A stretch of DNA of 64,000 bases, from assembly GCF_006345805.1 (NCBI RefSeq), contig NC_043017.1, positions 18,910,001 through 18,974,000 of the forward strand, read 5' to 3'. Shown here piece by piece: positions 1-64,000 of this stretch (positions are counted from its first letter, which is position 1; each line of letters starts with the position of its first letter). The notes below the pieces were generated by a model, which worked only from the letters and a program-made list of their open reading frames with translations, was not told the origin of the DNA and did not search any database. A program made the translations under genes and the position numbers. The DNA is from Octopus sinensis (lineage: Eukaryota).

Positions 1-564
1 GAAAAAGTCTCAATGACTGAAACCGGTACTGAAATGTTTTTTATAAAATTATTTTAGCATTTCCCACCTAGACTTTTTTTTTTCCATATATATATATATA
101 AATAAATTACTTAATCTGTGTGTTACACAATAGCCATGTAAAGCTGTAATTTGTTTGTATGTAGACTTTACACAACATTGTATAATGTACTTTTAAAAAT
201 CAATTAAACTTCACTGTTCAATGATTGAGGTAAATGTTTATATGTACAGTTTATTCAAGATAGAAAAATAATTTTCTGCTGTTGAATATTGAGCTTCGCT
301 TCTATCTTATGTTTCTCTATTTCAGATATAACAGTATCTGCGTAAAAGAATTTCTTTTTAATTTAGATTCATCATAATTTATCATCTAAAGACTGGGATT
401 ATTGAATTCTAATTTTTTTCTACTTCACTTTCTGTAATATTTTCAGGAATAATTTGAATTCTTTATTACACTTGGACACCTTTTCCAATGAGTTTCTACG
501 ATCTTCAGAAATCAACAGAGATTGAAGGAAATCTCTTTCAGGAATTAGTGAGAAACTAAAAATT

Positions 565-1680
565 ATGGAAAATACATTATGTGAAAATCCATTTACACTT
601 CAGGCAGAGTCTGAAAATATGAATTTTGCAAATGAAATGCCAAAAGAGACAGGAAAAAAGTCAAATGAGTGTGATATCTGTGGTAAATCATTTGCACGCA
701 GAAACTATTTAACTGCTCACAAACGTATTCATACAGGGGAGAAGCCACATCAGTGTAATATATGTGGTAGAGCTTTTATTTCAACTGGTCACTTAACTAC
801 TCATATACGTACACATACAGGAGAGAGGCCTTATCACTGTGATATCTGTGGTAAATCATATGCTCGTAGTAATCAGTTAACTGTACATAAATACATTCAT
901 ACAGGAGGTCAGCCATGCCATTGTGATATCTGTGGTAAATCTATGCCTTCAAAGAGTAAATTAACAGTACACAAACGCTTTCATACTGGAGAGAAACCAT
1001 TTCACTGTGATATTTGTGGTAAATCTTTCTCTATTAGTAGTCACTTAACTACACACAAATATATGCATACAGGAGAGAAGCCATATCACTGTGATATCTG
1101 TGGTAAATCATTCTCTGTAGGAAGTAACCTAAATACTCACAAACGACTTCATACAGGAGAAAAGCCATACCACTGTGATATCTGTGGGAAAACATTATCC
1201 GATCAAGGTAACTTAAATAGTCACAAACGTACTCATACAGGTGAGAAAAGATACCTTTGTGATATTTGTGGTAAATCGTTCTCTGATAGTAGGTCTTTAA
1301 CTGCACACAAACGCAGTCACACTGGAGAAAAGCCATATCACTGTGAAATCTGTGGTAAATCATTTGCAACCACACGTACAGTAACTGTTCATGAACATAT
1401 TCATACAAGAGACAAGTCATATTCGTGCAATATCTGTGGTAAGTCATTTCCTCGTAGTGAATCATTATTTATTCACAAGCGTATACATACAGGTGAGAAG
1501 CCATATCGCTGTGATATCTGTGGTAAATCATTCACAATATCAACCACAATATCAACTACTTTGACTACACACAAATGTAGACATACAGGGGAGAAACCAT
1601 ATCACTGTGATATCTGTGGTAAAGCATTTTCTCAAAAACGTCACTTCACTGCCCATACATCTACTCATACAGGAAAATAA
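565..1680 (+). CDS. C2H2 zinc-finger protein (ZNF1 here), 371 aa, 12 finger units, no effector domain
   Basis: Intact ORF of tandem C-x2-C-x12-H-x3-H units with TGEKP linkers. Conserved acceptor TTTCAG at 324-325; exon 1 lies upstream of the window. Finger 11 carries a 4-aa insertion. Confidence 0.95.
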
Positions 1681-3805
1681 CTGTGTCAATATATGTTGTG
1701 CTGTAAAAAAATACCTAACCATAAATGTATTCACAGAGGGAGTTAGACAGAGCTATCTTTCTAGAGTAAATAGTTCACGTAACTACATTTAATATCTACT
1801 TGCCTGTATGATTATAATAAAAGTATTGTTTCAGAAAATAGTCATATGTATATTGTAGCTAACATATATGTGCCGAGAGATGACGAGATACAATAAATTT
1901 ACTGGATATTGTGTAAATAACTGAGAAATGAGTTCTTATAAATCACAAATGACATCACTGTACTGTTTAATTAGAAATAAAATTATGAACTATAAAAGAA
2001 AATATTTCGTTATACCATATCGGGATGTAAGTATGATGTCTTACAAAGAATCTTTGCCCTTTATACATTTAATCATGTATATACTCCAACAAATTATCAA
2101 AAATAATGAGCTTCAACAAAGAATTTCTATAGAAGGTAATTGTTTGTGTTGGCCTTAAAGTATCTTTAGTGTTTCTATATAATCTATCTTTTCTACATTA
2201 ATTCGTGCATCTGTTCTATGTTCAGTGTGAAATATTATGTACTTATCTCAATAATGGAATAGTTCATGATTTAAATAATAAAATAAAGCTAATTAAATCT
2301 ATTTCCTTGACCCGAGTTGACTGACTCTTACTTCCTAGACATTTACCTTCCAACTGATATTCTATCATTGATCACTCTTCCATCTCTGTTCTCCATTCAC
2401 TGCATTTATCTCTTTCTCCATCTCTATCCAGCTGCTACTCTTCTTTCACTCTTGCATACATTCCTACAGATTCATCCTATCCATTTCTCTGTGCCATTCC
2501 TCTTATATTGCGCTTCCTATAACCTGACAGATCTGACATCTTCACCACCATCTTGCTTTTGTAATTGGAGTAACCATTTGTCTACCCTACTGCAAGACAC
2601 CTATCCCACATTTAAGGGTTCTTGTCTCTTGAGGTATATTGTGACAATATAAAATCATCCATGTACACTCTTTATAATGGTTGTTGTTATGAAGGGTATC
2701 TGGCTGTAGAAACAATGCCAGAGCTTGGCACTATCCTCTGGTTCAACAGCTTCTTTCAAACCATCCAATTCATGTCAACATGTAAATGAGATGTTAGATG
2801 ATGAGTATTTCAGCAAAATAATAAACATTATGGATCTTCAACAAAGAATTGAAACATATAAATCTGGAGAGAGTGTTGGGATAAAATATTAGTACCCTGT
2901 GTTGATGTAGGGAGATTTGGTTACTATTTCTTGCATATTGTTATTCCTCTTTGAGGTCCATCATTTATAGTGTGAGCTAAGAATTGTCTGTTAGCTGTTT
3001 AGCATGTATCAACGCATGCACACAGAGGAAGGAAATGTATTTAAAAAGTTTCATATGTCTGAATGGAGTGAAGGAAGAGGCTTTGGAAAAAAAGTATTTG
3101 AAACAATTTTTTTTTTTTTTGTCCAGAATTGAAATCGTCTGCACATGGAATTACAAAATACAGAAATAAAGACTTGTGAGGTGACAGTGGGAATTGAAAT
3201 TTCAAAATGCTTTTGTTTTATTTATTGACATAATCATAAATTTTAATATTGAAAATAAGAATCCTAACTGCAAGGGCAAATGTCTTCTATAATTGCAGGC
3301 CAAATGGATTTGATAAATGAAACTGAAAGTGGCTTTTGTATATATGCGTTTGAGGCTTAACAGTCGCTGAAATTACATAGAATTAGCAAAATTTAAAAGC
3401 TACTAAGTTATTATTAATTTAATTAGTATATAAAATTGAAGCAAATATGAAAACAATTGGAACAAAGTTTTAAAAAAATAGAAAACTGTGTCAGCAACAG
3501 AAAAGATCTGGATTCCTTTTGATTTGCAATTTAATTTTCTTCATTATTTATTTCTTGGGGAGGGGAAATGAGTGCGATTTCTATCATCAGCCTGTAAAAC
3601 CACATTTTCTGGAGATTTGATTGACTAATGGGGTTTGGTTGAAATTTAACATCAGAGCCACTAGAAGCAGATGCAAGAAACAACTAAAACATATCGACGA
3701 CGATCGTTGAAGTTGGCTTCATTATCGGTGTTACAACATACGAAGACATTAAATCGCTGTCTTTCATCTGATTAGCATCTCATTCCGCTCCTAACATTCT
3801 ACCAA

Positions 3806-4054
3806 TGCGCATGATTAACCGGAAGTTGACTTCGACGGTCACTCATAAGATCTCAGCTTTGTATTTCTAATTAAATCGCATATAAGATAATTTACTAGCT
3901 TGACGCATAAAACGGTGAGGAAGTAATCATATCTATCTCATATCTTATAATGAATTTATCTATAATATTATACATTGTATATACGTAATGGGAGTAATTT
4001 CAGCATCCCGACCATCGTCACTGATTTACTCATTATAGCTGTGATTCATTCGAG
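3806..4054 (+). promoter_or_regulatory. ZNF2 core promoter motif (NRF1-like TGCGCATG + ETS CCGGAAGT) and non-coding exon 1
   Basis: TGCGCATG at 3806, CCGGAAGT at 3819, donor GAG|GTATTT at 4054/4055. The same module recurs before other ZNFs. Confidence 0.75.
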
Positions 4055-4263
4055 GTATTTTTGTTGATTCTTTTCTCATTCAAACGTCGTTTCTACTTTC
4101 ACAACGCAATGTTTCTATTTGATTGATCTGTCATATACTTCGCGACATTCTTGAAAACAATCAGTCTTTGAAACACAAGTTAGCACTGACGTAGCCATAT
4201 AAACAACAACATATCATTTTTCAGGCCAGAGAACTGCCACCGTCCACTATTGTGTATTCACCA

Positions 4264-4560
4264 TATTGGGCTGGAAAAAAAGTTCGTACCGTTTCTAAGT
4301 AAAATTCAAAAACAATATTTTGATACTTGTGCATTTCTATATTTGACCATATGTCCCATTTTGTTCCTCTATCTTTCGTCCTTATTGTGTAAGCTTCATG
4401 AGCATAACTTCCCTTTGCATCTTTTGGAGCCATGAACTGTATTAAGTTGTTTTTACAGTCTTCCAAACAATTGCAGTTCTTCCCCTTAATGTAATTTCGA
4501 TAACAATCGAAATGATGGTTATCCGAAGGTGCTAGATTAGGCGATTATAGTGGATTTGGT
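4264..4560 (-). mobile_element. Mariner transposon 3' fragment with one TIR
   Basis: The minus strand encodes a degenerate YSPDLAPSDYHLF motif (SPNLAPSDNHHF) and a mariner-like C-terminus. TIR-like TATTGGGCTGGAAAAAAAGTTCGTACCG at 4264. Partly retained at 9050-9110. Confidence 0.65.
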
Positions 4561-5629
4561 AGTTGGTCCCCGCCAAACTATATCAATTTCTACCATCTGT
4601 AGGGAAATATGGTACCACTAGCGAACAGTGTTCCCGGTGCGCGCACTCGTGCATCCGCGCTAGTTAGTTAACGGGTGTTGAGGTTTACTGCTCGGATTCT
4701 GTACGGTTGATCGTATGAATTTTCTGAGCCCCCTCCCCACCCATCCGTTTATAAGCGCGCATTTTTTTCTTAATATTTGTTGAATATACATTGCATTAGA
4801 AGTATTAGACGATTTCTGTTTCACTCCTGTGACCGGGTGTTGAGGTTTACTGCTCGGATTCTGTACGGTTGATCGTGTGAATTTTCCGAGATCCTCCCCG
4901 GGTGCGGATCTACATATTAACTGTTATATTTGTTTCCATTAAATTATTAGGCACCAAAATATAGAAGTTCACATACCGAAATATTCATTTGAAAAATGTG
5001 AATCTCAGTGATGTCTTGTATTTGTGTGGTCTTGGCTATTATCAAAGACTGAAGTTCTGCTGGAATGTTCATGGTGTCCCTGATCAAAATTTTCAGGTCT
5101 CAGCCAGGCGAACCACATACAAACAGTCGCTATAGATTTCTATATGTGTAGCCATCAAACAAGATTGTACGATGTAGTTATAAGAATTAAAATTTAACTT
5201 CAAATGTTGATGTAAATGCTTATATTTACATTTCTATTTATTAACATAGAAATGTAAATTTTCCATCGTTGAGCCTCTACTTTTAAACAATCCCTATATC
5301 TTATACTATTTCTCTACTATTTCAGAAATAACAGATGGTATTGGCGTAGAAGAATTTATTTACTTCAGATTCGTCATCAATATTTCTCATCATTTAAAGA
5401 CTAAAGAATGATGTTATTCCAAATAGAAATGATTGGTGGAATGACTGAAATATTTCTTGTGAACTGAGATTATTATATTATTAACATTCTAATTTTTTCT
5501 TTCACTATCTGGAATATATTCAAGAGTGAGTTTCTGCCATCAACAGATATCAATAAACATTGAATGTGATGGAAATTTTAAAGTAGAAAATATGAATAAA
5601 ACATAGCAATTAGTGAGAAAAGAACAGTA

Positions 5630-6811
5630 ATGGAAAATACATCACGGGAGACCCCAATTAAAACAGAGTCTGAAAGCATTGATTTTCCTGATGAGATGCT
5701 GAAGGTGATGAAAAAAACATCATACCAGTGTGGTATCTGTGGTAAATCATATTCTGAAAGAGGAACATTAACTAAACACAAACGTATTCATACGGGAGAG
5801 AAACTATATCAGTGTAATATCTGTGGTAAAGCATTCATTTCAAGTAATTACTTAACTATTCATATACGTACACATACAGGAGAGAAGCCTTATCAGTGTG
5901 ATATCTGTGGTAAAGCATTTGCTCACAGTTCTCATTTAAAAGTCCATAAATACATTCATACAGGAGGTCAGCCATGCCATTGTGATATCTGTGGTAAATC
6001 TATGTCTTCAAAGAGTAAATTAACAGTACACAAACGCTTTCATACTGGAGAGAAACCATTTCAGTGTGATATTTGTGGTAAATCATTCTCCATTAGTAGT
6101 CACCTAACTACACACAAATATATGCATACAGGAGAGAAGCCATATCACTGTGATATCTGTGGTAAATCATTCTCTGTAGGAAGTAACCTAAATACTCACA
6201 AACGACTTCATACAGGAGAAAAACCATTTCACTGTGAAATCTGTGGCAAAACATTATCTGATCAAGGCAACTTAACTAGTCACAAACGTATTCATACAGG
6301 TGAGAAACGATACCTCTGTGATACTTGTGGTAAATCATTCTCTGATAGTAGGTCTTTGACTGCGCACAAACGCAATCACACTGGAGAAAAGCCATATCAC
6401 TGTGAAATCTGTGGTAAAGCGTTCAGCACCACACGTCAAGTAACTATTCACCAACACATTCATACAGGAGACAAGTCATATTCATGTGATATTTGTGGTA
6501 AGTCATTTCCTCGTAGTGAATCATTATTTGTTCACAAACGCATACATACAGGTGAGAAGCCATACCACTGTGATATTTGTGGTAAATCATTCACAGTATC
6601 AACTACTTTGACTACACACAAACGTAGTCATACAGGAGAGAAACCATATCACTGTGATACCTGTGATAAATCATTCACTACAACAAGTTACCTAACTAAG
6701 CACAAACTCATTCACAGGCGAGATATGCCATATCACTGTGATATCTGTGGTAAAACATTTTCTCAAAAACGTCACTTCACTGCTCATACATCTACTCATA
6801 CAGGAAAATAA
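5630..6811 (+). CDS. C2H2 zinc-finger protein (ZNF2), 393 aa, 13 fingers; hybrid of ZNF3-like 5' part and ZNF1-like 3' part
   Basis: Intact ORF. Inferred intron 4055-5325 (GAG|GTATTT ... TTTCAG|AAAT). N-terminus and fingers 1-3 match ZNF3; fingers 6-end and the 3' flank match ZNF1. Confidence 0.95.
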   Translation: MENTSRETPIKTESESIDFPDEMLKVMKKTSYQCGICGKSYSERGTLTKHKRIHTGEKLYQCNICGKAFISSNYLTIHIRTHTGEKPYQCDICGKAFAHSSHLKVHKYIHTGGQPCHCDICGKSMSSKSKLTVHKRFHTGEKPFQCDICGKSFSISSHLTTHKYMHTGEKPYHCDICGKSFSVGSNLNTHKRLHTGEKPFHCEICGKTLSDQGNLTSHKRIHTGEKRYLCDTCGKSFSDSRSLTAHKRNHTGEKPYHCEICGKAFSTTRQVTIHQHIHTGDKSYSCDICGKSFPRSESLFVHKRIHTGEKPYHCDICGKSFTVSTTLTTHKRSHTGEKPYHCDTCDKSFTTTSYLTKHKLIHRRDMPYHCDICGKTFSQKRHFTAHTSTHTGK

Positions 6812-8086
6812 CTGTGTCACTGTAAAAAATACCTAACCATAAATGTATTCACAGGAGTTAGACAGAGCTATCTTTCTAGAGTAAATAGTTCATGTAACTA
6901 CATTTAATATCTACTTGCCTGTATGATTATAATAAAAGTATTGTTTCAGAAAATAGTCATATGTATATTGTAGCTACCATATATGTCCCGAGAGATGACA
7001 AGATACAATAAATTTATTGGATATTGTGTAAATAACTGAGAAATGAGTTCTTATAAATCACAAATGACATCACTGTACAGTTTAATTAAAAATAAAATTA
7101 TGAACTATAAAAGAAAATATTTCATTATACCATATCGGGATGTAAGTATGATGTCTTACAAAGAATCTTTGCCCTTTATACATTTAATCATGTATATACT
7201 CCAACAAATTATCAAAAATAATGAGCTTCAACAAAGAATTTCTATAGAAGGTAATTGTTTGTGTTGGCCTTAAAGTATCTTTGGTGTTTCTATATAATCT
7301 ATCTTTCCTACATTAATTTGTGCGTCTGTTCTATGTTCAGTGTCAAATATTATGTACTTATCTCAATAATGGAATAGTTCATGATTTAAATAATAAAATA
7401 AAGCTAATTAAATCTATTTCCTTGACCCGAGTTGACTGACTCTTACTTCCTAGACATTTACCTTCCAACTGATATTCTATCATTGATTACTCTTCCATCT
7501 CTGTTCTCCATTCACTGCATTTATCTCTTTCTCCATCTCTATCCAGCTGCTACTCTTCTTTCACTCTTGCATACTTTCCTACAGATTCATCCTATCCATT
7601 TCTCTGTGCCATTCCTCTTATATTGTGCATCCTATAACCTGACAGATCTAACATCTTCACCACCATCTTGCTTTTGTAATTGGAGTAACCATTTGTCTAC
7701 CCTACTGCAAGACACCTATCCCACAGTTAAGGGTTCTTGTCTCTTGAGGTATGTTGTGACAATATAAAATCATCCATGTACACTCTTTATAGTGGTTGTT
7801 ATGAAGGGTATCTGGCTGTAGAAACAATGCCCTTGGCACTATCCTCTGATTCACCAGACGCTTTCAAACCATCTAATAAACATTATGGATATTCAACAAA
7901 GAATTGAAACACATGAATCTGGAGAAAGTGTTGGGATCAGATTAGTGTCTGTTATGGAGAGAGAAAAAAAAAAACTGGAGGAAAAAGTTTCAGAAGTTTA
8001 AAAATCGAAAAAACAGGGTATCTTTAGCCATTAGTGAGACAGTAAAATTTAACACCTGAACCACTAGAAGCAGATGCAAGAAACAC

Positions 8087-8434
8087 CTGTGTGAAAAGTC
8101 TGGCTGCATCCGAAAAAATATATATTATGAAACAAAAATCAACACAAAATTTATTACACGAATCTGTTACCACCACGACAGTCAACTATTTGACGCCGAA
8201 CACGAGTTTGATGTTGAATACATGCACGAATTTTCCGCTCAGATAGTTCTTCCCAAGACGGCTTCGTGCAATTCATGCCTCGGTGTAGGGTATTTCAGTT
8301 CAACTTTATCGGCCAAAACTAAAGTTAATAATGATTCTGCTAATTCCACGTGTAAACATGTGTTGAATACAACTCACTGAATAAATCTTAATTAACTGTG
8401 TTGTGAATTGTATGCAGCCAGACTTTTCACACAG
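8087..8434. mobile_element. MITE of about 350 bp with perfect 23-bp TIRs
   Basis: CTGTGTGAAAAGTCTGGCTGCAT (8087-8109) and its reverse complement (8412-8434); absent at the paralogous site near 3685. Confidence 0.88.
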
Positions 8435-8538
8435 AGGATACAACATATCGACGACGTTCGAACTTGCGAACACTCTTAATCGGTATTTTGGGTAGTCGTG
8501 TGTGATTTCGTCTGTTTAGCATCCGAACATTCTACCAA

Positions 8539-8853
8539 TGCGCATGATCAACAGGAAGTTAACTTCGGCGGTCACTCATAAGATCCCAGCTTTGTATTTC
8601 TAATTGAATCGCGTATGTCTATATTATAATAAATAATAATAATAATGAAATTATTGTATAGAGTGCTCAGGTGCACCACAACAAGCTAATATATTAGCAT
8701 GACGCATAAAGCGGTGAAGAAGTAATCATATCTATCTCGTATCTTATAATGAATTTATCTATAATATTATACATTGTATATACGTAATGGGAGTAATTTC
8801 AGCATCCCGACCATCGTCACTGATTTGCTCATTATAGCTGTGATTCATACGAA
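8539..8853 (+). promoter_or_regulatory. ZNF3 promoter motif and exon 1
   Basis: TGCGCATG at 8539, CAGGAAGT at 8552, donor GAA|GTATTT; paralogous to 3806-4054. Confidence 0.72.
8626..8682 (-). mobile_element. Very short 3'-tail copy of the CR1/L2-group LINE seen at 41792
   Basis: (AAT)n-GAAATTATTGTATAxAGTGCTCAGGTGCACCACAAC matches 41795-41848; absent from ZNF2 exon 1. Confidence 0.85.
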
Positions 8854-9290
8854 GTATTTTTGTTGATTCTTTTCTCATTCAAACGTCGTTTCTACTTTCA
8901 CAACGCAATGTTTCTATTTGATTGATCTGTCATATACTTCGCGACATTCTTGAAAACAATCAGTCTTTGAAACACAAGTTAGCACTGACGTAGCCATATA
9001 AACAACAACATATCACTTTTCAGGCCAGAGAACCGCCACCGTCTACTATTGTGCATTTCTATATTTGACCATATGTCCCATTTTGTTCCTCTATCTTTCG
9101 TGTGTCAGCTTCATGGACATAGATAGGTGCAGACGTGGCTGTGTAGTAAGAAGATAGCTTGCGAACGACGTCGTTCCAAGTTCAATTACACTGCGTAGCA
9201 CCTTGGCAATGACCAAGGCCTTGTGAGTCAATTTGTGAGACAGGAACTGGAAAAGGCTCGTCGTATACAGATACGTATATATATGTATTC

Positions 9291-10285
9291 ATTTAGAGAT
9301 AGTAGGCCCCTTCATCTCACCATATAAAAAAGAATTTTTATTTTAAATACCTACTGTTTTATAACTTGGCTACACGTGTTTCATGAGGTACATTTCCCGG
9401 TTCCTAAACCACTCCGTGTTTTGCTGGAACCCTTCTTAAAATGTAACCCCAATCATCAGGCCCTTATATCATTTTATCATCGTTCAATACTCATCATCAT
9501 CATCATTTAGCGTCCGCTTTCCATGCTAGCATAGGTTGGACGGTTCAACTGGGGTGTGGGAGGCCAGAAGGCTGCACCAGGCCCAGTCTGATCTGGCAAT
9601 GTTTCTACGACTGGATGCCCTTCCTAACGCCAACCTCTCCGTGAGTGCAGTGGGTGCTTTTTACGTGCCACCGGCACAGGTGCCAGACGGGGCTGGTAAA
9701 CGGTCACGGTCGGATGGTGCTTTTTACGTGCCACCGGCACGGGGGCCAGGCGAGGCTGGCAACAGCCACGGTCGAATGGTGCTTTTTACGTGCCATAAAC
9801 TATATTTTAATTTTTTTAAACCCATAAGTATGTGTAAAAATAGGTACGTGTAAATTAGGTTCGCTGGACCCTACAGTACAAGCCATAATTCAGATAAAAA
9901 TTCAAATGAAAAATTATAAAAATAAAATATTTTTTTTCGCCTTTTTATTTCTTAATTTATTTTTGTAATATTTTTGAATTTTTATCTAAATTATGGCTTG
10001 TACTGTAGTGTCCAGCGAACCTAATTTACACGTACCCATTTTTACACATACTTACGGGTTTTAAAAAATAAAAATATAGTTTATAGTATTGAACGATGAT
10101 AAAATGATATAAGGGCCTGATGATTGGGGTTACATTTTAAGAAGAGTTCCAGCAAAACACGGAGTGGTTTAGGAACCGGGAAATGTACCTCATGAAACAA
10201 GTGTAGCCAAGTTATAAAACAGTAGGTACTTAAAATAAAAATTCTTTTTTATATGGTGAGATGAAGGGGCCAACTATCTCTAAAT
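9291..10285. mobile_element. Foldback/hairpin element (~315-bp arms, ~60-bp spacer) with a retroposon inserted in the left arm
   Basis: 9291-9491 plus 9796-9910 is the reverse complement of 9971-10285, with few mismatches. Confidence 0.9.
9492..9795 (-). mobile_element. RTE-LINE 3'-tail element with (GAT)n tail
   Basis: (CAT)nTTAGCGTCCG...GTGCCACCGGCAC family; the same sequence forms the 3' end of the RTE copy at 29318-30240. Confidence 0.85.
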
Positions 10286-10844
10286 AAAATAGACATTTCT
10301 TCATTGACAATATATATATATATATATATATATAGATCAACATGTAATTTTACATAATTACCGTGTGTTGCTATAGTTTGTATATATGTAACCATGAAAC
10401 AAGATTGCACGATGTAGTTATAAGAATTAAAATTTAACTTCAATCGTTTATTTCTATTTATTAACATAGAAATGTAAATTTTCCACCGTTGAGCCTCTAC
10501 TTTTAAACAATCCCTATATCTTATACTATTTCTCTGCTGTTTCAGAAATAACAGATGGTATTGGCGTAGAAGAATTTATTTACTTCAGATTCGTCATCAA
10601 TATTTCTCATCATTTAAAGAATGATGTTATTCCAAATAGAAATGATTGGTGGGATGACTGTGAAATATTTCTTGTGAACTGAGATTATTATATTATTAAC
10701 ATTCTAATTTTTTCTTTCACTATCTGGAATATATTCAAGAGTGAGTTTCTGCCATCAACAGATATCAATAAACATTGAATGTGATGGAAATTTTAAAGTA
10801 GAAAATATGAATAAAACATAGCAATTAGTGAGAAAAGAACAGTA

Positions 10845-12194
10845 ATGGAAAATACATTACGGGAGACCCCAATTAAAACAGAGTCTGAAAGCATTGATTT
10901 TCCTGATGAGATGCTGAAGGTGATGAAAAAAACATCATACCAGTGTGGTATCTGTGGTAAATCATATTCTGAAAGAGGAACATTAACTAAACACAAACGT
11001 ATTCATACAGGAGAGAAACCATATCAGTGTAATATCTGTGGTAAAGCATTCATTTCAAGTAGTTACTTAACTATCCATATACGTACTCATACAGGAGAGA
11101 AACCATATCACTGTGATATTTGTGGTAAAGCATTCGCTCACAGTACCCACTTAAGTGTCCATAAATACATTCATACAGGAGGGCAGCCATACCATTGTGA
11201 TATCTGTGGTAAATCTATGTCTTCAAAGAGTAAATTAACAGTACACAAACGCTTTCATACTGGAGAGAAGCCATTTCAGTGTGATATCTGTGGTAAAACG
11301 TTTTCTATAAGTAGTCATTTAACAACTCACAAATATATGCATACAGGAGGGCAGCCATATCACTGTGATATCTGTGGTAAATCATTCTCTGCAAATAGCC
11401 AATTAACTATACACAAACGCATTCATACAGGAGAAAGGCCGTATCACTGTGATATCTGTGGCAAACCATTGTCTGACCCACGTAACTTAAATAGTCACAA
11501 ACGTATTCATACTGGAGAGAAACGATATCTCTGTGATATTTGCGGTAAATCATTTTCTCACAGTGGACATTTAACTGCTCACAAATGCATTCATACAGGA
11601 GAAAAGCCATATCCCTGTGAAATCTGCGGTAAATCATACTCTATCAAAAGTGAATTAACAGTTCACAAACGCATTCATACCGGAGACAAACCTTATTCCT
11701 GTGACATCTGTGGCAAGTCATTTCCTCGTAGAGAGACGTTACCTATCCACAAGCGTATTCATACAGGTGAGAAGCCATATCACTGTGATATTTGTGGTAA
11801 ATCATTCACAATATCAAATAACTTAACTATCCACAAACGCAGTCATACAGGAGAGAAACCATACTGTTGTGATATCTGTGGTAAATCATTTACTACAACA
11901 AGTGGTTTAACAACACACAAATACATTCACACAGGAGTGAAACCTTATCACTGTGATATCTGTGGTAAATCATTCACTGTTACAAGTAACTTAACTACAC
12001 ATAAACACATTCACACAGGAGAGAAACCATATCACTGTGATGTTTGTGGTAAATCCTTCACTTCAACAAGTAACTTAACTAAACACAAACGCATTCACAC
12101 ACGAGATATGCCATATCATTGTAATATCTGTCGTACATCATTTTCTCAGAAACGTCACTTAATGGCACATGTGTCTATTCATTCAGAAGAATAA
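10845..12194 (+). CDS. C2H2 zinc-finger protein (ZNF3), 449 aa, 15 fingers
   Basis: Intact ORF. Inferred intron 8854-10545 (donor variant GAA|GTATTT). Confidence 0.95.
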   Translation: MENTLRETPIKTESESIDFPDEMLKVMKKTSYQCGICGKSYSERGTLTKHKRIHTGEKPYQCNICGKAFISSSYLTIHIRTHTGEKPYHCDICGKAFAHSTHLSVHKYIHTGGQPYHCDICGKSMSSKSKLTVHKRFHTGEKPFQCDICGKTFSISSHLTTHKYMHTGGQPYHCDICGKSFSANSQLTIHKRIHTGERPYHCDICGKPLSDPRNLNSHKRIHTGEKRYLCDICGKSFSHSGHLTAHKCIHTGEKPYPCEICGKSYSIKSELTVHKRIHTGDKPYSCDICGKSFPRRETLPIHKRIHTGEKPYHCDICGKSFTISNNLTIHKRSHTGEKPYCCDICGKSFTTTSGLTTHKYIHTGVKPYHCDICGKSFTVTSNLTTHKHIHTGEKPYHCDVCGKSFTSTSNLTKHKRIHTRDMPYHCNICRTSFSQKRHLMAHVSIHSEE

Positions 12195-13199
12195 CTGTGT
12201 CAGTGTATGAAGAAATATTTAACCATAAATATATTCAGAGGGAGGTAGACAGAACTATCTTTCAAAACTGTATTTTATATAACAACTAATATCTACATTC
12301 ATTAGATAACTTACCACTTTTGTTACAAAAAATACTTAATATATGTTGCTGCTGACATTTTTCCTGGGGAAAGACAAGGTACAGTTTATTGAACATTCTG
12401 GGCAAATAACTAAGAAATGTATTCTCATAAATTGCGATTGTTGATGCCTCCTCTTATGTTTACTGTTTGCTGCCTTCACCTCTATCACCATCTGTCATTC
12501 TTTTTACTCACTCTTGCATGCTGAACTAAACATTAGTTATACCAGTTCTCTTATATTCATCTTCCTATAGTTTGAGTGTATGACCTGACAGAGCTTCCAC
12601 CGCCTGCTCTCTTTTCCAACTGGTGTAATGATGTATCAGTCCTACAGCAAAGCTCATGTTCCTGTCACTCTATTATACTTTAACCTCTGAACAGCTGCAT
12701 AAAGCTACCTCCTTCAATACTGTACCTTAGTCAGTTGAGGGCTTTTGTAAATATGCGATGGCACTAATACTGGTACCATGTAAAAAGGAACCCAGTACAC
12801 TCTGTAAAATGGTTGGTGCTAGAAAGGGCATCTAACTGTAGAAACTATGCCAAGTGAAGTACAGTCTGACAAAGGCAAATAAGTTGTAATTTCAGAGTTG
12901 TCACCGCAAACCTTTTCCTAAGCCAAGTTTAATGAACATATTCTCCAATAAAAGGCATTAAGTAATCAATTTAGTGTTAAATTCTGGTCATAGAGTTACC
13001 AATGGTTTTGCATCCACAAAAGCCACAGCCTTGTGAACAGTTCATTAGACTCTATACAAAGATAAAATTTAACTTTCTACCCCATGGATGAGATTTAATA
13101 GCTAATGTATAAAATTGTTAATGAGGACGGGTTATTTCCACTGGATGAGAAGCTAAAAAACTGTTCCAGACTCATAATAGCCTAACTAGCAAACAGGAA

Positions 13200-13620
13200 G
13201 ATCCAATTTTCCAGTAGGTAGCGCTTGAAAAGGACACATTTAGAGAACATTTCTTCACAGTTATTTAACACACCAAGTTTAGCATAGTCCTTAAGAATTT
13301 TGGTTCTCTCCATGATGCAAATTTTGCAATGGCCACTCCCATTGATATATGAACCTGGATGTTCTATTATTTTCCACCTGACATCACATGGGGTCCCTTG
13401 ATCTTTGAGGTGCCACACATGGGTGATCAGAGACATGACAAAAGGCCTTTCTGAGACTCAGAAAGTTGACTGGTGGTTGTGGAAGTCTTTCTTGAAAGGT
13501 GCACTGGCTGATCCAATATATTTATGAACTTGGGAGTTGGCTATATTCACACTCCTGCAATGATCAGGCAGTGTTATCTCTTATCATTTCTAGTCATATA
13601 GTTGGCAATGATACTGCCGG
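13200..13620 (-). mobile_element. Penelope-like element, GIY-YIG endonuclease fragment
   Basis: HKYIG...FK...HNHQSTF, then SLITHVWHLKD...WKII...Y..G...CKICIMER..IL...LN..EEMFSKC, the pattern of PLE GIY-YIG C-termini. Confidence 0.7.
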
Positions 13621-13859
13621 TGTTAGTGTGTGTGCCATCCTATGACATATATATAGCATAAACACTGAAGACATTGGAAATGTGTTAAATTTTTATACAC
13701 ATATAACTTTTGTTTAAATACAAGTTTAACTTTTTAACATAAGAGATAAATAGTTTTACTATGTACCAATATATATGTGAAAATAAAAATACATAGATAT
13801 GTTTTGTATTATAGTTTTACTGAAAATATATTGGTATATGTAGTCACAAGGTAAGTTTG

Positions 13860-15300
13860 AGTACAGTTGTTGGTTGGATAGGAAAACCAACCAATGGTAG
13901 CCCATAATCCTGCTAAGTATCCTGGTACCAAAGGAGTTCAGGCAGCCTCTAAGTCCTCTTGATAAGTCTCACAATTGTAGAGGAAAGCAAGGAGGATCAG
14001 GGACCGGAAGACTTGAACCTCTCTTGCTTAGATATTGGCAGAGCCAATCATCCTTGTCCATTGAATTCACAACTGCACCAGTACGCCAAAGTCTTTTACA
14101 AATGTTGTACTCACAGTTAATGCTACTATGGATCATGCTACTGAGATAAGTGGTTCAATAACTTTCACATTCTCAACTACAGTAGAGAGACATTATGGAG
14201 TCCTCAGGAAACCAACAAAGTTTGGATCTTTGTTCTGACCTAAGAAATTCTGAGGGCCAGTGGTTCCACTCCATTCACTTAGTGAAAGAAGAGCACTCCT
14301 TAAGACATTCAGAGATTCAGCAAAATCCAGTTCAGTAACGTTGGTTTAACAAATGAGCACTCCACAACTGAATCGAGCCAACATACAGCCAGTTATCCAG
14401 TCAATACAGGCATTGAACAGAGTGGAAGACAAAACACATCTCATGAATTTACCTGGACTTTGCATTGCTGGCTCCAGCTAACCAATGTCCTGAGCTGCAT
14501 TGGTAGACTTACTATTCAAATATTTATCATGTGGCAAAGGAAATGAACTATGTGCTTGTAGATGGGCAGAAGAGGGTCCTACAGAGCTGCAGGATATTTT
14601 AGAATGCTAGCTTCATATGCACTAACCATAGGTTTGTTGTGGCTGAGTTGAGAAAAGGACTGAAGTCTTAGAGGCAGCCAGTCTCGGATTGAATGTCAAC
14701 AAACACAAAGACAACGGTGTAAGCAAGACTGATTTACAGCAGCTTGAAGCCGGTCCCTTGGTCGGACTTGTGGGAAACATATAGGGAGACCTAGCAGTCA
14801 ACTGCTAGGGAGTGTATTGGATTCCAAAAACGGCCAGGAAACATTTCCTCTCCAGAAAGACCTTATTGATGGAGTACAGCTGCAACGCAAGGCTAAGTGG
14901 GCTCCCAGGTGATTTGCTTCTGGGGCTGAGATGGGGAGAATTCAGAGCACTGAAGTTTGACATGGAAAAGCTGGTTCAATGAAACTGAGGAGGCCAAGCT
15001 TCACACCTGACTCACTGCCTACAGAGGGATTCCAGTGCTTTTGAGGGGCAAATTTTCCTCGTTTTTTAATTTTTTTTTTTAGTTTTAGACACTGATGGAA
15101 CACTCCTGACAGAGGAGCCCAAGATGGTCACTTGTTGGGCATTGTACACTAAAGGGTTGCATTAACTGGATTCACCTAAACCTACCAGTCAGCTGTGATC
15201 TGTCATCCATAGATGAGGTTCATATGGTGGTAAGTCAGCTGAGGAGCAGGAAGGTACCTGGAATTTGTAGCATCCACTTTGTGCACGATGGTGAAAGTTA
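13860..15300. mobile_element. Degenerate RTE-type LINE with an internal inversion
   Basis: The minus strand at 13860-14400 gives RT motifs (PTLFNAC, TELDFA, VFRSL...LYNCET). The plus strand at 14400-15300 gives the endonuclease end and RT start (VAKEMNYVLVD...HRFVVAELR; IDEV...LRSRKVPGIC). Confidence 0.7.
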
Positions 15301-15416
15301 GCTTCTTTAACAGTCTCACAACGTGCAAAAGCCTATATCAATGACTTCAAGTATATATAGCATCTCTGTGCACCTTTATCTATAAACACCTCACTCATTT
15401 CGCCAATATTCAGCAA

Positions 15417-15647
15417 TGCGCATGTTTAACCGGAAGTTGAATTCAGACTCTAAACAAAGTGTTTGAACACGAAGTAATAATAATATTATATCCTATGTTT
15501 TAATATATTTATCTCCAGCCTCTTTCTCTCTCTCTCTCTATGTATGTATATACATACATATACAGGCACACGCAGTGGAAGTAATTTTCTGTTCAGCAAC
15601 ACGACCACCGTCTTTAACTTACTAATCATAGTTTTCATTCATATGAG
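15417..15647 (+). promoter_or_regulatory. ZNF4 promoter motif and exon 1
   Basis: TGCGCATG at 15417, CCGGAAGT at 15430, donor GAG|GTATTT at 15647/15648. Confidence 0.72.
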
Positions 15648-15814
15648 GTATTTTCTTTTATTGAATTTTCACATTTAAAGGTCGTTTCTACTTGTCATCC
15701 ACCATTGAGTAGTTTAAGATATCATTTTCAGATATCATGAAAGAGTGAAGTTGAAAGAGATTTGTTCAAAGAAAATAAGGATAAAATATATGAATTGGTG
15801 AGAGCGGAACCATT

Positions 15815-17002
15815 ATGGAAAATACATTAAGTGAGACACCAATTACGATTAAGACAGCGATTGAAAGCATTGATATTTCTGACGCGATGTCAAAAGAGAT
15901 GAGAAAAACTTCAAACCACTGTGACATCTGTGGTAAATCATTTTCTCTAAAGAAATCTTTAACTGCTCACAAACGTATTCATACAGGAGTGAAGCCATAT
16001 CAGTGTAATATCTGTGGTAAAGCTTTTTATCGAAGTACTTACTTAACTATTCACATACGCACTCATACAGGAGAGAAGCCTTATGACTGTGATGTCTGTG
16101 GCAAATCATTTGCTCGAAGTCATCAGTTGACTGTACATAAATACATTCACACAGGAGGACAACCTTGTCATTGTGATATCTGTGGTAAATCTATGTCTTC
16201 AAAGAGTAAATTAACAGTACACAAACGATTTCATACTGGGGAGAAGCCATTTCAGTGTGATATTTGTGGTAAATCATACTCTATTAGTAGTCATTTAACA
16301 TCTCACAAATATTTTCATACAGGAGAGCAACCATATCACTGTGATATTTGTGGTAAATCTTTCTCAGCAAATAGTCAGTTAACAATACACAAACGCATTC
16401 ATACAGGAGAAAAGCCATATCATTGTGATATCTGTGGTAAATCATTGTCTGACCCACGTAACTTGAGTAGTCATAAACGTGTTCATACAGGAGAAAAACG
16501 ATATCTTTGTGATGTCTGTGGTAAATCATTCTCTCGAGGTGGACATTTAACAGCTCACAAATGCACTCACACAGGAATGAAGCCACATGCCTGTGATATC
16601 TGTGGTAAATCATTCTCTACAAGTCCTGAATTAACTGCTCACATACGCATTCACACAGGAGACAAGCCTTATTCATGTGATATCTGTGACAAGTCATTTT
16701 CTCGTAGAGAAGCATTATCTGCTCACAAACGAATTCATACTGGTGAGAAGCCATATCACTGTGATATCTGTGGTAAATCATTCACGACATCAACTAACTT
16801 AACTAAACACAAACGCAGTCATACAGGGGAGAAGCCATACTGTTGCGATATCTGTGGTAAATCATATACTACAAGAAATAGCTTAACTGCACACAAACAC
16901 ATTCACACAGGAAAGAAACCATATCACTGTGATGTCTGTGGGACATCATTTTCTCAGAAACGCAGCTTAAAGATGCACGTTTGTATTCATTCAGAAGAAT
17001 AA
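15815..17002 (+). CDS. C2H2 zinc-finger protein (ZNF4), 395 aa, 13 fingers
   Basis: Intact ORF. Promoter motif at 15417, donor at 15648, candidate acceptor at 15730-15731 (84-nt intron). Confidence 0.95.
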
Positions 17003-18079
17003 CTGTCAGCGTATGAAGTTATGCGATGAAGAAATACCTACTCATACATGTATTCACAGAAGAAGGTAGACACGACTATCTTTCATGACTGAATTCAGTT
17101 TGATATTTTTAGTAAAAGTAATTTCAGAATATACTTCTGTATTTTGTAGCTTAAAATATTTCCTGGGGTAAGCAACAGTAGATTTATTGGACACTGTGGG
17201 TAAATAACTGAGAAGTGTATTATACATCTTCAGTAGCCACTCTGTACAGGTATTATGTTTGAATGTGGTGCAGCAAAATCTGGATGGATGGATAGGCCAC
17301 ACCTTAAGAAAACCCAAATCATCCTAACCTGAAATCTTCAAAGGCTGGTTATGAAAAAATAAGGATCCATCTGGCAAGAAGAAACTATTTCATACCCCCT
17401 TTGGAATATAAGTATGATGTCTTATTTATAGTCTTTGTTTTCTATATATTCTTTCATGTATATACTTCAGCAAATTAACAAAAGTAATGACTTCAACAAT
17501 TTCTGTCGGATAGCTTTTTGGTGAACCTGACAGTAGTTTTGGTGTTTGTACATTATCTTCTCTATATTCATTCATGTATCTATTCTATATCCTGTGAAAA
17601 ATGTTACGTATTTTTCTGAATGTTTCATGTTTTAGATAATAAAATAAAAACTTATTAATATGTCTTGGTATCAACTTTGTAAAAACATATTCGTTCTATT
17701 GTATAATCCTACAAAAAAAAAAAAAAAGTAATGATCATCAACAAGGTATTTCTATCACAGATATTTTTGTTATGGACCAAAAAGTATTTCTGATGCTGAT
17801 TTCAAAACCTTCATTTTCACAGTAGCATGTATGATTTTTGTGACAAAATTCATTTTTTAATGATTATAATTGAAATATTTTTTGCTCATACTATTGCTAT
17901 TTTAATAATGTCTTGTAATTATAAAAGTCATCTTGACATTTTCTTTTGTGTTTGTGGTACTAAGGCACACTAGTGAACTGTTGCAACAGATCTTATGAAA
18001 TATTCCAGATTTGATTTTGTTAGTGGCCACCACATTGAATCTATTCTGCCTGTTCAAATAGAGACTACATAACTGATTA

Positions 18080-18620
18080 TAAGGACAAGAAAGGTAATCA
18101 GTATCATATCTACTTCTCTCCCTAAGGAGCATAGGCCATCTCATTTTTCTCCACTATTCTCAGTTCTGGGCTGTCTTTTCTGCTTCTATCCAGTTAGATC
18201 TCTATTTTTTCAGGTATATCTCAGTATCCCATCTCCTTTGTTGGTTGTAGGTCAGGGCCTGATATGTAATGCAAGATGTTAGTGGCCTTAAGGTATGGCT
18301 TAGCCATCCTTTCAGGTTTTGCTGCACCATTTCATATGTTGTCCCGAGGAAAAGCCTTCCTGTTCCAGATTATGGTGTTTTGAATTGTCATTGATGTTTT
18401 TGTAATTTTACATTTTTCAAGGTAGAGATGTTGGCCCTAATCAAACACATTTTTATCTCTGGGAAGAGTGTGTCCGTTATTATTCTATCTGTTTTCCATT
18501 GACCTGTTCAGCATGAGGCCATGCCAGAAGCTTATGCTCTGCTGGTATAGCTCTCTGTGTCACTGAGGCACAGAAGCCTTCACACCACATCAAAGACTGG
18601 ACCTTGTGGTGGGAAAATCA
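18080..18620 (-). mobile_element. Old RTE-type LINE C-terminal/3' fragment
   Basis: Degenerate W..HTLR...ITYQALTYNQQ motif resembling RTE C-termini. Confidence 0.5.
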
Positions 18621-18849
18621 TCATAGTGTCTGCTAATTGTGTAATTTTAACATAATTGAATGTGTCTGTTTAAATGTATATTCTGCATGTTGACCAAGGT
18701 GACATGATGGCCCCAATGCTCATTTCCTTACCCTCATGTGATGGATTAACTTTTAAATATGAGGAAATGGAGGTTAATGAATGTACAATTAGTGGAGGTT
18801 TTTTAATGGTCCTCAATTACATATTTGAAGAAAATATGGAGCCTAGGTT

Positions 18850-19345
18850 ATTTATTGTTGAGCATTTTATGTTGGCAGAGCTTCTCACTTGAAAGAAGGT
18901 AACTGACTTGACCAAAGTGTACAAGTGAGTCATTATCCAAAATAGAAAATTAAATTTGGCAACATGCTTTGCAGCAGATGGTTCACTCTGCTATTACAAT
19001 GACATCAGTGTTCACAGAGTTGTCTCATTCTTCTAGAGCCTCTTTGATTTGATTCATCACAAGCTTGAAAGCAGCTCTGCAGCATAATGGTCACATCATG
19101 CCATACACCCCTGTTGCTCACTTTGTTCATCTAAATATGATGCAATAACATGGATATACTGCTTGATACCATTCAATATCATATTCAATGGAATCTCAGT
19201 GCCATCAAAATGTCCATAACTTTCATGTGTAATATACAAGTCCTAGCATTGTTTACATTACCACCAGAATATCAATGCTAACCTTTGTTTACACATTAAT
19301 GGCTACATAAACCAAGGACAACAACTTGGGATATGTACAAGTGAG
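18850..19345 (+). mobile_element. Degenerate DNA-transposase fragment, Chapaev3-like (CMC superfamily)
   Basis: Frameshifted AELL..LKE.NLLD; LCYYNDI; LFD.SSQSLKAALQHNG..P..P.AHFVHL; GQQLGY. This matches the remembered EWRLFIDSS..SLKAVLLHNGN signature; the family name is from memory. Confidence 0.55.
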
Positions 19346-21005
19346 ACTAGATTTGATAGATTAGTGGACCATTGCATGTTCCTTTGTCTCAATTTCAATT
19401 CGGTTTCTATATTGGATTACCTTCCTAATACTAACCACTTAACAGTGTACTGAGTGCATTTTTTTTCATGGCACCAGCACTCAAGAGGATGTTTTGCTCT
19501 CAACAAATTCTTAAGTCCCCTCAAACCTGACTTTGTCTTTGCTCAATCCACCAAACACTTTACAATGTACTTAGGGCATTTTTTCATGGATCCAGCCCTA
19601 ATGAGGTCATCTTGTAACTCACAGGGCAAAAGAACCTCCACCAAAAGAAAAAAGAGTAATAACTTTAGGGGAAGTTTTAGAAATTACAGTATGATGGTAT
19701 TAAGGAGATGTACTTGCATAGCAAGTTATCTGATCTGAGATTGTGTGCTGGAACGAAAACAATTGCAGCGTGCAAGGTGTTTATAAGCCATTTAAGAAAA
19801 ACACAAAAACCGTTAGATTCACTTCAACATTTAAGTCAAAATATTTTCATCACTTTGAGACCGTGACCTGTTCACTGACAAAATTCCGTGCTGCATCTGA
19901 GAAAGTAAGTTAGTTCATGATATATAGGTACGTATGTATGTATGTGTGTGTACATGTATATGTATGTGTGCATGCCTATACGCATGTATGTATGTGAGTA
20001 TTTAGGTAAGTGTGTACACATGTATATACATAAGATATGATGTCACTAAAGAGGGATAGATTATTTCCTTCCGTTTAGTGGTATGTGAAAACATGTAGGT
20101 AATTACAAACGTGTGTGTATGTAGTATAGAACTGGTCAATACTGAAAGCAATGCCATCTTAATTCCCTATGAAGAAATAAACTGGAGACAGACTTAAGTG
20201 TGTGGGTGTGTCTAAGAGTATCGACTCTTTTATCTCTGGTAACAAAAAAATCTAGGTACTCGAGAAAAACGTGGTTTCTGCAGAGTGTTGATAGGGCAAT
20301 AAATGGTGTTGGGGTTGAGGCATGAAAGAACTGAATGGTTTGAAATGGAGTCAAAGTAAGTTGTAGACTTAGCACACAAAGTACGACACGGGATGAACGA
20401 AGTCATGTCGCCTCTATGTTACACAAACAGTGATCGATTAAATGCCCTAACACACACCTCGTCTTTGTCACTGAGTACATATAGCTTTCCTTTACCATCA
20501 AGAATTACTGCTAGATGATGTTTCTCCAACAGTTGCTGTCGAGCTCGACAATTAGTTCTCTCTGCCGCGATAATTTGTCTGCTTTCCTCTACCAATCACT
20601 TTCAACCTAGAAATGTCTTTGTCAACCAATGTAGGAAGTCATAAACTGAGGCCATCTTCACCTGCTAACGTACTGCATTTTTTCCATATTATTTTGAATA
20701 CTTTTGCAAACGTAGATTTGTCCACACATGCTCTTTCTCCATCTCATTCTTTCACTCTGACTGACTACTATACATTTTATAAGAAACATTTTGAAGGAAT
20801 AAATGCATTTTAATTGGATTTATGTAGTGTTGTAATGTTTATTCAGCAATTTCACGTAACAACAACCAACTACACTACTACACAGTCATTGGACTCTCAG
20901 AGTCAGTGGAATCTCTGAACAATGGACTGAGAATAATTGGGGATATGTAAAAAATAGACTTGGTTAAAATAACTGGAGCGAAACTTGAAATGTAAGTGCA
21001 TAAAA

Positions 21006-21180
21006 AGGCCCGAAATTTTGGGAGAGGGGGGAGGCAGTCGATTAGATCGACTCCAGTGCGCAATTGGTACTTAATTTATCGACCCCAAAAGGTTAAGTTG
21101 ACTTCGGCGGAATTTGAACTGAGAATATAAAGACAAACGAAATAACGCTAAGAATTTCGCCCGGTGTGCTAACGTTTCCA
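21006..21180 (-). mobile_element. tRNA-derived SINE copy
   Basis: Reverse complement of the 48085 SINE (GTTCAAATTCCGCCGAAGTC, GGGGTCGATAAATTAAGTACC). Confidence 0.85.
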
Positions 21181-22893
21181 CCATTATTACACATTACTCT
21201 TTTTTTTAATCGCTGAAGTATAATGTTTAGACTATATTACAACGTCATCCTAAAAAAAGAACAGGTTTTATTGAAAAAAATGAAAACTCATGAAAATATA
21301 ATTGAAAGTAAATATCTTCACCACGTTACATAGAAAGGTTTCCATATAGAAATGACATCGTAATTTAATTTAATATTGATTTATTTTCATTTTCAAACTC
21401 GAAAATTATTCTAAAAACGGGGAGGATTACTGAAACATTAGATGTTCCGATACTATTTTTTAGTGATGTGAACAAAAATAGGGACCATGAAATCTCACAT
21501 TTACCTCTTTTTAGAAGATAAAAGAAACCAGAATGTATTTAAAGACTTATGCTGAAAGCAGAGAGTGAGAGTTTATTGTTAAGACTAGCTAAATTATTCT
21601 ATTGTTTGTATGGATATGTTCAAAGATAAAGGGAAGAAAGTGAAATAAAGAAGAAATTTTCCTAAAGTAACGATGTTGTCTTAATTCATATACGGTCGTA
21701 GCATAACCACATAACTTGGCGATAGTAATATCTGACCAGAGGTACTACGGCTATCCTGTACAGCAGACGAATACATCGGTGATGTAGCTAGCCTCGTTCT
21801 GAGCTACAAACACGCCACGATCGCTGTCAGCTACAGAGCCCTGGTTAAGAAACACCCTCTTTGCAACTGCACAACGAACCATCTTCCATATTTGCTGCTG
21901 GCATTTTAATGAAAAACATGTCTACATCAACATAAAATCTATGGGTTTGTATATGAAAATATCTTATTATCGCATACATACTGTTAATACGAGTTTTATA
22001 TGTTACTCCTCAGTGTAAAAGCATGGAAACTTTGTACGTAACACACGTATTTTGGATCATGTCATATGCTTCCACCACAAAAGGTGACCGCTGTAAAGGT
22101 TCTACAGTAATTCAATACTACCTGTTTTTCCATCTAACAATACGTACTGGAACAGCCAACAACAACTGCTATACGGTAGTCTATTATATGTAATATAAGT
22201 GAGTTGAAAAACTTGTGTAGCTGTTATTAGACTTTAGTAGCATGACGTCATGGTCATGTCGGTTGTCTTTTGGGTAAATTTTCAGAGAAAATTTACAGTC
22301 TTTTGTTTATAAATGTCTTAGACTTTTTCTTTGGTCGATTTTACTGTCCCTACATCGAATCTGACCTTCGTGAAAATTTTCTTTTCCTTAGGAAAGTATC
22401 TTGGCATCGGGTTTACGGCAGTTGTAAGAACTTGATTTTTGGCAAGGTGGGGGTGAATTTTTGAAAATTATTTTTTTACAGAATCGGATCCTCCATAACC
22501 AAAAACGTGGGATTTCGTAAAGAAGATCGATATATATATACATTTTACCGTAAGTTATGATGGAAAAATCGGATCTTGCGAATTTTCCGAAAGTCTCCTC
22601 CTCATTCACACCCAGGGTTATCAGCGCGCATTTTTTATATTCGTTTTCCACATACTTGTTAAACCCCCCCCCCCCCCAGGCTGGTTAATTGTTTTTGTTC
22701 CCGGGTAAGGATCTTTATATTGACCCCTTTTAAAACATGTTTTTTCTTCCTTATGATAAGTACTGCAATTTCTTTATTCTTAAGATAAACATAACTTCCT
22801 AATTTCCCTTGTTCAGATGTCCACCTCGCTGTCGAAAACACCTTATCCCATTTAAACAGTCTTATATCGTGCTAGTGAAATGGGGAAATTGAG

Positions 22894-22976
22894 ACTTTCA
22901 CCCGCACGATTTTCATTAAAGACAAAAAAAAAAACATTCAGATTGTTTCCTTAGTGAAAATCGTGCGGGTGAAAGT
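22894..22976. repeat. Mini inverted repeat, 26-bp arms with 1 mismatch and a 31-nt spacer
   Basis: ACTTTCACCCGCACGATTTTCATTAA / TTAGTGAAAATCGTGCGGGTGAAAGT. Confidence 0.85.
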
Positions 22977-24016
22977 ATCAAAATTGGAAAGACTTCAAAT
23001 TTACTGTGAACTGTTGGTAGCATCAACTTCATTGTCGAACGCTATTACGAGTGTATATTACAACTGTAACTTCTCGCAATCAGGTCATCAAGACATAGCG
23101 AATTTATATAGATTAATATGAAGATCTTTATATTAACGAAATTCTGGTGTACATTGATCCAGAATCCATAATATGCCGTGCATATGTGTCAATATTTTTA
23201 ACATTGCGAATTTGGATTTCAAAGGATTTCCAATATTTAAAAAGGTTGAATCAAAATAAACCTTTTTTCCATAATCACATGAACTCTTGTGTGTAGAACA
23301 TAAATTCATAAAGGTTTTCTGAAAATTCAAAAGTACAGAAAATGTTATGAAGGGTTACAAGGGGTGCTTAAAATTTTCATCCTTTTGAGATCAATAATAA
23401 TAATGAGTACCAGCTAAGTACTGGGGTCAATATAATCAGCTCTCCCCATCCCCAGATTTCCAGGCCTTGTGCCTATATTAGAAAGGATTTTTCATTATTC
23501 TTAAGGTGGGGAGTAGTCAGAATCCTTAGTCCATCACATAAAATGCTTAACAGTATTTTTTCTCACTCTTTACACATCTCATTGAAGTCAGGTTTGTCTT
23601 TCACCCTTTTTGGGTTGATTAAGGGAAGTGCTACCAGAGATTATGCCAAAAATTCGAAACAAATAAAAGAAATGTAACAAAATGTCTACTTTTTATAGAA
23701 ATATCCTCTATATTTTATATTTGTTCTTTTATTTCAGAATATAGATGATGTTGCCATAAAAGAATTATTTGCCTGAGATCCATCAATATTTATCATCTTG
23801 TGAGGACAGAAAGACTCAATGGAGAAAAGATTACCAGCAAAAAACAGAGATTAATAGCTGAATTTTCTGTCTGGAATGTGTACAAAATGAATTTATATTC
23901 TAATTAAAATTGGATTACAAAGGAGTTTGCAGCATCTTCAAATATTAATCAAGATCACAGTTGACAAAACTATAGCAGAAGAAAAAACATCTCCATATTG
24001 TGGAGAGTGATAAAGA

Positions 24017-24955
24017 ATGACGGAAAACAAAATGTGTGAAAAAAAAGCCCAATATAATACACAGTGGCAAAGAATGAATTTCCCCAATGATATTAAGAAA
24101 GAGAAGGGGAATATATTATATCAGTGTGACATCTGTAAAAAGTCATTCTCTTATAAATGTAACTTTACAACTCACAAACTTATTCATACAGGAGAGATGC
24201 CATATGACTGTGATATGTGTGGCAAATCGTTCTTTCAGAGAAGTGAGTTAACTGCACACAAACATATTCATATAGGAGATAAGCCACATCACTGTGATAT
24301 CTGTGGTAAATCCTTCTCTACAAATAGAAACTTAACTTACCATAAACGTATTCATACAGGAGAGAAGCCATATCACTGTGATATCTGTGGTAAATCATTC
24401 TCTCAAAGTGGTAACTTAACTTACCATAAACATACTCATACAGGAGAGAAGCCATATGACTGTCGTATCTGTGGTAAATCATTCTTTCGAAGTAGTGCGT
24501 TAACTGTACACAGACGTATTCATACAGGGGAGAAACCATTTCGCTGTGATATCTGTGGTAAATCATACTCTGTAAGTAGTAACTTAACTTACCATATGCA
24601 TACTCATACAGGAGAGAAGCCATTTGACTGTAATATCTGTGGTAAGTCTTTCTTTCGAAGTAGTGAGTTAACTGTACACAAACGTATTCATACAGGAGAG
24701 AAGCCATATGTCTGTGATATCTGTGGTAAATCATTCTCTCAACTTAATCCCTTAACTAAACATAAACGTGTTCATACAGGAGAGAAGCCATATGACTGTG
24801 ATATCTGTGGTAAATCATTCTCTCGATGTAGTCACTTGACTAGGCATAGACATATTCATACAGGAGAGAAACCACATGACTGTGATGTGTGTGGTAAATC
24901 ATTTGCTGAGAAAAGTCATCTAAAGAGACATATCAGTGTTCATCATGATGTGTGA
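24017..24955 (+). CDS. C2H2 zinc-finger protein (ZNF5), 312 aa, 10 fingers
   Basis: Intact ORF. Conserved acceptor at 23736-23737; no cassette promoter or exon 1 recognised upstream. Confidence 0.93.
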   Translation: MTENKMCEKKAQYNTQWQRMNFPNDIKKEKGNILYQCDICKKSFSYKCNFTTHKLIHTGEMPYDCDMCGKSFFQRSELTAHKHIHIGDKPHHCDICGKSFSTNRNLTYHKRIHTGEKPYHCDICGKSFSQSGNLTYHKHTHTGEKPYDCRICGKSFFRSSALTVHRRIHTGEKPFRCDICGKSYSVSSNLTYHMHTHTGEKPFDCNICGKSFFRSSELTVHKRIHTGEKPYVCDICGKSFSQLNPLTKHKRVHTGEKPYDCDICGKSFSRCSHLTRHRHIHTGEKPHDCDVCGKSFAEKSHLKRHISVHHDV

Positions 24956-25051
24956 TTCTGTATCAAAATTCAGCTTGTATGCTAATAAAATCCTAATAAC
25001 TGGTTCAACTGAATGTTTGTTGATCAAATTACTTTTTTTTGTTTTTCTTGT

Positions 25052-25290
25052 CATTTGACATCTGTTTGCCATGCTGGCATGGGTGGGGCAGTTTGACAGA
25101 AAACTAGTAAGCCTGGGAGCTGCACCAGGTTCTGATCTGATTTGGCAAGGTTTCTATGGCTGGATGCCTTTTGTATCACTAACCACTTTGAGAGTGTAGT
25201 GGATGTTTTTTTACGTGCCACCAGTACCTGACCTGACACCAACCACGATTATGGTCTGACTTGGTTTGACAGGTCTACACAGCAAAGTGA
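25052..25290 (-). mobile_element. Degenerate RTE 3'-tail element
   Basis: CATCTGTTTGCCATGCTGGCATGGG...GGCTGGATGCC...TTTTTACGTGCCACC family motifs. Confidence 0.7.
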
Positions 25291-25559
25291 TTTTCTTAAT
25301 CACACAGGCTACTCATATTATTTCATTGTTTTGAAGTTTTACACTGCTAAATATTCTGTCCCCAGGGCTGTTTGCCTTGGGGCTCTGTCCATGTTGTCCA
25401 ATCAACAGCATCATCATTTTAACATTCACTTTTCCATACTTGCATGGGTCAGGTGGACATTGAGGACTTTCTACAGCTGAAGGCTCTTCTTGTGGCCAAC
25501 CTACCCCTGTCTCCAAGCAAGGTAATATTTTCCCTTCATAAGTGGCATTTTATTTGTCT

Positions 25560-25720
25560 CTATGTTCTGAGTTCAAATTCCGCTAATGTCAACTTTGCCT
25601 TTTGTTGTTTTGGGTCAATAAAAAAAATTGCAGTTGAGCACTGGGCTGGGGGTAGATGGATGTCAGTGTAATCGGCTTAACCCCTTCCCCAGAGTTGCTA
25701 GCCTTGTGCCAAAATTTGAA
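25560..25720 (+). mobile_element. Degenerate tRNA-derived SINE
   Basis: B-box GAGTTCAAATTCC and CCTTGTGCC..ATTTGAAA tail. Confidence 0.65.
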
Positions 25721-26719
25721 ATCAATATTTCCTCTTGGTGTGACCAGGTTTCCACAGAAAACTGCAAATGGACGACACTCATTTACAACCATTGTGCAAC
25801 GTCAAGACAACAGGGACAGACATGCACCACACCACCACAATCATCATCATCCTTCAATATCTGTTTATCATCCTAGTATGTCTTCAACAGGTTGAGCATA
25901 GCTGGCTTTGTGCCAGTTGATAAGAAGTTAAAGTATAATGAAGGGATAAAGATAGTTGTGTTGGTTTTGAGGAGATATATGGCTACTCCAGTTGTAAGAG
26001 ATAGAGAGAATGGTGGAGATGTGTTGGGACATACCTTCAATGTACAATGAAGTTGTATAGATGTTTGAGCAGGGTGAGTGGGTATGGAAGGTTTAAAAAA
26101 GTGAGGAGTGGTGGATTAGAGGTGACTGGAGCAAGTGATGGTGAGAGAAACAGGAATGTCAGTGGGGACTATGATAGGTATGTGAGGGTGAGAGCGCAGT
26201 GTGTGCCTCATGTTGCAACACAGCGCCTATGGCTCTATCTGATGTATCTACCACAAGCGAAAGCTTTGTACCATAAACAGTTGCCCCCCACCTCCAATTT
26301 CTTCATTTTTCTGTAACTAACCATAAAATCCCAACCCTAACCCCCTAAAGCTAAAACCAGTACAAACGCACCAACGATGTCATAAATAACAGTGACAAAC
26401 GAAATATACACTGGCGATAGTTGTTGACAAACAACAGCAGTAATTTTATTCGGTTGAATACATGTCATTGATTGGTTGAAATTACCGAAATATGACTACA
26501 CCAGCGATAGTTGAAATAACTTTGATTATACAAACTTTTCTCAACAACACTAAGAGTAAAAGCTGTTTTATACAACACATTCTACCAGTGTCTGAAGTTT
26601 GAAAGTGTTTAGTTACAAAAAATTAATTTCTCTATTTGCCGTTCAAAGGGAAAAGATCCCCAGTCAGTCGACCCTTAAATAATTGCTTTCTTTTAGTACT
26701 TTTAGTAATTGTTACAAAC

Positions 26720-27140
26720 CTTCATCATCATTGTTCGACCATGGTCGAGACAATGGAATTTACCATGCTACGCCAGACTTCACGGTCCATCATGGCATTA
26801 CGGAGGTCCTGTTGCTGGATGCCTGTATCCCTAGAGATTACATCAGGGTAGGAGAGTGTGCGCCCTCTGGTATTGCGAGTAGATGGCTTCCAGAGGAGAA
26901 GAGTAGAAATTGCCTCGTTTTCAGCTCTACAACAATGTCCAGCAAACTGGACTCTCCTACCTTTCACAAGAGATGACACAGGTGGTAGTTTCCCATATAT
27001 TTGCATTTTGGTTGGATGACGCTTCCACAAGAGATTTTGAGCTCTCATAAGGAGGTGAGTGTAGAAGCACCTTTTTGCATTATTGTATAGCTTCAGAATA
27101 TGTTTGAAAAGGAATGTGTCCTTAAGTATGTTTAACCCCA
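26720..27140 (-). mobile_element. RTE/RTEX-type LINE 3' end, 5'-truncated
   Basis: ORF 26728-27141: RRVQFAGHCCR...LLLWKP..RGRTLSYPDVISRDTG...AMMDREVWR; short (TGA)n tail. Confidence 0.8.
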
Positions 27141-27159
27141 CCCATCTGGCAAACTAAAA

Positions 27160-27660
27160 TGCGTATGTTCAACTGGAAGCTAAATTCAGCCTTTCAACCT
27201 GATGGTCGCCGTAGTCTTACTTTCAATTTTAATTGGTTCGCTTTATTTCTAAAGGATAATTCTTAAGTTTGAAAGTTATAGTCTATTTATACATTATTCT
27301 CTTCAGCAATGCCATCACAGTCACTGACTTCCTAATAATAGCTGTAGTTGATACGAGGTATTTTTATTGATATTTTCCCCTTCAAACACCGTTTCTACTT
27401 TTATTAACACAATGTTCCTTATTTGATCAGTCATAAAATTCGCGACATCCCTAAGAAATTGACGTCCACAGGTCTACTCAGTCAGGATTAACTTAGGGCT
27501 ATAAACATCGACGATGCACGTTCCTGGAAAGAGGGCTGAATGTTATCGTTCTTTACTGCGTAAATGTATCTAATGTTAGTGTGATGGTGGACTTGTCATA
27601 ATTATTGTTGTCGTCGTTTTAGTTTTGTATAGTTATTGCTAGTTACAGGCCTTGATAAGA
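27160..27660 (+). promoter_or_regulatory. Orphan ZNF-cassette promoter, exon 1 and intron start with no downstream coding exon
   Basis: TGCGTATG at 27160, CTGGAAGC at 27173, GATACGAG|GTATTTTT near 27358. The following sequence aligns by eye to the ZNF9 intron (58257-58618) up to AGTTACxGGCCTTGATAAG. Confidence 0.7.
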
Positions 27661-27694
27661 TGAACAGTTACACTTTTCTACTCTAGGCACAAGG

Positions 27695-28975
27695 ACCTCC
27701 CGGAAGAATCCAACTCTGCGCATGCGTGCTGGAGATTTCCAAGATGGCGTCACTACAAGGCTCCCCCTCGAGTGCGGAAGTACAAAACAGAAGATTGTAG
27801 TGGCTCCAGAAAACAAGATGGTAGCCAATCACACAGAAGATATGGCACACAATATGACAAGCAAATAACTGTGAATGCAAAAAAAAAAAATAGCATGCAC
27901 AAAGTTGTTTTTTTTTTTTTCTTAACAAAATGTCCAAGAGTAAAACATGAAATGGACCAGGAGAGAAAAGAGAATGTCAAATATAAATTGTTTTTGAAAG
28001 TTTCTTGGGCCAGTGAACAGTTCTGCCTGATCTGGTAACAAGGTTTGCTCGAGGCACTTTTCAACGATGAAGGTGGCGTAGGCGTTGGTAGAGGCAAAGG
28101 TACCTGTGTAGGTGAATGTATTGTCAAAGGTGCATAGGTGGGTGTGGCAGCGGTGTCTTCAAAAGATGTAGACATCTCAAAATATGCTTTTTTTTTAGTT
28201 GGTCTCCGTATGACCATTCATCACGATGGTGAAAACTTTGGGTGTGCTAGAAAGCACACGGAAAGGTCCTTTATAAGGATAAACAAGAGGTCCCTTGACA
28301 GAGTCGTCTCGAATAAAAACATGCGACCAAGAGTCCATATCTGGTGGGACATGAGAGGGTGGAGATTGTTCCCGGGAAACCATGGGTGGAAGATTTGAAA
28401 AACAAGTACAAAGTTTGGTGACATGAGACGCCGGATCATGGAGCTGTGAAGTGTCTGGCACCAACATCGTACCAGGTAATGCCAGTGTGGTACCATACAG
28501 TAGCTCTGCAGAAGAAAAACCCAGGTCTGCCTTGACAGCAGTACGACAACCAAGAAGCACAATTGGCAGAAATTCAGTCCAAGACTGTGGATCTGCAAAG
28601 GCACGTAGAGTGGCCTTGAGCTGTCTATGGAACCGTTCAACTAATCCATTAGAAGCTGGATGGTAACTGGTTGTGTGAATGTGATGCACACCTAGAATAC
28701 GTGACAATTCACGAAATAAAGAAGCTTCAAACTGACGTCCACGATCGGTAGTTAATCTGGACGGAACTCCGAAATGGGAAATCCAGTTTGAAACAAAAGC
28801 TCGAGCAACAGACTCAGCAAAAATATCTGCTATTGGAATAGCTTCTGGCCAACGGGAGAAGCAATCAACACAGATTAAAAGATAAGACCCGCGACTCACA
28901 AGCCATGGTCCAACCAGATCAATGGGGACATAGACACATGGTGTCTGACATGTGATATGTTGCACCAAAGTTCAA
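27695..28975 (-). mobile_element. Ty3/Gypsy LTR-retrotransposon fragment: integrase core, PPT and truncated 3' LTR
   Basis: ORF 28195-28968 has IDLVGP, TTDRGRQF and SNGLVERFHRQLK (full DDE triad). PPT GAGGGGGAG at 27769-27761; the LTR begins TGTAGTG at 27757 and is cut after ~60 bp. Confidence 0.92.
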
Positions 28976-29317
28976 CAAGGTTATGTTCTTCATTTTAATA
29001 TTAAATATTTTACAGTTTTTACATTACATGAAATGAATTTCTTATGAAATTGTTAGGTATCTGGTTGAGGAAAATAATCACATTTTTTTTTTAAATCCTG
29101 CCAAGTTTTGAATGTAAAGGTTGCATATTTCTTCAGAGGGATCATTTGATGTTACAAAACAGTTCTTTAGTGTCCGAAAAGATTCAAAAACATTGCTCTG
29201 CAGATGTTCTGACCTTGCAATTTCTAATTTAATAATTATAGCTTTTAGTTTTATCTTCAGCTGTAAAAATATCTCTCTTTTGTAGGCCATTCCAATACAT
29301 GAAAATATCAGACATAT

Positions 29318-30240
29318 ATGCTCCGATGGATGTGTAATGCCGGTACTCACACTCGGCAGAGTGTAAGTACCTTGAGAGAAAAGCTGGACCTAAGAAGCAT
29401 CAGTTGTGGTGTGCAAGAGAGACGTTTGCGCTGGTATGGTCATGTGGCGAGAATGGATGAAGATAGTTGTGTGAAAAAGTGCCACACCCTAGCGGTTGAG
29501 GGAACCTGTGGAAGAGGCAGACCCAGGAAAACCTGGGACAAGGTGGTGAAGCACGACCTTCGAACTTTAGGTCTCACTGAGGAAATGACTAGAGACCGAG
29601 ACCTCTGGAAGTGTGCTGTGCGCGAGAAGACCCGGCAGGACAAGTGAGTCCACAACCCGTGGCCTTCTACATGGGATGGAGCCAGCCTACGTATGCATAC
29701 CTTCCCTTCTTGGGACACAAAACTCTACTTGTGAAGACGTGTTGAGGCAAGTGAGGATCAGAATCGAAATCGATCAATGGAAATTGCGGATGTGCTACCA
29801 GTGCCGGTGGCATGTCGAAACTCTGCTTGTGAAGACCCATTGAGGCAAGTGAGGATCAGAATCGAAATCGATCAATGGAAATTGCAGATGTGTTACCAGT
29901 GCCGGTGGCATGTAAGAGAACTTTCCGTTTCGCGACCGTTGCCAGCACCGCCCCGTTTCGTGTCCGTTGCCAGCCTCGCCTGGCCCTCGTGCCGGTGGCA
30001 CATAAAAAGCACCATCCGTTCGTGGCCGTTTGCCAGCTCTGTCTGGCACCAGTGCGGGTGGCACGTAAAAAGCACCCACTACACTCACGGAGTGGTTGGC
30101 GTTAGGAAGGGCATCCAGCCGTAGAAACACTGCCAGATTTGACTGGGCCTGATGAAGCCTTCTGGCTTCACAGACCCCAGTAGAACCGTCCAACCCATGC
30201 TAGCATGGAAAACGGACGCTAAATGATGATGATGATGATA
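29318..30240 (+). mobile_element. RTE LINE 3' end (ORF C-terminus, 3' UTR, (GAT)n tail) with an internal 98-bp tandem duplication
   Basis: RRLRWYGHVARM...GRGRPRKTW...DLRTLGL..RDRDLWK; duplicate units start at 29720 and 29818. Confidence 0.9.
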
Positions 30241-31339
30241 TACCACCATAGCTAGCCTTGAAAAGGTTGTTGAACTACTCACTCCCATAGAACCACTTTC
30301 TACGAAAAAACAAATTTATTTCCTCTATCCTTATCTTATATTGTCATCTTGTAACTTGAGAGTATGCCCTCACCATCTCTCTCTCCCTTTCCAACTGGGG
30401 AAGCTATGTATTCACCTGTCAGTAAGACAACACCTGTTCTTGTCCCTCTGTCATTCTTTTTACATCCTTCAATATTATATCCCACTCAGTTGAAGGATCT
30501 TGTCTTGCAAGTTACTTGGTGACCTCCCTAGTGCCAGTGCCACATAAAAAGTTCTGTGCAGTGGTTGGGATTAGGAACCAGCTGTATATCTCATGCCAAA
30601 GCAGACATTAGAGCTTGGGTTGCTGGTTCCTGTGGGACCAAAGCATGCTGGAATGAAAAGTATGTTAAATTATGTCTACACAACTCAGATATGTGGGTAA
30701 GTACTGTTCCCCATTACAGCCAAAGCATTTGAGAATATAAGAGCATGGACACTGCCCATCATCTCACAAGACTTTAAAAGATGAAACTTTTCTAAAATAA
30801 ACTAGTTTCACTGCCTTCTCTAATGTTGACTCCAATTTTCTTGGTATGTGTGTGATGTTATGCTCAGGAAATGTCTGTGCCACTTCTTGGTATAAGTAAC
30901 CTCTTCATTCCTCAAGGATAATTTCACTACTCTAAACTGCCTTCACCCAAGACTGCCAAGTTGACCACAACCCCTGCAGTTTTCCCACATCCAATGGCAT
31001 CTCCTTATGATACCTTGTTCCTTCCATTCTTTCCACACCAGATTGATGCACATTGCTGCATCCACATGCACACACACACGTGTACACATAACAGATATAT
31101 ACATGATACACAAAGAACTACACATACAAACATAAGCCCATTCTCTCCGGTCTTAAAATCCCAAACCCATCATCCAGTTTCTGGACAATCAATGGCTGAC
31201 CAGAGGTAACCAAATCTGCTTTTCACCTTTTTCTTGTTTTCTTTCTTTCCTTTTCTTCTTACATTTTCAATATCCAAAGATGTATGATATTAAAAATGTG
31301 ATAACAACCATTTCCATTTCTCTGTGCATCAGGTTACTA

Positions 31340-31920
31340 GTATCAATTGCGAGGCCAGTGCAAGTTTTGGACACATAAGAGGTGCAACAGTACCATGGGA
31401 AAGTTGACAGAAAAAGTAGATTTTGTGTGTCGCAGACATGCAAGTACAACAAACACTAAGAATGTACTGAGAATAGACTTCCTTGAAGGTCCAGTGGGGA
31501 TCTTTAGAAGTAGCAGACAGCTTCTGTTACCTGGAGGCAATCAAGTTACCTGTGGAGGAGGAAGTTCTGAAAGCGGAGTTGGTAGCATAAGAATAGTCTG
31601 GGTGTTCATAGAGCTATTACCTTTGTTACCAGAGCAAAAGGCAGATTGTATTATCCCCGTGCATGTACAGCTATGCTACAGAGTAGTGAAACATGGTTTT
31701 CACTGGATGAGTAATGTCAGTGTACATGTATGACAGAGTATAAATGAATTAACAGAAAAATTAGGTGTAAGAGGCAATTTTGTAGTGTGCAAGAGGAGAC
31801 AGTTGCATGAAGTGCCAATACCTAATTGCTAAGGGAACCAGTAGATGTAGAACAAAGTGATGAGAAAGAATCTTCAAACGTAGGGCTTCACTAAGGAAAT
31901 GACAAAACTTCTGGTGATTT
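31340..31920 (+). mobile_element. Degenerate RTE LINE RT fragment
   Basis: EVADSFCYL...GGGSSES...IRIVW..F.ELLPLL; RRRQLH. Confidence 0.7.
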
Positions 31921-32019
31921 GCTGTGTTTCACAAGACATGTTAAGCTACATAAAATTAGGTGCATGCTAGATGGTGCCTATACCAGAATGTTACGTACAG
32001 TGCTCAACGGTTATATGGA

Positions 32020-32530
32020 AATGTACAAAATTTCTTATCAATCATCCAAGAGCAGAGATTGAAGTTTGCTGGAGAAGGAAAGAATTTGTGAGTAATGTGT
32101 TGCTATGGACACCAAACCATGGTACCACAGTGGCTAGAAGACCATGGAAGACATATATACATCAGCGTGCAGAAGACCTAAAAAACTAGCAGAAGATCAG
32201 GAGGGATGGAGAGGGGTAGTCAGGCTGGCCCAAGCAATCAGCCTGACTGGATGATGCCTCGATAGTGAGATACCCACAGGTATGTCCTTTACCACCATGC
32301 CCTCAACTCTCTCTCAGCTGAGAGGTCCTGATCTTGCGGGCACATAGATGCTGGTATCATGTGAAAAGCACCCAGTATACTCTGTAGAGTGGCTGGCAAT
32401 AGGAAGAGTAGCCAGCTGTAGAAACCATGCCAACAGAAATTGGAACTCGGGTAGCTCTCTGGCAGACCAGCTCCTGTCAAACCGTCCAACCCATGCCAGC
32501 ATGGAAAATGGACATTAAATGATGACAAAC
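32020..32530 (+). mobile_element. RTEX-type C-terminal fragment followed by an RTE 3'-tail element
   Basis: QRLKFAG..RRKEFVSNVLLWTP..RRPWKTYI; then the CCATGCCAGCATGGAAAATGGACATTAAATGATGA tail. Confidence 0.6.
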
Positions 32531-33610
32531 TGATAATCCTTAGACTGTCAGATATGATATGTGATTCTTCTAACTCTCTAAAAATAAATCCCTCTGAGGT
32601 CAATTTTGCATTCTATGTTTTTCCCATTGATTACTACTGTACTAATCCCATACTAGAGTCAATTTTCTCTCTTTACTTCCTTCTGAAAAAAATTATTTTT
32701 AAACGTGGAGGATGGGTTCTATTATAATGTACAAGACATGTTGAATAATAATGAAGTACTTTAACATAGAAACTTTGTTGAGTATACAGAAAGTGAGCCA
32801 AGCATTTCAAAAACTCCACATCAAACAAAGCACTGCAGCCCAAAGTTAATCTCCACCAAACTGAAAGTCTACAATGCTGTTGTCAATGGCTGTCGAACAT
32901 AGATAATGTTTTTTAGAGAGGCCAAACAATCTCCCAATCATTCACCATATAAACACAATAGCAGGACAGTGTTGCCAGTCTTACTGTCCTAAACACAGCC
33001 AAATCTACCTGCATTTAAATGAAGATCCTTAAGGTTCTATGGAGAGCTGGTGCAGAATGGTCATTGTCAGGGGTGACCAAACAAGAGAATAAAAAAAGAA
33101 ACATCCTCAGCTTCAATCTGAAGTGGATCCAATCTCCATTTATATGTACCTGAGTTTAAATAATTTATTTCTAAGACAGGAAATTTGTCTCAGGTAAATA
33201 AAACAACAAAATTCTTCACATTTCACATTGTCAGGAAAATAACTGAAATTTTAGTAGTGACTACAAGGAGAGAGTGTGATGGACATTTCCATCACAGGAA
33301 TTTTCCTCAGTTATCTTCATCAGTATTATGGGAGGTGATCCTTGAATATATGTTCCTTTGTCCCTTACATAGCCTAAATGAGAGCCAAAAGACAATTCCG
33401 AACAGTAAAGTTTCAGGAAACTTCCATAAGTGATCTTATCATCATCATCGTCATGATCTAGTATTTTGTTTTCTTGTGTTTAAGACTTGAAAAAAACTGA
33501 TATTTTTCACATAGCTCTAATAGTCATTATACAAATTATATTTTCACTGTGTACAAGTTATGCACCATTGGTTATAGTAAGCAAATTATATTGATTATTT
33601 ATTTATGGTA

Positions 33611-33885
33611 TCATCATCATCATCATTTAGCGTCCGTTCTCCATGCTAGCATGGGTTGGACGGTTCAACTGGGGTCTGTGAAGCTGGAAGGCTTCATCAG
33701 GCCCAGTCAGATCTGGCAGTGTTTCTACGGCTGGATGCCCTTCCTAACGCCAACCACTCCGTGAGTGTAGTGGGTGCTTTTTACGTGCCACCCGCACAGG
33801 TGCCAGACAGAGCTGGCAAACGGCCACAAACGGATGGTGCTTTTACGTGTCACCGGCACAGGGCCAGGCGAGGCTGGCAACGGAA
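33611..33885 (-). mobile_element. RTE 3'-tail element
   Basis: Near-identical reverse complement of 29960-30240. Confidence 0.88.
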
Positions 33886-35429
33886 AGTGGAATGTTATAT
33901 TTTTGCCTGTAACTATGCTTTTGTTCAGAAAAACACACTTGATAGGTTATGCCTGAAAATAAGATGGAATGGTTACAGTTGTTGATTGTAGGTCTGCTAG
34001 ATCATAGCTGACTTAGAATTGACAGGTAAATAACAAAAATGAATATTATTCAGTTTCTATCTAAGAAAAACAATTTCCTGATCACTTCATACAACTAAAT
34101 CCCTCTCCAGATTCTCCAATCTGTAATTTTAGTCATTACTAAACAACAATAACAGTATTTATACTGAAAAATTTGTTTTTTTATCCACTGTAAAACAAAA
34201 CCTGCCAAATTCTGAAAATAAACAAAATGTGGCTTGCAGTTAAAGATGGCTAATATTAAATTTAATGTAACTGTGCATTAGCTGCATTTCAGAAGCCATA
34301 GGTATTACATTGATGATATCTAAAAAGACTAGGTGTGTTAAACCTATCATGTTACCATTTTAACTTGGCTAATTTTTTCACATGAAGGCTGTTCAGTTTC
34401 ATTGTTCTGTAAGAGTTAATTTCCCTGCAATTGTTTTGGATATTTTATATATTGGTGACTAGTGGAGAAATTTTTCAAGTAAAAGCTGAGTAGTGATGCT
34501 GAAAATATTGATATCCCCTTTCCTACTGAGATGACCGACAGCATTCATACATAAAGCCCTGGTCTAACCACTACATTAAGTCCTTCACTTTGCAGGAACT
34601 CCTCACCATCTGCCAATATTTTCCTGCAACCACATCGCAAAATATACAGTGAAGATCAGTTTGGGAAAATGCACTACTTATATCCAAATTAGTGAATTCT
34701 ATAATTTATGAATATATAACAAAAACTTGTGGATTAGCATGTTGTATACAGGAAATAAGACTACAATTTAAGAGTGAATAAAGCTTTATTTAAACCTCAG
34801 GTTAGAAAATTCACAAAATGTAATGAGGACAGAACAAGATTCTTAGCATCAAAGTTCAGATGCCAAATGATTCAGAAACTGTGGTGATATCTTCTGACTG
34901 ACATGTCCGACCCATGCAAGCAATAGTAGAATGGACATTGATAATGACGATTCACAAATTATAGAGCACTTATTGCATTTATACCAAGTTGAGATTTAGA
35001 GACATATTCAAATAAACATTGTTTAATCATCATATAACAAATGAATCTTACTACAAATAAAAGAAATGGTTATATATAAATCTTCCAGCAGAATCCTTCC
35101 TATGATAGTATATGGACAAAATTTAACCTAGAATATACACTACATTACAGGAATTAATGTTTATGAGATTGTGAATATATATCAGATATACTTATATCCT
35201 ATTATACTATGATGAAATATTATCTTTTACAGTTAGTGTATTTATTTCTAACATAACAAATGCACAAAATCACAGTGTTAACTGTGATTTGACAATACAT
35301 GTCTCATTTTCTTAGCCACAATGTCAAATAATTCAAATATATTATTTTTCTGTTGTGAAAATAAGTTAAATGGAATACATACAAGTATTTCAATACAATG
35401 ATTTTCTTAAAAGTGTAAATACAGTTGTG

Positions 35430-35667
35430 CTTTTATAAGATATCTTGTATCACAATTGTTTAAGGTTTCTTCCCATCTGCCCAGATTTCATAATGTCATT
35501 TCTCTTCTATTTTAATATATTTGTGCCTTGTTTAGTCACTACTTACAGAAACTGATTTACCAGAAATGTTATGCTGATATGGCTTCTCTTCTGTATAACT
35601 ATGTTTGAGTCATGTTAAGCCATTCATTTCCACAGAATGAGTTTCCTAAAATATCACACTGATATGG
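35430..35667 (-). pseudogene. Decayed finger units after the ZNF6 stop codon
   Basis: The stop TAA replaces the linker Lys (ACA GAA AAG TAA CCA TAT CAG TGT GAT); 2-3 degenerate units follow. Confidence 0.75.
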
Positions 35668-38169
35668 TTACTTTTCTGTATGAAGACGTCTATGTTTAGT
35701 TAACTGAATATTTCTAGAGAATGATTTCCCACAGATATCACAGAGGAACAGCTTCTCTGCTCTATGAACATATTTATGATTGTTGAAAGTACTTCTTTGA
35801 GAGAATGACTTCTCACAGATATCACACTCATATGGCTTCTCACCAGTATGAGTGCGTTTGTGAATAGTTAAGACACTACTTTGAAAGAAGGAATACCCAC
35901 AAATATTACATTGGAATGGTTTGTCTCCTGTATGAGTGCGTTTGTGTACAGTTAATGCATTTCCATGAGAGAAAGACTTACCACATATCTCACAGTGATA
36001 TGGCTTCTCTCCTGTATGGACACGCTTATGAGTAGTTAAGACATAAGACCGGGAGAATGATTTACCACAGATATTGCAGGCATATGGCTTCTCTCCTGTA
36101 TGGGTACGTTTATGCAGTGTCAAGACATTTTTTTGAGAAAATGATATACTGCAGACATCACAATGGTATGGCTTTTCTATTGTATGAATACGTTTGTGCA
36201 TAGCTAAAACACTTTTCTGCGTGAATGATTTACCACAAACATCACAGTGATGTGGCTTAACTCCTGTATGAATGCGTTTGTGTATAGTTAAGTCATAACA
36301 CCGAGAGAATGACTTGCTGCAGATATCACAGTCATATGGTTTCTGCCCTGCATGGATGAGTTTGTGCAGATTTAAGATATTTTTTTCTGAGAATGATTTA
36401 CCACAGATGATACAGTGATATGGTTTCTCTTGTGTATGTATACGTATGTGATTGGTGAGATTACCTCTGCGTGAGAATGTTCTCCCACAAGTATCACACT
36501 GATACGGTCTTTCTCCTGTATGAATGCGTTTGTGTATAGTTAGGGTGATTCTATGTGAAAATGATTTACCACAGACATAACACTGATATGGTTTCTCATA
36601 TGGATTAGAATGCTTGGGTCTAGTTATATCACAGCTTCCAGAGAATGATTTTTCCCTTGTAGGAATGCATGTGTGTTTTGTTAAGTCTTTATTTTGAGAA
36701 AATGATTTACCACAAATATTGCAGTGATATGGCTTCTCTCCTGTATGAACGTGTTTGTGCTTAGTTAAGCTACCACTTTCAGAAAATGATTTACCACAGA
36801 TATCACAGTGATATGGCCTCTCACCTGTATGAACACGCTTGTGGGGAGCTAAGGAACTACTTTCCGAGAAGGATTTACCACAGATATCACAGTGGTATGG
36901 TTTTTCACCTGTATGAACACGTTTGTGTTTAATTAAGTCACTACTTGTGGAGCAAGATTTACCACAGATATCACAGTGATACGGTTTCTCTCCTGTATGA
37001 ATACGTTTGTGCTTAGTTAAATCTCCACTTTGAACGAATGATTTACCACAGACATTACAGCAATATCGTTTTACTCCATTATGAATGTCTTTGTGTCTCA
37101 TTAGGTTACTCTTAATTGTAAAGGATTTACCACAAATATCACAGTGATATGGTTTCTCCCCTGTATGGATACTTCTGTGATTAGTTAGGCGACATTTTTG
37201 TGAGAATGATTTTCCACAGATATCACAGTGATATGGTTTCCCCCCTGTGTGGAGCCTTATGTGAATAGTTAGTTCACCTTTTTGAGAGAATGATTTATGA
37301 CAAACATCACAGTTATATGGCTTCTCTCCTGTATGTATGCGTCTGTGAGTAGTTAGGTTACATTTATTTGTGAAGGATTTACCGCAGATATCACAGTGGT
37401 AAGGCTTCTCTCCTGTGTGAATATTTTTGTGAGTATTTAGGTGACTTTTTTGAGAGAATGATTTACCACAAACATCACAGGGATATGGCTTCTCTCCTGT
37501 ATGAATATTTCTGTGAGTTGTGAGGGAAGATTTTAAAGAAAATGATTTACCACAAATTTCACAGTGGTATGGCCTCTCTCCTGTGTGAACCCGTTTGTGT
37601 ACATATGAGGCACTTCTATGAGAAAATGTTTTACCACAAATATTACAATGGTATGGCTTCTCTCCTGTATGGGTATTTTTGTGAGTAGTAAGGGGACTCT
37701 TTCGGGGGAATGATTTACCACAGATATCACATTGATATGGTTTCTCTCCTGTATGAGTACGTCTGTGAGTAGTGAAGGTACCACTATCAGAAAATGATTT
37801 ACCACAGATATTACAGTGATATGGCTTCTCACCTGTATGTATACGTTTGTGAGTGGTTAAGTTTCGTGCTTCAGAAAAGGATTTACCACAGATATCGCAG
37901 TGATATGGTTTCTCTCCAGTATGAGTTCGTATGTGTATAGTTAAGCTACCACTTTCAGAAAATGATTTACCACAGGTATCACAGTGATATGGTTTCTCTC
38001 CTGTATGAATACGTTTGTGAGTAGTTAAGTTTCCTGTTTCTGAGAAAGATTTACCACAGACATCACAGCTATATATTTTTCCTATTTTTTTTAGCATCTC
38101 ATTAGGGAATTCAACTGTTTCATATTCTGTTTTAATTTTAATTGGTTTCTCACAGATTTCATCTTCCAT
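35668..38169 (-). CDS. C2H2 zinc-finger protein (ZNF6), ~833 aa, 27 intact plus 2 broken finger units
   Basis: The ORF track starts at a GTG (38214); the ATG homologous to the other genes ([15 protein letters not shown]) is at 38169. Acceptor at 38509-38508, donor at 40036. Confidence 0.93.
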
Positions 38170-39164
38170 TTTATTCTTTTCTGGTTCTTGTATTTTCTTA
38201 ATTATTTCTACCACTATAATTCTAACTAATGTGATACTTGATATCTGAAGATTCTACAAACTCCTTTATAGATTTGTTCGATTTCAATTAGAACGCAACT
38301 GATCTTGAACATATTCCAGACAGTCAAAGAGTGGAAGTTTATAATGATCTCAGGTCATACGAAATATTTTATACCAATTCCATAATCTTGTTTAGAGACA
38401 CAAGATTAATTTAATTCTGTATAGCATCTTCCTTTACTTTTTAAAAGATGTTAATTATTGATGATACATTTGAAGAAATACTTTTATGCCAATGTCATCT
38501 GATATTTCTGAAATAAAGAAACAGTATAAGATATAGGGGATACTTAAAAGTAGAGGTCAACAGCGGAAAATTTACTTCATCTCTATATTGATGAACTGTG
38601 AATAACATTTACATCGACGATTAAACTTTAAACTTTAATTGGTTATTAAAATGTCATCAAACAACTGTTACATATACCTTATATATGCTAAACTAAATAA
38701 TGGTGCACATTTGTCCTGTCCAGAGGATCGATCGTTATTGGTTATTTGTTATTCAGCCCCAGGTCACTTTGTATTGAGCAGACGAGTTGTTGGTCAATAT
38801 AAAGATCCTCACCCGTTAACGAAAAAAAAAAAACGGGTTGATCTCAGGAATTCTATGAATTTTATGGCAGTTTAAACAAAATGAAAAATTTGACGAACGT
38901 ATAAGAAACGTCAATGGTTTACATAAAATACCAAAATAAAATCGAAATATTGTTTACTACAGTTCCTATTCTACAATGTACAAAAATATAAGCTATAAAC
39001 ATCAACATTGGATAACTTCAACCCTCAAATAATTTTTTTTCTTCATGGAATATATAACACGCATGAATATGATATGCAAAACCACATTAAAAATATAAAT
39101 CCAAAACTGAGAGAAAAGAAAACGAAAAAAGAGGAAGAAGGAAAGGAAAAGAGAGAAAAAAAAA

Positions 39165-39420
39165 GGTGTGGACCCATATCAATTGAACATCAAGTGCCTC
39201 AATTGGTCGCACAGAAGGTTCAACGGTACCTACTGAAGCAAGCCGGCATGCTCGCAGCATTACCACGGGCGATGGCGAGGCTAAAGCGTTGGAGCAGTCA
39301 AGCACCCTCACGGACATCACCTGACACTCCGGTAAGGAGAGTAACCAACGATGACAAGATCTTCGCTGTTAGTGGCCCACCCCTCCAAATGCCACAGGCA
39401 TGGAAGACATAGTTCATGAC
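39165..39420 (-). mobile_element. CRE-like (RLE-bearing) non-LTR retrotransposon 3' end in ZNF6 intron 1
   Basis: Minus strand GIWRGGPLTAKIL..L...SGDVREGA*LLQRFSLAIARGNAASM, matching the remembered QRLSLAIQRGNAAS C-terminus; pyrimidine/T-rich tail. Confidence 0.6.
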
Positions 39421-40036
39421 AAGTCTCAGTTTTTCGTTCCGTTAGAGTCGTTCATCTTAATAACTCTCATTTGTCAACATCTTTGAAGCAAGAGCGTAAC
39501 CCGTTACGATTTTTAATGATTCTTTAGCTTATTTCTCTTCAAATATTTTTTAAAATATATACTGTACAATGAATGTTGCGAGATAGTTATTTTCATGGAT
39601 AAAAGTGGTCGTATTGTCTGCTTTTTGTTGTTTTCCTCAAAATGATCAGTCGAAATGTATTTCTCTTTGTTATATAAGAATCCAATGGCTAAAATTAATT
39701 TCGCGTTACATTATTTTCGGGAATGCATTTCTTCCGCATCGGAGATGTCTGAAAATCGAACACAAATTTACAGGCTTAACAAGTGGGGGGGCTGGGGGCT
39801 GGAAAACCATATATTTTAAGATGTAATGACTGATAAGAAATTATGGAATCCTTGTTAACCATTATAGTATCACCTCCGTAGTAAACAATGTTTCGATTTC
39901 ATTTCAGTATTTCAAGTAAATCATGTTTTGATGCATTCCTCATATCTTCGAAATTACACTGTAATTCTTCGCATTTACCAAAAGTTATACTGATAAAAAT
40001 AAGAGAAAAAAAAAAGATTGAACGAAGAAAAAATAC

Positions 40037-40207
40037 CTCAAATAAATCGCTGCAATGTTAGGAAGTCGGTGATGGTGGTCGTGCATATGACTACTTTTCC
40101 TTTATTCAGTTATCTTTCAATCGTAACAGGATTATACTTCGTAGGAGAACATGGAAGCGATTACGTTAAAGATGGCAGCTGTAATCAATATACTTTGAAC
40201 ATGCGCA
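40037..40207 (-). promoter_or_regulatory. ZNF6 promoter motif and exon 1
   Basis: Minus strand TGCGCATGTTCAAAGTATATTGATTAC (40207-40181, ETS half degenerate); donor TTTGAG|GTATTT at 40037/40036. Confidence 0.7.
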
Positions 40208-40779
40208 GAAACGACGCGCGACAAACACACTAACGTAAACATATACACGTGTATGTCTGTTAATGTAATATGTAGCTTTTGTGTTAAGTGTATATAATGG
40301 CAGAAATGATAATGAAAGTAAATTCATCCGGGGGGGGGGGACTAAAAAAAAATAGACTTGCATATCCAGAGAAGGTAAAAAGTACATGTTAAATGCTAAG
40401 ATATCAAATAGTAAATGTCATTGGTTTAGATTTCTTGCCAGAGGTAAAGGTCATTTTATTATTTTATATATTTTTCTACACCTCTATACACTTGGTCACT
40501 GCCAGTTCGTCTAATATGAGATGAACTGGCAAACCATCTGTAATCTTTCACAAGTGACATGAAGAAAAATGCAAGAAGGGCTAAGATTGCTTGTGAATTC
40601 CATCTGGCATTACTGATGTTCAGAATTTTCTGAAACTTGATGAAAGCTATGTCTCCTTTTCCATGGAAGAGCCTTTAGGCATAGGTTAAGTGGAACAGAA
40701 ACTTCATATCATATCTCCAACCAGCTTGATCTTCAATGACATGAGTTCCATTCTGGAAGGAGCTTTGAGGTCGAATTAT

Positions 40780-40903
40780 CCTTTCGGATTCAATTAAATG
40801 CGTACCAGTTATATACTGGGGTCGATGTAATCAACTTAATCTCTTTGTCTGTCCTTCTTCGCCCCCTCTATGATTAGATCCTTGAGGGCAATAAAGAAAT
40901 GAT
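40780..40903 (+). mobile_element. 3' half of the tRNA-derived SINE
   Basis: TACCAGTT..ACTGGGGTCGATGTAATC..CTTAAT...AATAAAGAAAT matches 48200-48309. Confidence 0.75.
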
Positions 40904-40943
40904 AATAAATCTCTGAACGAGATATAAACAGTAACCGCTCGAC

Positions 40944-41376
40944 AACGTAAGGGGTATCAGCCATCTGAATGTGGCTAGCCACTGGGTGGGGGAGGTTACT
41001 GATGCTTTTAGCCCCAGGCGATCAACGTCACCAGAAGGACTTTAGACACTATCTCAGTGTCCTTGTGTTACTTGCAAAGGGAGGTCATCCTCCCTCAAAG
41101 ACCCGAGTACTACGTATGGACTATAGTTTCAAAGTAATTGCCTCTCGTCCGGTGCTTACCATGCATTGACGAGAGGCAATTACCTTGAAACTATAGTCCG
41201 TATGTAGTACTCGGGTCTTCGAACGAGGATGACCTCCCTTTGCAAGTAACACAAGGACACTGAGATAGTGTCTAAAGTCCTTCTGGTGACGTTGATCGCC
41301 TGGGGCTAAAAGCATCAGTAACGCCCCACCACCCCCAGTGGCTAGCCACATTCAGATGGCTGATACCCCTTACGTT
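40944..41376. repeat. Near-perfect 433-bp palindrome (~206-bp arms, 18-nt loop)
   Basis: 40944-41149 is the reverse complement of 41168-41376. AATAAAGAAATGAT direct repeats at 40890 and 41377. Confidence 0.95.
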
Positions 41377-41791
41377 AATAAAGAAATGATTATATATTTA
41401 ACCAATATCTTCCCCCTGTGTATATGCACCACTTATTATAACTATCCCTTATTCTATTTCTAAATTCCAGTGGGTCAGCATGTAGCACCAATTGATTATC
41501 ACCATTCTCACTTTCTCCTTTTTCTTTTTACATATATTTTACCATTTAAAAAAATTTTCTGCCCTGATGAAGTTTCATGATTCAATATGGTATAACTAAT
41601 TACTATTATTGTGGTGGTTAAAACTGAGAATCACACTAACAGAAACAGCTGTAAGTTGAGATTGTCTCTTTATAATGAATTAATAAATGATAATTGATGT
41701 AAATCATTTGTTATTCATCAATTGTATCTCTATTTTCTGTTTTCCTTGAATATTGATAAACTCTGGTTTATTTTTGTCATTACCTATCATT

Positions 41792-42160
41792 TATAATAAT
41801 AATAATAATAATGAAATTATTGTATACAGTGCTCAGGTGCACCACAACTTGTCAGAGTATATGCAGTAATGTACAAATGTCTGGAAAGCGAACAGTGTAC
41901 GAGTCAGATACATGCTTGTGTGTGTATGGAGGGGAGAAAATCAGGTGTAGTGTTGGCGAATCTCAGAAAGCATGGAAGTTTTGAAGGATGCAGTGCTCCG
42001 ACAACTAACAACTGATGCTGGCAGTTTGTTCCATGCTTCAGCAACTCTCAGAGTGAAAAAATGTTTCCTTAAGTCATGGGAGCTGTGCTGTTTTCTGACT
42101 TTGTAAATATGTCCACAGGTGTTAGATGGGTGGAGTTTGAAAAGGTGCTCAGAGTTATTG
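41792..42160 (-). mobile_element. CR1/L2-group LINE 3' end with (ATT)n tail
   Basis: TCGHIYKVRK...RKHFFTLRVAEAWNKLPASVV...FK. Confidence 0.85.
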
Positions 42161-42309
42161 TTTGTATGATAGTTGATAATTTTATGGGTGTCTGCTATAT
42201 TATGAGCATTAATACCAATACTCATGATTAAATATAGGTAATACACCAGTGGATTCATTGGATACAAGTATCCCTTTGACAGTTGTTATAACCTCTAAAT
42301 TAACTCACC

Positions 42310-42340
<31 letters not shown>

Positions 42341-43327
42341 CACTGTCATCAATTTTTTAAAATCTGTTGTCCATGCTGGCTTTGGATGGACAATTTGATG
42401 GTAGCTGGTCAGCTGCCTGGGCTCAATTTGTCTATTTGGCATGGATGCCCTTCTTAATCCCAATGATTTCACAGAGTTGTTGGGAATAAGGAGTGGTGTT
42501 TTCATATGGCACCAGCACACCTGAGCTCACAAGACTAAACTCCCTTGATTGAGATAGGGATGTAGAGGACATACCAGTTTGCAAGTCCAATCACGATTTT
42601 ACTTAGCACAGCAAGGCACCAGAAGTCTCAGTTCCTTATCTCTGTGAGGCCCCAGTCTGAAAATCCTTTCTTATCACTTCCTCCCATGTCTTCCTGGGTC
42701 TACCCCTTCCACAATTAGGGATTGGCTCTTCTTAGCAGTTCAGCAAAAGAGAACAATAACAAATACCAAGCTTAAAATTAAATTACTGCGGCAGTTTGTT
42801 CAACTAAACCTTGGAAGGTGGTGCCACAGCATGGCCACAATCCAATGAGTGAAACAAGTAAAAGATTAAAGATACACAAATTAATGTCTATATCACATTT
42901 ATTTATATATGCATCTCATTATGTTATGAGAAAAATATTCTCTTCTATGGCTTATGTATTTTATTTGTGCCATAAACTGTATAGTGATGTTGCACTTGAT
43001 TAAAGACAATACATTTTGCAGTTATTTACCAACAATGACAAATCAAATTTATCTTTTCTCTTCTTTGAAAATAAGTTAGCTGGAATCTATGTTCTCATGA
43101 AAAATACTTTTATTAATATTTCACCAACGTAGATGTATTTGTTGTAAACACTATAATCTCAGGAGGTTGTTGTCACACTTATATCTTCACTCTATCAATA
43201 CAATTATGATTATATAGTTTGTTGGTTTTTTTCTTCTTTCCATTGAATAAATTTTGACATCAATATTCATCTGTATGAATAGATGTGCAGCCAAGTGAAT
43301 GTTTTAGAGTAGGATCTAGTACAGATA

Positions 43328-44737
43328 TCAGCTATCTAGTTTTCCTCCTGTATGAATATACTTGTGTCGAGTTAAGTTTCCAGTCTGTGAGAACGATTCA
43401 CCACAGATATCACAGTGATATGGTTTCTCTCCTGTGTGAATGCGTATGTGAGTAGTTAAGTCACCACTACGAGAGAACGATTTGCCACATATACTACAGT
43501 GATATGGCTTCTCTCCTGTATGAATGCGCTTGTGTTTAGTTAAAGTACTACTTTCAGAGAAGGATTTACTACAAATATCACAGGGATATGGTTTCTCACC
43601 AGAATGCAAATTTTGGTGAGTAAGTAACTGACTACGTCTAGAGAATGATTTAGCACAGATATCACAGTGATATGGTTTTTCTCCTGTATGAATGCGTTTG
43701 TGTGCTGTTAAGATACCTTTTCGAGAGAAAGATTCGCCACAAATATTACAGTGATATGGCCTCTCCCCTGTGTGAATGCGTTTGTGTTTAATCAAGGTAC
43801 TACTTTCAGAGAATGATTTACCACAGATATCGCAGTGATATGGCCTCTCTCCTGTATGGATATATTTATGAGTAGCTAAGTGACTACTTCGAGAGAATGA
43901 TTTGCCACAAGTGTCACAGCGATGTGGTTTCTCTCCTGTATGAATGTGTTTGTGTGTACTTAAGACACCTTTCCGAGAAAATGATTCACCACAAATATCA
44001 CAGTGGTATGGTTTTTCCCCTGTATGAATACGTTTATGAGGCATTAAATCACCACTTTTGGAGAATGATTTACCACAAACATCACAGCAATATGGCTTCT
44101 CACCTGTATGTATACGCTTGTGAGTAGTTAAGTGACTACTTCTAGAGAATAATTTACCACAGATATCACAGTGATATGGCTTCCCTCCTGTGTGAATATG
44201 TTGATGAGTAGTTAAATGTCCTGTTACAGAGAATGATTTACCACATATATCACAATGATATGGTGTTTCTCCTGTGTGAATACGTTTGTGAGTAGTTAAA
44301 GGACTCCTTTGAGAGAATGATTTACCACAGACATCACAACAATATGGTTTTTCTCCTGTATGAACACGTTTGTGTATAGTTAACTGATCCTTCTGAGAGA
44401 ATGATTTGCCACAAATATCGCAGTGATATGGCTTCTCTCCTGTATGAATACGTTTGTGTCTAGTTAAGTCACTACTTCCATAGAATGATTTACCACAAAT
44501 ATTACATATATATGGTTTCTCTCCTGTATGAATGCGTCTGTGAGTAGTTAGGTTACATTTATGGGAGAATGACTTTTTACAGATATCACATTCGTGTGTT
44601 TTTCCTTTCTCTTTTAGTCTTCTAACAGGAAAATCATTTCCTTTAGACTCTGTTTTATATTTACTCTCATTCTCACATAATTCATTTTCCATAATATATT
44701 TTCTTTCACAACAGTATACAGATATTTTTCTTCTCAT
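43328..44737 (-). CDS. C2H2 zinc-finger protein (ZNF7), 454-469 aa, 15 fingers
   Basis: Intact ORF with in-frame ATGs at 44737 and 44692; the latter (MENELCE) is homologous to the family start. Conserved acceptor at 45002-45001. Confidence 0.94.
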
Positions 44738-45339
44738 ATGCTTTTATACATCTTTACCTAACAAATATTTCTGCTATATTTCCATTAATTTTTTTTCCTT
44801 TTAATATCTGAAAATGCTGCAAACTTATTTCTCAATATGTCGTGATCTTAGTCTCAGTTCACAGAAACTCCACCTCTAGATTCATATAAAAAGGGTTATG
44901 TCTGTTCTGTACAACATCTTCATTTACACTTTAAAAGATGACAAATATAAATGATACATCTGAAGTAAAGAATCCTTCCATGCCAGTGGCATCTGGTATT
45001 CTGAAATAATATAAAAACACTAAGTTATAGGGGATATTTAAAAGTATAGATTCAAGTGGAAATTTTCTTTTTATACACTGGTAAACTGTAGATATAAATA
45101 TTCAGCTGAACAATTAGGGTTTACATTTTAATTTGCTATTAAAATTACATCATACAACTTTGTATGGCATCTACAAATTTACAGACTACTGCTACACCTT
45201 CAGATCTTGTGCAACATTGCATATATTGGATCATCCCCAAACTAATGCAGTTCTTTTATACTTTTTTTTTTTTTTTTCAAATTAAAATGAAGTTCTGTTT
45301 TTTATCTAAAATATACTCTCCTTCATTTTTCTACAATAC

Positions 45340-46030
45340 TCTTCCATCTTTCTGGTAGACTTGCATGACCCCTCTTCTAAAATTCACATGTCCATGACGA
45401 AAAATATTCCTCCAATACTGTTCTCACCTTGTCTACAGAGTTCATATTTTCCCCATCCAAATGATTTTGAAGACTGCGGAATAAATGATAATTAGATGGG
45501 GCAATGTCCAGCGAATATGGTGGATGGGACATAGTTTTCCATTGAAACTGCTCCAGCCTATGGAATATCATTCTCACTATATGTGGCCAAGAATTATCCT
45601 GATGGAAGAACACCTTTCGTCTTGAAACCAAAAACAGTTGTTTTCCTTCTAGTGCTGACTTAAGTTGCTCAAGTTGCTTGCAGTAAATCTTTGTTACTGT
45701 TTCGTTTGGGTTTAAAAGTTCAAAATGGACTAAACCTAATCATTTTCTACCAAACAGATAACACCTTATGTGGGTGAAGGCCTTCTTAAGCCTGGGGTGC
45801 TGGCGTTTCTCCTTTCCCTAACCAGTCTTCAGCGCTTGACATTTTTATAGAGGACCCATTTCCCGTCACCAGTCACGATTCATTCTGAAAAAGGTTCATT
45901 CATGAGACATGACAGCAAAGAAGAGTTTGTGAGGAACCTATTGACCCAATTTGCTGACTATTCCAATGGTATGTATGTGTCAATGAATGGTTGAATGACC
46001 AAATCCAAGCTTCTCTGCTAGTTCCTCAAC
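45340..46030 (-). mobile_element. Mariner transposase pseudogene fragment in ZNF7 intron 1
   Basis: Degenerate VPHKL, IVTGDGKWVLY, HQDNSWPH, HPPYSLDIAPSNYHLFRSLQNHL. Confidence 0.9.
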
Positions 46031-46565
46031 ATTTACGATGGGATTTACGGGGGTGGGGTGGGGGGTTTAAAATGCATAATCGTATGGATTCCTGTGTACA
46101 GAACAAAAATTTATATTGGGTGCTTAAACCAGAATTCCACTACCTTGAATCCTAGGAAGGTTTTAGATTACAATTTTCATTTATTGATGATGATGTTTAT
46201 TCTGTTACCTGTTGCAGGAGAAAATAAAACATGTAGAAAGCAGAGAAAATCACTGTACATCGCAGTCGCCAACCTCGCAAAAGCATTCTAGCTCATGAGC
46301 CAAGACAGCCAAAAATTCAATTGTGAGGTCAGGATCCTGAGCTGGATTCAGTCGTTTCACACAGTCACGGAGGGGACTAATCCGGTTCTCTGGATCATCT
46401 TCAAAGCTTTTCGATATTTACGTCAGAGTCAAACGGTTCTAATGTCCCTACCTTGTTGCTCTTGATGGGAGGCAAATTAGAAGATACACCGAATTACTCA
46501 AAACACTTATATTTACTATTTGAGTGCAATGTAACAGTAGTTAGCCCTACAGAACAACTTTGCAT

Positions 46566-47060
46566 GTATTCATTTCATTTCATTTCATTTCATTTGATTT
46601 GAGTTTGAGTCCATGCTCAGGCCAAGTCGAAGACTCCACCCTCAGAGTCTGGTGTGGTTGCCAGGTTGTATTCTCTGTTTAATTTTGACATGTGTAGGAG
46701 CGAGTTTGAGTCAGTTTGTGCTCGTTGTGTATATCCTGGGAGATGGGGTTCATCTCTAATGGTGCTTAAGTATCTATCCAGCTGCAATTTGAATGATTCC
46801 ACATTGCGTCCTGATAGATTTCTGACATGTACCGGAATGGAGTTGAATAGTTGTGCTCCTCGAACCAACAGACTTGATTCTCGCAGGGTTTTTGCTGCCT
46901 GGCCAGCTTTTTTGTTGATTGGTGGTACCTGGCAGCGTCTTCCGAGGCGCAGTGAGTGGTAGGTTTTGATACCAAAGTTTGGCACCTTTTGCTCTATCAT
47001 TTTCCAAATGTATATAATTCGGTATCGCTCAAATCTTCTTTCTATTGAGTACATCCTCAA
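46566..47060 (-). mobile_element. CR1/L2/Jockey-group LINE 3' end with (GAAAT)n tail
   Basis: Uninterrupted ORF YSIERRFERYRIIYIWKM...GAQLFNSIP..RN...FKLQLD.YL...D.P..PGY..SNSL. Confidence 0.85.
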
Positions 47061-48084
47061 GGTGAACTGATCTTGGCGATAAAGTTTGAAGGAAACATTA
47101 TCAGTTAGGGTGCGAGATTTTCTCTTTCCATCACTCTCAACAAGCTGAGAGTGTTGCAGGAGTTTTACTTAACTTGGTTTCACAGATAGCACTCTCTGGG
47201 GGGTGGAGATAATAAGACGGACTGATCAGACAACAGCAACACTTACCAGTTTAAAAGAAAGGGTTTGAGAAATGTACACACATAAAATTCTCACCAAGAA
47301 GGCAGCGAATAAGGCCTACGTCCTCAACTTTATTTAATGGCAGTGAGGGACCTGAAGCGACTCTCCATTCGACCATTAACTTTAGTTACACTGTGTTATT
47401 CAGTAAAAACAAACAAAATAAATGAACGAAGACAGTTGAATGAAAATAAATTAACACAAATCTAAAAATAGTTGAGTAAAGACGTTTGAACTGGAGGAAA
47501 GTAGCTTGGCCTTTATACGTTATTAGCTTCCAGTGGTTGGTTTTCACCAACCATTGGAAGCTAATAATGTTTGTGCCTAAGAACTGTAGGCAGACGTTAT
47601 GAGTTAAGATAAACGGTTAAAGATAAATATACCTTTTCAATGGAATTGAGTTCACAGAACGCTATCACAGAATAAATGACAGTCTGTACTGAAAGTCATT
47701 CACAGTTTGAAAATGATTTAGAATCTTTGTATACTGACACAACGGAAGTTGAATTATGGGATGTCCGCTGATTGATAATGCATAAGGTAACGAAAATGGG
47801 AGGTAGAAGGGTCTTACTGAAACATTTGGCCTATCGGTTAGAGTATTTAGTTCATGAGTCTAAGGTCGGGTGTTCGATTACTTTTTTTTTTTTTTTTTTT
47901 CACGTTGTAACATTCTATTCGACTTCAAAGAGAGCCAGTCAAATTATCATGCACCTCTCACTGACCCTCCAACTTTCACATCGTAGACGTGTCGCTGGGT
48001 CGAGGATGAAGAGCCGACGGGGTGTCAATGCTCGTTACTTCATAAGTACCTAAAACAATTAGTGAAAGCACGGTACATGTTATC

Positions 48085-48309
48085 GAGCTGGCAGAATCGT
48101 TAGCACGCCAGGCGAAATGCGTAGCCGTATTTCGTCTGTTGTTACGTTGTGAGTTCAAATTCCACCGAGGTGGACTTTGCCTTTCATCCTTTCGGGGTCG
48201 ATAAATTAAGTACCAGTTACGCACTGGGGTCGATGTAATCGACTTAATACCTATGTCTGTCCTTGTTTGTCCCCTCTGTGTTTAGCCCCTTGTGGGTAAT
48301 AAAGAAATA
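48085..48309 (+). mobile_element. Full-length tRNA-derived SINE with 13-bp TSD
   Basis: A-box-like TGGCAGAATCG, B-box GAGTTCAAATTCC; GGTACATGTTATC at 48072-48084 and 48310-48322. Confidence 0.92.
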
Positions 48310-48590
48310 GGTACATGTTATCAAGCTGTAGTCGATCGTGGGTGACGGCTGACTGTCTTCCCTGTACTTTATCCGAAAGTATATAAAAACTGCTTGTGAT
48401 TACTTTGGGATGAATATTTTTGGATATCAATAACCGACTGATAATAATGTCTACGATTACAGTAAACGACTTCCACTGTATCATAAATAGATAGATAGAT
48501 AAATAAATAGCTATATTAGCTAGGTGTACGTATGTGTGTGCATATGAGTATGTAGGTAGGAGAGACATGCTTCTGCTGGCAAATCGCCAA

Positions 48591-48768
48591 AGCGCATGTT
48601 CAACCGGATATTGATATCAGATTGCCACCTTAGAATAATCTTTTCCGTCTGTTTTGGAGTTAATTTTGCACGCAACATTAAACCTATCTTGCATATCATC
48701 ATATACACACGTATATATTTCTGTTAGTCACCTTCTATTCATCAACACACACAACCACATTATACGAG
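48591..48768 (+). promoter_or_regulatory. ZNF8 promoter motif and exon 1
   Basis: AGCGCATG at 48591, CCGGATAT at 48604, donor TACGAG|GTATTT at 48768/48769. Confidence 0.72.
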
Positions 48769-50039
48769 GTATTTTATTTATTTCAAGCACCTTTTTCTGC
48801 TTTCATGCATATATATATATATATAACAGAGTTTTTGTCGAAGAACCGTGTAAACGATTTTATATTTTTGCAGTATGTAAGATTATGATTTTGTGATAGT
48901 AAAGAAATTTTAAATTACATTTCTTAAAGAAACTTACCAAAACTTTTGTCCAACCCCACCTTTTTTTTTTTTTTTTCATATCTTGAGATTTTTTATTTTA
49001 TTTGTATTTTTGAAGTAGCAGACAATAGTAGTTAGCAAAACCATTTTTTTTTCTCACAGAATTTTAAAATAATTTTCAAAATCGAAAATCAAAAAGTTAC
49101 AATTTTGTGTGGTGAGAGACAACACCATTTTGGGACTAATGCAGAATCGCATCTCTCCTTGAAAAATGAATTTAAAAAAAAAAATATATTTCTTCCGGAT
49201 TCTGACGTTTCAGATGTCGAGATTACGAATATGAAAAAATAAATAAATGAATATTAATTTTAATTTTACCCCCTCTCCCACCCCCAATTAAAAATTTTGA
49301 TTTTGTTTACTTTAAAGAGATTGTAGCGAATTGACGAACATGTGCAAATCGAAATTAAATATAGACAAAAACATTAAAGTGAAAAGAATTTGCATTTTGC
49401 TTGTGTTTGCCTTAAATAATCGTAAATAATAATTGAATGTAAATTAAATATACACCATTTTATGAGAAGCAATGTTTAATAAAGAGCGGGGTGAAATAAT
49501 TTTTTTTCTTTTTTGCATATACGTTATCTCCAACATCTAAAACATGGGAATCCGAATTTTTTTAACGCATTTTCCCGGAGATGTGCGATTCTTTATTACA
49601 CTCTTTCTGTGGATGCACTGAATTGGAAGAAAGAGTCCCTGATCATTGCAGCCTCCACTCCGAAACCAATGAATTTGATGTTAATATTCCGTTTAAACGG
49701 TTGCAGATCAACACCTATACGTATGACACGGAGAATCCAGAGGGCCGATATTCTTTCTGGGTATAAAATACTAGATATAATGTTTAGAGTGGGGCAGACG
49801 GGTAGCAAGCACCAACAGTGAAGTGAGGTGGAAAGATGAGTGGGTCAGGGTTGGCTGAGTGGTGTAGGTATAAGAACAGACTGATTCGAGGAACAAAGAT
49901 CATTATAGCAGCGATAGAAAAGAGAGAGAAGACAGTATGTCTATTAGTGTTCGAATATCAATATTAGTCAAGTGGCTTTTATTTTGATGAATTCCAGGAT
50001 GTCTATGTAGCAGTAGCAGCTCAAATGTGGGCGCAGTAC

Positions 50040-50870
50040 TCCATTGTAGGGCTCACACATAAGCTTTATAAATTGTCAGCAGTAGTTGGGTGCTTATTTT
50101 TCTGGTCATTATGGGAAGGGGCCAGTATTTGGAATGTTTGATCCAAGTTTTGCTATGGATGTATTTACACCAGGAGAGATCCTCAGTGACAGAGATGCCC
50201 AACAAATGGTGCAACTGTATGGGCTCTAGTTGAGTACCATTCATGTTGAATACAAGTGTGTGCAGTGGTGTTTTGCTATGAATGGTACTTCAATCTTTTT
50301 GCTGTTAAAAGAAATAAGGTTGGTATGGCCCCACTGAAATATGGTATCAAGGTTTCAATTTATGAAATCAGTGCAAGGTGTGTAGGGTGTATGTGAATGA
50401 TGTATTGTTAGGGGAAGTTTGAGAGGAATGAAATGTTATGTCATCTGCATAAGACTGAACATTGTAAGTAGATTATTGTTATACAGAAAGAAGAGGTGGG
50501 GACAAAACCAAACTCAGAAATACCAGACTTGATTGAAAATAGAGTAGAAGCTTCACCTTCACATGGGTGTAATCAAGGCATTACTGAATGAGAGATGGGT
50601 GAAGCTTGTAGGCAGGAAGATTTGATAGATGTGTGTCAGACACAGACAGTTTCATGAGCATAGCAACAAGTTCAGAGATACAATGCTTGGGTGTGTGTAC
50701 ACAAATAATAAATGGTATCATCTTAGCAACATCACAGGTCCATAGGGGAAGCAATGTACAGAGGCCCCTACATATACAACTACAGCCTACATAGATTAGC
50801 ATTTGGCCCCCAAGATTCATGGAGACTGTGAAAAATGGCCCACTGTGCTCATATCTTAAGACGGTGCTGA
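50040..50870 (-). mobile_element. Degenerate CR1/Jockey-group LINE RT fragment
   Basis: LP.YKLHPSL; LLGISVTEDLSW; LLLTIYKAYV. Confidence 0.6.
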
Positions 50871-51946
50871 TTATGAAACCATCTTTATGTGTACATTAAT
50901 TATAAAAGCTTTCAATTTGTGTGTGTGTCACGAAAACATATTTACTGTCAGAAAACCACAGAAATACGATATTGTGCAGGTGTGGCAATGTGGGTGAGTT
51001 TGCTTCCTAATCACACAGCTTTGGGCTCAGTTGAACTGTAGTTCTTAGGGCAAGCACTTTCCACAACAGCATTGTACCATTAAAAGCCTTGGGATCTGAT
51101 TTTGTAGATGGAAACTGAAAGAAGCTGATGCTATCATAGAAGATGCTTCCCCCAAACTACATGGTTGTGAAGCAAAATTATTAACCACACCACCATGACC
51201 GCACCTAAAAAATTAGCAGAAAATAGTATTTGCACCTTATTTGAAAAGCCTGCCTGCAGTTTTTCCATCCCTACCACCAATGCCCCCTTTTGTAATTGAC
51301 TATATACACTCCTATATATTTCTGACCTCTGTCTCCTCCACACTGAAAGAATAGCTTTAGTCTGTAAATATATAAACTTTGCTTGCAGATTTATGATGTA
51401 ATATTAAAACAAATTTAAAAGATAAGCTTCAACTGTTAAGCTAAAAGCCATTTACAATTTGTCAGTGTAGACATGTAAAATTTCCACTGTTAAATCACTC
51501 ACTTTTAAGTATCTCTTATATCTTATATTGTTTCTTTCTTATTTCAGAATACCAGATAGCACTAGCACAAAAGAATTTTCTGCTTCAAATCCCTAAATTG
51601 TTCTCAATTTTTGAAGACTAAAGCAAGATTTTGTATAGGATTGATATATTTCTGTTCATAGATGTTTACAGTTGAATTGCTATAAAATAAGTCTTGTGAA
51701 CTGTTCTCAGTCTTGCAGTCTAGAATGTGTTCAAAGTGATTTTGCATTCTGATTAAACCAAGACAAATTTACAAGGAAGTTTAAAGTGTCTTCAGATATC
51801 CACAAATATAGTAGTAGAGACAACTGTTTGGAATATTATCTAAAACCAAAGTCATTCAAAGGAAAATAATTAGGGAAAATGAATTATGTGAGTAAAAGGA
51901 ACAATGCCTAACAGAGTCTGAAAGAATTACCTTTTGTGATGAAATT

Positions 51947-54343
51947 TTGAAAGGTACAAGAAAAATATTGTACCACTGTGATATCTGTAAAATGTCATTC
52001 ACTCAAGAAAGTAGCTTTGCAAGTCATAAATATGTTCATAAAGAAGAAAGACCATATCTTTGTGAAATCTGTAAGAAATCATTCACTAGAAATAAAGACT
52101 TGACTAAACACATGTATTTTCATAAACAAGAGAAGCCATATAAGTGCGATGTTGGTGACACATCATTCTTGCAGGAAAATATCTTAAATAAACATTGCAA
52201 CATTCGTACAGGAGAGAGACCATATCACTGTGATATTTGTGGTGAATCATTTTCTGAAAGTTGTGAGTTAACTAAACACAAACATATTCATAAAGGAGAG
52301 AAGCCATACCACTGTGATATCTGTGGCAAATGTTTTTCTCATAGTAATGCTCTAACTATACACAAACGCACTCATACTGGAGAGAAACCTTATCCTTGTG
52401 ATATCTGTGGCAAATCATTCTCTCAGGCTGGTAACTTATCTACTCACAAACGTATTCATTCAGGAGGGAAACTATATCACTGTGATATATGCAGTAAATC
52501 ATTCTCTGAACCAAGTTACTTAGCAAAACACAAAATCATTCATACAGAAGGAAAGATATATCAGTGTGATATCTGTGGTAAATCATTCTCACAAAGAAAT
52601 CTCTTAACTATACACAAACGTGTTCATACAGGAGAGAAGCCATATCAGTGTGATATCTGTGGTAAATCATTCTCTCAGGCTGGTAACTTGACCACTCACA
52701 GATATGTTCATACTGGAGAGAAACCATATCACTGTGATGTCTGTGGTAAATCATTCTCTGACCCAGGTCAGTTTACAAAGCATAAATATATACATAGAGA
52801 AGACAAGTTATATCACTCTGAATACAGTGGTAAATCATCCCCTCACAGAATTTTTTTAACCATACACAAACATCACTGTGATATCTGTAGTAAATCATTT
52901 TCTCATAAAAATGCCCTAACTATACACAAACGTATTCATACAGGGGAAAGGCCATATCATTGTGATGTCTGTGGTAAATCATTCTCTCAGACCAGTAACT
53001 TAACTATTCACAAACAATTTCATATAGGAGAGAAACTGGATTATACTGATATTTATGGGAAATCTTTCTCTAATCTGGCTCACTTAATTTCTCACAGAGA
53101 CATTCATACAGAAGAAAAGCCCTATCCTTGTAACATTTGTGGTAAATCATTCTCTCGTAGAAAAGCCTTGATTATACACACACGCAGTCATACTGGAGAG
53201 AAACCACATCGTTGTGACATCTGTGGAAAATCATTTGCACAAGTTGGTAACTTGACTTCTCACAAACGCATTCATACTGGAAGGAAGCCATATCAGTGTG
53301 ATGCCTGTGGTAAATCATTTTCTCAGATTAATAACTTAACAACTCACAAATTCATTCATAAGAAAAGGAAACTATATCACTGTGATATCTGTGGTAAATC
53401 ATTCTCTCATCTAGCTCACTTCACTTCTCACAAACGCATTCATACAGGAGAGAAACCATATCGCTGTAATGTCTGTGGTAAGTCATTTTACCAAAGGACT
53501 GCTTTAATTATACACATACGCATTCATACAGGGGAGAAGCCATATCAATGTATTATCTGTGGTAAATCATTCACTCAGGCAGGTAACTTAGCTACTCACG
53601 AACACATTCATACTGGAAAGAAACCATATTGTGAGATATGTAGTAAGTCATTTTCTGACCCAGGTGACTTCTCTAAACACAAACTGATTCATAGAAGAGA
53701 AAAGCTATATTATTGTGACATCTGTAATAAATCATTCTCTCAAAAATGCACCTTAACTGGACACAAACATATGCATAGAAGTGAGAGGCTATATGACTGT
53801 GATATCTGTGGTAAATCCTTCTCTTGTAAAAATTCTTTAACTATACACATGTGTAGTCATGCAGGAGAGACAACAAATCAGTGCAATGTATATGATAAAT
53901 CATTCTCTCAAACTGATAACTTTACTTCTCACAAACACATTCACAAAAGAGAAAAACTATATTCCTGTAATAACGACAGTAAATCTTTTTCTGTCGCAAC
54001 TGACTTAACTACAGACAAACTCATTCATACAACAGAGAAGCCATATCATTGTGATATTTGTGGTAAATCATTTTCTCATAGAAATGCCTTAATTATACAC
54101 ATACGCATTCATACTGGTGAGAAGCCATATCAGTGTGATATCTGTGGTAAATCATTCTCTCAGGCAGGTAACTTAGCTACTCACAAACGCATTCACACAG
54201 GAGAGAAACCATATCATTGTAATATCTGCAGTAAATCATTCTCTGATCCTGGTCACTACTCAAAGCACAAACTGACTCATAGTGGAGGGTTGCCATATCA
54301 CTGTAATATCTGTGGTAATCATTCTCCTGTAGGAGTCTCTTAA
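51947..54343 (+). CDS. C2H2 zinc-finger ORF (ZNF8), ~23 intact of 28 units; ancestral start lost, possibly a decaying gene or pseudogene
   Basis: Open frame of about 2.4 kb. The track start is a TTG; the homologous ATG is AGG (51872) with an in-frame TAA at 51893, and the first in-frame ATG is 51992. Inferred intron 48769-51547. A frameshift at ~54317 ends the ORF. Confidence 0.75.
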
Positions 54344-55210
54344 CAATACACAAACAAATTCATACAGAACAGAAGCCAAGTCACTGTAATGTCTGCAGTA
54401 AGTCAATCTCTCAAGAAGTCTTAACTAGACACGAATGTGTACATACAGTTGAGAAGTCATATAACTGCAATATCTGTGGGAAACCCTTCTCTGACAGAAG
54501 ACAGTTAACTAAACACAAACATATCCACAGAGGAGAACAGCTACATCAGTGTGAGATCTGTGATAAATCATTCTCTTATAGAAATGCTTTAACTGTGCAC
54601 AGCCGTAGTCATACAGGTGAGAAGCCATATCAGTGTGATGTATGTGGTAAATCATTCTCTCAAGCAGGTAACTTAAAAACACATAAGCACATTCATACAA
54701 GAGAGAAACCTTGTCTCGGTGGTGTCTGAGATAAATCATATTTAAACCCAGGTCATTCAACTAAATACAAACATAACTATACAGGAACCATTCACATAGA
54801 AAAGAAGCCATATAATAGTGGTATGTGATAAATCATTCTCACAGATTGTTATCTTAACTACTCACAAACATTCATATGTGACAGAAACCATATCACTGTG
54901 ATATTTGAGATACTATCATAAAAATGTCTTGACCATATACAAACACATTCATACTGGTAAACTGTTTCCCATGGAAATGCCCGATTTATACAGACATGTT
55001 TTCGTACAAGAGACAAGCCATATCACTAACATCTGTAGTAAATTATTCTCTCATCAAAGTCATTAAACTAAATATAAGTGCATTCATAAGGTGGGTAATA
55101 CATGTCATATGTGATACCTCACATAAATAGTTTTCAAACTCAAATTAACTAAACACAGACATATCCATACAAAAGAGGAACACTGATGTTTGTGGCAAAT
55201 CATTCTCTAA
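54344..55210 (+). pseudogene. Frameshifted, decayed continuation of the ZNF8 finger array
   Basis: Finger-coding 84-nt units continue past the stop, including three intact out-of-frame fingers at 54460-54700 (DRRQLTKH, YRNALTVH, QAGNLKTH), then progressively broken units. Confidence 0.9.
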
Positions 55211-56083
55211 AACAGGGAGCTTAAAGAGACAAATATATTTATAAACATCAAAATATAACTGACATTTGTGATAAATTACCATTGCAACATTATTTTATTG
55301 AAACATGGATAACTACCACTGTCTGAGATAATATGCTATTTATTAACATGTAGATGATTTAGATCTCATATAGAAGCAGTTGTTGAAGCTGAAGGTGACT
55401 TTATTGAATAACATTATAAAAAAGAAGGTTTATTTTTATCCTCATAGTATTTTTTGTTAAATAAAGTTATGTTATTATATAGCTGTTTTTTTTATAAACA
55501 TAAATCTGTCCTCAAATATCTTGTACACCCTGTGTCTATACACACACATTTTCACCATTCACATTATTTTGGAAACAAGTTTTAAATGTGGTTTCTCAGC
55601 CTAACCTCCTACCATTTTGAAAGACAAAGAAAACATTGATAAGGTTGTCCTTGAACTATATAGAAAAGAAGGAATGTTCATGGGTAATATCCCTTTGTTC
55701 ATAAGGTTCATTAAACTAGGGTGACCTTAGATTCAACAACAATAGTAATAAAGCAACAAAAGCAATGATGATTACCAATAAAGAAAAAGATAACAGAAAA
55801 TTGATGCTAATTTACCTGATAAGGAAGGAAAAGATTATTACCAAAGAAATAATGAATTAAATTACATTATCTTATGCTGCATCTCTGTTATATTTGCAAA
55901 TAAATTTACCAGAAAAAGGTCAGATTATCTTACATTACATTCAAACTATTATGAAATTTATATTTTTATGGAACATAGAGATGATATTTTTAATATTGTT
56001 CATTTTTGAATATTTTTGCCTTTATGAATATTTACTGTATTTAATCCTAAATTATTACTTCTTGCTGCTTAAGCTTAAATGAT

Positions 56084-56930
56084 CATCATCATCATTTAAC
56101 CTTCCATGTTGGCATAGGAAGGATGGTTTGAGAAGAGCTGGCCAGGCAGAAGACTGCATCAGACTTCTGTCTGTTTTGGCATGGCTTTTACAGCTGGATG
56201 CCCTTCCTAACATTAACCACCCAATAGAGTGGGTTGAGTGCTTTTTACATGGCACCAGCACAGGCGAGGTCAGTTTTGGCATGGTTTTTACAGCTGGATT
56301 CCCTTCCAAATGCCAACCACTTTACAGTATGGACTGGACGCTTTTTATGTGACACCAGAACAGACAGGGTCACCAAGTATCTTGCAAGACAAGGCATCTT
56401 TGAGTAAAGAGGATGCATTAGAGGAGGTGATCTTGTGTTAGATGATGAAAGGTTAGAGAGACACAGAGGCGGGTGTCTTGCTGTAGAGGAGGTACATGGT
56501 TACCCAGCCAGAGAGAGAGAGAGAGAGAGTTAACCACAAAGAAACAGGTATGCTGCTGTAGAGGAGATACATGGTTACCTAGCTAGAGGGTAATGCAAAA
56601 GAAGGATTAAGAATGAGAGTAGAAGCAGGTGTTCTGCTGTAGAGGAGATACATGCTGATGCAACCAGAGTAAAAAGCAAGGGGAACAGAGAGTGGGAGAC
56701 AAAGAGATATGGTGGTGAAGTGCCAGGGTATACTCACAAGGAACGGGGTTGGGGCAGAGCATAAATAGGGTGGCAGAGTAAGGAAGAGAAAGATAAATGC
56801 TAGCAAGCACCAGAGTATACCCTCTAAGGTGTGGAGGTCATAATATATATGGCAGAGTATAACCAAGAAGGTAGTGGTGGGTGGGGAAACCAATGATGTA
56901 GTGAGAGATAATCATAGTGTATGAAGAGGA
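56084..56930 (-). mobile_element. RTE-tail element joined to a purine-rich repeat family
   Basis: (CAT)n tail and CTGGATGCCCTTCCTAAC, followed by GTGTCTTGCTGTAGAGGAG.TACATGGTTACC units also seen (either strand) at ~2310-2650, 7430-7765, 30340-30520 and 61800-62000. Confidence 0.6.
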
Positions 56931-57836
56931 AGTGGAAGAAAGAAAAAATTACTACCACACAAACAATGATATTTTATTCCAAACAAAACATTATAATAAA
57001 TCGTCTGTTATCATTAATACGGCTTTTTGGACATCGATTTCGGTTCGTAAGTTTACTTCAACTGTTCTAAAACAGAGAAGTGCATGCTAACCTGGATTTT
57101 ACACACACAACAAAGTTTCCGGATTTTCCATAGATTTAAGTAGCTAAGAACGAACCCTAGCCACATACACAGAGATGCACAAAACACATACATGCATGCA
57201 TACACACACACATACATAACTTGCACATTATAAATTTGCATGGCTTTTCTCAAGTTTAAAATGCAACATTGTTTTTATTATGTACTTTCCAACGACCCTG
57301 CTTTGTATCTTTGTTGGAAATCAGTTTCTGATTCAGAGGAAGAATTTAAATAATTGAAAGCAGAACAGAAACATACACACCCACACACACACGTACAACC
57401 ATTATCTTTCATACACACGTACATACATACATATATTCATTGTGGAGCAGTGTTTGAGTGAATACAAATACATAGAGCTGAACCCGCTCATGCGCACGCA
57501 CGAACACCTACATACATAAATACATATAAAACACATTGTGCGAATGTGTTTCACTGTTCAAGTCATCAACAGTGTCTGTTTCACTTCTGTCCGACTTCAA
57601 AGCTAATGTCGCCTTCTACACGTCATGAAAACAAAATTAAATAAATAAAACATTTTACAAAAATTAACAGACAATCATCGCAAGTCTGAGACCAAAAGCG
57701 AGAATTGCCTATTTTTCTTCCTAATTCTGTCTGGGAGAAAGAGACAGACAGTCTACAAGTATGTGATGAATGTCGATGTCATTGACAGAATATTGTTTTT
57801 GTTACTGTGGTGCTTGTTGCGTGTCCGAAGTCAATA

Positions 57837-58125
57837 TGCGCATGTCCAACCGGATATTGACTACAGACACTTTAAGACGAAGATTACTGTAATTATACGC
57901 ATAATTAAATTACATATTTGTAAAGAAATTATTTCGCGTGAGATAGATGCTGATAGAAAGGTAATCATATTTATACATCATGTTATATATATATTTTTAT
58001 AATGTTATATATGTATGTATATAACATTATAAAAAATAAATATATATATAAATACTAATTATCGCTTCAGTAATACATTTGTCCACTATCACTGTCTTCC
58101 TGATATTGGCTGTTATTTATACGAG
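57837..58125 (+). promoter_or_regulatory. ZNF9 promoter motif and exon 1
   Basis: TGCGCATG at 57837, CCGGATAT at 57850. The exon end TACGAG at 58125 is interrupted by a SINE fragment. Confidence 0.72.
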
Positions 58126-58256
58126 GTGTACTAGGTAATTCAGCCGAGGCAGACCCCGCCTTTCATCCTTGCGGGGTCGATAAATTAAGTACAAGTCCAG
58201 TAATCGACTAGCTCCCTCCCCAAAGTTTCAAGCCTTCTTGAAAGGATTTATATTGG
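58126..58256 (+). mobile_element. SINE fragment inserted at the ZNF9 exon 1/intron boundary
   Basis: GCCTTTCATCCTT.CGGGGTCGATAAATTAAGTAC matches the 48085 SINE; it separates TACGAG from GTATTTTTTGTTG. Confidence 0.8.
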
Positions 58257-59101
58257 GTATTTTTTGTTGCTGATTTCTTGATATTATCGGTGTTTTGTTT
58301 CTTCTTTTCATTGTATTCTTTCTTTGGTTAATGTTTAGTCATAAAATTCGTGACACCCCTAAAAACAATCTTTGGTCACAAGTCTGCTCAGTCAGTACTG
58401 ACCTAGGGCTATAAAAATACCAACAGAAGAATGTTACGAACTACTATTGGGTTGCTTATATATATGTGCATGTGTGTGATATATATATATATATATATAT
58501 AAAGAGAATCAGGTGTTGCTGCGTCGTGATATATTTTCAGTGAAATTGTTTATTATTGCTAGTGGTGTCATCATACTTGTGTGTAATAATTTGAGAGTTA
58601 CGGGCCTTGATAAGGCTTTACTTTCGTCTATCTACAACTACTTTCTCTAAGCTGACATATTACACAGCTTTAGGATGTAACTGTAGTTTGAAAATATGTA
58701 TATTTGAAGTAAACCTCGATTGTCCATATAAATGTTTATATCTCCAGTTTATCAATATAGAAATGTAGTAAATTTTCCAATGCTGTGCCTACTTTTAAAT
58801 ACCCCCTTTTACTTAAACTTTCTCTATTATTTCAGAAATATTCGATGCATGGACAATATTTATCAACTTTTAAAGACTGGAGGAAGATATTGGGCTCACC
58901 AGATACAACTTGCGTGTATAAATCTATGTTTGAATTGGTGTGAAATATTTCTTGTGAACTGAGATTATCAGCAAAATTCTACTTCATTGTCTGGAATAGA
59001 CTTGGAAATATTTACAAAGAGTTTGTGGTATCTCCATACTTCAAAAACGATCTACAGTTGATGGAAATATAAACCAAAGCAGTGCTTAAGGAATAATAAT
59101 T

Positions 59102-60883
59102 ATGGAGAGTAAATTCTATGAAGAACCAATTACGATTAAAACTGAGCCACAAACAAATAATTTTGCTGATGAGATGGTGGAAGAGATACGAAAAACATCA
59201 TACAAGTGTGATATCTTTAAAAGGTCATTCTCTCAAAAAAGTGTCCTAACTACTCACAAAAGAAAACATACTGGGGAAAAGCCATATCACTGTGATGTCT
59301 GTGGTAAATCATTTTCCCAAAGAAATGTCTTAACTATTCACAAACGCATTCATACAGGAATAAAAGTATATCAGTGTGACGTATGTGGAAAATCATTCTC
59401 CCATAGTACTGCATTACGTACTCACAAACGTATTCATACTGGAGACAAACCATATCACTGTGACATCTGTGATAAATCATTTTCTCAAAGAAATCGTTTA
59501 ACTTTTCACAAAAGCATTCATACAGGGGAGAAACCATATCACTGTAACATCTGCAATAAATCCTTCTCAAATCCATATGTCTTAGCTAAGCACAAACTTA
59601 TTCATACAGGAGAGAAACCATATCACTGTGATATCTGTGGTAAATCATTTTCCCATAGTGGTAACTTAACTTGTCACAGACGTATTCATACAGGTGAGAA
59701 GCCATATCACTGTGATATCTGTGGTAAATCATTCTCTCGAAAATCTAACTTACCTAAACACAAACGCATTCATACAGGAGAGAGGCCCTATCACTGTGAT
59801 ATCTGTGGTAAATATTTCTCTCGAAATGGAGACTTGTCCAAGCATAAACGTATTCATACAGGAGAGAAGCCATATCACTGTGAGATATGTGGTAAATCAT
59901 TCTCTCAAACTGGAGATTTAACAAAACACACACGAATTCATACAGGAGAGAAGCCATACTGTTGTGATATATGTAGCAAATCATTCTCTGAAAGTAGTGA
60001 GTTAACTCGACATAAACGTATTCATACAGGAGAAAAACCATTTCACTGTAATATCTGTGGTAAATCATTTTCTCAAAATTCAGAAGTGACTAAACACAAA
60101 CGCATTCATATTGGAGACAAGCAGAATTGTACTGATATCTGTGGTAAATCATTGTTACACTCAGGTAAATCAACTGCTCAAGAATATTCAAGGGAGAAAC
60201 CATATCACTGTGATATCTGTGGTAAATCCTTTTCTGGAAGTAGTGACTTTACTAGGCATGGACGGACTCATACAGGAGAGAAGCCATTTTGTTGTGATAT
60301 ATGTGGTAAATCATTCTCTCGAAATGGGGATTTAACTAAACACAAACGTATTCATACAGGAGAAAAACCATATCACTGCGATATTTGTGGTAAATCATAT
60401 TCTCAAAGTAGTGAGTTAACAAGACACAAACGAATTCATACAGGAGAGGAACCATATCACTGTGATATCTGCGGTAAATCTTTCTCTGAAGGAAGTTTCC
60501 TAACTAGACACAAACGCATTCATACAGGGGAAAAACCATATCACTGTGATATTTGTGGTAATTCATTCACACAGAATGGTGATTTAACTAGACACAAACG
60601 AGTTCATACAGGAGAGAAACCATATAATTGTGACATCTGTGGTAAATCCTTCTCTAGAAGTAGTTACTTGACAACACACATTCGTGTACATACGGGAGAG
60701 AAGCCGTATCAGTGTGATATATGTGATAAATCATTCTCTCAAAGTAGTGACTTAAATAAGCACAAACGTATTCATACAGGAGAGAAGCCTTATCTTTGTG
60801 ATATCTGTGGCAAATCACTATCTGACACTGGCAGCTTCACTAGACACAAGGATCTTCATACAAGAGAAAAGCCTTATAACTGA
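59102..60883 (+). CDS. C2H2 zinc-finger protein (ZNF9), 593 aa, 18 intact plus 2 degenerate fingers
   Basis: Intact ORF. Promoter motif at 57837, acceptor at 58834-58835. Confidence 0.95.
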
Positions 60884-61738
60884 TATTAGTAAATCGTTTT
60901 CTCAAAGAATGTCACTTCACTACAAATATCTACATTTATACAGGTATAAACCGATCAGTGTCAAATTCTTCTATAAATGATACTTTTCCTATCACCACAA
61001 AAGTATTCCCAGTGGAAGGACATAATTGTGTGATAACTTTTTAACACTATATATTATATAACCGTAACTGTAGCTACTTTACTGAGATAACATACTGCTG
61101 TGATGTTGTAAATAGATAATTTGTATTCCATCTAACATAATTCCAGAACAGAAAGAGTATAGTAAGATAAGAGAGTAACACCATTAGGAAGGAAGTGAAT
61201 TGAAAAATAAATTAACCCTTTTGTTACTGTATATATTTTGAGATGCTCTGTGTTTCTTTCAGTTACTGAAAATATAACAAAGAATTTAGTAAAATAACTT
61301 AGTTATTGTTCAGCTAGTTTTAGGAACATTAATTGTGACTAAAGTTTGGTGGAAGATTTTAATTCAGAACTTATGAAAACAAGGCATTTGTACTCAGAGC
61401 CAGAGCCATCCATGAACTTTTAGAACTTTTACAACCTTTCAAAACTTTTATATCACAAAAATTAAAGTTCCTCATTCCACTTTTTTATCTTGTTTTATTT
61501 TATTTACATTTTTAATTGCTTTCTCTTCCACTACTTTCCTAATCTCTCCTACTAACAGCATTTCTATTATCTTTCACCATGTTGTGTGAGATAGTACAGA
61601 AGAAATGCAACTGTTTCATTTGATGTGAGGTAAATAGCTGAGATATGTCTTCTTATAAATACTGCTGTAAAAGGATGGTAAAAGTAAATGCGCTACCTAT
61701 AAAATAAAATATTTATAATACGATATAAGTATGTGTGT

Positions 61739-61745
<7 letters not shown>

Positions 61746-61793
<48 letters not shown>
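61746..61793. repeat. (TA)n microsatellite
   Basis: About 22 TA units; shorter arrays near 10311, 42311 and 58478. Confidence 0.95.
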
Positions 61794-61796
<3 letters not shown>

Positions 61797-62269
61797 GGTG
61801 TCGTGCCATAGAGGAGGTACATGGTTATCCAATGAAAGAGATAGTGAGACAGAGAGGTACAAGAAAGAGGCCAGAAACAAGTGTGGAGATACTTGGTTAC
61901 CTAGTCAGAGGAAAAACAAGAGGAGAGAAAGTGTGACCAACAGAAAGAGAGAGAGTACAAAACAGCAAAAGTATAAGAGAGAGAGCAGAAGAGAGATGGT
62001 GTAGTTCTAGGGTATGCTCACAAATAAGGATTTGAGCATAGAACCTGGGTAGAAAAATAGGGTATGAGTGTTAGGGGTGGGGGAGCAGTGAGTAGGGTAT
62101 TGAGCACAAGAAAGAGGATTGGAAAACAATCAGTTTATGAAGAGCAAATGTGAGGAAGAGAAAGATGCAGTTTAGAAGGGGAGTTTCCAGTTTCTTAGGG
62201 TAGAATGGGTGAATGTGTGTGGGTAGGAGACAACTCTTGTAGCACTCAGTTTGATGTACAGGTCCTCTC

Positions 62270-63392
62270 TAGAACCTCATATCGCTAAACATCTCGTATT
62301 GTCAATTTCTCTCTGAGCCCCAACATCCTAAGATCAGTCTTCACCACTTCATCCCTTTTTTTTTTCCTGGGTCTCCTTCTTCCAAAGGTCCTATCCACTT
62401 TCAGTGACAGGCATTTCTGTATACAGCTGTCTTCACACATACATCACATGTCCAAACCAACACATTCTCCTCTCCTGCATACCACATTTAATCCCTAATC
62501 TCTTATGCCTAACTTTTATCTCAACACAGCTGTGCATTGTTGGTGATGCACACTGATGTTGCAAATCCAACTGAGCATACTACCTACATTCCTCTCCAGT
62601 CTATGCATGTTCTCTTCAGTTAGAACCCATGTCTCACTCCCATGTAACATAGCCGTTCTGACACGAGCATCATATCATCTACCAACCTACCTTTCACTCT
62701 GAGAGAGAGTCCTTTTACTGCCAAGACAGGCAGTAGTTCTCTGAACTTCCTACATCGTATTCTTATTCTAGAAACAATACTTTCAGAGCATCCACCACCT
62801 TTTTCTAATTTGGTCAACTAAATAGCAGAAACTATTTACTACCTCAAGAGAGCTTCCTGGGTGGGTAATGTCACTGCATATATGACAGAGTGTAAATGAT
62901 TTGAGAGAAAAACTGGGCACACAAGACATCAGATGTAGTGTGTAAGAGAGAAGACTGCACTGGTATGACCATGTAATGCATATGAATGAAGACAGTTGCA
63001 TCAAGAGGTGCTATATCTAATTGTAGAGGAAACATGTGGAAGGGGTAGACCGAGGGAGACATGGAACAAAGTGGTGAGAAAGGATCTACAGACATTGGGA
63101 CTCACAGAAGGGGTGACAGGGGACCAAGATTCCTGGCAGTTTGTTGTGCTTGAAAAGACATGTCAAGCTAAGTAGAAGTGTGGTTGTCCTTGTATACAGT
63201 CCCACCCACTGCAACCCTCTCCAGCTAAGCTTTCCTAATCTGTAACATGGCTGGCGTTAGGAAGGGCATCCAGCCGTAGAAACCATGTCAAAACACACAG
63301 GGAGCCTGAACAGCCCTTCAATTAGTCAGCCCCTGCCAAACCGTCCCACCCATAACAGCTTGGAAAACGGATGTTAAATGATGAAGATGATG
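62270..63392. mobile_element. Two back-to-back degenerate RTE LINE fragments (62270-62860 minus, 62865-63392 plus)
   Basis: Minus: EVVNSFCYL, GGGCSES, KFRELLP..KGLSLRVKGRL. Plus: ERRLHWY.HV, GRGRPRETW, then the 3' tail with GATGAAGATGATGAT. Confidence 0.8.
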
Positions 63393-64000
63393 ATATAAAA
63401 CTATGCGTTAAAAATACATATAGCTTTTCCACAGTCACCGAACCTAATTTGCCTCATAGACCATTCAGGTACAATGCACATAAAGCACCTCCTGTTCAGC
63501 ACTGCCACCTCATTTTTTTTTTTTTTTGTGGAGCATTCGCCGCCCTTCTTACTGTTTACGTATGGATTCTCTCATCATTGGAGGAACAAAAATTGAGGAA
63601 TGTTTCAGAACTTTACAACTATATATGAACTTACTCGGGAAACCCACCCATCAGATAACAAACGCGTCCCTGAGGATTTTCTCAGGTGCTTTTGGGTATA
63701 ACACATTACAGCGGCGTACCTCAACTGCTACTTCTGAAATGCCTATACTATCACTACAATATTATCACACAACTGGGTGCCTGTGTTTACGAAATTGTGG
63801 TATGACACGGGCGTCAAAGTTTACTTTCACCTTTTTACAACACTAAACTGCATGCTAAATAGAAACACACACACACACAAACATAGATAGATAGATAGAC
63901 ACGCGCGCTCGCCCACGTCGATGATAACGTAATGGAAAAATGGTTTTTCGACATAGACAAGTCCTGTGTCTAACACACATGGACATGCCTACAAAGTCAG

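Follow-up and report, generated by a model that had tools for sequence, protein, structure and literature searches.

A short N-terminal leader peptide heading one subfamily of Octopus C2H2 zinc-finger proteins

The nine C2H2 zinc-finger open reading frames (ORFs) in the window, by which we mean the whole stretch of 64,000 nucleotides of Octopus sinensis DNA analysed here, all carry a homologous leader of 31-34 codons immediately 5' of finger 1. This leader is a real N-terminal, finger-associated peptide, found in this analysis only in Octopus, and purifying selection on it is moderate and falls mainly on two short blocks. Judging from its sequence, we think it reasonably probable that the leader is the N-terminal tail of a single Octopus C2H2 subfamily and that the two constrained blocks act as short linear motifs for a common partner. 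The earlier note had proposed a candidate KRAB-free shared effector module with a SUMO site at its core. The shared and conserved character of the leader and the lack of KRAB have held, and an effector module is a reasonable idea, but the SUMO site is not supported as its core.

Results

The leader of Z1 (565-663, forward strand; gene 565-1680) has 33 codons and lacks psi-K-x-E, with TLQAE in its place. Those of Z2 (5630-5722, forward; gene 5630-6811) and its recent duplicate Z3 (10845-10937, forward; gene 10845-12194) have 31 codons each, with IKTE at 5657-5668 and 10872-10883 respectively, and are translated as MENT(S/L)RETPIKTESESIDFPDEMLKVMKKTS. Z4 (15815-15913, forward, 33 codons; gene 15815-17002) has IKTA, the E being lost, and Z5 (24017-24118, forward, 34 codons; gene 24017-24955), whose translated leader MTENKMCEKKAQYNTQWQRMNFPNDIKKEKGNIL is the most divergent of the nine, has YNTQ at the site and a separate IKKE at 24092-24103. 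Two leaders of 32 codons lie on the reverse strand, that of Z6 (38074-38169; gene 35668-38169) with IKTE at 38125-38136 and that of Z7 (44597-44692; gene 43328-44692) with YKTE at 44648-44659. Z6 has its true ATG at 38169, and the GTG listed as its start, at 38214, is an artefact of a bacterial start-codon rule; in Z7 there is an additional in-frame ATG at 44737, 15 codons upstream of the leader. In Z9 (59102-59200, forward, 33 codons; gene 59102-60883) the motif is flanked by proline, P-IT-IKTE-P (59135-59146). The leader of Z8 (51872-51970, forward), which has no KTE, has AGG in place of ATG and TAA as codon 8 (51893-51895) and is therefore a disabled relic; downstream of it an open finger array of 815 codons (51896-54343) comprises about 28 units, 23 of them canonical fingers. 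Translation agrees with the distribution given in the earlier note, namely IKTE in Z2, Z3, Z6 and Z9, YKTE in Z7 and KTE absent from Z1, Z4, Z5 and Z8. Its statement that all nine genes start with the leader is right as to the presence of the leader in 9/9, but an ATG start is found in only 8/9.

The leader pattern is well beyond chance. When a hidden Markov model of the leader was compared with a six-frame translation of the window it matched exactly these nine sites and no others. A leader-only profile, built from the window leaders alone and searched against 1.84 billion proteins, retrieved eight zinc-finger proteins (E = 1e-10 to 2e-4), seven of which are from O. sinensis, O. bimaculoides and O. 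vulgaris, the eighth being P0124. The match is N-terminal in all eight and begins at residue 1 in seven, and in P0124 it begins at residue 8, after a seven-residue extension. Uninterrupted O. sinensis ORFs of 591, 472, 456 and 398 amino acids each have the leader at their start. That the leader defines a family, and is not a local accident, is supported by its position at the head of zinc-finger ORFs in three Octopus species. No leader of this kind is mentioned in the searchable literature, a survey of cephalopod C2H2 genes from 2025 included. As a separate observation, splicing is badly wrong in the current RefSeq models of these genes.

Codon models gave an omega of 0.40-0.44 for the leader and rejected omega = 1 by likelihood ratio test (p ~1e-5; window genes alone, p = 0.002-0.003), and this held across subsets and codon-frequency models (p = 1e-5 to 3e-3), the sample being 14 sequences of 33 codons, divided into blocks of 7-11 codons, on a tree made from the same data. 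Tree length was 2.61 for leader codon positions 1+2, as compared with 4.59 at position 3 and 4.81 in the 5' flank. Positions 1+2 therefore evolve at 0.54-0.57 of the rates of the flank and of position 3, and the 5' flank, over 420 bp, keeps pace with the leader third codon positions; the prospect raised in the earlier note, that the leader evolves like neutral UTR, is contradicted by these values. By block, omega was 0.25, 0.72, 0.35 and 0.53, the value of 0.25 belonging to MEN(E)LCE(N) and that of 0.35 to DFPDE(M/I)L, while constraint is weakest in the 11-codon block that contains psi-K-x-E (0.72; p = 0.31 for the comparison with neutrality). In 17 non-redundant leaders the best conserved columns are E3 (17/17), E8 (16/17), F22 (15/17) and K33 (15/17). 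For a functional motif an omega of 0.4 indicates weak constraint, and finger 1 as a whole has about the same value. The E that is invariant at residue 2 could also reflect the +4 G of the start context, or N-terminal processing, instead of partner binding.

AlphaFold2 placed residues 1-29 at a pLDDT below 50 and without secondary structure, compared with about 78 for the fingers, from a shallow input alignment of 13 rows, and on this prediction the leader is probably unstructured. Residues 1-25 carry a net charge of -1 to -5 in 14/15 leaders (+1 in Z5), the last eight residues are basic, and glutamate content is 16%. As the earlier note had stated of KRAB, SCAN and BTB, Pfam matches in the nine proteins are to C2H2-finger families only, with none to KRAB (PF01352), SCAN, BTB/POZ or ZAD (E <= 0.01; <= 1e-5). 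A search for relatives of the leader in the PDB found none (best E-value 0.39).

Discussion

It might be argued that the leader as such does nothing at the protein level and is an inherited stretch from a good start codon to finger 1, its frame kept open because the fingers need translation and its similarity persisting because the family is young. In keeping with this, non-coding 5' flank can be aligned over about 450 bp with a raw divergence of p = 0.37-0.49, against 0.37 for the leader; raw distances at leader codon positions 1, 2 and 3 are similar (0.36, 0.34 and 0.40); amino acid identity among leaders is only 31-50%; and the leaders accommodate indels of one or two codons. However, the codon models that reject omega = 1 take transition bias into account, positions 1+2 evolve more slowly than position 3 and the flank, constraint is patchy and not uniform, and the four best conserved columns are near-invariant although synonymous sites are about 0.8 substitutions apart. 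We consider such an absence of function unlikely. An unseen upstream exon, which would bring in a classical effector domain such as KRAB and leave the leader short of the true N-terminus, is very improbable. The 5' flank, some 420-500 bp duplicated with every gene (5210-5629, forward strand, in Z2), is alignable among the window genes and most Octopus relatives with DNA and evolves at about the synonymous rate. It holds a conserved pyrimidine tract and TWTTTCAG (5318 in Z2), 250-350 nt upstream, which resemble a 3' splice site, and a second candidate, TCTTCAG|ATATCAA, lies about 60-120 nt upstream. Against this, in all 15 genes (six Octopus relatives with DNA and the nine window genes) the leader ATG is preceded at 6-87 nt by an in-frame stop, which lies downstream of both candidate acceptors, and the ATG context is favourable, with a purine at -3 in 14/15 and G at +4 in 14/15. 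The leader Met is therefore the real start, with no upstream coding exon that could be joined in frame; moreover, the 7/7 annotated Octopus models begin at this Met, the extension of P0124 being confined to that ORF. Hardly credible at all is descent of the leader from a decayed N-terminal zinc finger, for which one could cite a Cys at position 6 in 11/17 leaders, a second Cys six residues on in several Octopus members and the F-x4-L spacing of the core. Profile-profile comparison with the window's own fingers (hhalign) gave a probability of 0.1%, the leader has no histidines and Pfam finger models begin only at finger 1, so that a degenerate C2H2 finger is close to refuted.

The mechanism put forward in the earlier note, in which SUMO on the psi-K-x-E lysine would make the leader a mini-effector recruiting SETDB1-type silencing to finger-bound sites, for example transposons, appears to us quite unlikely. 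It does have points in its favour. The strict [I/V/L]-K-x-E form is present in Z2, Z3, Z6 and Z9, Z7 having Y at -1, and also in P0122 (IKCE) and P0125 (VKCE) of O. bimaculoides; the lysine column is kept in 12/17 leaders; and [IVLMF]KxE occurs anywhere in 7/17 leaders, where shuffles give an expectation of 2.5 (nominal P = 0.007, uncorrected for shared descent). The region is predicted to be disordered, which would make the lysine accessible, and I-K-E-E is also found in the first residues of the cyprinid FiNZ proteins, as read off a published morpholino. A proline-flanked, 'synergy control' form of the SUMO motif occurs in inhibitory regions of transcription factors, and the motif of Z9 has proline on both sides. 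The acidic residues that follow the motif recall the charge-dependent variants which, with the consensus psi-K-x-E and its phosphorylation-extended variants, are reviewed in PMC3395311, although predicted consensus sites are frequently unmodified (PMC3395311). The I-K-T-E of Z2, Z3, Z6 and Z9, lying in a disordered acidic region, is like known SUMO sites, but it differs from them in being unconserved across the family and in falling within the leader's least constrained block. At the aligned site E(+2) is found in 9/17 leaders and Q in 5/17, I/V/L/M/F at -1 in just 4/17, and the strict psi-K-x-E in 4/17, which is not the family-wide conservation expected of a selected function, and the omega of 0.72 for its block, indistinguishable from neutral, stands against 0.25 and 0.35 for the blocks on either side. 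Most Octopus relatives have YKTH, YKTQ, YKMQ, VKCI or VKCK, and composition alone gives each leader an 8-30% chance of [IVLMF]KxE. Nor is KTE enriched among intact genes, an outcome that the earlier note had named as counting against its proposal, since the intact Z1, Z4 and Z5 lack the motif; in Z1 and Z4 the loss took place within the clade whose Z2 and Z3 retain it. From these comparisons SUMO would be at most a subfamily feature of the leader.

Under the reading that we prefer, that of a subfamily tail with two partner-binding motifs, the leader of about 33 residues would sit in the finger-array exon, and each tandem duplication would copy it along with some 450 bp of 5' flank. The constrained blocks are MEN(E)LCE(N), at the very N-terminus, and the acidic-hydrophobic core (D/N)-F-P-D-(E/D)-(M/I)-L, the latter followed by K-E-x-(G/R)-K as a link to finger 1. 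As short linear motifs these two blocks may give arrays of different DNA specificity one common partner, perhaps a cofactor or a factor acting in processing, stability or import, and this logic would be that of KRAB, ZAD and FiNZ in other lineages. The psi-K-x-E lysine would then lie in a loosely constrained spacer between the blocks, in some lineages only, and SUMOylation, if any, would modulate subfamilies instead of being the shared mechanism. An effector role for the leader is plausible on this evidence.

The nearest parallel in kind may be FiNZ, a 28 amino acid domain of the FiNZ-ZNFs of cyprinid fish (Wells et al. 2023, PMC10547256). FiNZ (28 amino acids, against 31-34 for the leader) and the leader both occupy the extreme N-terminus, are rich in glutamate and resemble no known domain, both are lineage-restricted and head a tandemly expanded C2H2 family without KRAB, and the first residues of FiNZ, MAFIKEE in the start-site morpholino, include psi-K-x-E. 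The leader is thus, like FiNZ, a short, conserved, glutamate-rich peptide at the extreme N-terminus of a multi-finger protein, a likeness of kind and not homology; since FiNZ is found in fish and the leader in octopus, any likeness would be convergent. FiNZ is on its own exon upstream of the finger exon, whereas the octopus leader runs into the fingers within a single unbroken ORF, both in the window and in O. sinensis. Knock-down data tie the FiNZ family to transposon repression. Similar comparisons can be drawn with more familiar N-terminal modules. The KRAB domain of tetrapod KZFPs binds TRIM28, through which SETDB1 is recruited; it is folded, has about 75 residues and a Pfam model, and is encoded on separate exons. 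KRAB and the leader are alike as N-terminal modules common to many zinc-finger genes whose arrays vary and which stand in tandem clusters among transposons, but the leader is half as long, is predicted to be disordered and has no KRAB match in the nine proteins. ZAD is likewise a lineage-specific N-terminal partner of expanded C2H2 families, in the insect ZAD-ZNFs. It has four cysteines in a zinc-binding dimerisation fold of about 90 residues, whereas the leader has no Pfam match, contains no more than two cysteines and is predicted to be disordered. SNAG, in Snail, Gfi and Insm, is a short unstructured peptide that docks a cofactor and whose N-terminal position is obligatory. It may serve as a functional analogy to the leader only, as there is no sequence resemblance by eye, and whereas SNAG is old and broadly distributed, the leader is seen in Octopus alone.

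The octopus zinc-finger expansion is among the largest outside vertebrates, and to our knowledge its proteins are without KRAB or any other known effector domain. It is conceivable, if decidedly improbable, that short acidic leaders bearing a SUMO-acceptor lysine have repeatedly armed lineage-specific zinc-finger expansions independently of KRAB, with octopus and FiNZ (MAFIKEE) as convergent cases; if this were true, SUMO and not a TRIM28-like adaptor would tie variable finger arrays to heterochromatin in KRAB-less animals. The leader is a simple marker by which one subfamily can be found and correctly annotated, and it allows a concrete test of SUMO versus another partner. As a single short peptide, used as bait or as a Gal4 fusion, it could expose the partner of many genes together.

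The leader and the genes that carry it

The window (33-43% G+C) holds nine C2H2 zinc-finger ORFs, Z1 to Z9, seven on the plus and two on the minus strand, with 10 to 27 canonical fingers each. Translation together with upstream sequence, with coordinates checked, places a homologous N-terminal leader of 31-34 codons in all nine genes, ending two residues short of the first cysteine of the fingers, and a leader HMM scored against the six-frame translation of the window matched at exactly these nine places. The homologous leader described in an earlier note is thus borne out, as is the absence of KRAB, SCAN and BTB domains: Pfam found neither these nor ZAD in any of the nine proteins, only finger families. 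That every gene starts with the leader is true of eight, which open with ATG (purine at -3 in 8/8, G at +4 in 7/8); in Z8 the leader is a relic, because AGG replaces the ATG and a TAA stands at codon 8. Z8 (51872-54343) still has 815 open codons, with 23 of about 28 finger units canonical, and would be either a recent pseudogene or translated some other way. The distribution noted earlier for psi-K-x-E, the SUMO consensus, at one aligned leader site was likewise recovered on translation: IKTE occurs in Z2, Z3, Z6 and Z9 and YKTE in Z7, and the motif is absent from Z1 (TLQAE), Z4 (IKTA), Z5 (YNTQ) and Z8 (CLTE).

Z2 and Z3 arose by recent duplication: between them, 757 bp of flank and coding sequence (5126-5880 and 10367-11095) show 93.5% identity, and further blocks 1.4-2 kb upstream show 97%; Z3 has two fingers more than Z2. 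A 12-bp tandem duplication within a recognition helix of Z1 (1534-1560; TISTTISTT) makes one finger longer than the canonical spacing. Z9 has one degenerate internal unit (60125-60202), and its finger adjoining the leader is probably non-functional, because the second cysteine is replaced by Phe (CDIF, 59207-59218), in an otherwise intact gene. Between Z5 and Z6 a retroelement fragment (28198-28968, minus strand) is recognised by its integrase core (Pfam rve, E = 2e-11); G+C content there is the highest of the window (0.43). No Rfam family was found in the window.

Relatives among Octopus zinc-finger proteins

A 36-position profile built from the eight intact window leaders only gave ten matches at E <= 0.001 in a search of 1.84 billion representative proteins. 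Eight are zinc-finger proteins (E = 1.3e-10 to 2.1e-4), all matched at the N-terminus, seven from residue 1 and one, P0124, from residue 8. Seven of the eight come from Octopus sinensis, O. bimaculoides or O. vulgaris; P0124 is an ORF on a 540-bp contig of assembly GCA_024449705.1. The two remaining matches are internal alignments to repeat proteins and were taken as chance. Squid, cuttlefish and other molluscs were not among the matches, although a short profile has little power in a collection of this size. Several Octopus leaders (P0122, P0124, P0125, P0126 and P0128) carry a C-x5-C cysteine pair (LCENQVKC; alignment columns 7 and 13), of which the window genes retain only the first, the second being Thr or Ile.

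Other searches returned little. A word-index search with leader residues 1-40 of Z2 and Z7 gave no candidates, and the best 120 matches to full-length Z9 included no cephalopod, long zinc-finger proteins of vertebrates dominating that search. Exact look-up of the eight intact window proteins found none in a 15-billion collection, which is weak evidence given the mis-spliced models in databases; these probably explain the absence. At three fetched O. sinensis loci, uninterrupted ORFs of 591, 472, 456 and 398 residues each open with the leader (L001 10001-11776; L002 10001-11419 and, on the minus strand, 244-1614; L003 10001-11197), and the RefSeq models there have 200, 137, 400 and 112 residues, with fingers spliced out. 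Within the finger arrays, these models seem to include false introns, and the family is therefore under-represented in protein databases.

Selection on the leader

Homology also extends over about 420-500 bp of 5' flank, shared by the paralogues in the window and by most Octopus loci that were fetched, so that similarity of the leader alone is no proof of selection. With the tree fixed, the HKY model gave first and second positions of the leader a length of 2.61, against 4.59 for its third positions and 4.81 for the flank; the flank therefore changes at about the pace of synonymous sites. The corresponding values for finger 1 were 3.59 (third positions) and 1.74 (first and second), and unrelated sequence further upstream gave 11.6. 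The family is young enough that neutral DNA is still alignable, and leader replacement sites change at roughly half the synonymous rate. In a Goldman-Yang codon model omega (dN/dS) was 0.42 for the leader (2dlnL = 19.0, p = 1.3e-5 against omega = 1) and 0.36 for finger 1 with its linker; this is a small sample that leaves out P0122 and P0125, the two leaders outside the window that carry psi-K-x-E. Omega stayed at 0.40-0.44 across subsets and codon-frequency models, and the eight intact window genes alone gave p = 0.002-0.003 against omega = 1. The suggestion that the leader might evolve like untranslated sequence, by which the earlier note would have abandoned its proposal, is contradicted by these values. 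Raw p-distances alone had suggested near-neutrality, which the tree-based rates and codon models overturned, and a pooled NG86 pairwise dN/dS of 0.5-0.56 was set aside for the maximum-likelihood models, being distorted by transition bias and non-independent pairs.

By block, omega was 0.25 for ENELCEN (p = 0.013 against omega = 1), 0.72 for the 11 codons containing psi-K-x-E (p = 0.31), 0.35 for DFPDEML (p = 0.016) and 0.53 for the basic tail (p = 0.27). The finger-1 framework gave 0.29 (p = 1.4e-6) and the finger-1 helix contact positions 0.55 (p = 0.11). The blocks are small and the pattern suggestive rather than decisive; column counts in 17 non-redundant leaders agree with it (E3 17/17, E8 16/17, F22 15/17, K33 15/17, K29 13/17).

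The N-terminus and the 5' flank

An in-frame stop lies 6-87 nt upstream of the ATG in all nine window genes and in six Octopus relatives, and the leader methionine opens each of the seven annotated Octopus models in which the leader is present. It is therefore very unlikely that a coding exon further upstream supplies a classical effector domain. The P0124 ORF starts seven residues before the leader. In Z7 another in-frame ATG precedes the leader methionine by 15 codons (44737, minus strand), so that the Z7 leader may not stand at the extreme N-terminus; the P0124 extension resembles this upstream start.

The flank itself contains two conserved elements. A pyrimidine-rich tract that ends in TWTTTCAG is found 250-350 nt before the leader ATG in seven of the nine window genes (318, 5318, 23730, 51540 and 58828 on the plus strand; 38515 and 45008 on the minus) and in two O. 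sinensis genes (L002 9680 and, minus strand, 1904), with near-variants TGTTTCAG in Z3 and CATTTCAG in the L001 gene. Its appearance is that of a 3' splice site, in which case the 5' UTR would contain an intron, but it could instead be a TATA-plus-initiator core promoter. A second motif, TCTTCAG|ATATCAA, follows an invariant AGTTT, is found roughly 60-120 nt before the ATG (502, 15725, 23935 and 51789, plus; 38251 and 44814, minus) and is possibly another acceptor or a regulatory site.

Nature of the leader

The leader is rich in Glu (16%) and Lys (14%). Net charge of the first 25 residues is -1 to -5 in 14 of 15 leaders (+1 in Z5), and that of the last eight is 0 to +4, mostly +2 or +3. AlphaFold2, given the leader with two fingers and 13 aligned sequences, predicted residues 1-29 at pLDDT 33-41 with no secondary structure, and the fingers at about 78. 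Its reading as a decayed finger was rejected (hhalign probability 0.1%), no relative of the leader was found in the PDB, and comparison by eye did not support the DFPDE(M/I)L core as an eh1, CtBP-binding or other known docking motif.

The earlier note had proposed a mini-effector acting by SUMO-dependent repression, and this was upheld only in part. IKTE is a canonical SUMO site by the reviewed consensus (PMC3395311), and [IVLMF]KxE occurs somewhere in 7/17 leaders, where shuffles predict 2.5 (nominal P = 0.007, for leaders that share ancestry); composition alone would produce the motif in 8-30% of cases per leader. Across the 17 leaders the site itself has K in 12, T in 10 and E in only 9 (Q in 5), with Y or C commoner than I, V or L before the K. 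Octopus relatives read YKTH, YKTQ, YKMQ, VKCI, VKCK or RKSE there, and the consensus is present only in P0125 (VKCE) and, two columns earlier, in P0122 (IKCE). Z1 and Z4, both intact, lost the motif inside the clade where Z2 and Z3 retain it. Judged by these leaders and the weak constraint on its block, a SUMO site is not what the whole family conserves; a SUMO role is still conceivable in the IKTE-bearing lineage, where the site is canonical, accessible and followed by acidic residues. The best-supported reading is that of a disordered, bipartite short-motif peptide common to one Octopus zinc-finger subfamily, which would dock a common partner, whether the outcome be repression or activation.

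Full-text literature searches returned no description of such a leader, and a 2025 survey of these genes in cephalopods is silent on any N-terminal motif, leader or effector, KRAB appearing there only as vertebrate background and in the reference list. In kind the leader resembles KRAB, ZAD and, above all, FiNZ. FiNZ, a Glu-rich sequence of 28 residues, is N-terminal in cyprinid zinc-finger genes and its partner is unknown (PMC10547256); unlike FiNZ, the Octopus leader shares an exon with the fingers. The FiNZ start-site morpholino (PMC10547256), reverse-complemented, reads ATG GCG TTT ATT AAA GAG GAG, or MAFIKEE, so that FiNZ also opens with psi-K-x-E, in parallel with the IKTE-bearing leaders; SUMO is not mentioned in that paper. 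The Octopus leader would belong with the lineage-specific N-terminal finger-associated sequences, with a putative functional role.

Follow-up and report, generated by a model that had tools for sequence, protein, structure and literature searches.

Anti-Lepore hybrid genes arise by unequal crossing-over of misaligned tandem paralogues and lie between both parents, with the promoter and 5′ part of the downstream paralogue joined to the 3′ part of the upstream one; they are the duplication product of such exchanges and Lepore genes the deletion product (PMC4041002). The octopus zinc-finger gene ZNF2 resembles these hybrids in layout and in proposed origin, and its configuration is the anti-Lepore (duplication) form. 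An earlier, sequence-only reading had named it Lepore-type, which does not hold since its 5′ part comes from the downstream gene and both parents are present. Misaligned crossover of this kind has haemoglobin Lepore, an HBD/HBB deletion fusion, as its reciprocal product. There the upstream gene supplies the 5′ part and the downstream gene the 3′ part, and the deletion replaces both parents, whereas ZNF2 has the opposite polarity and its parents are kept. In an anti-Lepore-like case in dolphin, as in ZNF2, conversion before or after the crossover can complicate the mosaic. Unlike the anti-Lepore hybrids, ZNF2 belongs to an array of at least five zinc-finger genes made of internal 84-nt repeats; moreover, copy-number gain is here a proposal, and layers of different age indicate further exchange.

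Tandem C2H2/KRAB clusters, such as the human chromosome 19 KZNF genes and the cephalopod C2H2 expansions (Albertin 2015; PMC12513265; PMC10547256), share with the octopus array local duplication, gain and loss of fingers, and recognition helices that diverge fastest. The octopus genes differ from KZNF clusters in their domains, as C2H2 was the only Pfam domain in ZNF1-4 and KRAB, SCAN and BTB were not found. Mispaired recombination is an ordinary route of growth for such gene families, of which ZNF2 is a new example; in the literature on cephalopod and tandem C2H2 expansions, we found no description of this chimera or of the contrast between its homogenised spacers and old core.

The zinc-finger array

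The window, a 64-kb stretch of Octopus sinensis DNA (CM016879.1:18,910,001-18,974,000), lies within a C2H2 zinc-finger cluster. Its four intact C2H2 ORFs, all on the + strand, are members of one tandem array with a period of ~5 kb, and a fifth member, ZNF0, is found 5 kb upstream of the window. ZNF4 was the outgroup for comparisons of ZNF1-3, and F1-F11 share an 84-nt register.

565-1680, + strand: ZNF1, 371 aa, 12 fingers; the upstream, "A-type" parent
5630-6811, + strand: ZNF2, 393 aa, 13 fingers, all canonical C2H2, ORF intact; the chimeric gene
10845-12194, + strand: ZNF3, 449 aa, 15 fingers; the downstream, "B-type" parent
15815-17002, + strand: ZNF4, 395 aa, 13 fingers; next in the array

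Finger 11 of ZNF1 contains a 12-nt tandem duplication (~1533-1556) resulting in C-X2-C-X16-H spacing, and ZNF1 lacks the RD(M/V)PY finger that ZNF0, ZNF2 and ZNF3 retain.

Chimerism of ZNF2

The chimerism of ZNF2 is genuine: it combines sequence of its neighbours, ZNF1 and ZNF3, with one topology switch. Nucleotide identity to ZNF3 is 98% in F1 and 94% in F2 (74% and 88% to ZNF1), F4 is 95-99% identical for all gene pairs, and in F5-F10 and the last finger ZNF2 is 95, 96, 92, 93, 85, 90 and 97% identical to ZNF1 and 86, 80, 87, 82, 75, 81 and 78% identical to ZNF3. Up to position 5944, 32 quartet-informative sites pair ZNF2 with ZNF3 (and ZNF1 with ZNF4) and one an alternative, while from 6055 onward 61 sites pair ZNF1 with ZNF2 (and ZNF3 with ZNF4), the other two topologies having 4 and 2. 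The maximum chi-square for the switch was matched in 0 of 20,000 permutations, and AU tests rejected both other topologies on the left (p ~5e-4) and on the right (p ~4e-6). Five-gene trees with ZNF0 added joined ZNF2 and ZNF3 on the left (100%), and ZNF1 and ZNF2 on the right (93%) within an A-type clade (100%). The site ratios (32:1 and 61:6) and AU tests bear out the claim of the sequence-only reading that ZNF2 is a fusion of ZNF3 and ZNF1; it had named in advance the absence of a topology switch along ZNF2 as one refutation, and since the switch is present, the claim is not refuted in this way. The origin of ZNF2 lies in non-allelic homologous exchange among adjacent members of the tandem array.

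5945-6054, + strand: switch interval, F3 end and most of F4; last ZNF3-type site 5944, first ZNF1-type site 6055

The switch had been placed at ~5945-6110, and it does fall in the shared block, but in this narrower interval of 110 bp, nearly identical in ZNF1-3, within which the ZNF1-4 quartet has no informative sites. Divergence here is 0.9% for ZNF1-ZNF2, 1.8% for ZNF2-ZNF3 and 2.7% for ZNF1-ZNF3, compared with 16-18% in the next block, and the interval is conserved or homogenised family-wide.

The 5′ module, which groups with ZNF3, takes in F1-F2 and, ahead of them, the leader, intron, putative exon 1 and promoter-like block; F5-F11, the last finger and a 3′ flank of 1.2 kb group with ZNF1. 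Fingers 1-3 had been matched to ZNF3, which is right for F1-F2 but not for F3, with 88% identity to ZNF3 and ZNF1 and ZNF0 about equally distant. Similarly, the match of fingers 6-13 to ZNF1 was recovered for F5-F11 and the last finger but not for finger 12, whose best matches are ZNF3 F14 (85.7%) and ZNF0 F12 (86.9%). These identities are at paralogue level rather than that of a recent copy, so that the finger has been lost by ZNF1.

6650-6733, + strand: ZNF2 finger 12 with RRDMPY linker; no ZNF1 counterpart

As the sequence-only reading had it, the promoter, exon 1, UTR and leader of ZNF2 are ZNF3-like, the upstream promoter-like block, putative exon 1 and intron being a copy of those of ZNF3.

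3797-4054, + strand: promoter-like block and putative non-coding exon 1 of ZNF2; copy at 8530-8853, upstream of ZNF3
5547-5629, + strand: putative 5′ UTR part of the ZNF2 coding exon, 3′ of a conserved CAG/ATATCA acceptor (5546/5547)

The promoter-like block of ZNF2 carries the motifs CCAAT, GCGCATG and CCGGAAGT at 3802-3827, and putative exon 1 ends with a GAG/GTATTT donor (4054/4055). The CAG/ATATCA motif recurs at 10761/10762 (ZNF3), 15731/15732 (ZNF4) and 508/509 (ZNF1), and related promoter/exon-1 blocks are seen upstream of ZNF4 (15428-15647), ZNF1 and ZNF0. The splice sites of ZNF1-4 are putative, as predicted from conservation. ZNF2 may be expressed and may bind a new combination of targets.

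The repeated unit and its spacers

886-5944, + strand: ~5.1-kb repeated unit, copy 1, from the 3′ part of ZNF1 through spacer 1 to the 5′ part of ZNF2; BLAST chain collinear with copy 2
5945-11159, + strand: ~5.1-kb repeated unit, copy 2, from the 3′ part of ZNF2 through spacer 2 to the 5′ part of ZNF3; BLAST chain collinear with copy 1
6812-7942, + strand: ZNF2 3′ flank, paralogous to that of ZNF1 (1681-2887)

In 150-nt windows, alignable non-coding sequence of the two copies is 95-100% identical and fingers F6-F10 are 89-94% identical. The ~1.1 kb 3′ of ZNF2 matches ZNF1, as previously noted: identity to the ZNF1 3′ flank (6812-7964 vs 1681-2915) is 96.2% over 1153 aligned sites (K2P 0.039). 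The upstream flanks of ZNF2 and ZNF3 (5126-5629 vs 10367-10844) are 97.3% identical and the spacer core (3884-4258 vs 8683-9057) 96.3%. The spacers, described earlier as duplicates, are indeed paralogous with 96-99% identity, but they align over only ~2.3 kb of each ~4 kb, the remainder being copy-specific indels, transposon insertions among them. With spacers 0 and 3 they have in common only the ~100-bp promoter/exon-1 block.

Such similarity might reflect an assembly artefact, in which a real haplotype has two genes and the assembler passed twice, once per haplotype arm, round a cycle running from the F4 block through the A 3′ half, the spacer and the B 5′ half back to the F4 block. Duplicated BUSCOs are 5.2% in the O. 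sinensis assembly vs 0.5% in O. vulgaris, and octopus heterozygosity is ~1.2% (PMC10700109). Both the 1.5-4% non-coding divergence and the presence/absence of transposons are near the range of divergent alleles, and the near-identical F4 block is the type of repeat that permits such a loop. However, the 64-kb window has zero Ns, the ORFs of ZNF1-3 are all unbroken and in frame, the 64 kb shows no further recent duplication of like kind, and the finger cores differ by 10-13%, one whole finger and a 12-nt duplication, which is far above allelic divergence. We consider an artefact very improbable.

Age layers and the proposed history of exchange

5794-5846, + strand: right edge of the "young" tract against the "old" finger core, ZNF2-ZNF3 (LRT 24.4, 0 of 5000 permutations)
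5847-5944, + strand: old ambiguous patch, F2 end and F3 recognition helix
6223-6637, + strand: old A-type finger core, F7-F11

Divergence between ZNF2 and ZNF3 is 1.7% from the upstream flank to mid-F2, with the first 68 nt of F1 identical, and 13.3% in 5847-5944. Between ZNF2 and ZNF1 it is 8.2% in F5-F11 and falls to 2.95% from 6638 onward, over the last finger and the adjoining 1.2 kb of 3′ flank, with a change-point at ~6638-6733 (LRT 22.3, 0 of 5000 permutations). Spacers and gene ends differ by 1.5-4% from their partners and the finger core by 10-13%. The old patch of ZNF2 has 13 differences per 98 nt from ZNF3, 14 from ZNF0 and 15 from ZNF1; three to four shared-derived non-synonymous sites tie it to ZNF3, which has ~8 changes of its own there (6 synonymous). 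In 6223-6565, divergence is near-star (ZNF1-ZNF2 10.8%, ZNF0-ZNF1 11.1%, ZNF0-ZNF2 12.5%). Block estimates of dS for the hybrid-parent pair vs ZNF0-ZNF1, from few sites (5-22 third-position differences each), are 0.16 and 0.15 in F1-2, 0.39 and 0.47 in F3, 0.107 and 0.105 in F4-6, and 0.33 and 0.39 in F7-10. The upstream flank K of ZNF0-ZNF1 (0.23) is near the dS of the pair (0.19-0.25); the flank K of ZNF2 is 0.015-0.04. The finger core of ZNF2 appears to be about as old as the ZNF0/ZNF1 split, with spacers and gene ends 5-10 times less diverged.

A single age therefore does not fit both copies of the supposedly duplicated unit; one or more additional exchanges, or large local differences in rate, must be invoked. 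ZNF2 is not the frozen outcome of a single event, and the earlier claim of "exactly" the product of one unequal crossover fails because the two unit copies differ in age, at change-points reached in 0 of 5000 permutations each. As its parts are of different age, more than one exchange seems to have been involved.

A single recent unequal crossover in the F3-end/F4 block, duplicating a ~5.1-kb unit (flank K ~0.03), would explain the topology and the paralogous spacers most simply, and sequence on both sides of the switch is little diverged (1.7% to 5846, 2.4% in 6055-6222). F3 and F7-F11 would then have outpaced the neutral flanks several-fold in divergence, owing to diversifying selection, to small ectopic conversions from other zinc-finger paralogues, or to both. 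Consistent with this, differences are clustered (e.g. 13 within 49 nt of the F9 helix), the ZNF3-specific synonymous run at 5860-5976 resembles an imported patch, and at the matching finger index, other fingers carry the derived base about twice as often as a random one (0.19 vs 0.10). Yet no donor of the F3 patch was found within the window, and the synonymous rate of F7-F10 (dS 0.33) would have to be ~10x that of adjacent non-coding sequence (K 0.03). In the ZNF0-ZNF1 pair, dS matches flank K. Derived changes are evenly split between ZNF1 and ZNF2 (17:16), the codon-position bias (24:11:7) and omega of ~0.2 indicate long-term purifying selection, and per-finger identities in F2-F7 are closely alike for hybrid-parent and ZNF0-ZNF1. 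This makes a lone crossover distinctly unlikely.

Gene conversion alone, with gene number constant, would make ZNF2 a pre-existing third gene, of A-type and born in the burst that gave ZNF0 and ZNF1. One or two long register-shifted tracts from the neighbouring unit would then have overwritten its 5′ end, both spacers and the ZNF1 3′ end. The near-star A-type cores in F7-F10 agree with this, both edges of the "young" tract lie inside finger arrays, as expected of a conversion patch and not of a single crossover, and chimeras structurally like Lepore and anti-Lepore genes can come from conversion (PMC4041002). The F3 helix of ZNF2, however, is not A-type, being 14-15% from ZNF0 and ZNF1, themselves 7% apart; with the derived sites common with ZNF3, this suggests that a B-like segment was already in the old layer. 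Tracts of >4 kb through heterologous spacer are also unusual, and we regard this history as rather doubtful.

Instead, we favour two steps, with a probability of about one half. The first and older would be an unequal crossover within the conserved block of the F3 end and F4, yielding the hybrid and an extra gene copy, and a later exchange would have re-homogenised ~4.3 kb comprising the last finger, the spacer and F1/F2 of the next gene, either as a single long gene conversion or as a duplication-then-deletion pair of unequal crossovers. A left junction one finger out of register would also account for the missing finger 12 of ZNF1. This history is drawn from that absence together with the topology switch, the paralogous flanks, the age-layer change-points and the match of dS to ZNF0-ZNF1. 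The type, number and order of events and the copy-number gain are a proposal, as copy-number-changing crossover and gene conversion would both fit the sequence alone. Several points weigh against two steps: the old layer on the ZNF3 side is supported by just the three to four shared-derived F3-helix sites, the old patch is equidistant from A-type and B-type by raw distance, a 4.3-kb conversion tract is long, the block dS values come from few sites, and fingers with inherently different rates of change could produce the block pattern with no difference in age.

In the models of Innan and of Teshima and Innan, gene conversion reportedly homogenises duplicates save where selection keeps them apart. 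The ZNF2 locus is similar to such concerted evolution with escape, in that flanks and conserved blocks are near-identical and functionally different segments stay diverged, linked synonymous sites included. Omega is ~0.2 overall, however, and one late long exchange could give the pattern instead.

Spacer-specific elements

2916-3641, no strand assigned: spacer-1-only segment of 726 bp, inserted in spacer 1 or deleted from spacer 2
4407-5125, no strand assigned: spacer-1-only segment of 719 bp, missing from spacer 2
8087-8434, no strand assigned: MITE-like insertion with 21-23-bp terminal inverted repeats, spacer 2 only
9288-10288, no strand assigned: 1-kb element with 201-204-bp terminal inverted repeats (98% identical), spacer 2 only

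No second copy of the 726-bp segment was found within the 64-kb window. The MITE-like insertion has an uninterrupted counterpart site in spacer 1 (~3682-3690), and the interior of the 1-kb element (9487-9770) has 90% copies at 29959-30241 (- strand) and 33611-33881 (+ strand).

The zinc-finger gene array

The window (CM016879.1, 18,910,001-18,974,000) is part of the chromosome-scale Octopus sinensis assembly GCA_006345805.1 (Li et al. 2020; PMC10700109), is AT-rich (GC 32-45%) and has poly-C2H2 zinc-finger ORFs on both strands, at least nine in all. Cephalopod genomes are known to carry large tandem C2H2 expansions (PMC12513265, PMC10547256). Four of the ORFs, all intact, lie head to tail with a spacing of about 5 kb:

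565-1680, + strand, ZNF1 ORF, 12 fingers
5630-6811, + strand, ZNF2 ORF, 13 fingers by pattern
10845-12194, + strand, ZNF3 ORF, 15 fingers
15815-17002, + strand, ZNF4 ORF, 13 fingers

Each consists of a leader of 32-34 residues followed by fingers of 84 nt (F1, F2 and so on from the N-terminus), of which F1-F11 are in register across ZNF1-4, and finger count varies only beyond F11. ZNF2 fits the C2H2 poly-zinc-finger class, with tandem C-X2-C-X12-H-X3-H fingers and TGEKP-type linkers (Pfam PF00096, 228.7 bits over 11 stretches; PF13465, 310.7 bits), and its exact product is among the gene calls on CM016879.1 (34.1 Mb). Pfam identified zinc-finger models only, and no KRAB, SCAN or BTB domains, in the ORFs of ZNF1-4. 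An exact protein-cluster look-up found none of the four proteins. Protein searches with full-length ZNF2, its C-terminal region and its leader did not find the orthologous locus of O. vulgaris, O. bimaculoides or A. fangsiao; the matches to the first two queries were dominated by vertebrate poly-zinc-finger proteins, and the leader matched only a paralogue on another chromosome (52% identical).

A fifth array member, ZNF0, was found in the 10 kb upstream of ZNF1 and lies outside the window at -5084 to -3896 (4352-5540 of locus L002). It resembles ZNF1 along its entire length and retains the RDVPY finger. One extra A places the canonical ATG out of frame, and the ORF that remains, of 377 aa, begins at an internal Met; ZNF0 may be decaying, or an alternative start may be in use.

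Further coding features of the window are the following:

24017-24955, + strand, poly-C2H2 ORF
28198-28968, - strand, ORF with a retroviral-type integrase core domain (Pfam rve, E 2e-11)
35668-38214, - strand, poly-C2H2 ORF
43328-44737, - strand, poly-C2H2 ORF
51947-54343, + strand, poly-C2H2 ORF
59102-60883, + strand, poly-C2H2 ORF

These five zinc-finger ORFs belong to other subfamilies (about 72-78% nucleotide identity to ZNF1-4), and some of their fingers are degenerate. The integrase ORF is a retrotransposon fragment within the zinc-finger cluster. A public gene call with a 533-aa product starts at the ZNF3 ATG (window 10845 onward; 15216-21182 of locus L001) and extends beyond the end of that locus, which suggests an annotated isoform splicing ZNF3 to exons downstream.

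ZNF2 is a chimera of its neighbours

Per finger, ZNF2 is 98% identical to ZNF3 in F1 and 94% in F2, and 85-97% identical to ZNF1 in F5-F10 and the last finger, while F4 is 95-99% identical for every pair among ZNF1-4. The same change of relationship is seen at parsimony-informative quartet sites.

Parsimony-informative quartet sites of ZNF1-4 (Z1-Z4) supporting each split
Up to 5944: Z2,Z3 against Z1,Z4, 32; Z1,Z2 against Z3,Z4, 1; third split, 0
5945-6054: Z2,Z3 against Z1,Z4, 0; Z1,Z2 against Z3,Z4, 0; third split, 0
From 6055: Z2,Z3 against Z1,Z4, 4; Z1,Z2 against Z3,Z4, 61; third split, 2

The maximum chi-square of the switch was reached in none of 20000 permutations, and likelihood AU tests rejected both other topologies on each side (p about 5e-4 left, 4e-6 right). 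With ZNF0 included, the left-hand five-gene tree groups (Z0,Z1) and (Z2,Z3), each at 100%, and the right-hand tree sets Z0 plus (Z1,Z2), the latter pair at 93%, against (Z3,Z4), at 100%. There is one topology switch, and it falls in 5945-6054, a block common to both parents, where ZNF1 and ZNF3 differ by 2.7% compared with 16-18% in the next block. The sequence-only reading had proposed that ZNF2 is a chimera of its neighbours, flanked by them in the order parent, hybrid, parent (ZNF1-ZNF2-ZNF3), and that it arose by homologous exchange between neighbouring genes. These proposals hold. Informative sites are at 32:1 for ZNF3 on the left and 61:6 for ZNF1 on the right, with AU tests and five-gene trees in agreement.

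Two additional events were considered and rejected. The four-taxon pairings of ZNF4 merely complement those of ZNF2, and ZNF4 is therefore not needed as a second, reciprocal recombinant. A second, ZNF3-derived switch at finger 12 was dismissed since F12 of ZNF2 is only 85.7% identical to F14 of ZNF3 and similarly close (86.9%) to F12 of ZNF0; it is thus an ancestral A-type (ZNF0/ZNF1-like) finger lost by ZNF1, and no recent ZNF3 insert. The RD(M/V)PY finger is kept by ZNF0, ZNF2 and ZNF3, and is missing from ZNF1 alone of these.

ZNF2 joins the 5' part of the downstream paralogue to the 3' part of the upstream paralogue, and both parents flank it in their original order; this is an anti-Lepore duplication configuration. 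Lepore denotes the reciprocal deletion product, of opposite polarity (PMC4041002), in which the 5' part comes from the upstream gene, the 3' part from the downstream gene and the parents are replaced, whereas ZNF2 has the reverse polarity and its parents are present. Its description as a "Lepore-type" fusion is therefore abandoned. Structurally similar chimeras may also result from interparalogue conversion, with copy number unchanged (PMC4041002).

In ZNF2, non-allelic exchange at a conserved finger has combined the 5' module of one gene with the neighbouring gene's finger array; the resulting gene is intact and has its recognition helices in a new order. Globins, opsins and vertebrate zinc-finger clusters offer well-known examples of chimera formation by exchange, and cephalopod genomes are noted for very large lineage-specific C2H2 zinc-finger expansions, the diversification of which is, to our knowledge, poorly described. 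The locus represents a clean, base-resolved case of C2H2 diversification in cephalopods. As the mechanism is textbook, it is a useful illustration and no discovery of a new kind.

Flanks and spacers

The 1.2 kb 3' of ZNF2 are 96.2% identical to the 1.2 kb 3' of ZNF1, and the 0.5 kb 5' of ZNF2 are 97.3% identical to the 0.5 kb 5' of ZNF3. The spacers on either side of ZNF2 (spacer 1, ZNF1-ZNF2; spacer 2, ZNF2-ZNF3) had been described as duplicates, which is correct for the alignable part, about 2.3 of about 4 kb each at 96-99% identity, and incorrect for the remainder, which consists of copy-specific insertions or deletions. Two segments of about 720 bp are unique to spacer 1, and two elements are found in spacer 2 only:

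8087-8434, MITE-like element with 23-bp inverted ends; empty site seen in spacer 1
9288-10288, 1-kb element with 201-bp inverted ends

The next spacers upstream and downstream (spacers 0 and 3) have only a conserved block of ~100 bp in common with spacers 1 and 2. First BLAST identities of 85-89% in long hits, suggestive of an old duplication, were discarded, as these HSPs were one finger out of register or spanned both halves of ZNF2; in-register alignments of the flanks gave 96-99% instead. Constraint as the cause of low flank divergence is ruled out by the K of 0.23 in the homologous ZNF0-ZNF1 upstream flank and by the near-complete lack of similarity of spacers 0 and 3 to spacers 1 and 2.

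Upstream of every array gene, 0.1-1.9 kb from the ATG, is a conserved block that ends 3' in GAG|GTATTT, with CCAAT/GCGCATG/CCGGAAGT motifs seen for ZNF2, ZNF3 and ZNF4; a CAG|ATATCA about 85 nt 5' of the ATG is also conserved. From conservation alone, we read the former as a putative promoter and non-coding exon 1 and the latter as a putative coding-exon acceptor. The block is 96-98% identical between spacers 1 and 2. A 78% copy of the block upstream of ZNF0-4 is present at 27302-27448, with the retroelement fragment directly downstream and no family coding exon nearby after it, and could represent an orphaned first exon.

Copies of a dispersed repeat family (81-90% identical) lie at 9487-9770, 29959-30241 (- strand), 33611-33881 (+ strand) and L002 9142-9295; one is the inner part of the 1-kb inverted-repeat element of spacer 2, and another is directly upstream of ZNF1. 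Of the (AT)n microsatellites (10310-10337, 42310-42333, 58479-58501, 61729-61796), one adjoins the unaligned part of spacer 2.

The finger core and its less diverged flanks

ZNF2 had been taken for exactly the product of one unequal crossover. Such an event would leave two evenly diverged unit copies (886-5944 and 5945-11159), with coding sequence diverged no more than the neutral flanks, and this is not what is observed.

Divergence of ZNF2 from its parents on either side of two change-points
Upstream flank to mid-F2, from ZNF3: 1.7%
5847-5944, from ZNF3: 13.3%
F5-F11, from ZNF1: 8.2%
Last finger and 3' flank, from ZNF1: 2.95%

Each change-point was matched in 0 of 5000 permutations, and dS in the core (0.33-0.39) far exceeds K in the flanks (0.015-0.04); the single-event account does not hold. 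The low-divergence tract has its boundaries at about 5794-5846 and 6638-6733, both within finger arrays.

Nearest relative of ZNF2, block by block (divergence)
5126-5846: ZNF3, 1.5-1.7%
5847-5944: ambiguous (ZNF3 13.3%, ZNF0 14.3%, ZNF1 15.3%; 3-4 shared-derived sites with ZNF3)
5945-6054: ZNF1 0.9%, ZNF3 1.8%
6055-6222: ZNF1, 2.4%
6223-6565: ZNF1, 10.8%
6650-6733: finger 12, without counterpart in ZNF1
6734-7942: ZNF1, about 3%

The ZNF1-ZNF2 core excess is mostly synonymous (24 of 42 differences in F4-F10 fall on third codon positions), both halves of ZNF2 have an omega of about 0.2, and derived changes in the F4-F10 comparison are divided 17:16 between ZNF1 and ZNF2.

dS per finger block, hybrid against parent and, as an independent pair, ZNF0 against ZNF1
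F1-2: 0.16; 0.15
F3: 0.39; 0.47
F4-6: 0.107; 0.105
F7-10: 0.33; 0.39

In the ZNF0-ZNF1 pair, the K of the upstream flank matches the mean dS (0.19-0.25), and the ZNF2 flanks are 5-10 times less diverged than that flank. Two readings follow: the age of the ZNF2 core equals that of the ZNF0/ZNF1 split, with a later renewal of its flanks, or certain fingers evolve far faster than neutral DNA. One recent unequal crossover followed by fast-evolving fingers would be the simplest account of the topology and of the low divergence on either side of the switch, and some clustered differences resemble imported patches (the F9 helix; a synonymous run in ZNF3, 5860-5976), but it requires a roughly tenfold synonymous acceleration that is absent from the ZNF0-ZNF1 pair, and we consider it improbable. 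Positive selection as the sole cause of fast fingers is unsupported, given an omega of about 0.2 and an excess of divergence that is for the most part synonymous. In a test of ectopic conversion on the four genes, derived bases were about twofold enriched at the same finger index of other fingers (0.19 vs 0.10), and no donor for the F3 patch was found in the window.

Synonymous divergence differs three- to four-fold among finger blocks (F4-F6 about 0.1; F3 and F7-F10 about 0.33-0.47), a pattern that recurs in ZNF0-ZNF1, ZNF1-ZNF2 and ZNF2-ZNF3 (6055-6565 and the ZNF0/ZNF1 equivalents).

Proposed history of ZNF2

The history that we favour, with a probability of about 0.5, is a crossover followed by a later exchange. 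An older unequal crossover within the conserved block of F3-end and F4 would have produced the hybrid and a third gene. A later exchange would then have renewed about 4.3 kb, extending from the last finger across the spacer into F1/F2 of the following gene, with boundaries near 6638-6733 and 5794-5846; it could have been a single long conversion or, equally, a duplication followed by deletion through unequal crossing-over, with the same outcome. A left junction misaligned by one finger, if there was one, would account for the absence of the RD(M/V)PY finger from ZNF1. Since the hybrid arose, ZNF1 has become one finger shorter and has acquired a 12-nt duplication.

Gene conversion only, with gene number unchanged, would fit a young tract bounded at both ends in finger arrays, as in a conversion patch, and the near-star formed by the A-type cores; it leaves the B-like (ZNF3-like) F3 helix in the old layer unexplained and seems unlikely to us. 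An assembly loop through the F4 repeat, joining two haplotype arms, has to be considered in an assembly with 5.2% duplicated BUSCOs and an octopus heterozygosity of about 1.2% (PMC10700109), but is very improbable given the core divergence of 10-13%, the whole-finger difference between copies, the intact reading frames and a window without Ns.

Unexpectedly, the spacers and gene ends look several-fold younger than the finger core, and old finger cores inside young homogenised flanks add modest interest to the locus. The age structure suggests that exchange (concerted evolution) is ongoing in the array and cautions against dating such duplications by flanks alone or by coding sequence alone. 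Tentatively, spacer and regulatory DNA and gene ends might be repeatedly homogenised between array neighbours while finger cores escape, the promoter and N-terminal fingers being moved as a cassette onto older finger arrays. If true across the roughly 1,800 octopus C2H2 genes, this would be a specific route to new finger combinations and altered regulation of tandem duplicates.

Finger 4 and finger 11

Across ZNF0-4, the end of F3 and finger 4, which has Met where Phe is usual, show 93-99% nucleotide identity (5945-6061 and homologous positions). This identity includes synonymous sites (neighbouring fingers, 75-90%) and points to constraint at the nucleotide level or repeated conversion; the block is thus likely to be a substrate of exchange as well as a product of it.

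F11 of ZNF1 carries a 12-nt tandem duplication at 1533-1556 (ATATCAACCACA / ATATCAACTACT), which lengthens its Cys-His spacing to 16 residues, and this finger is probably non-functional.
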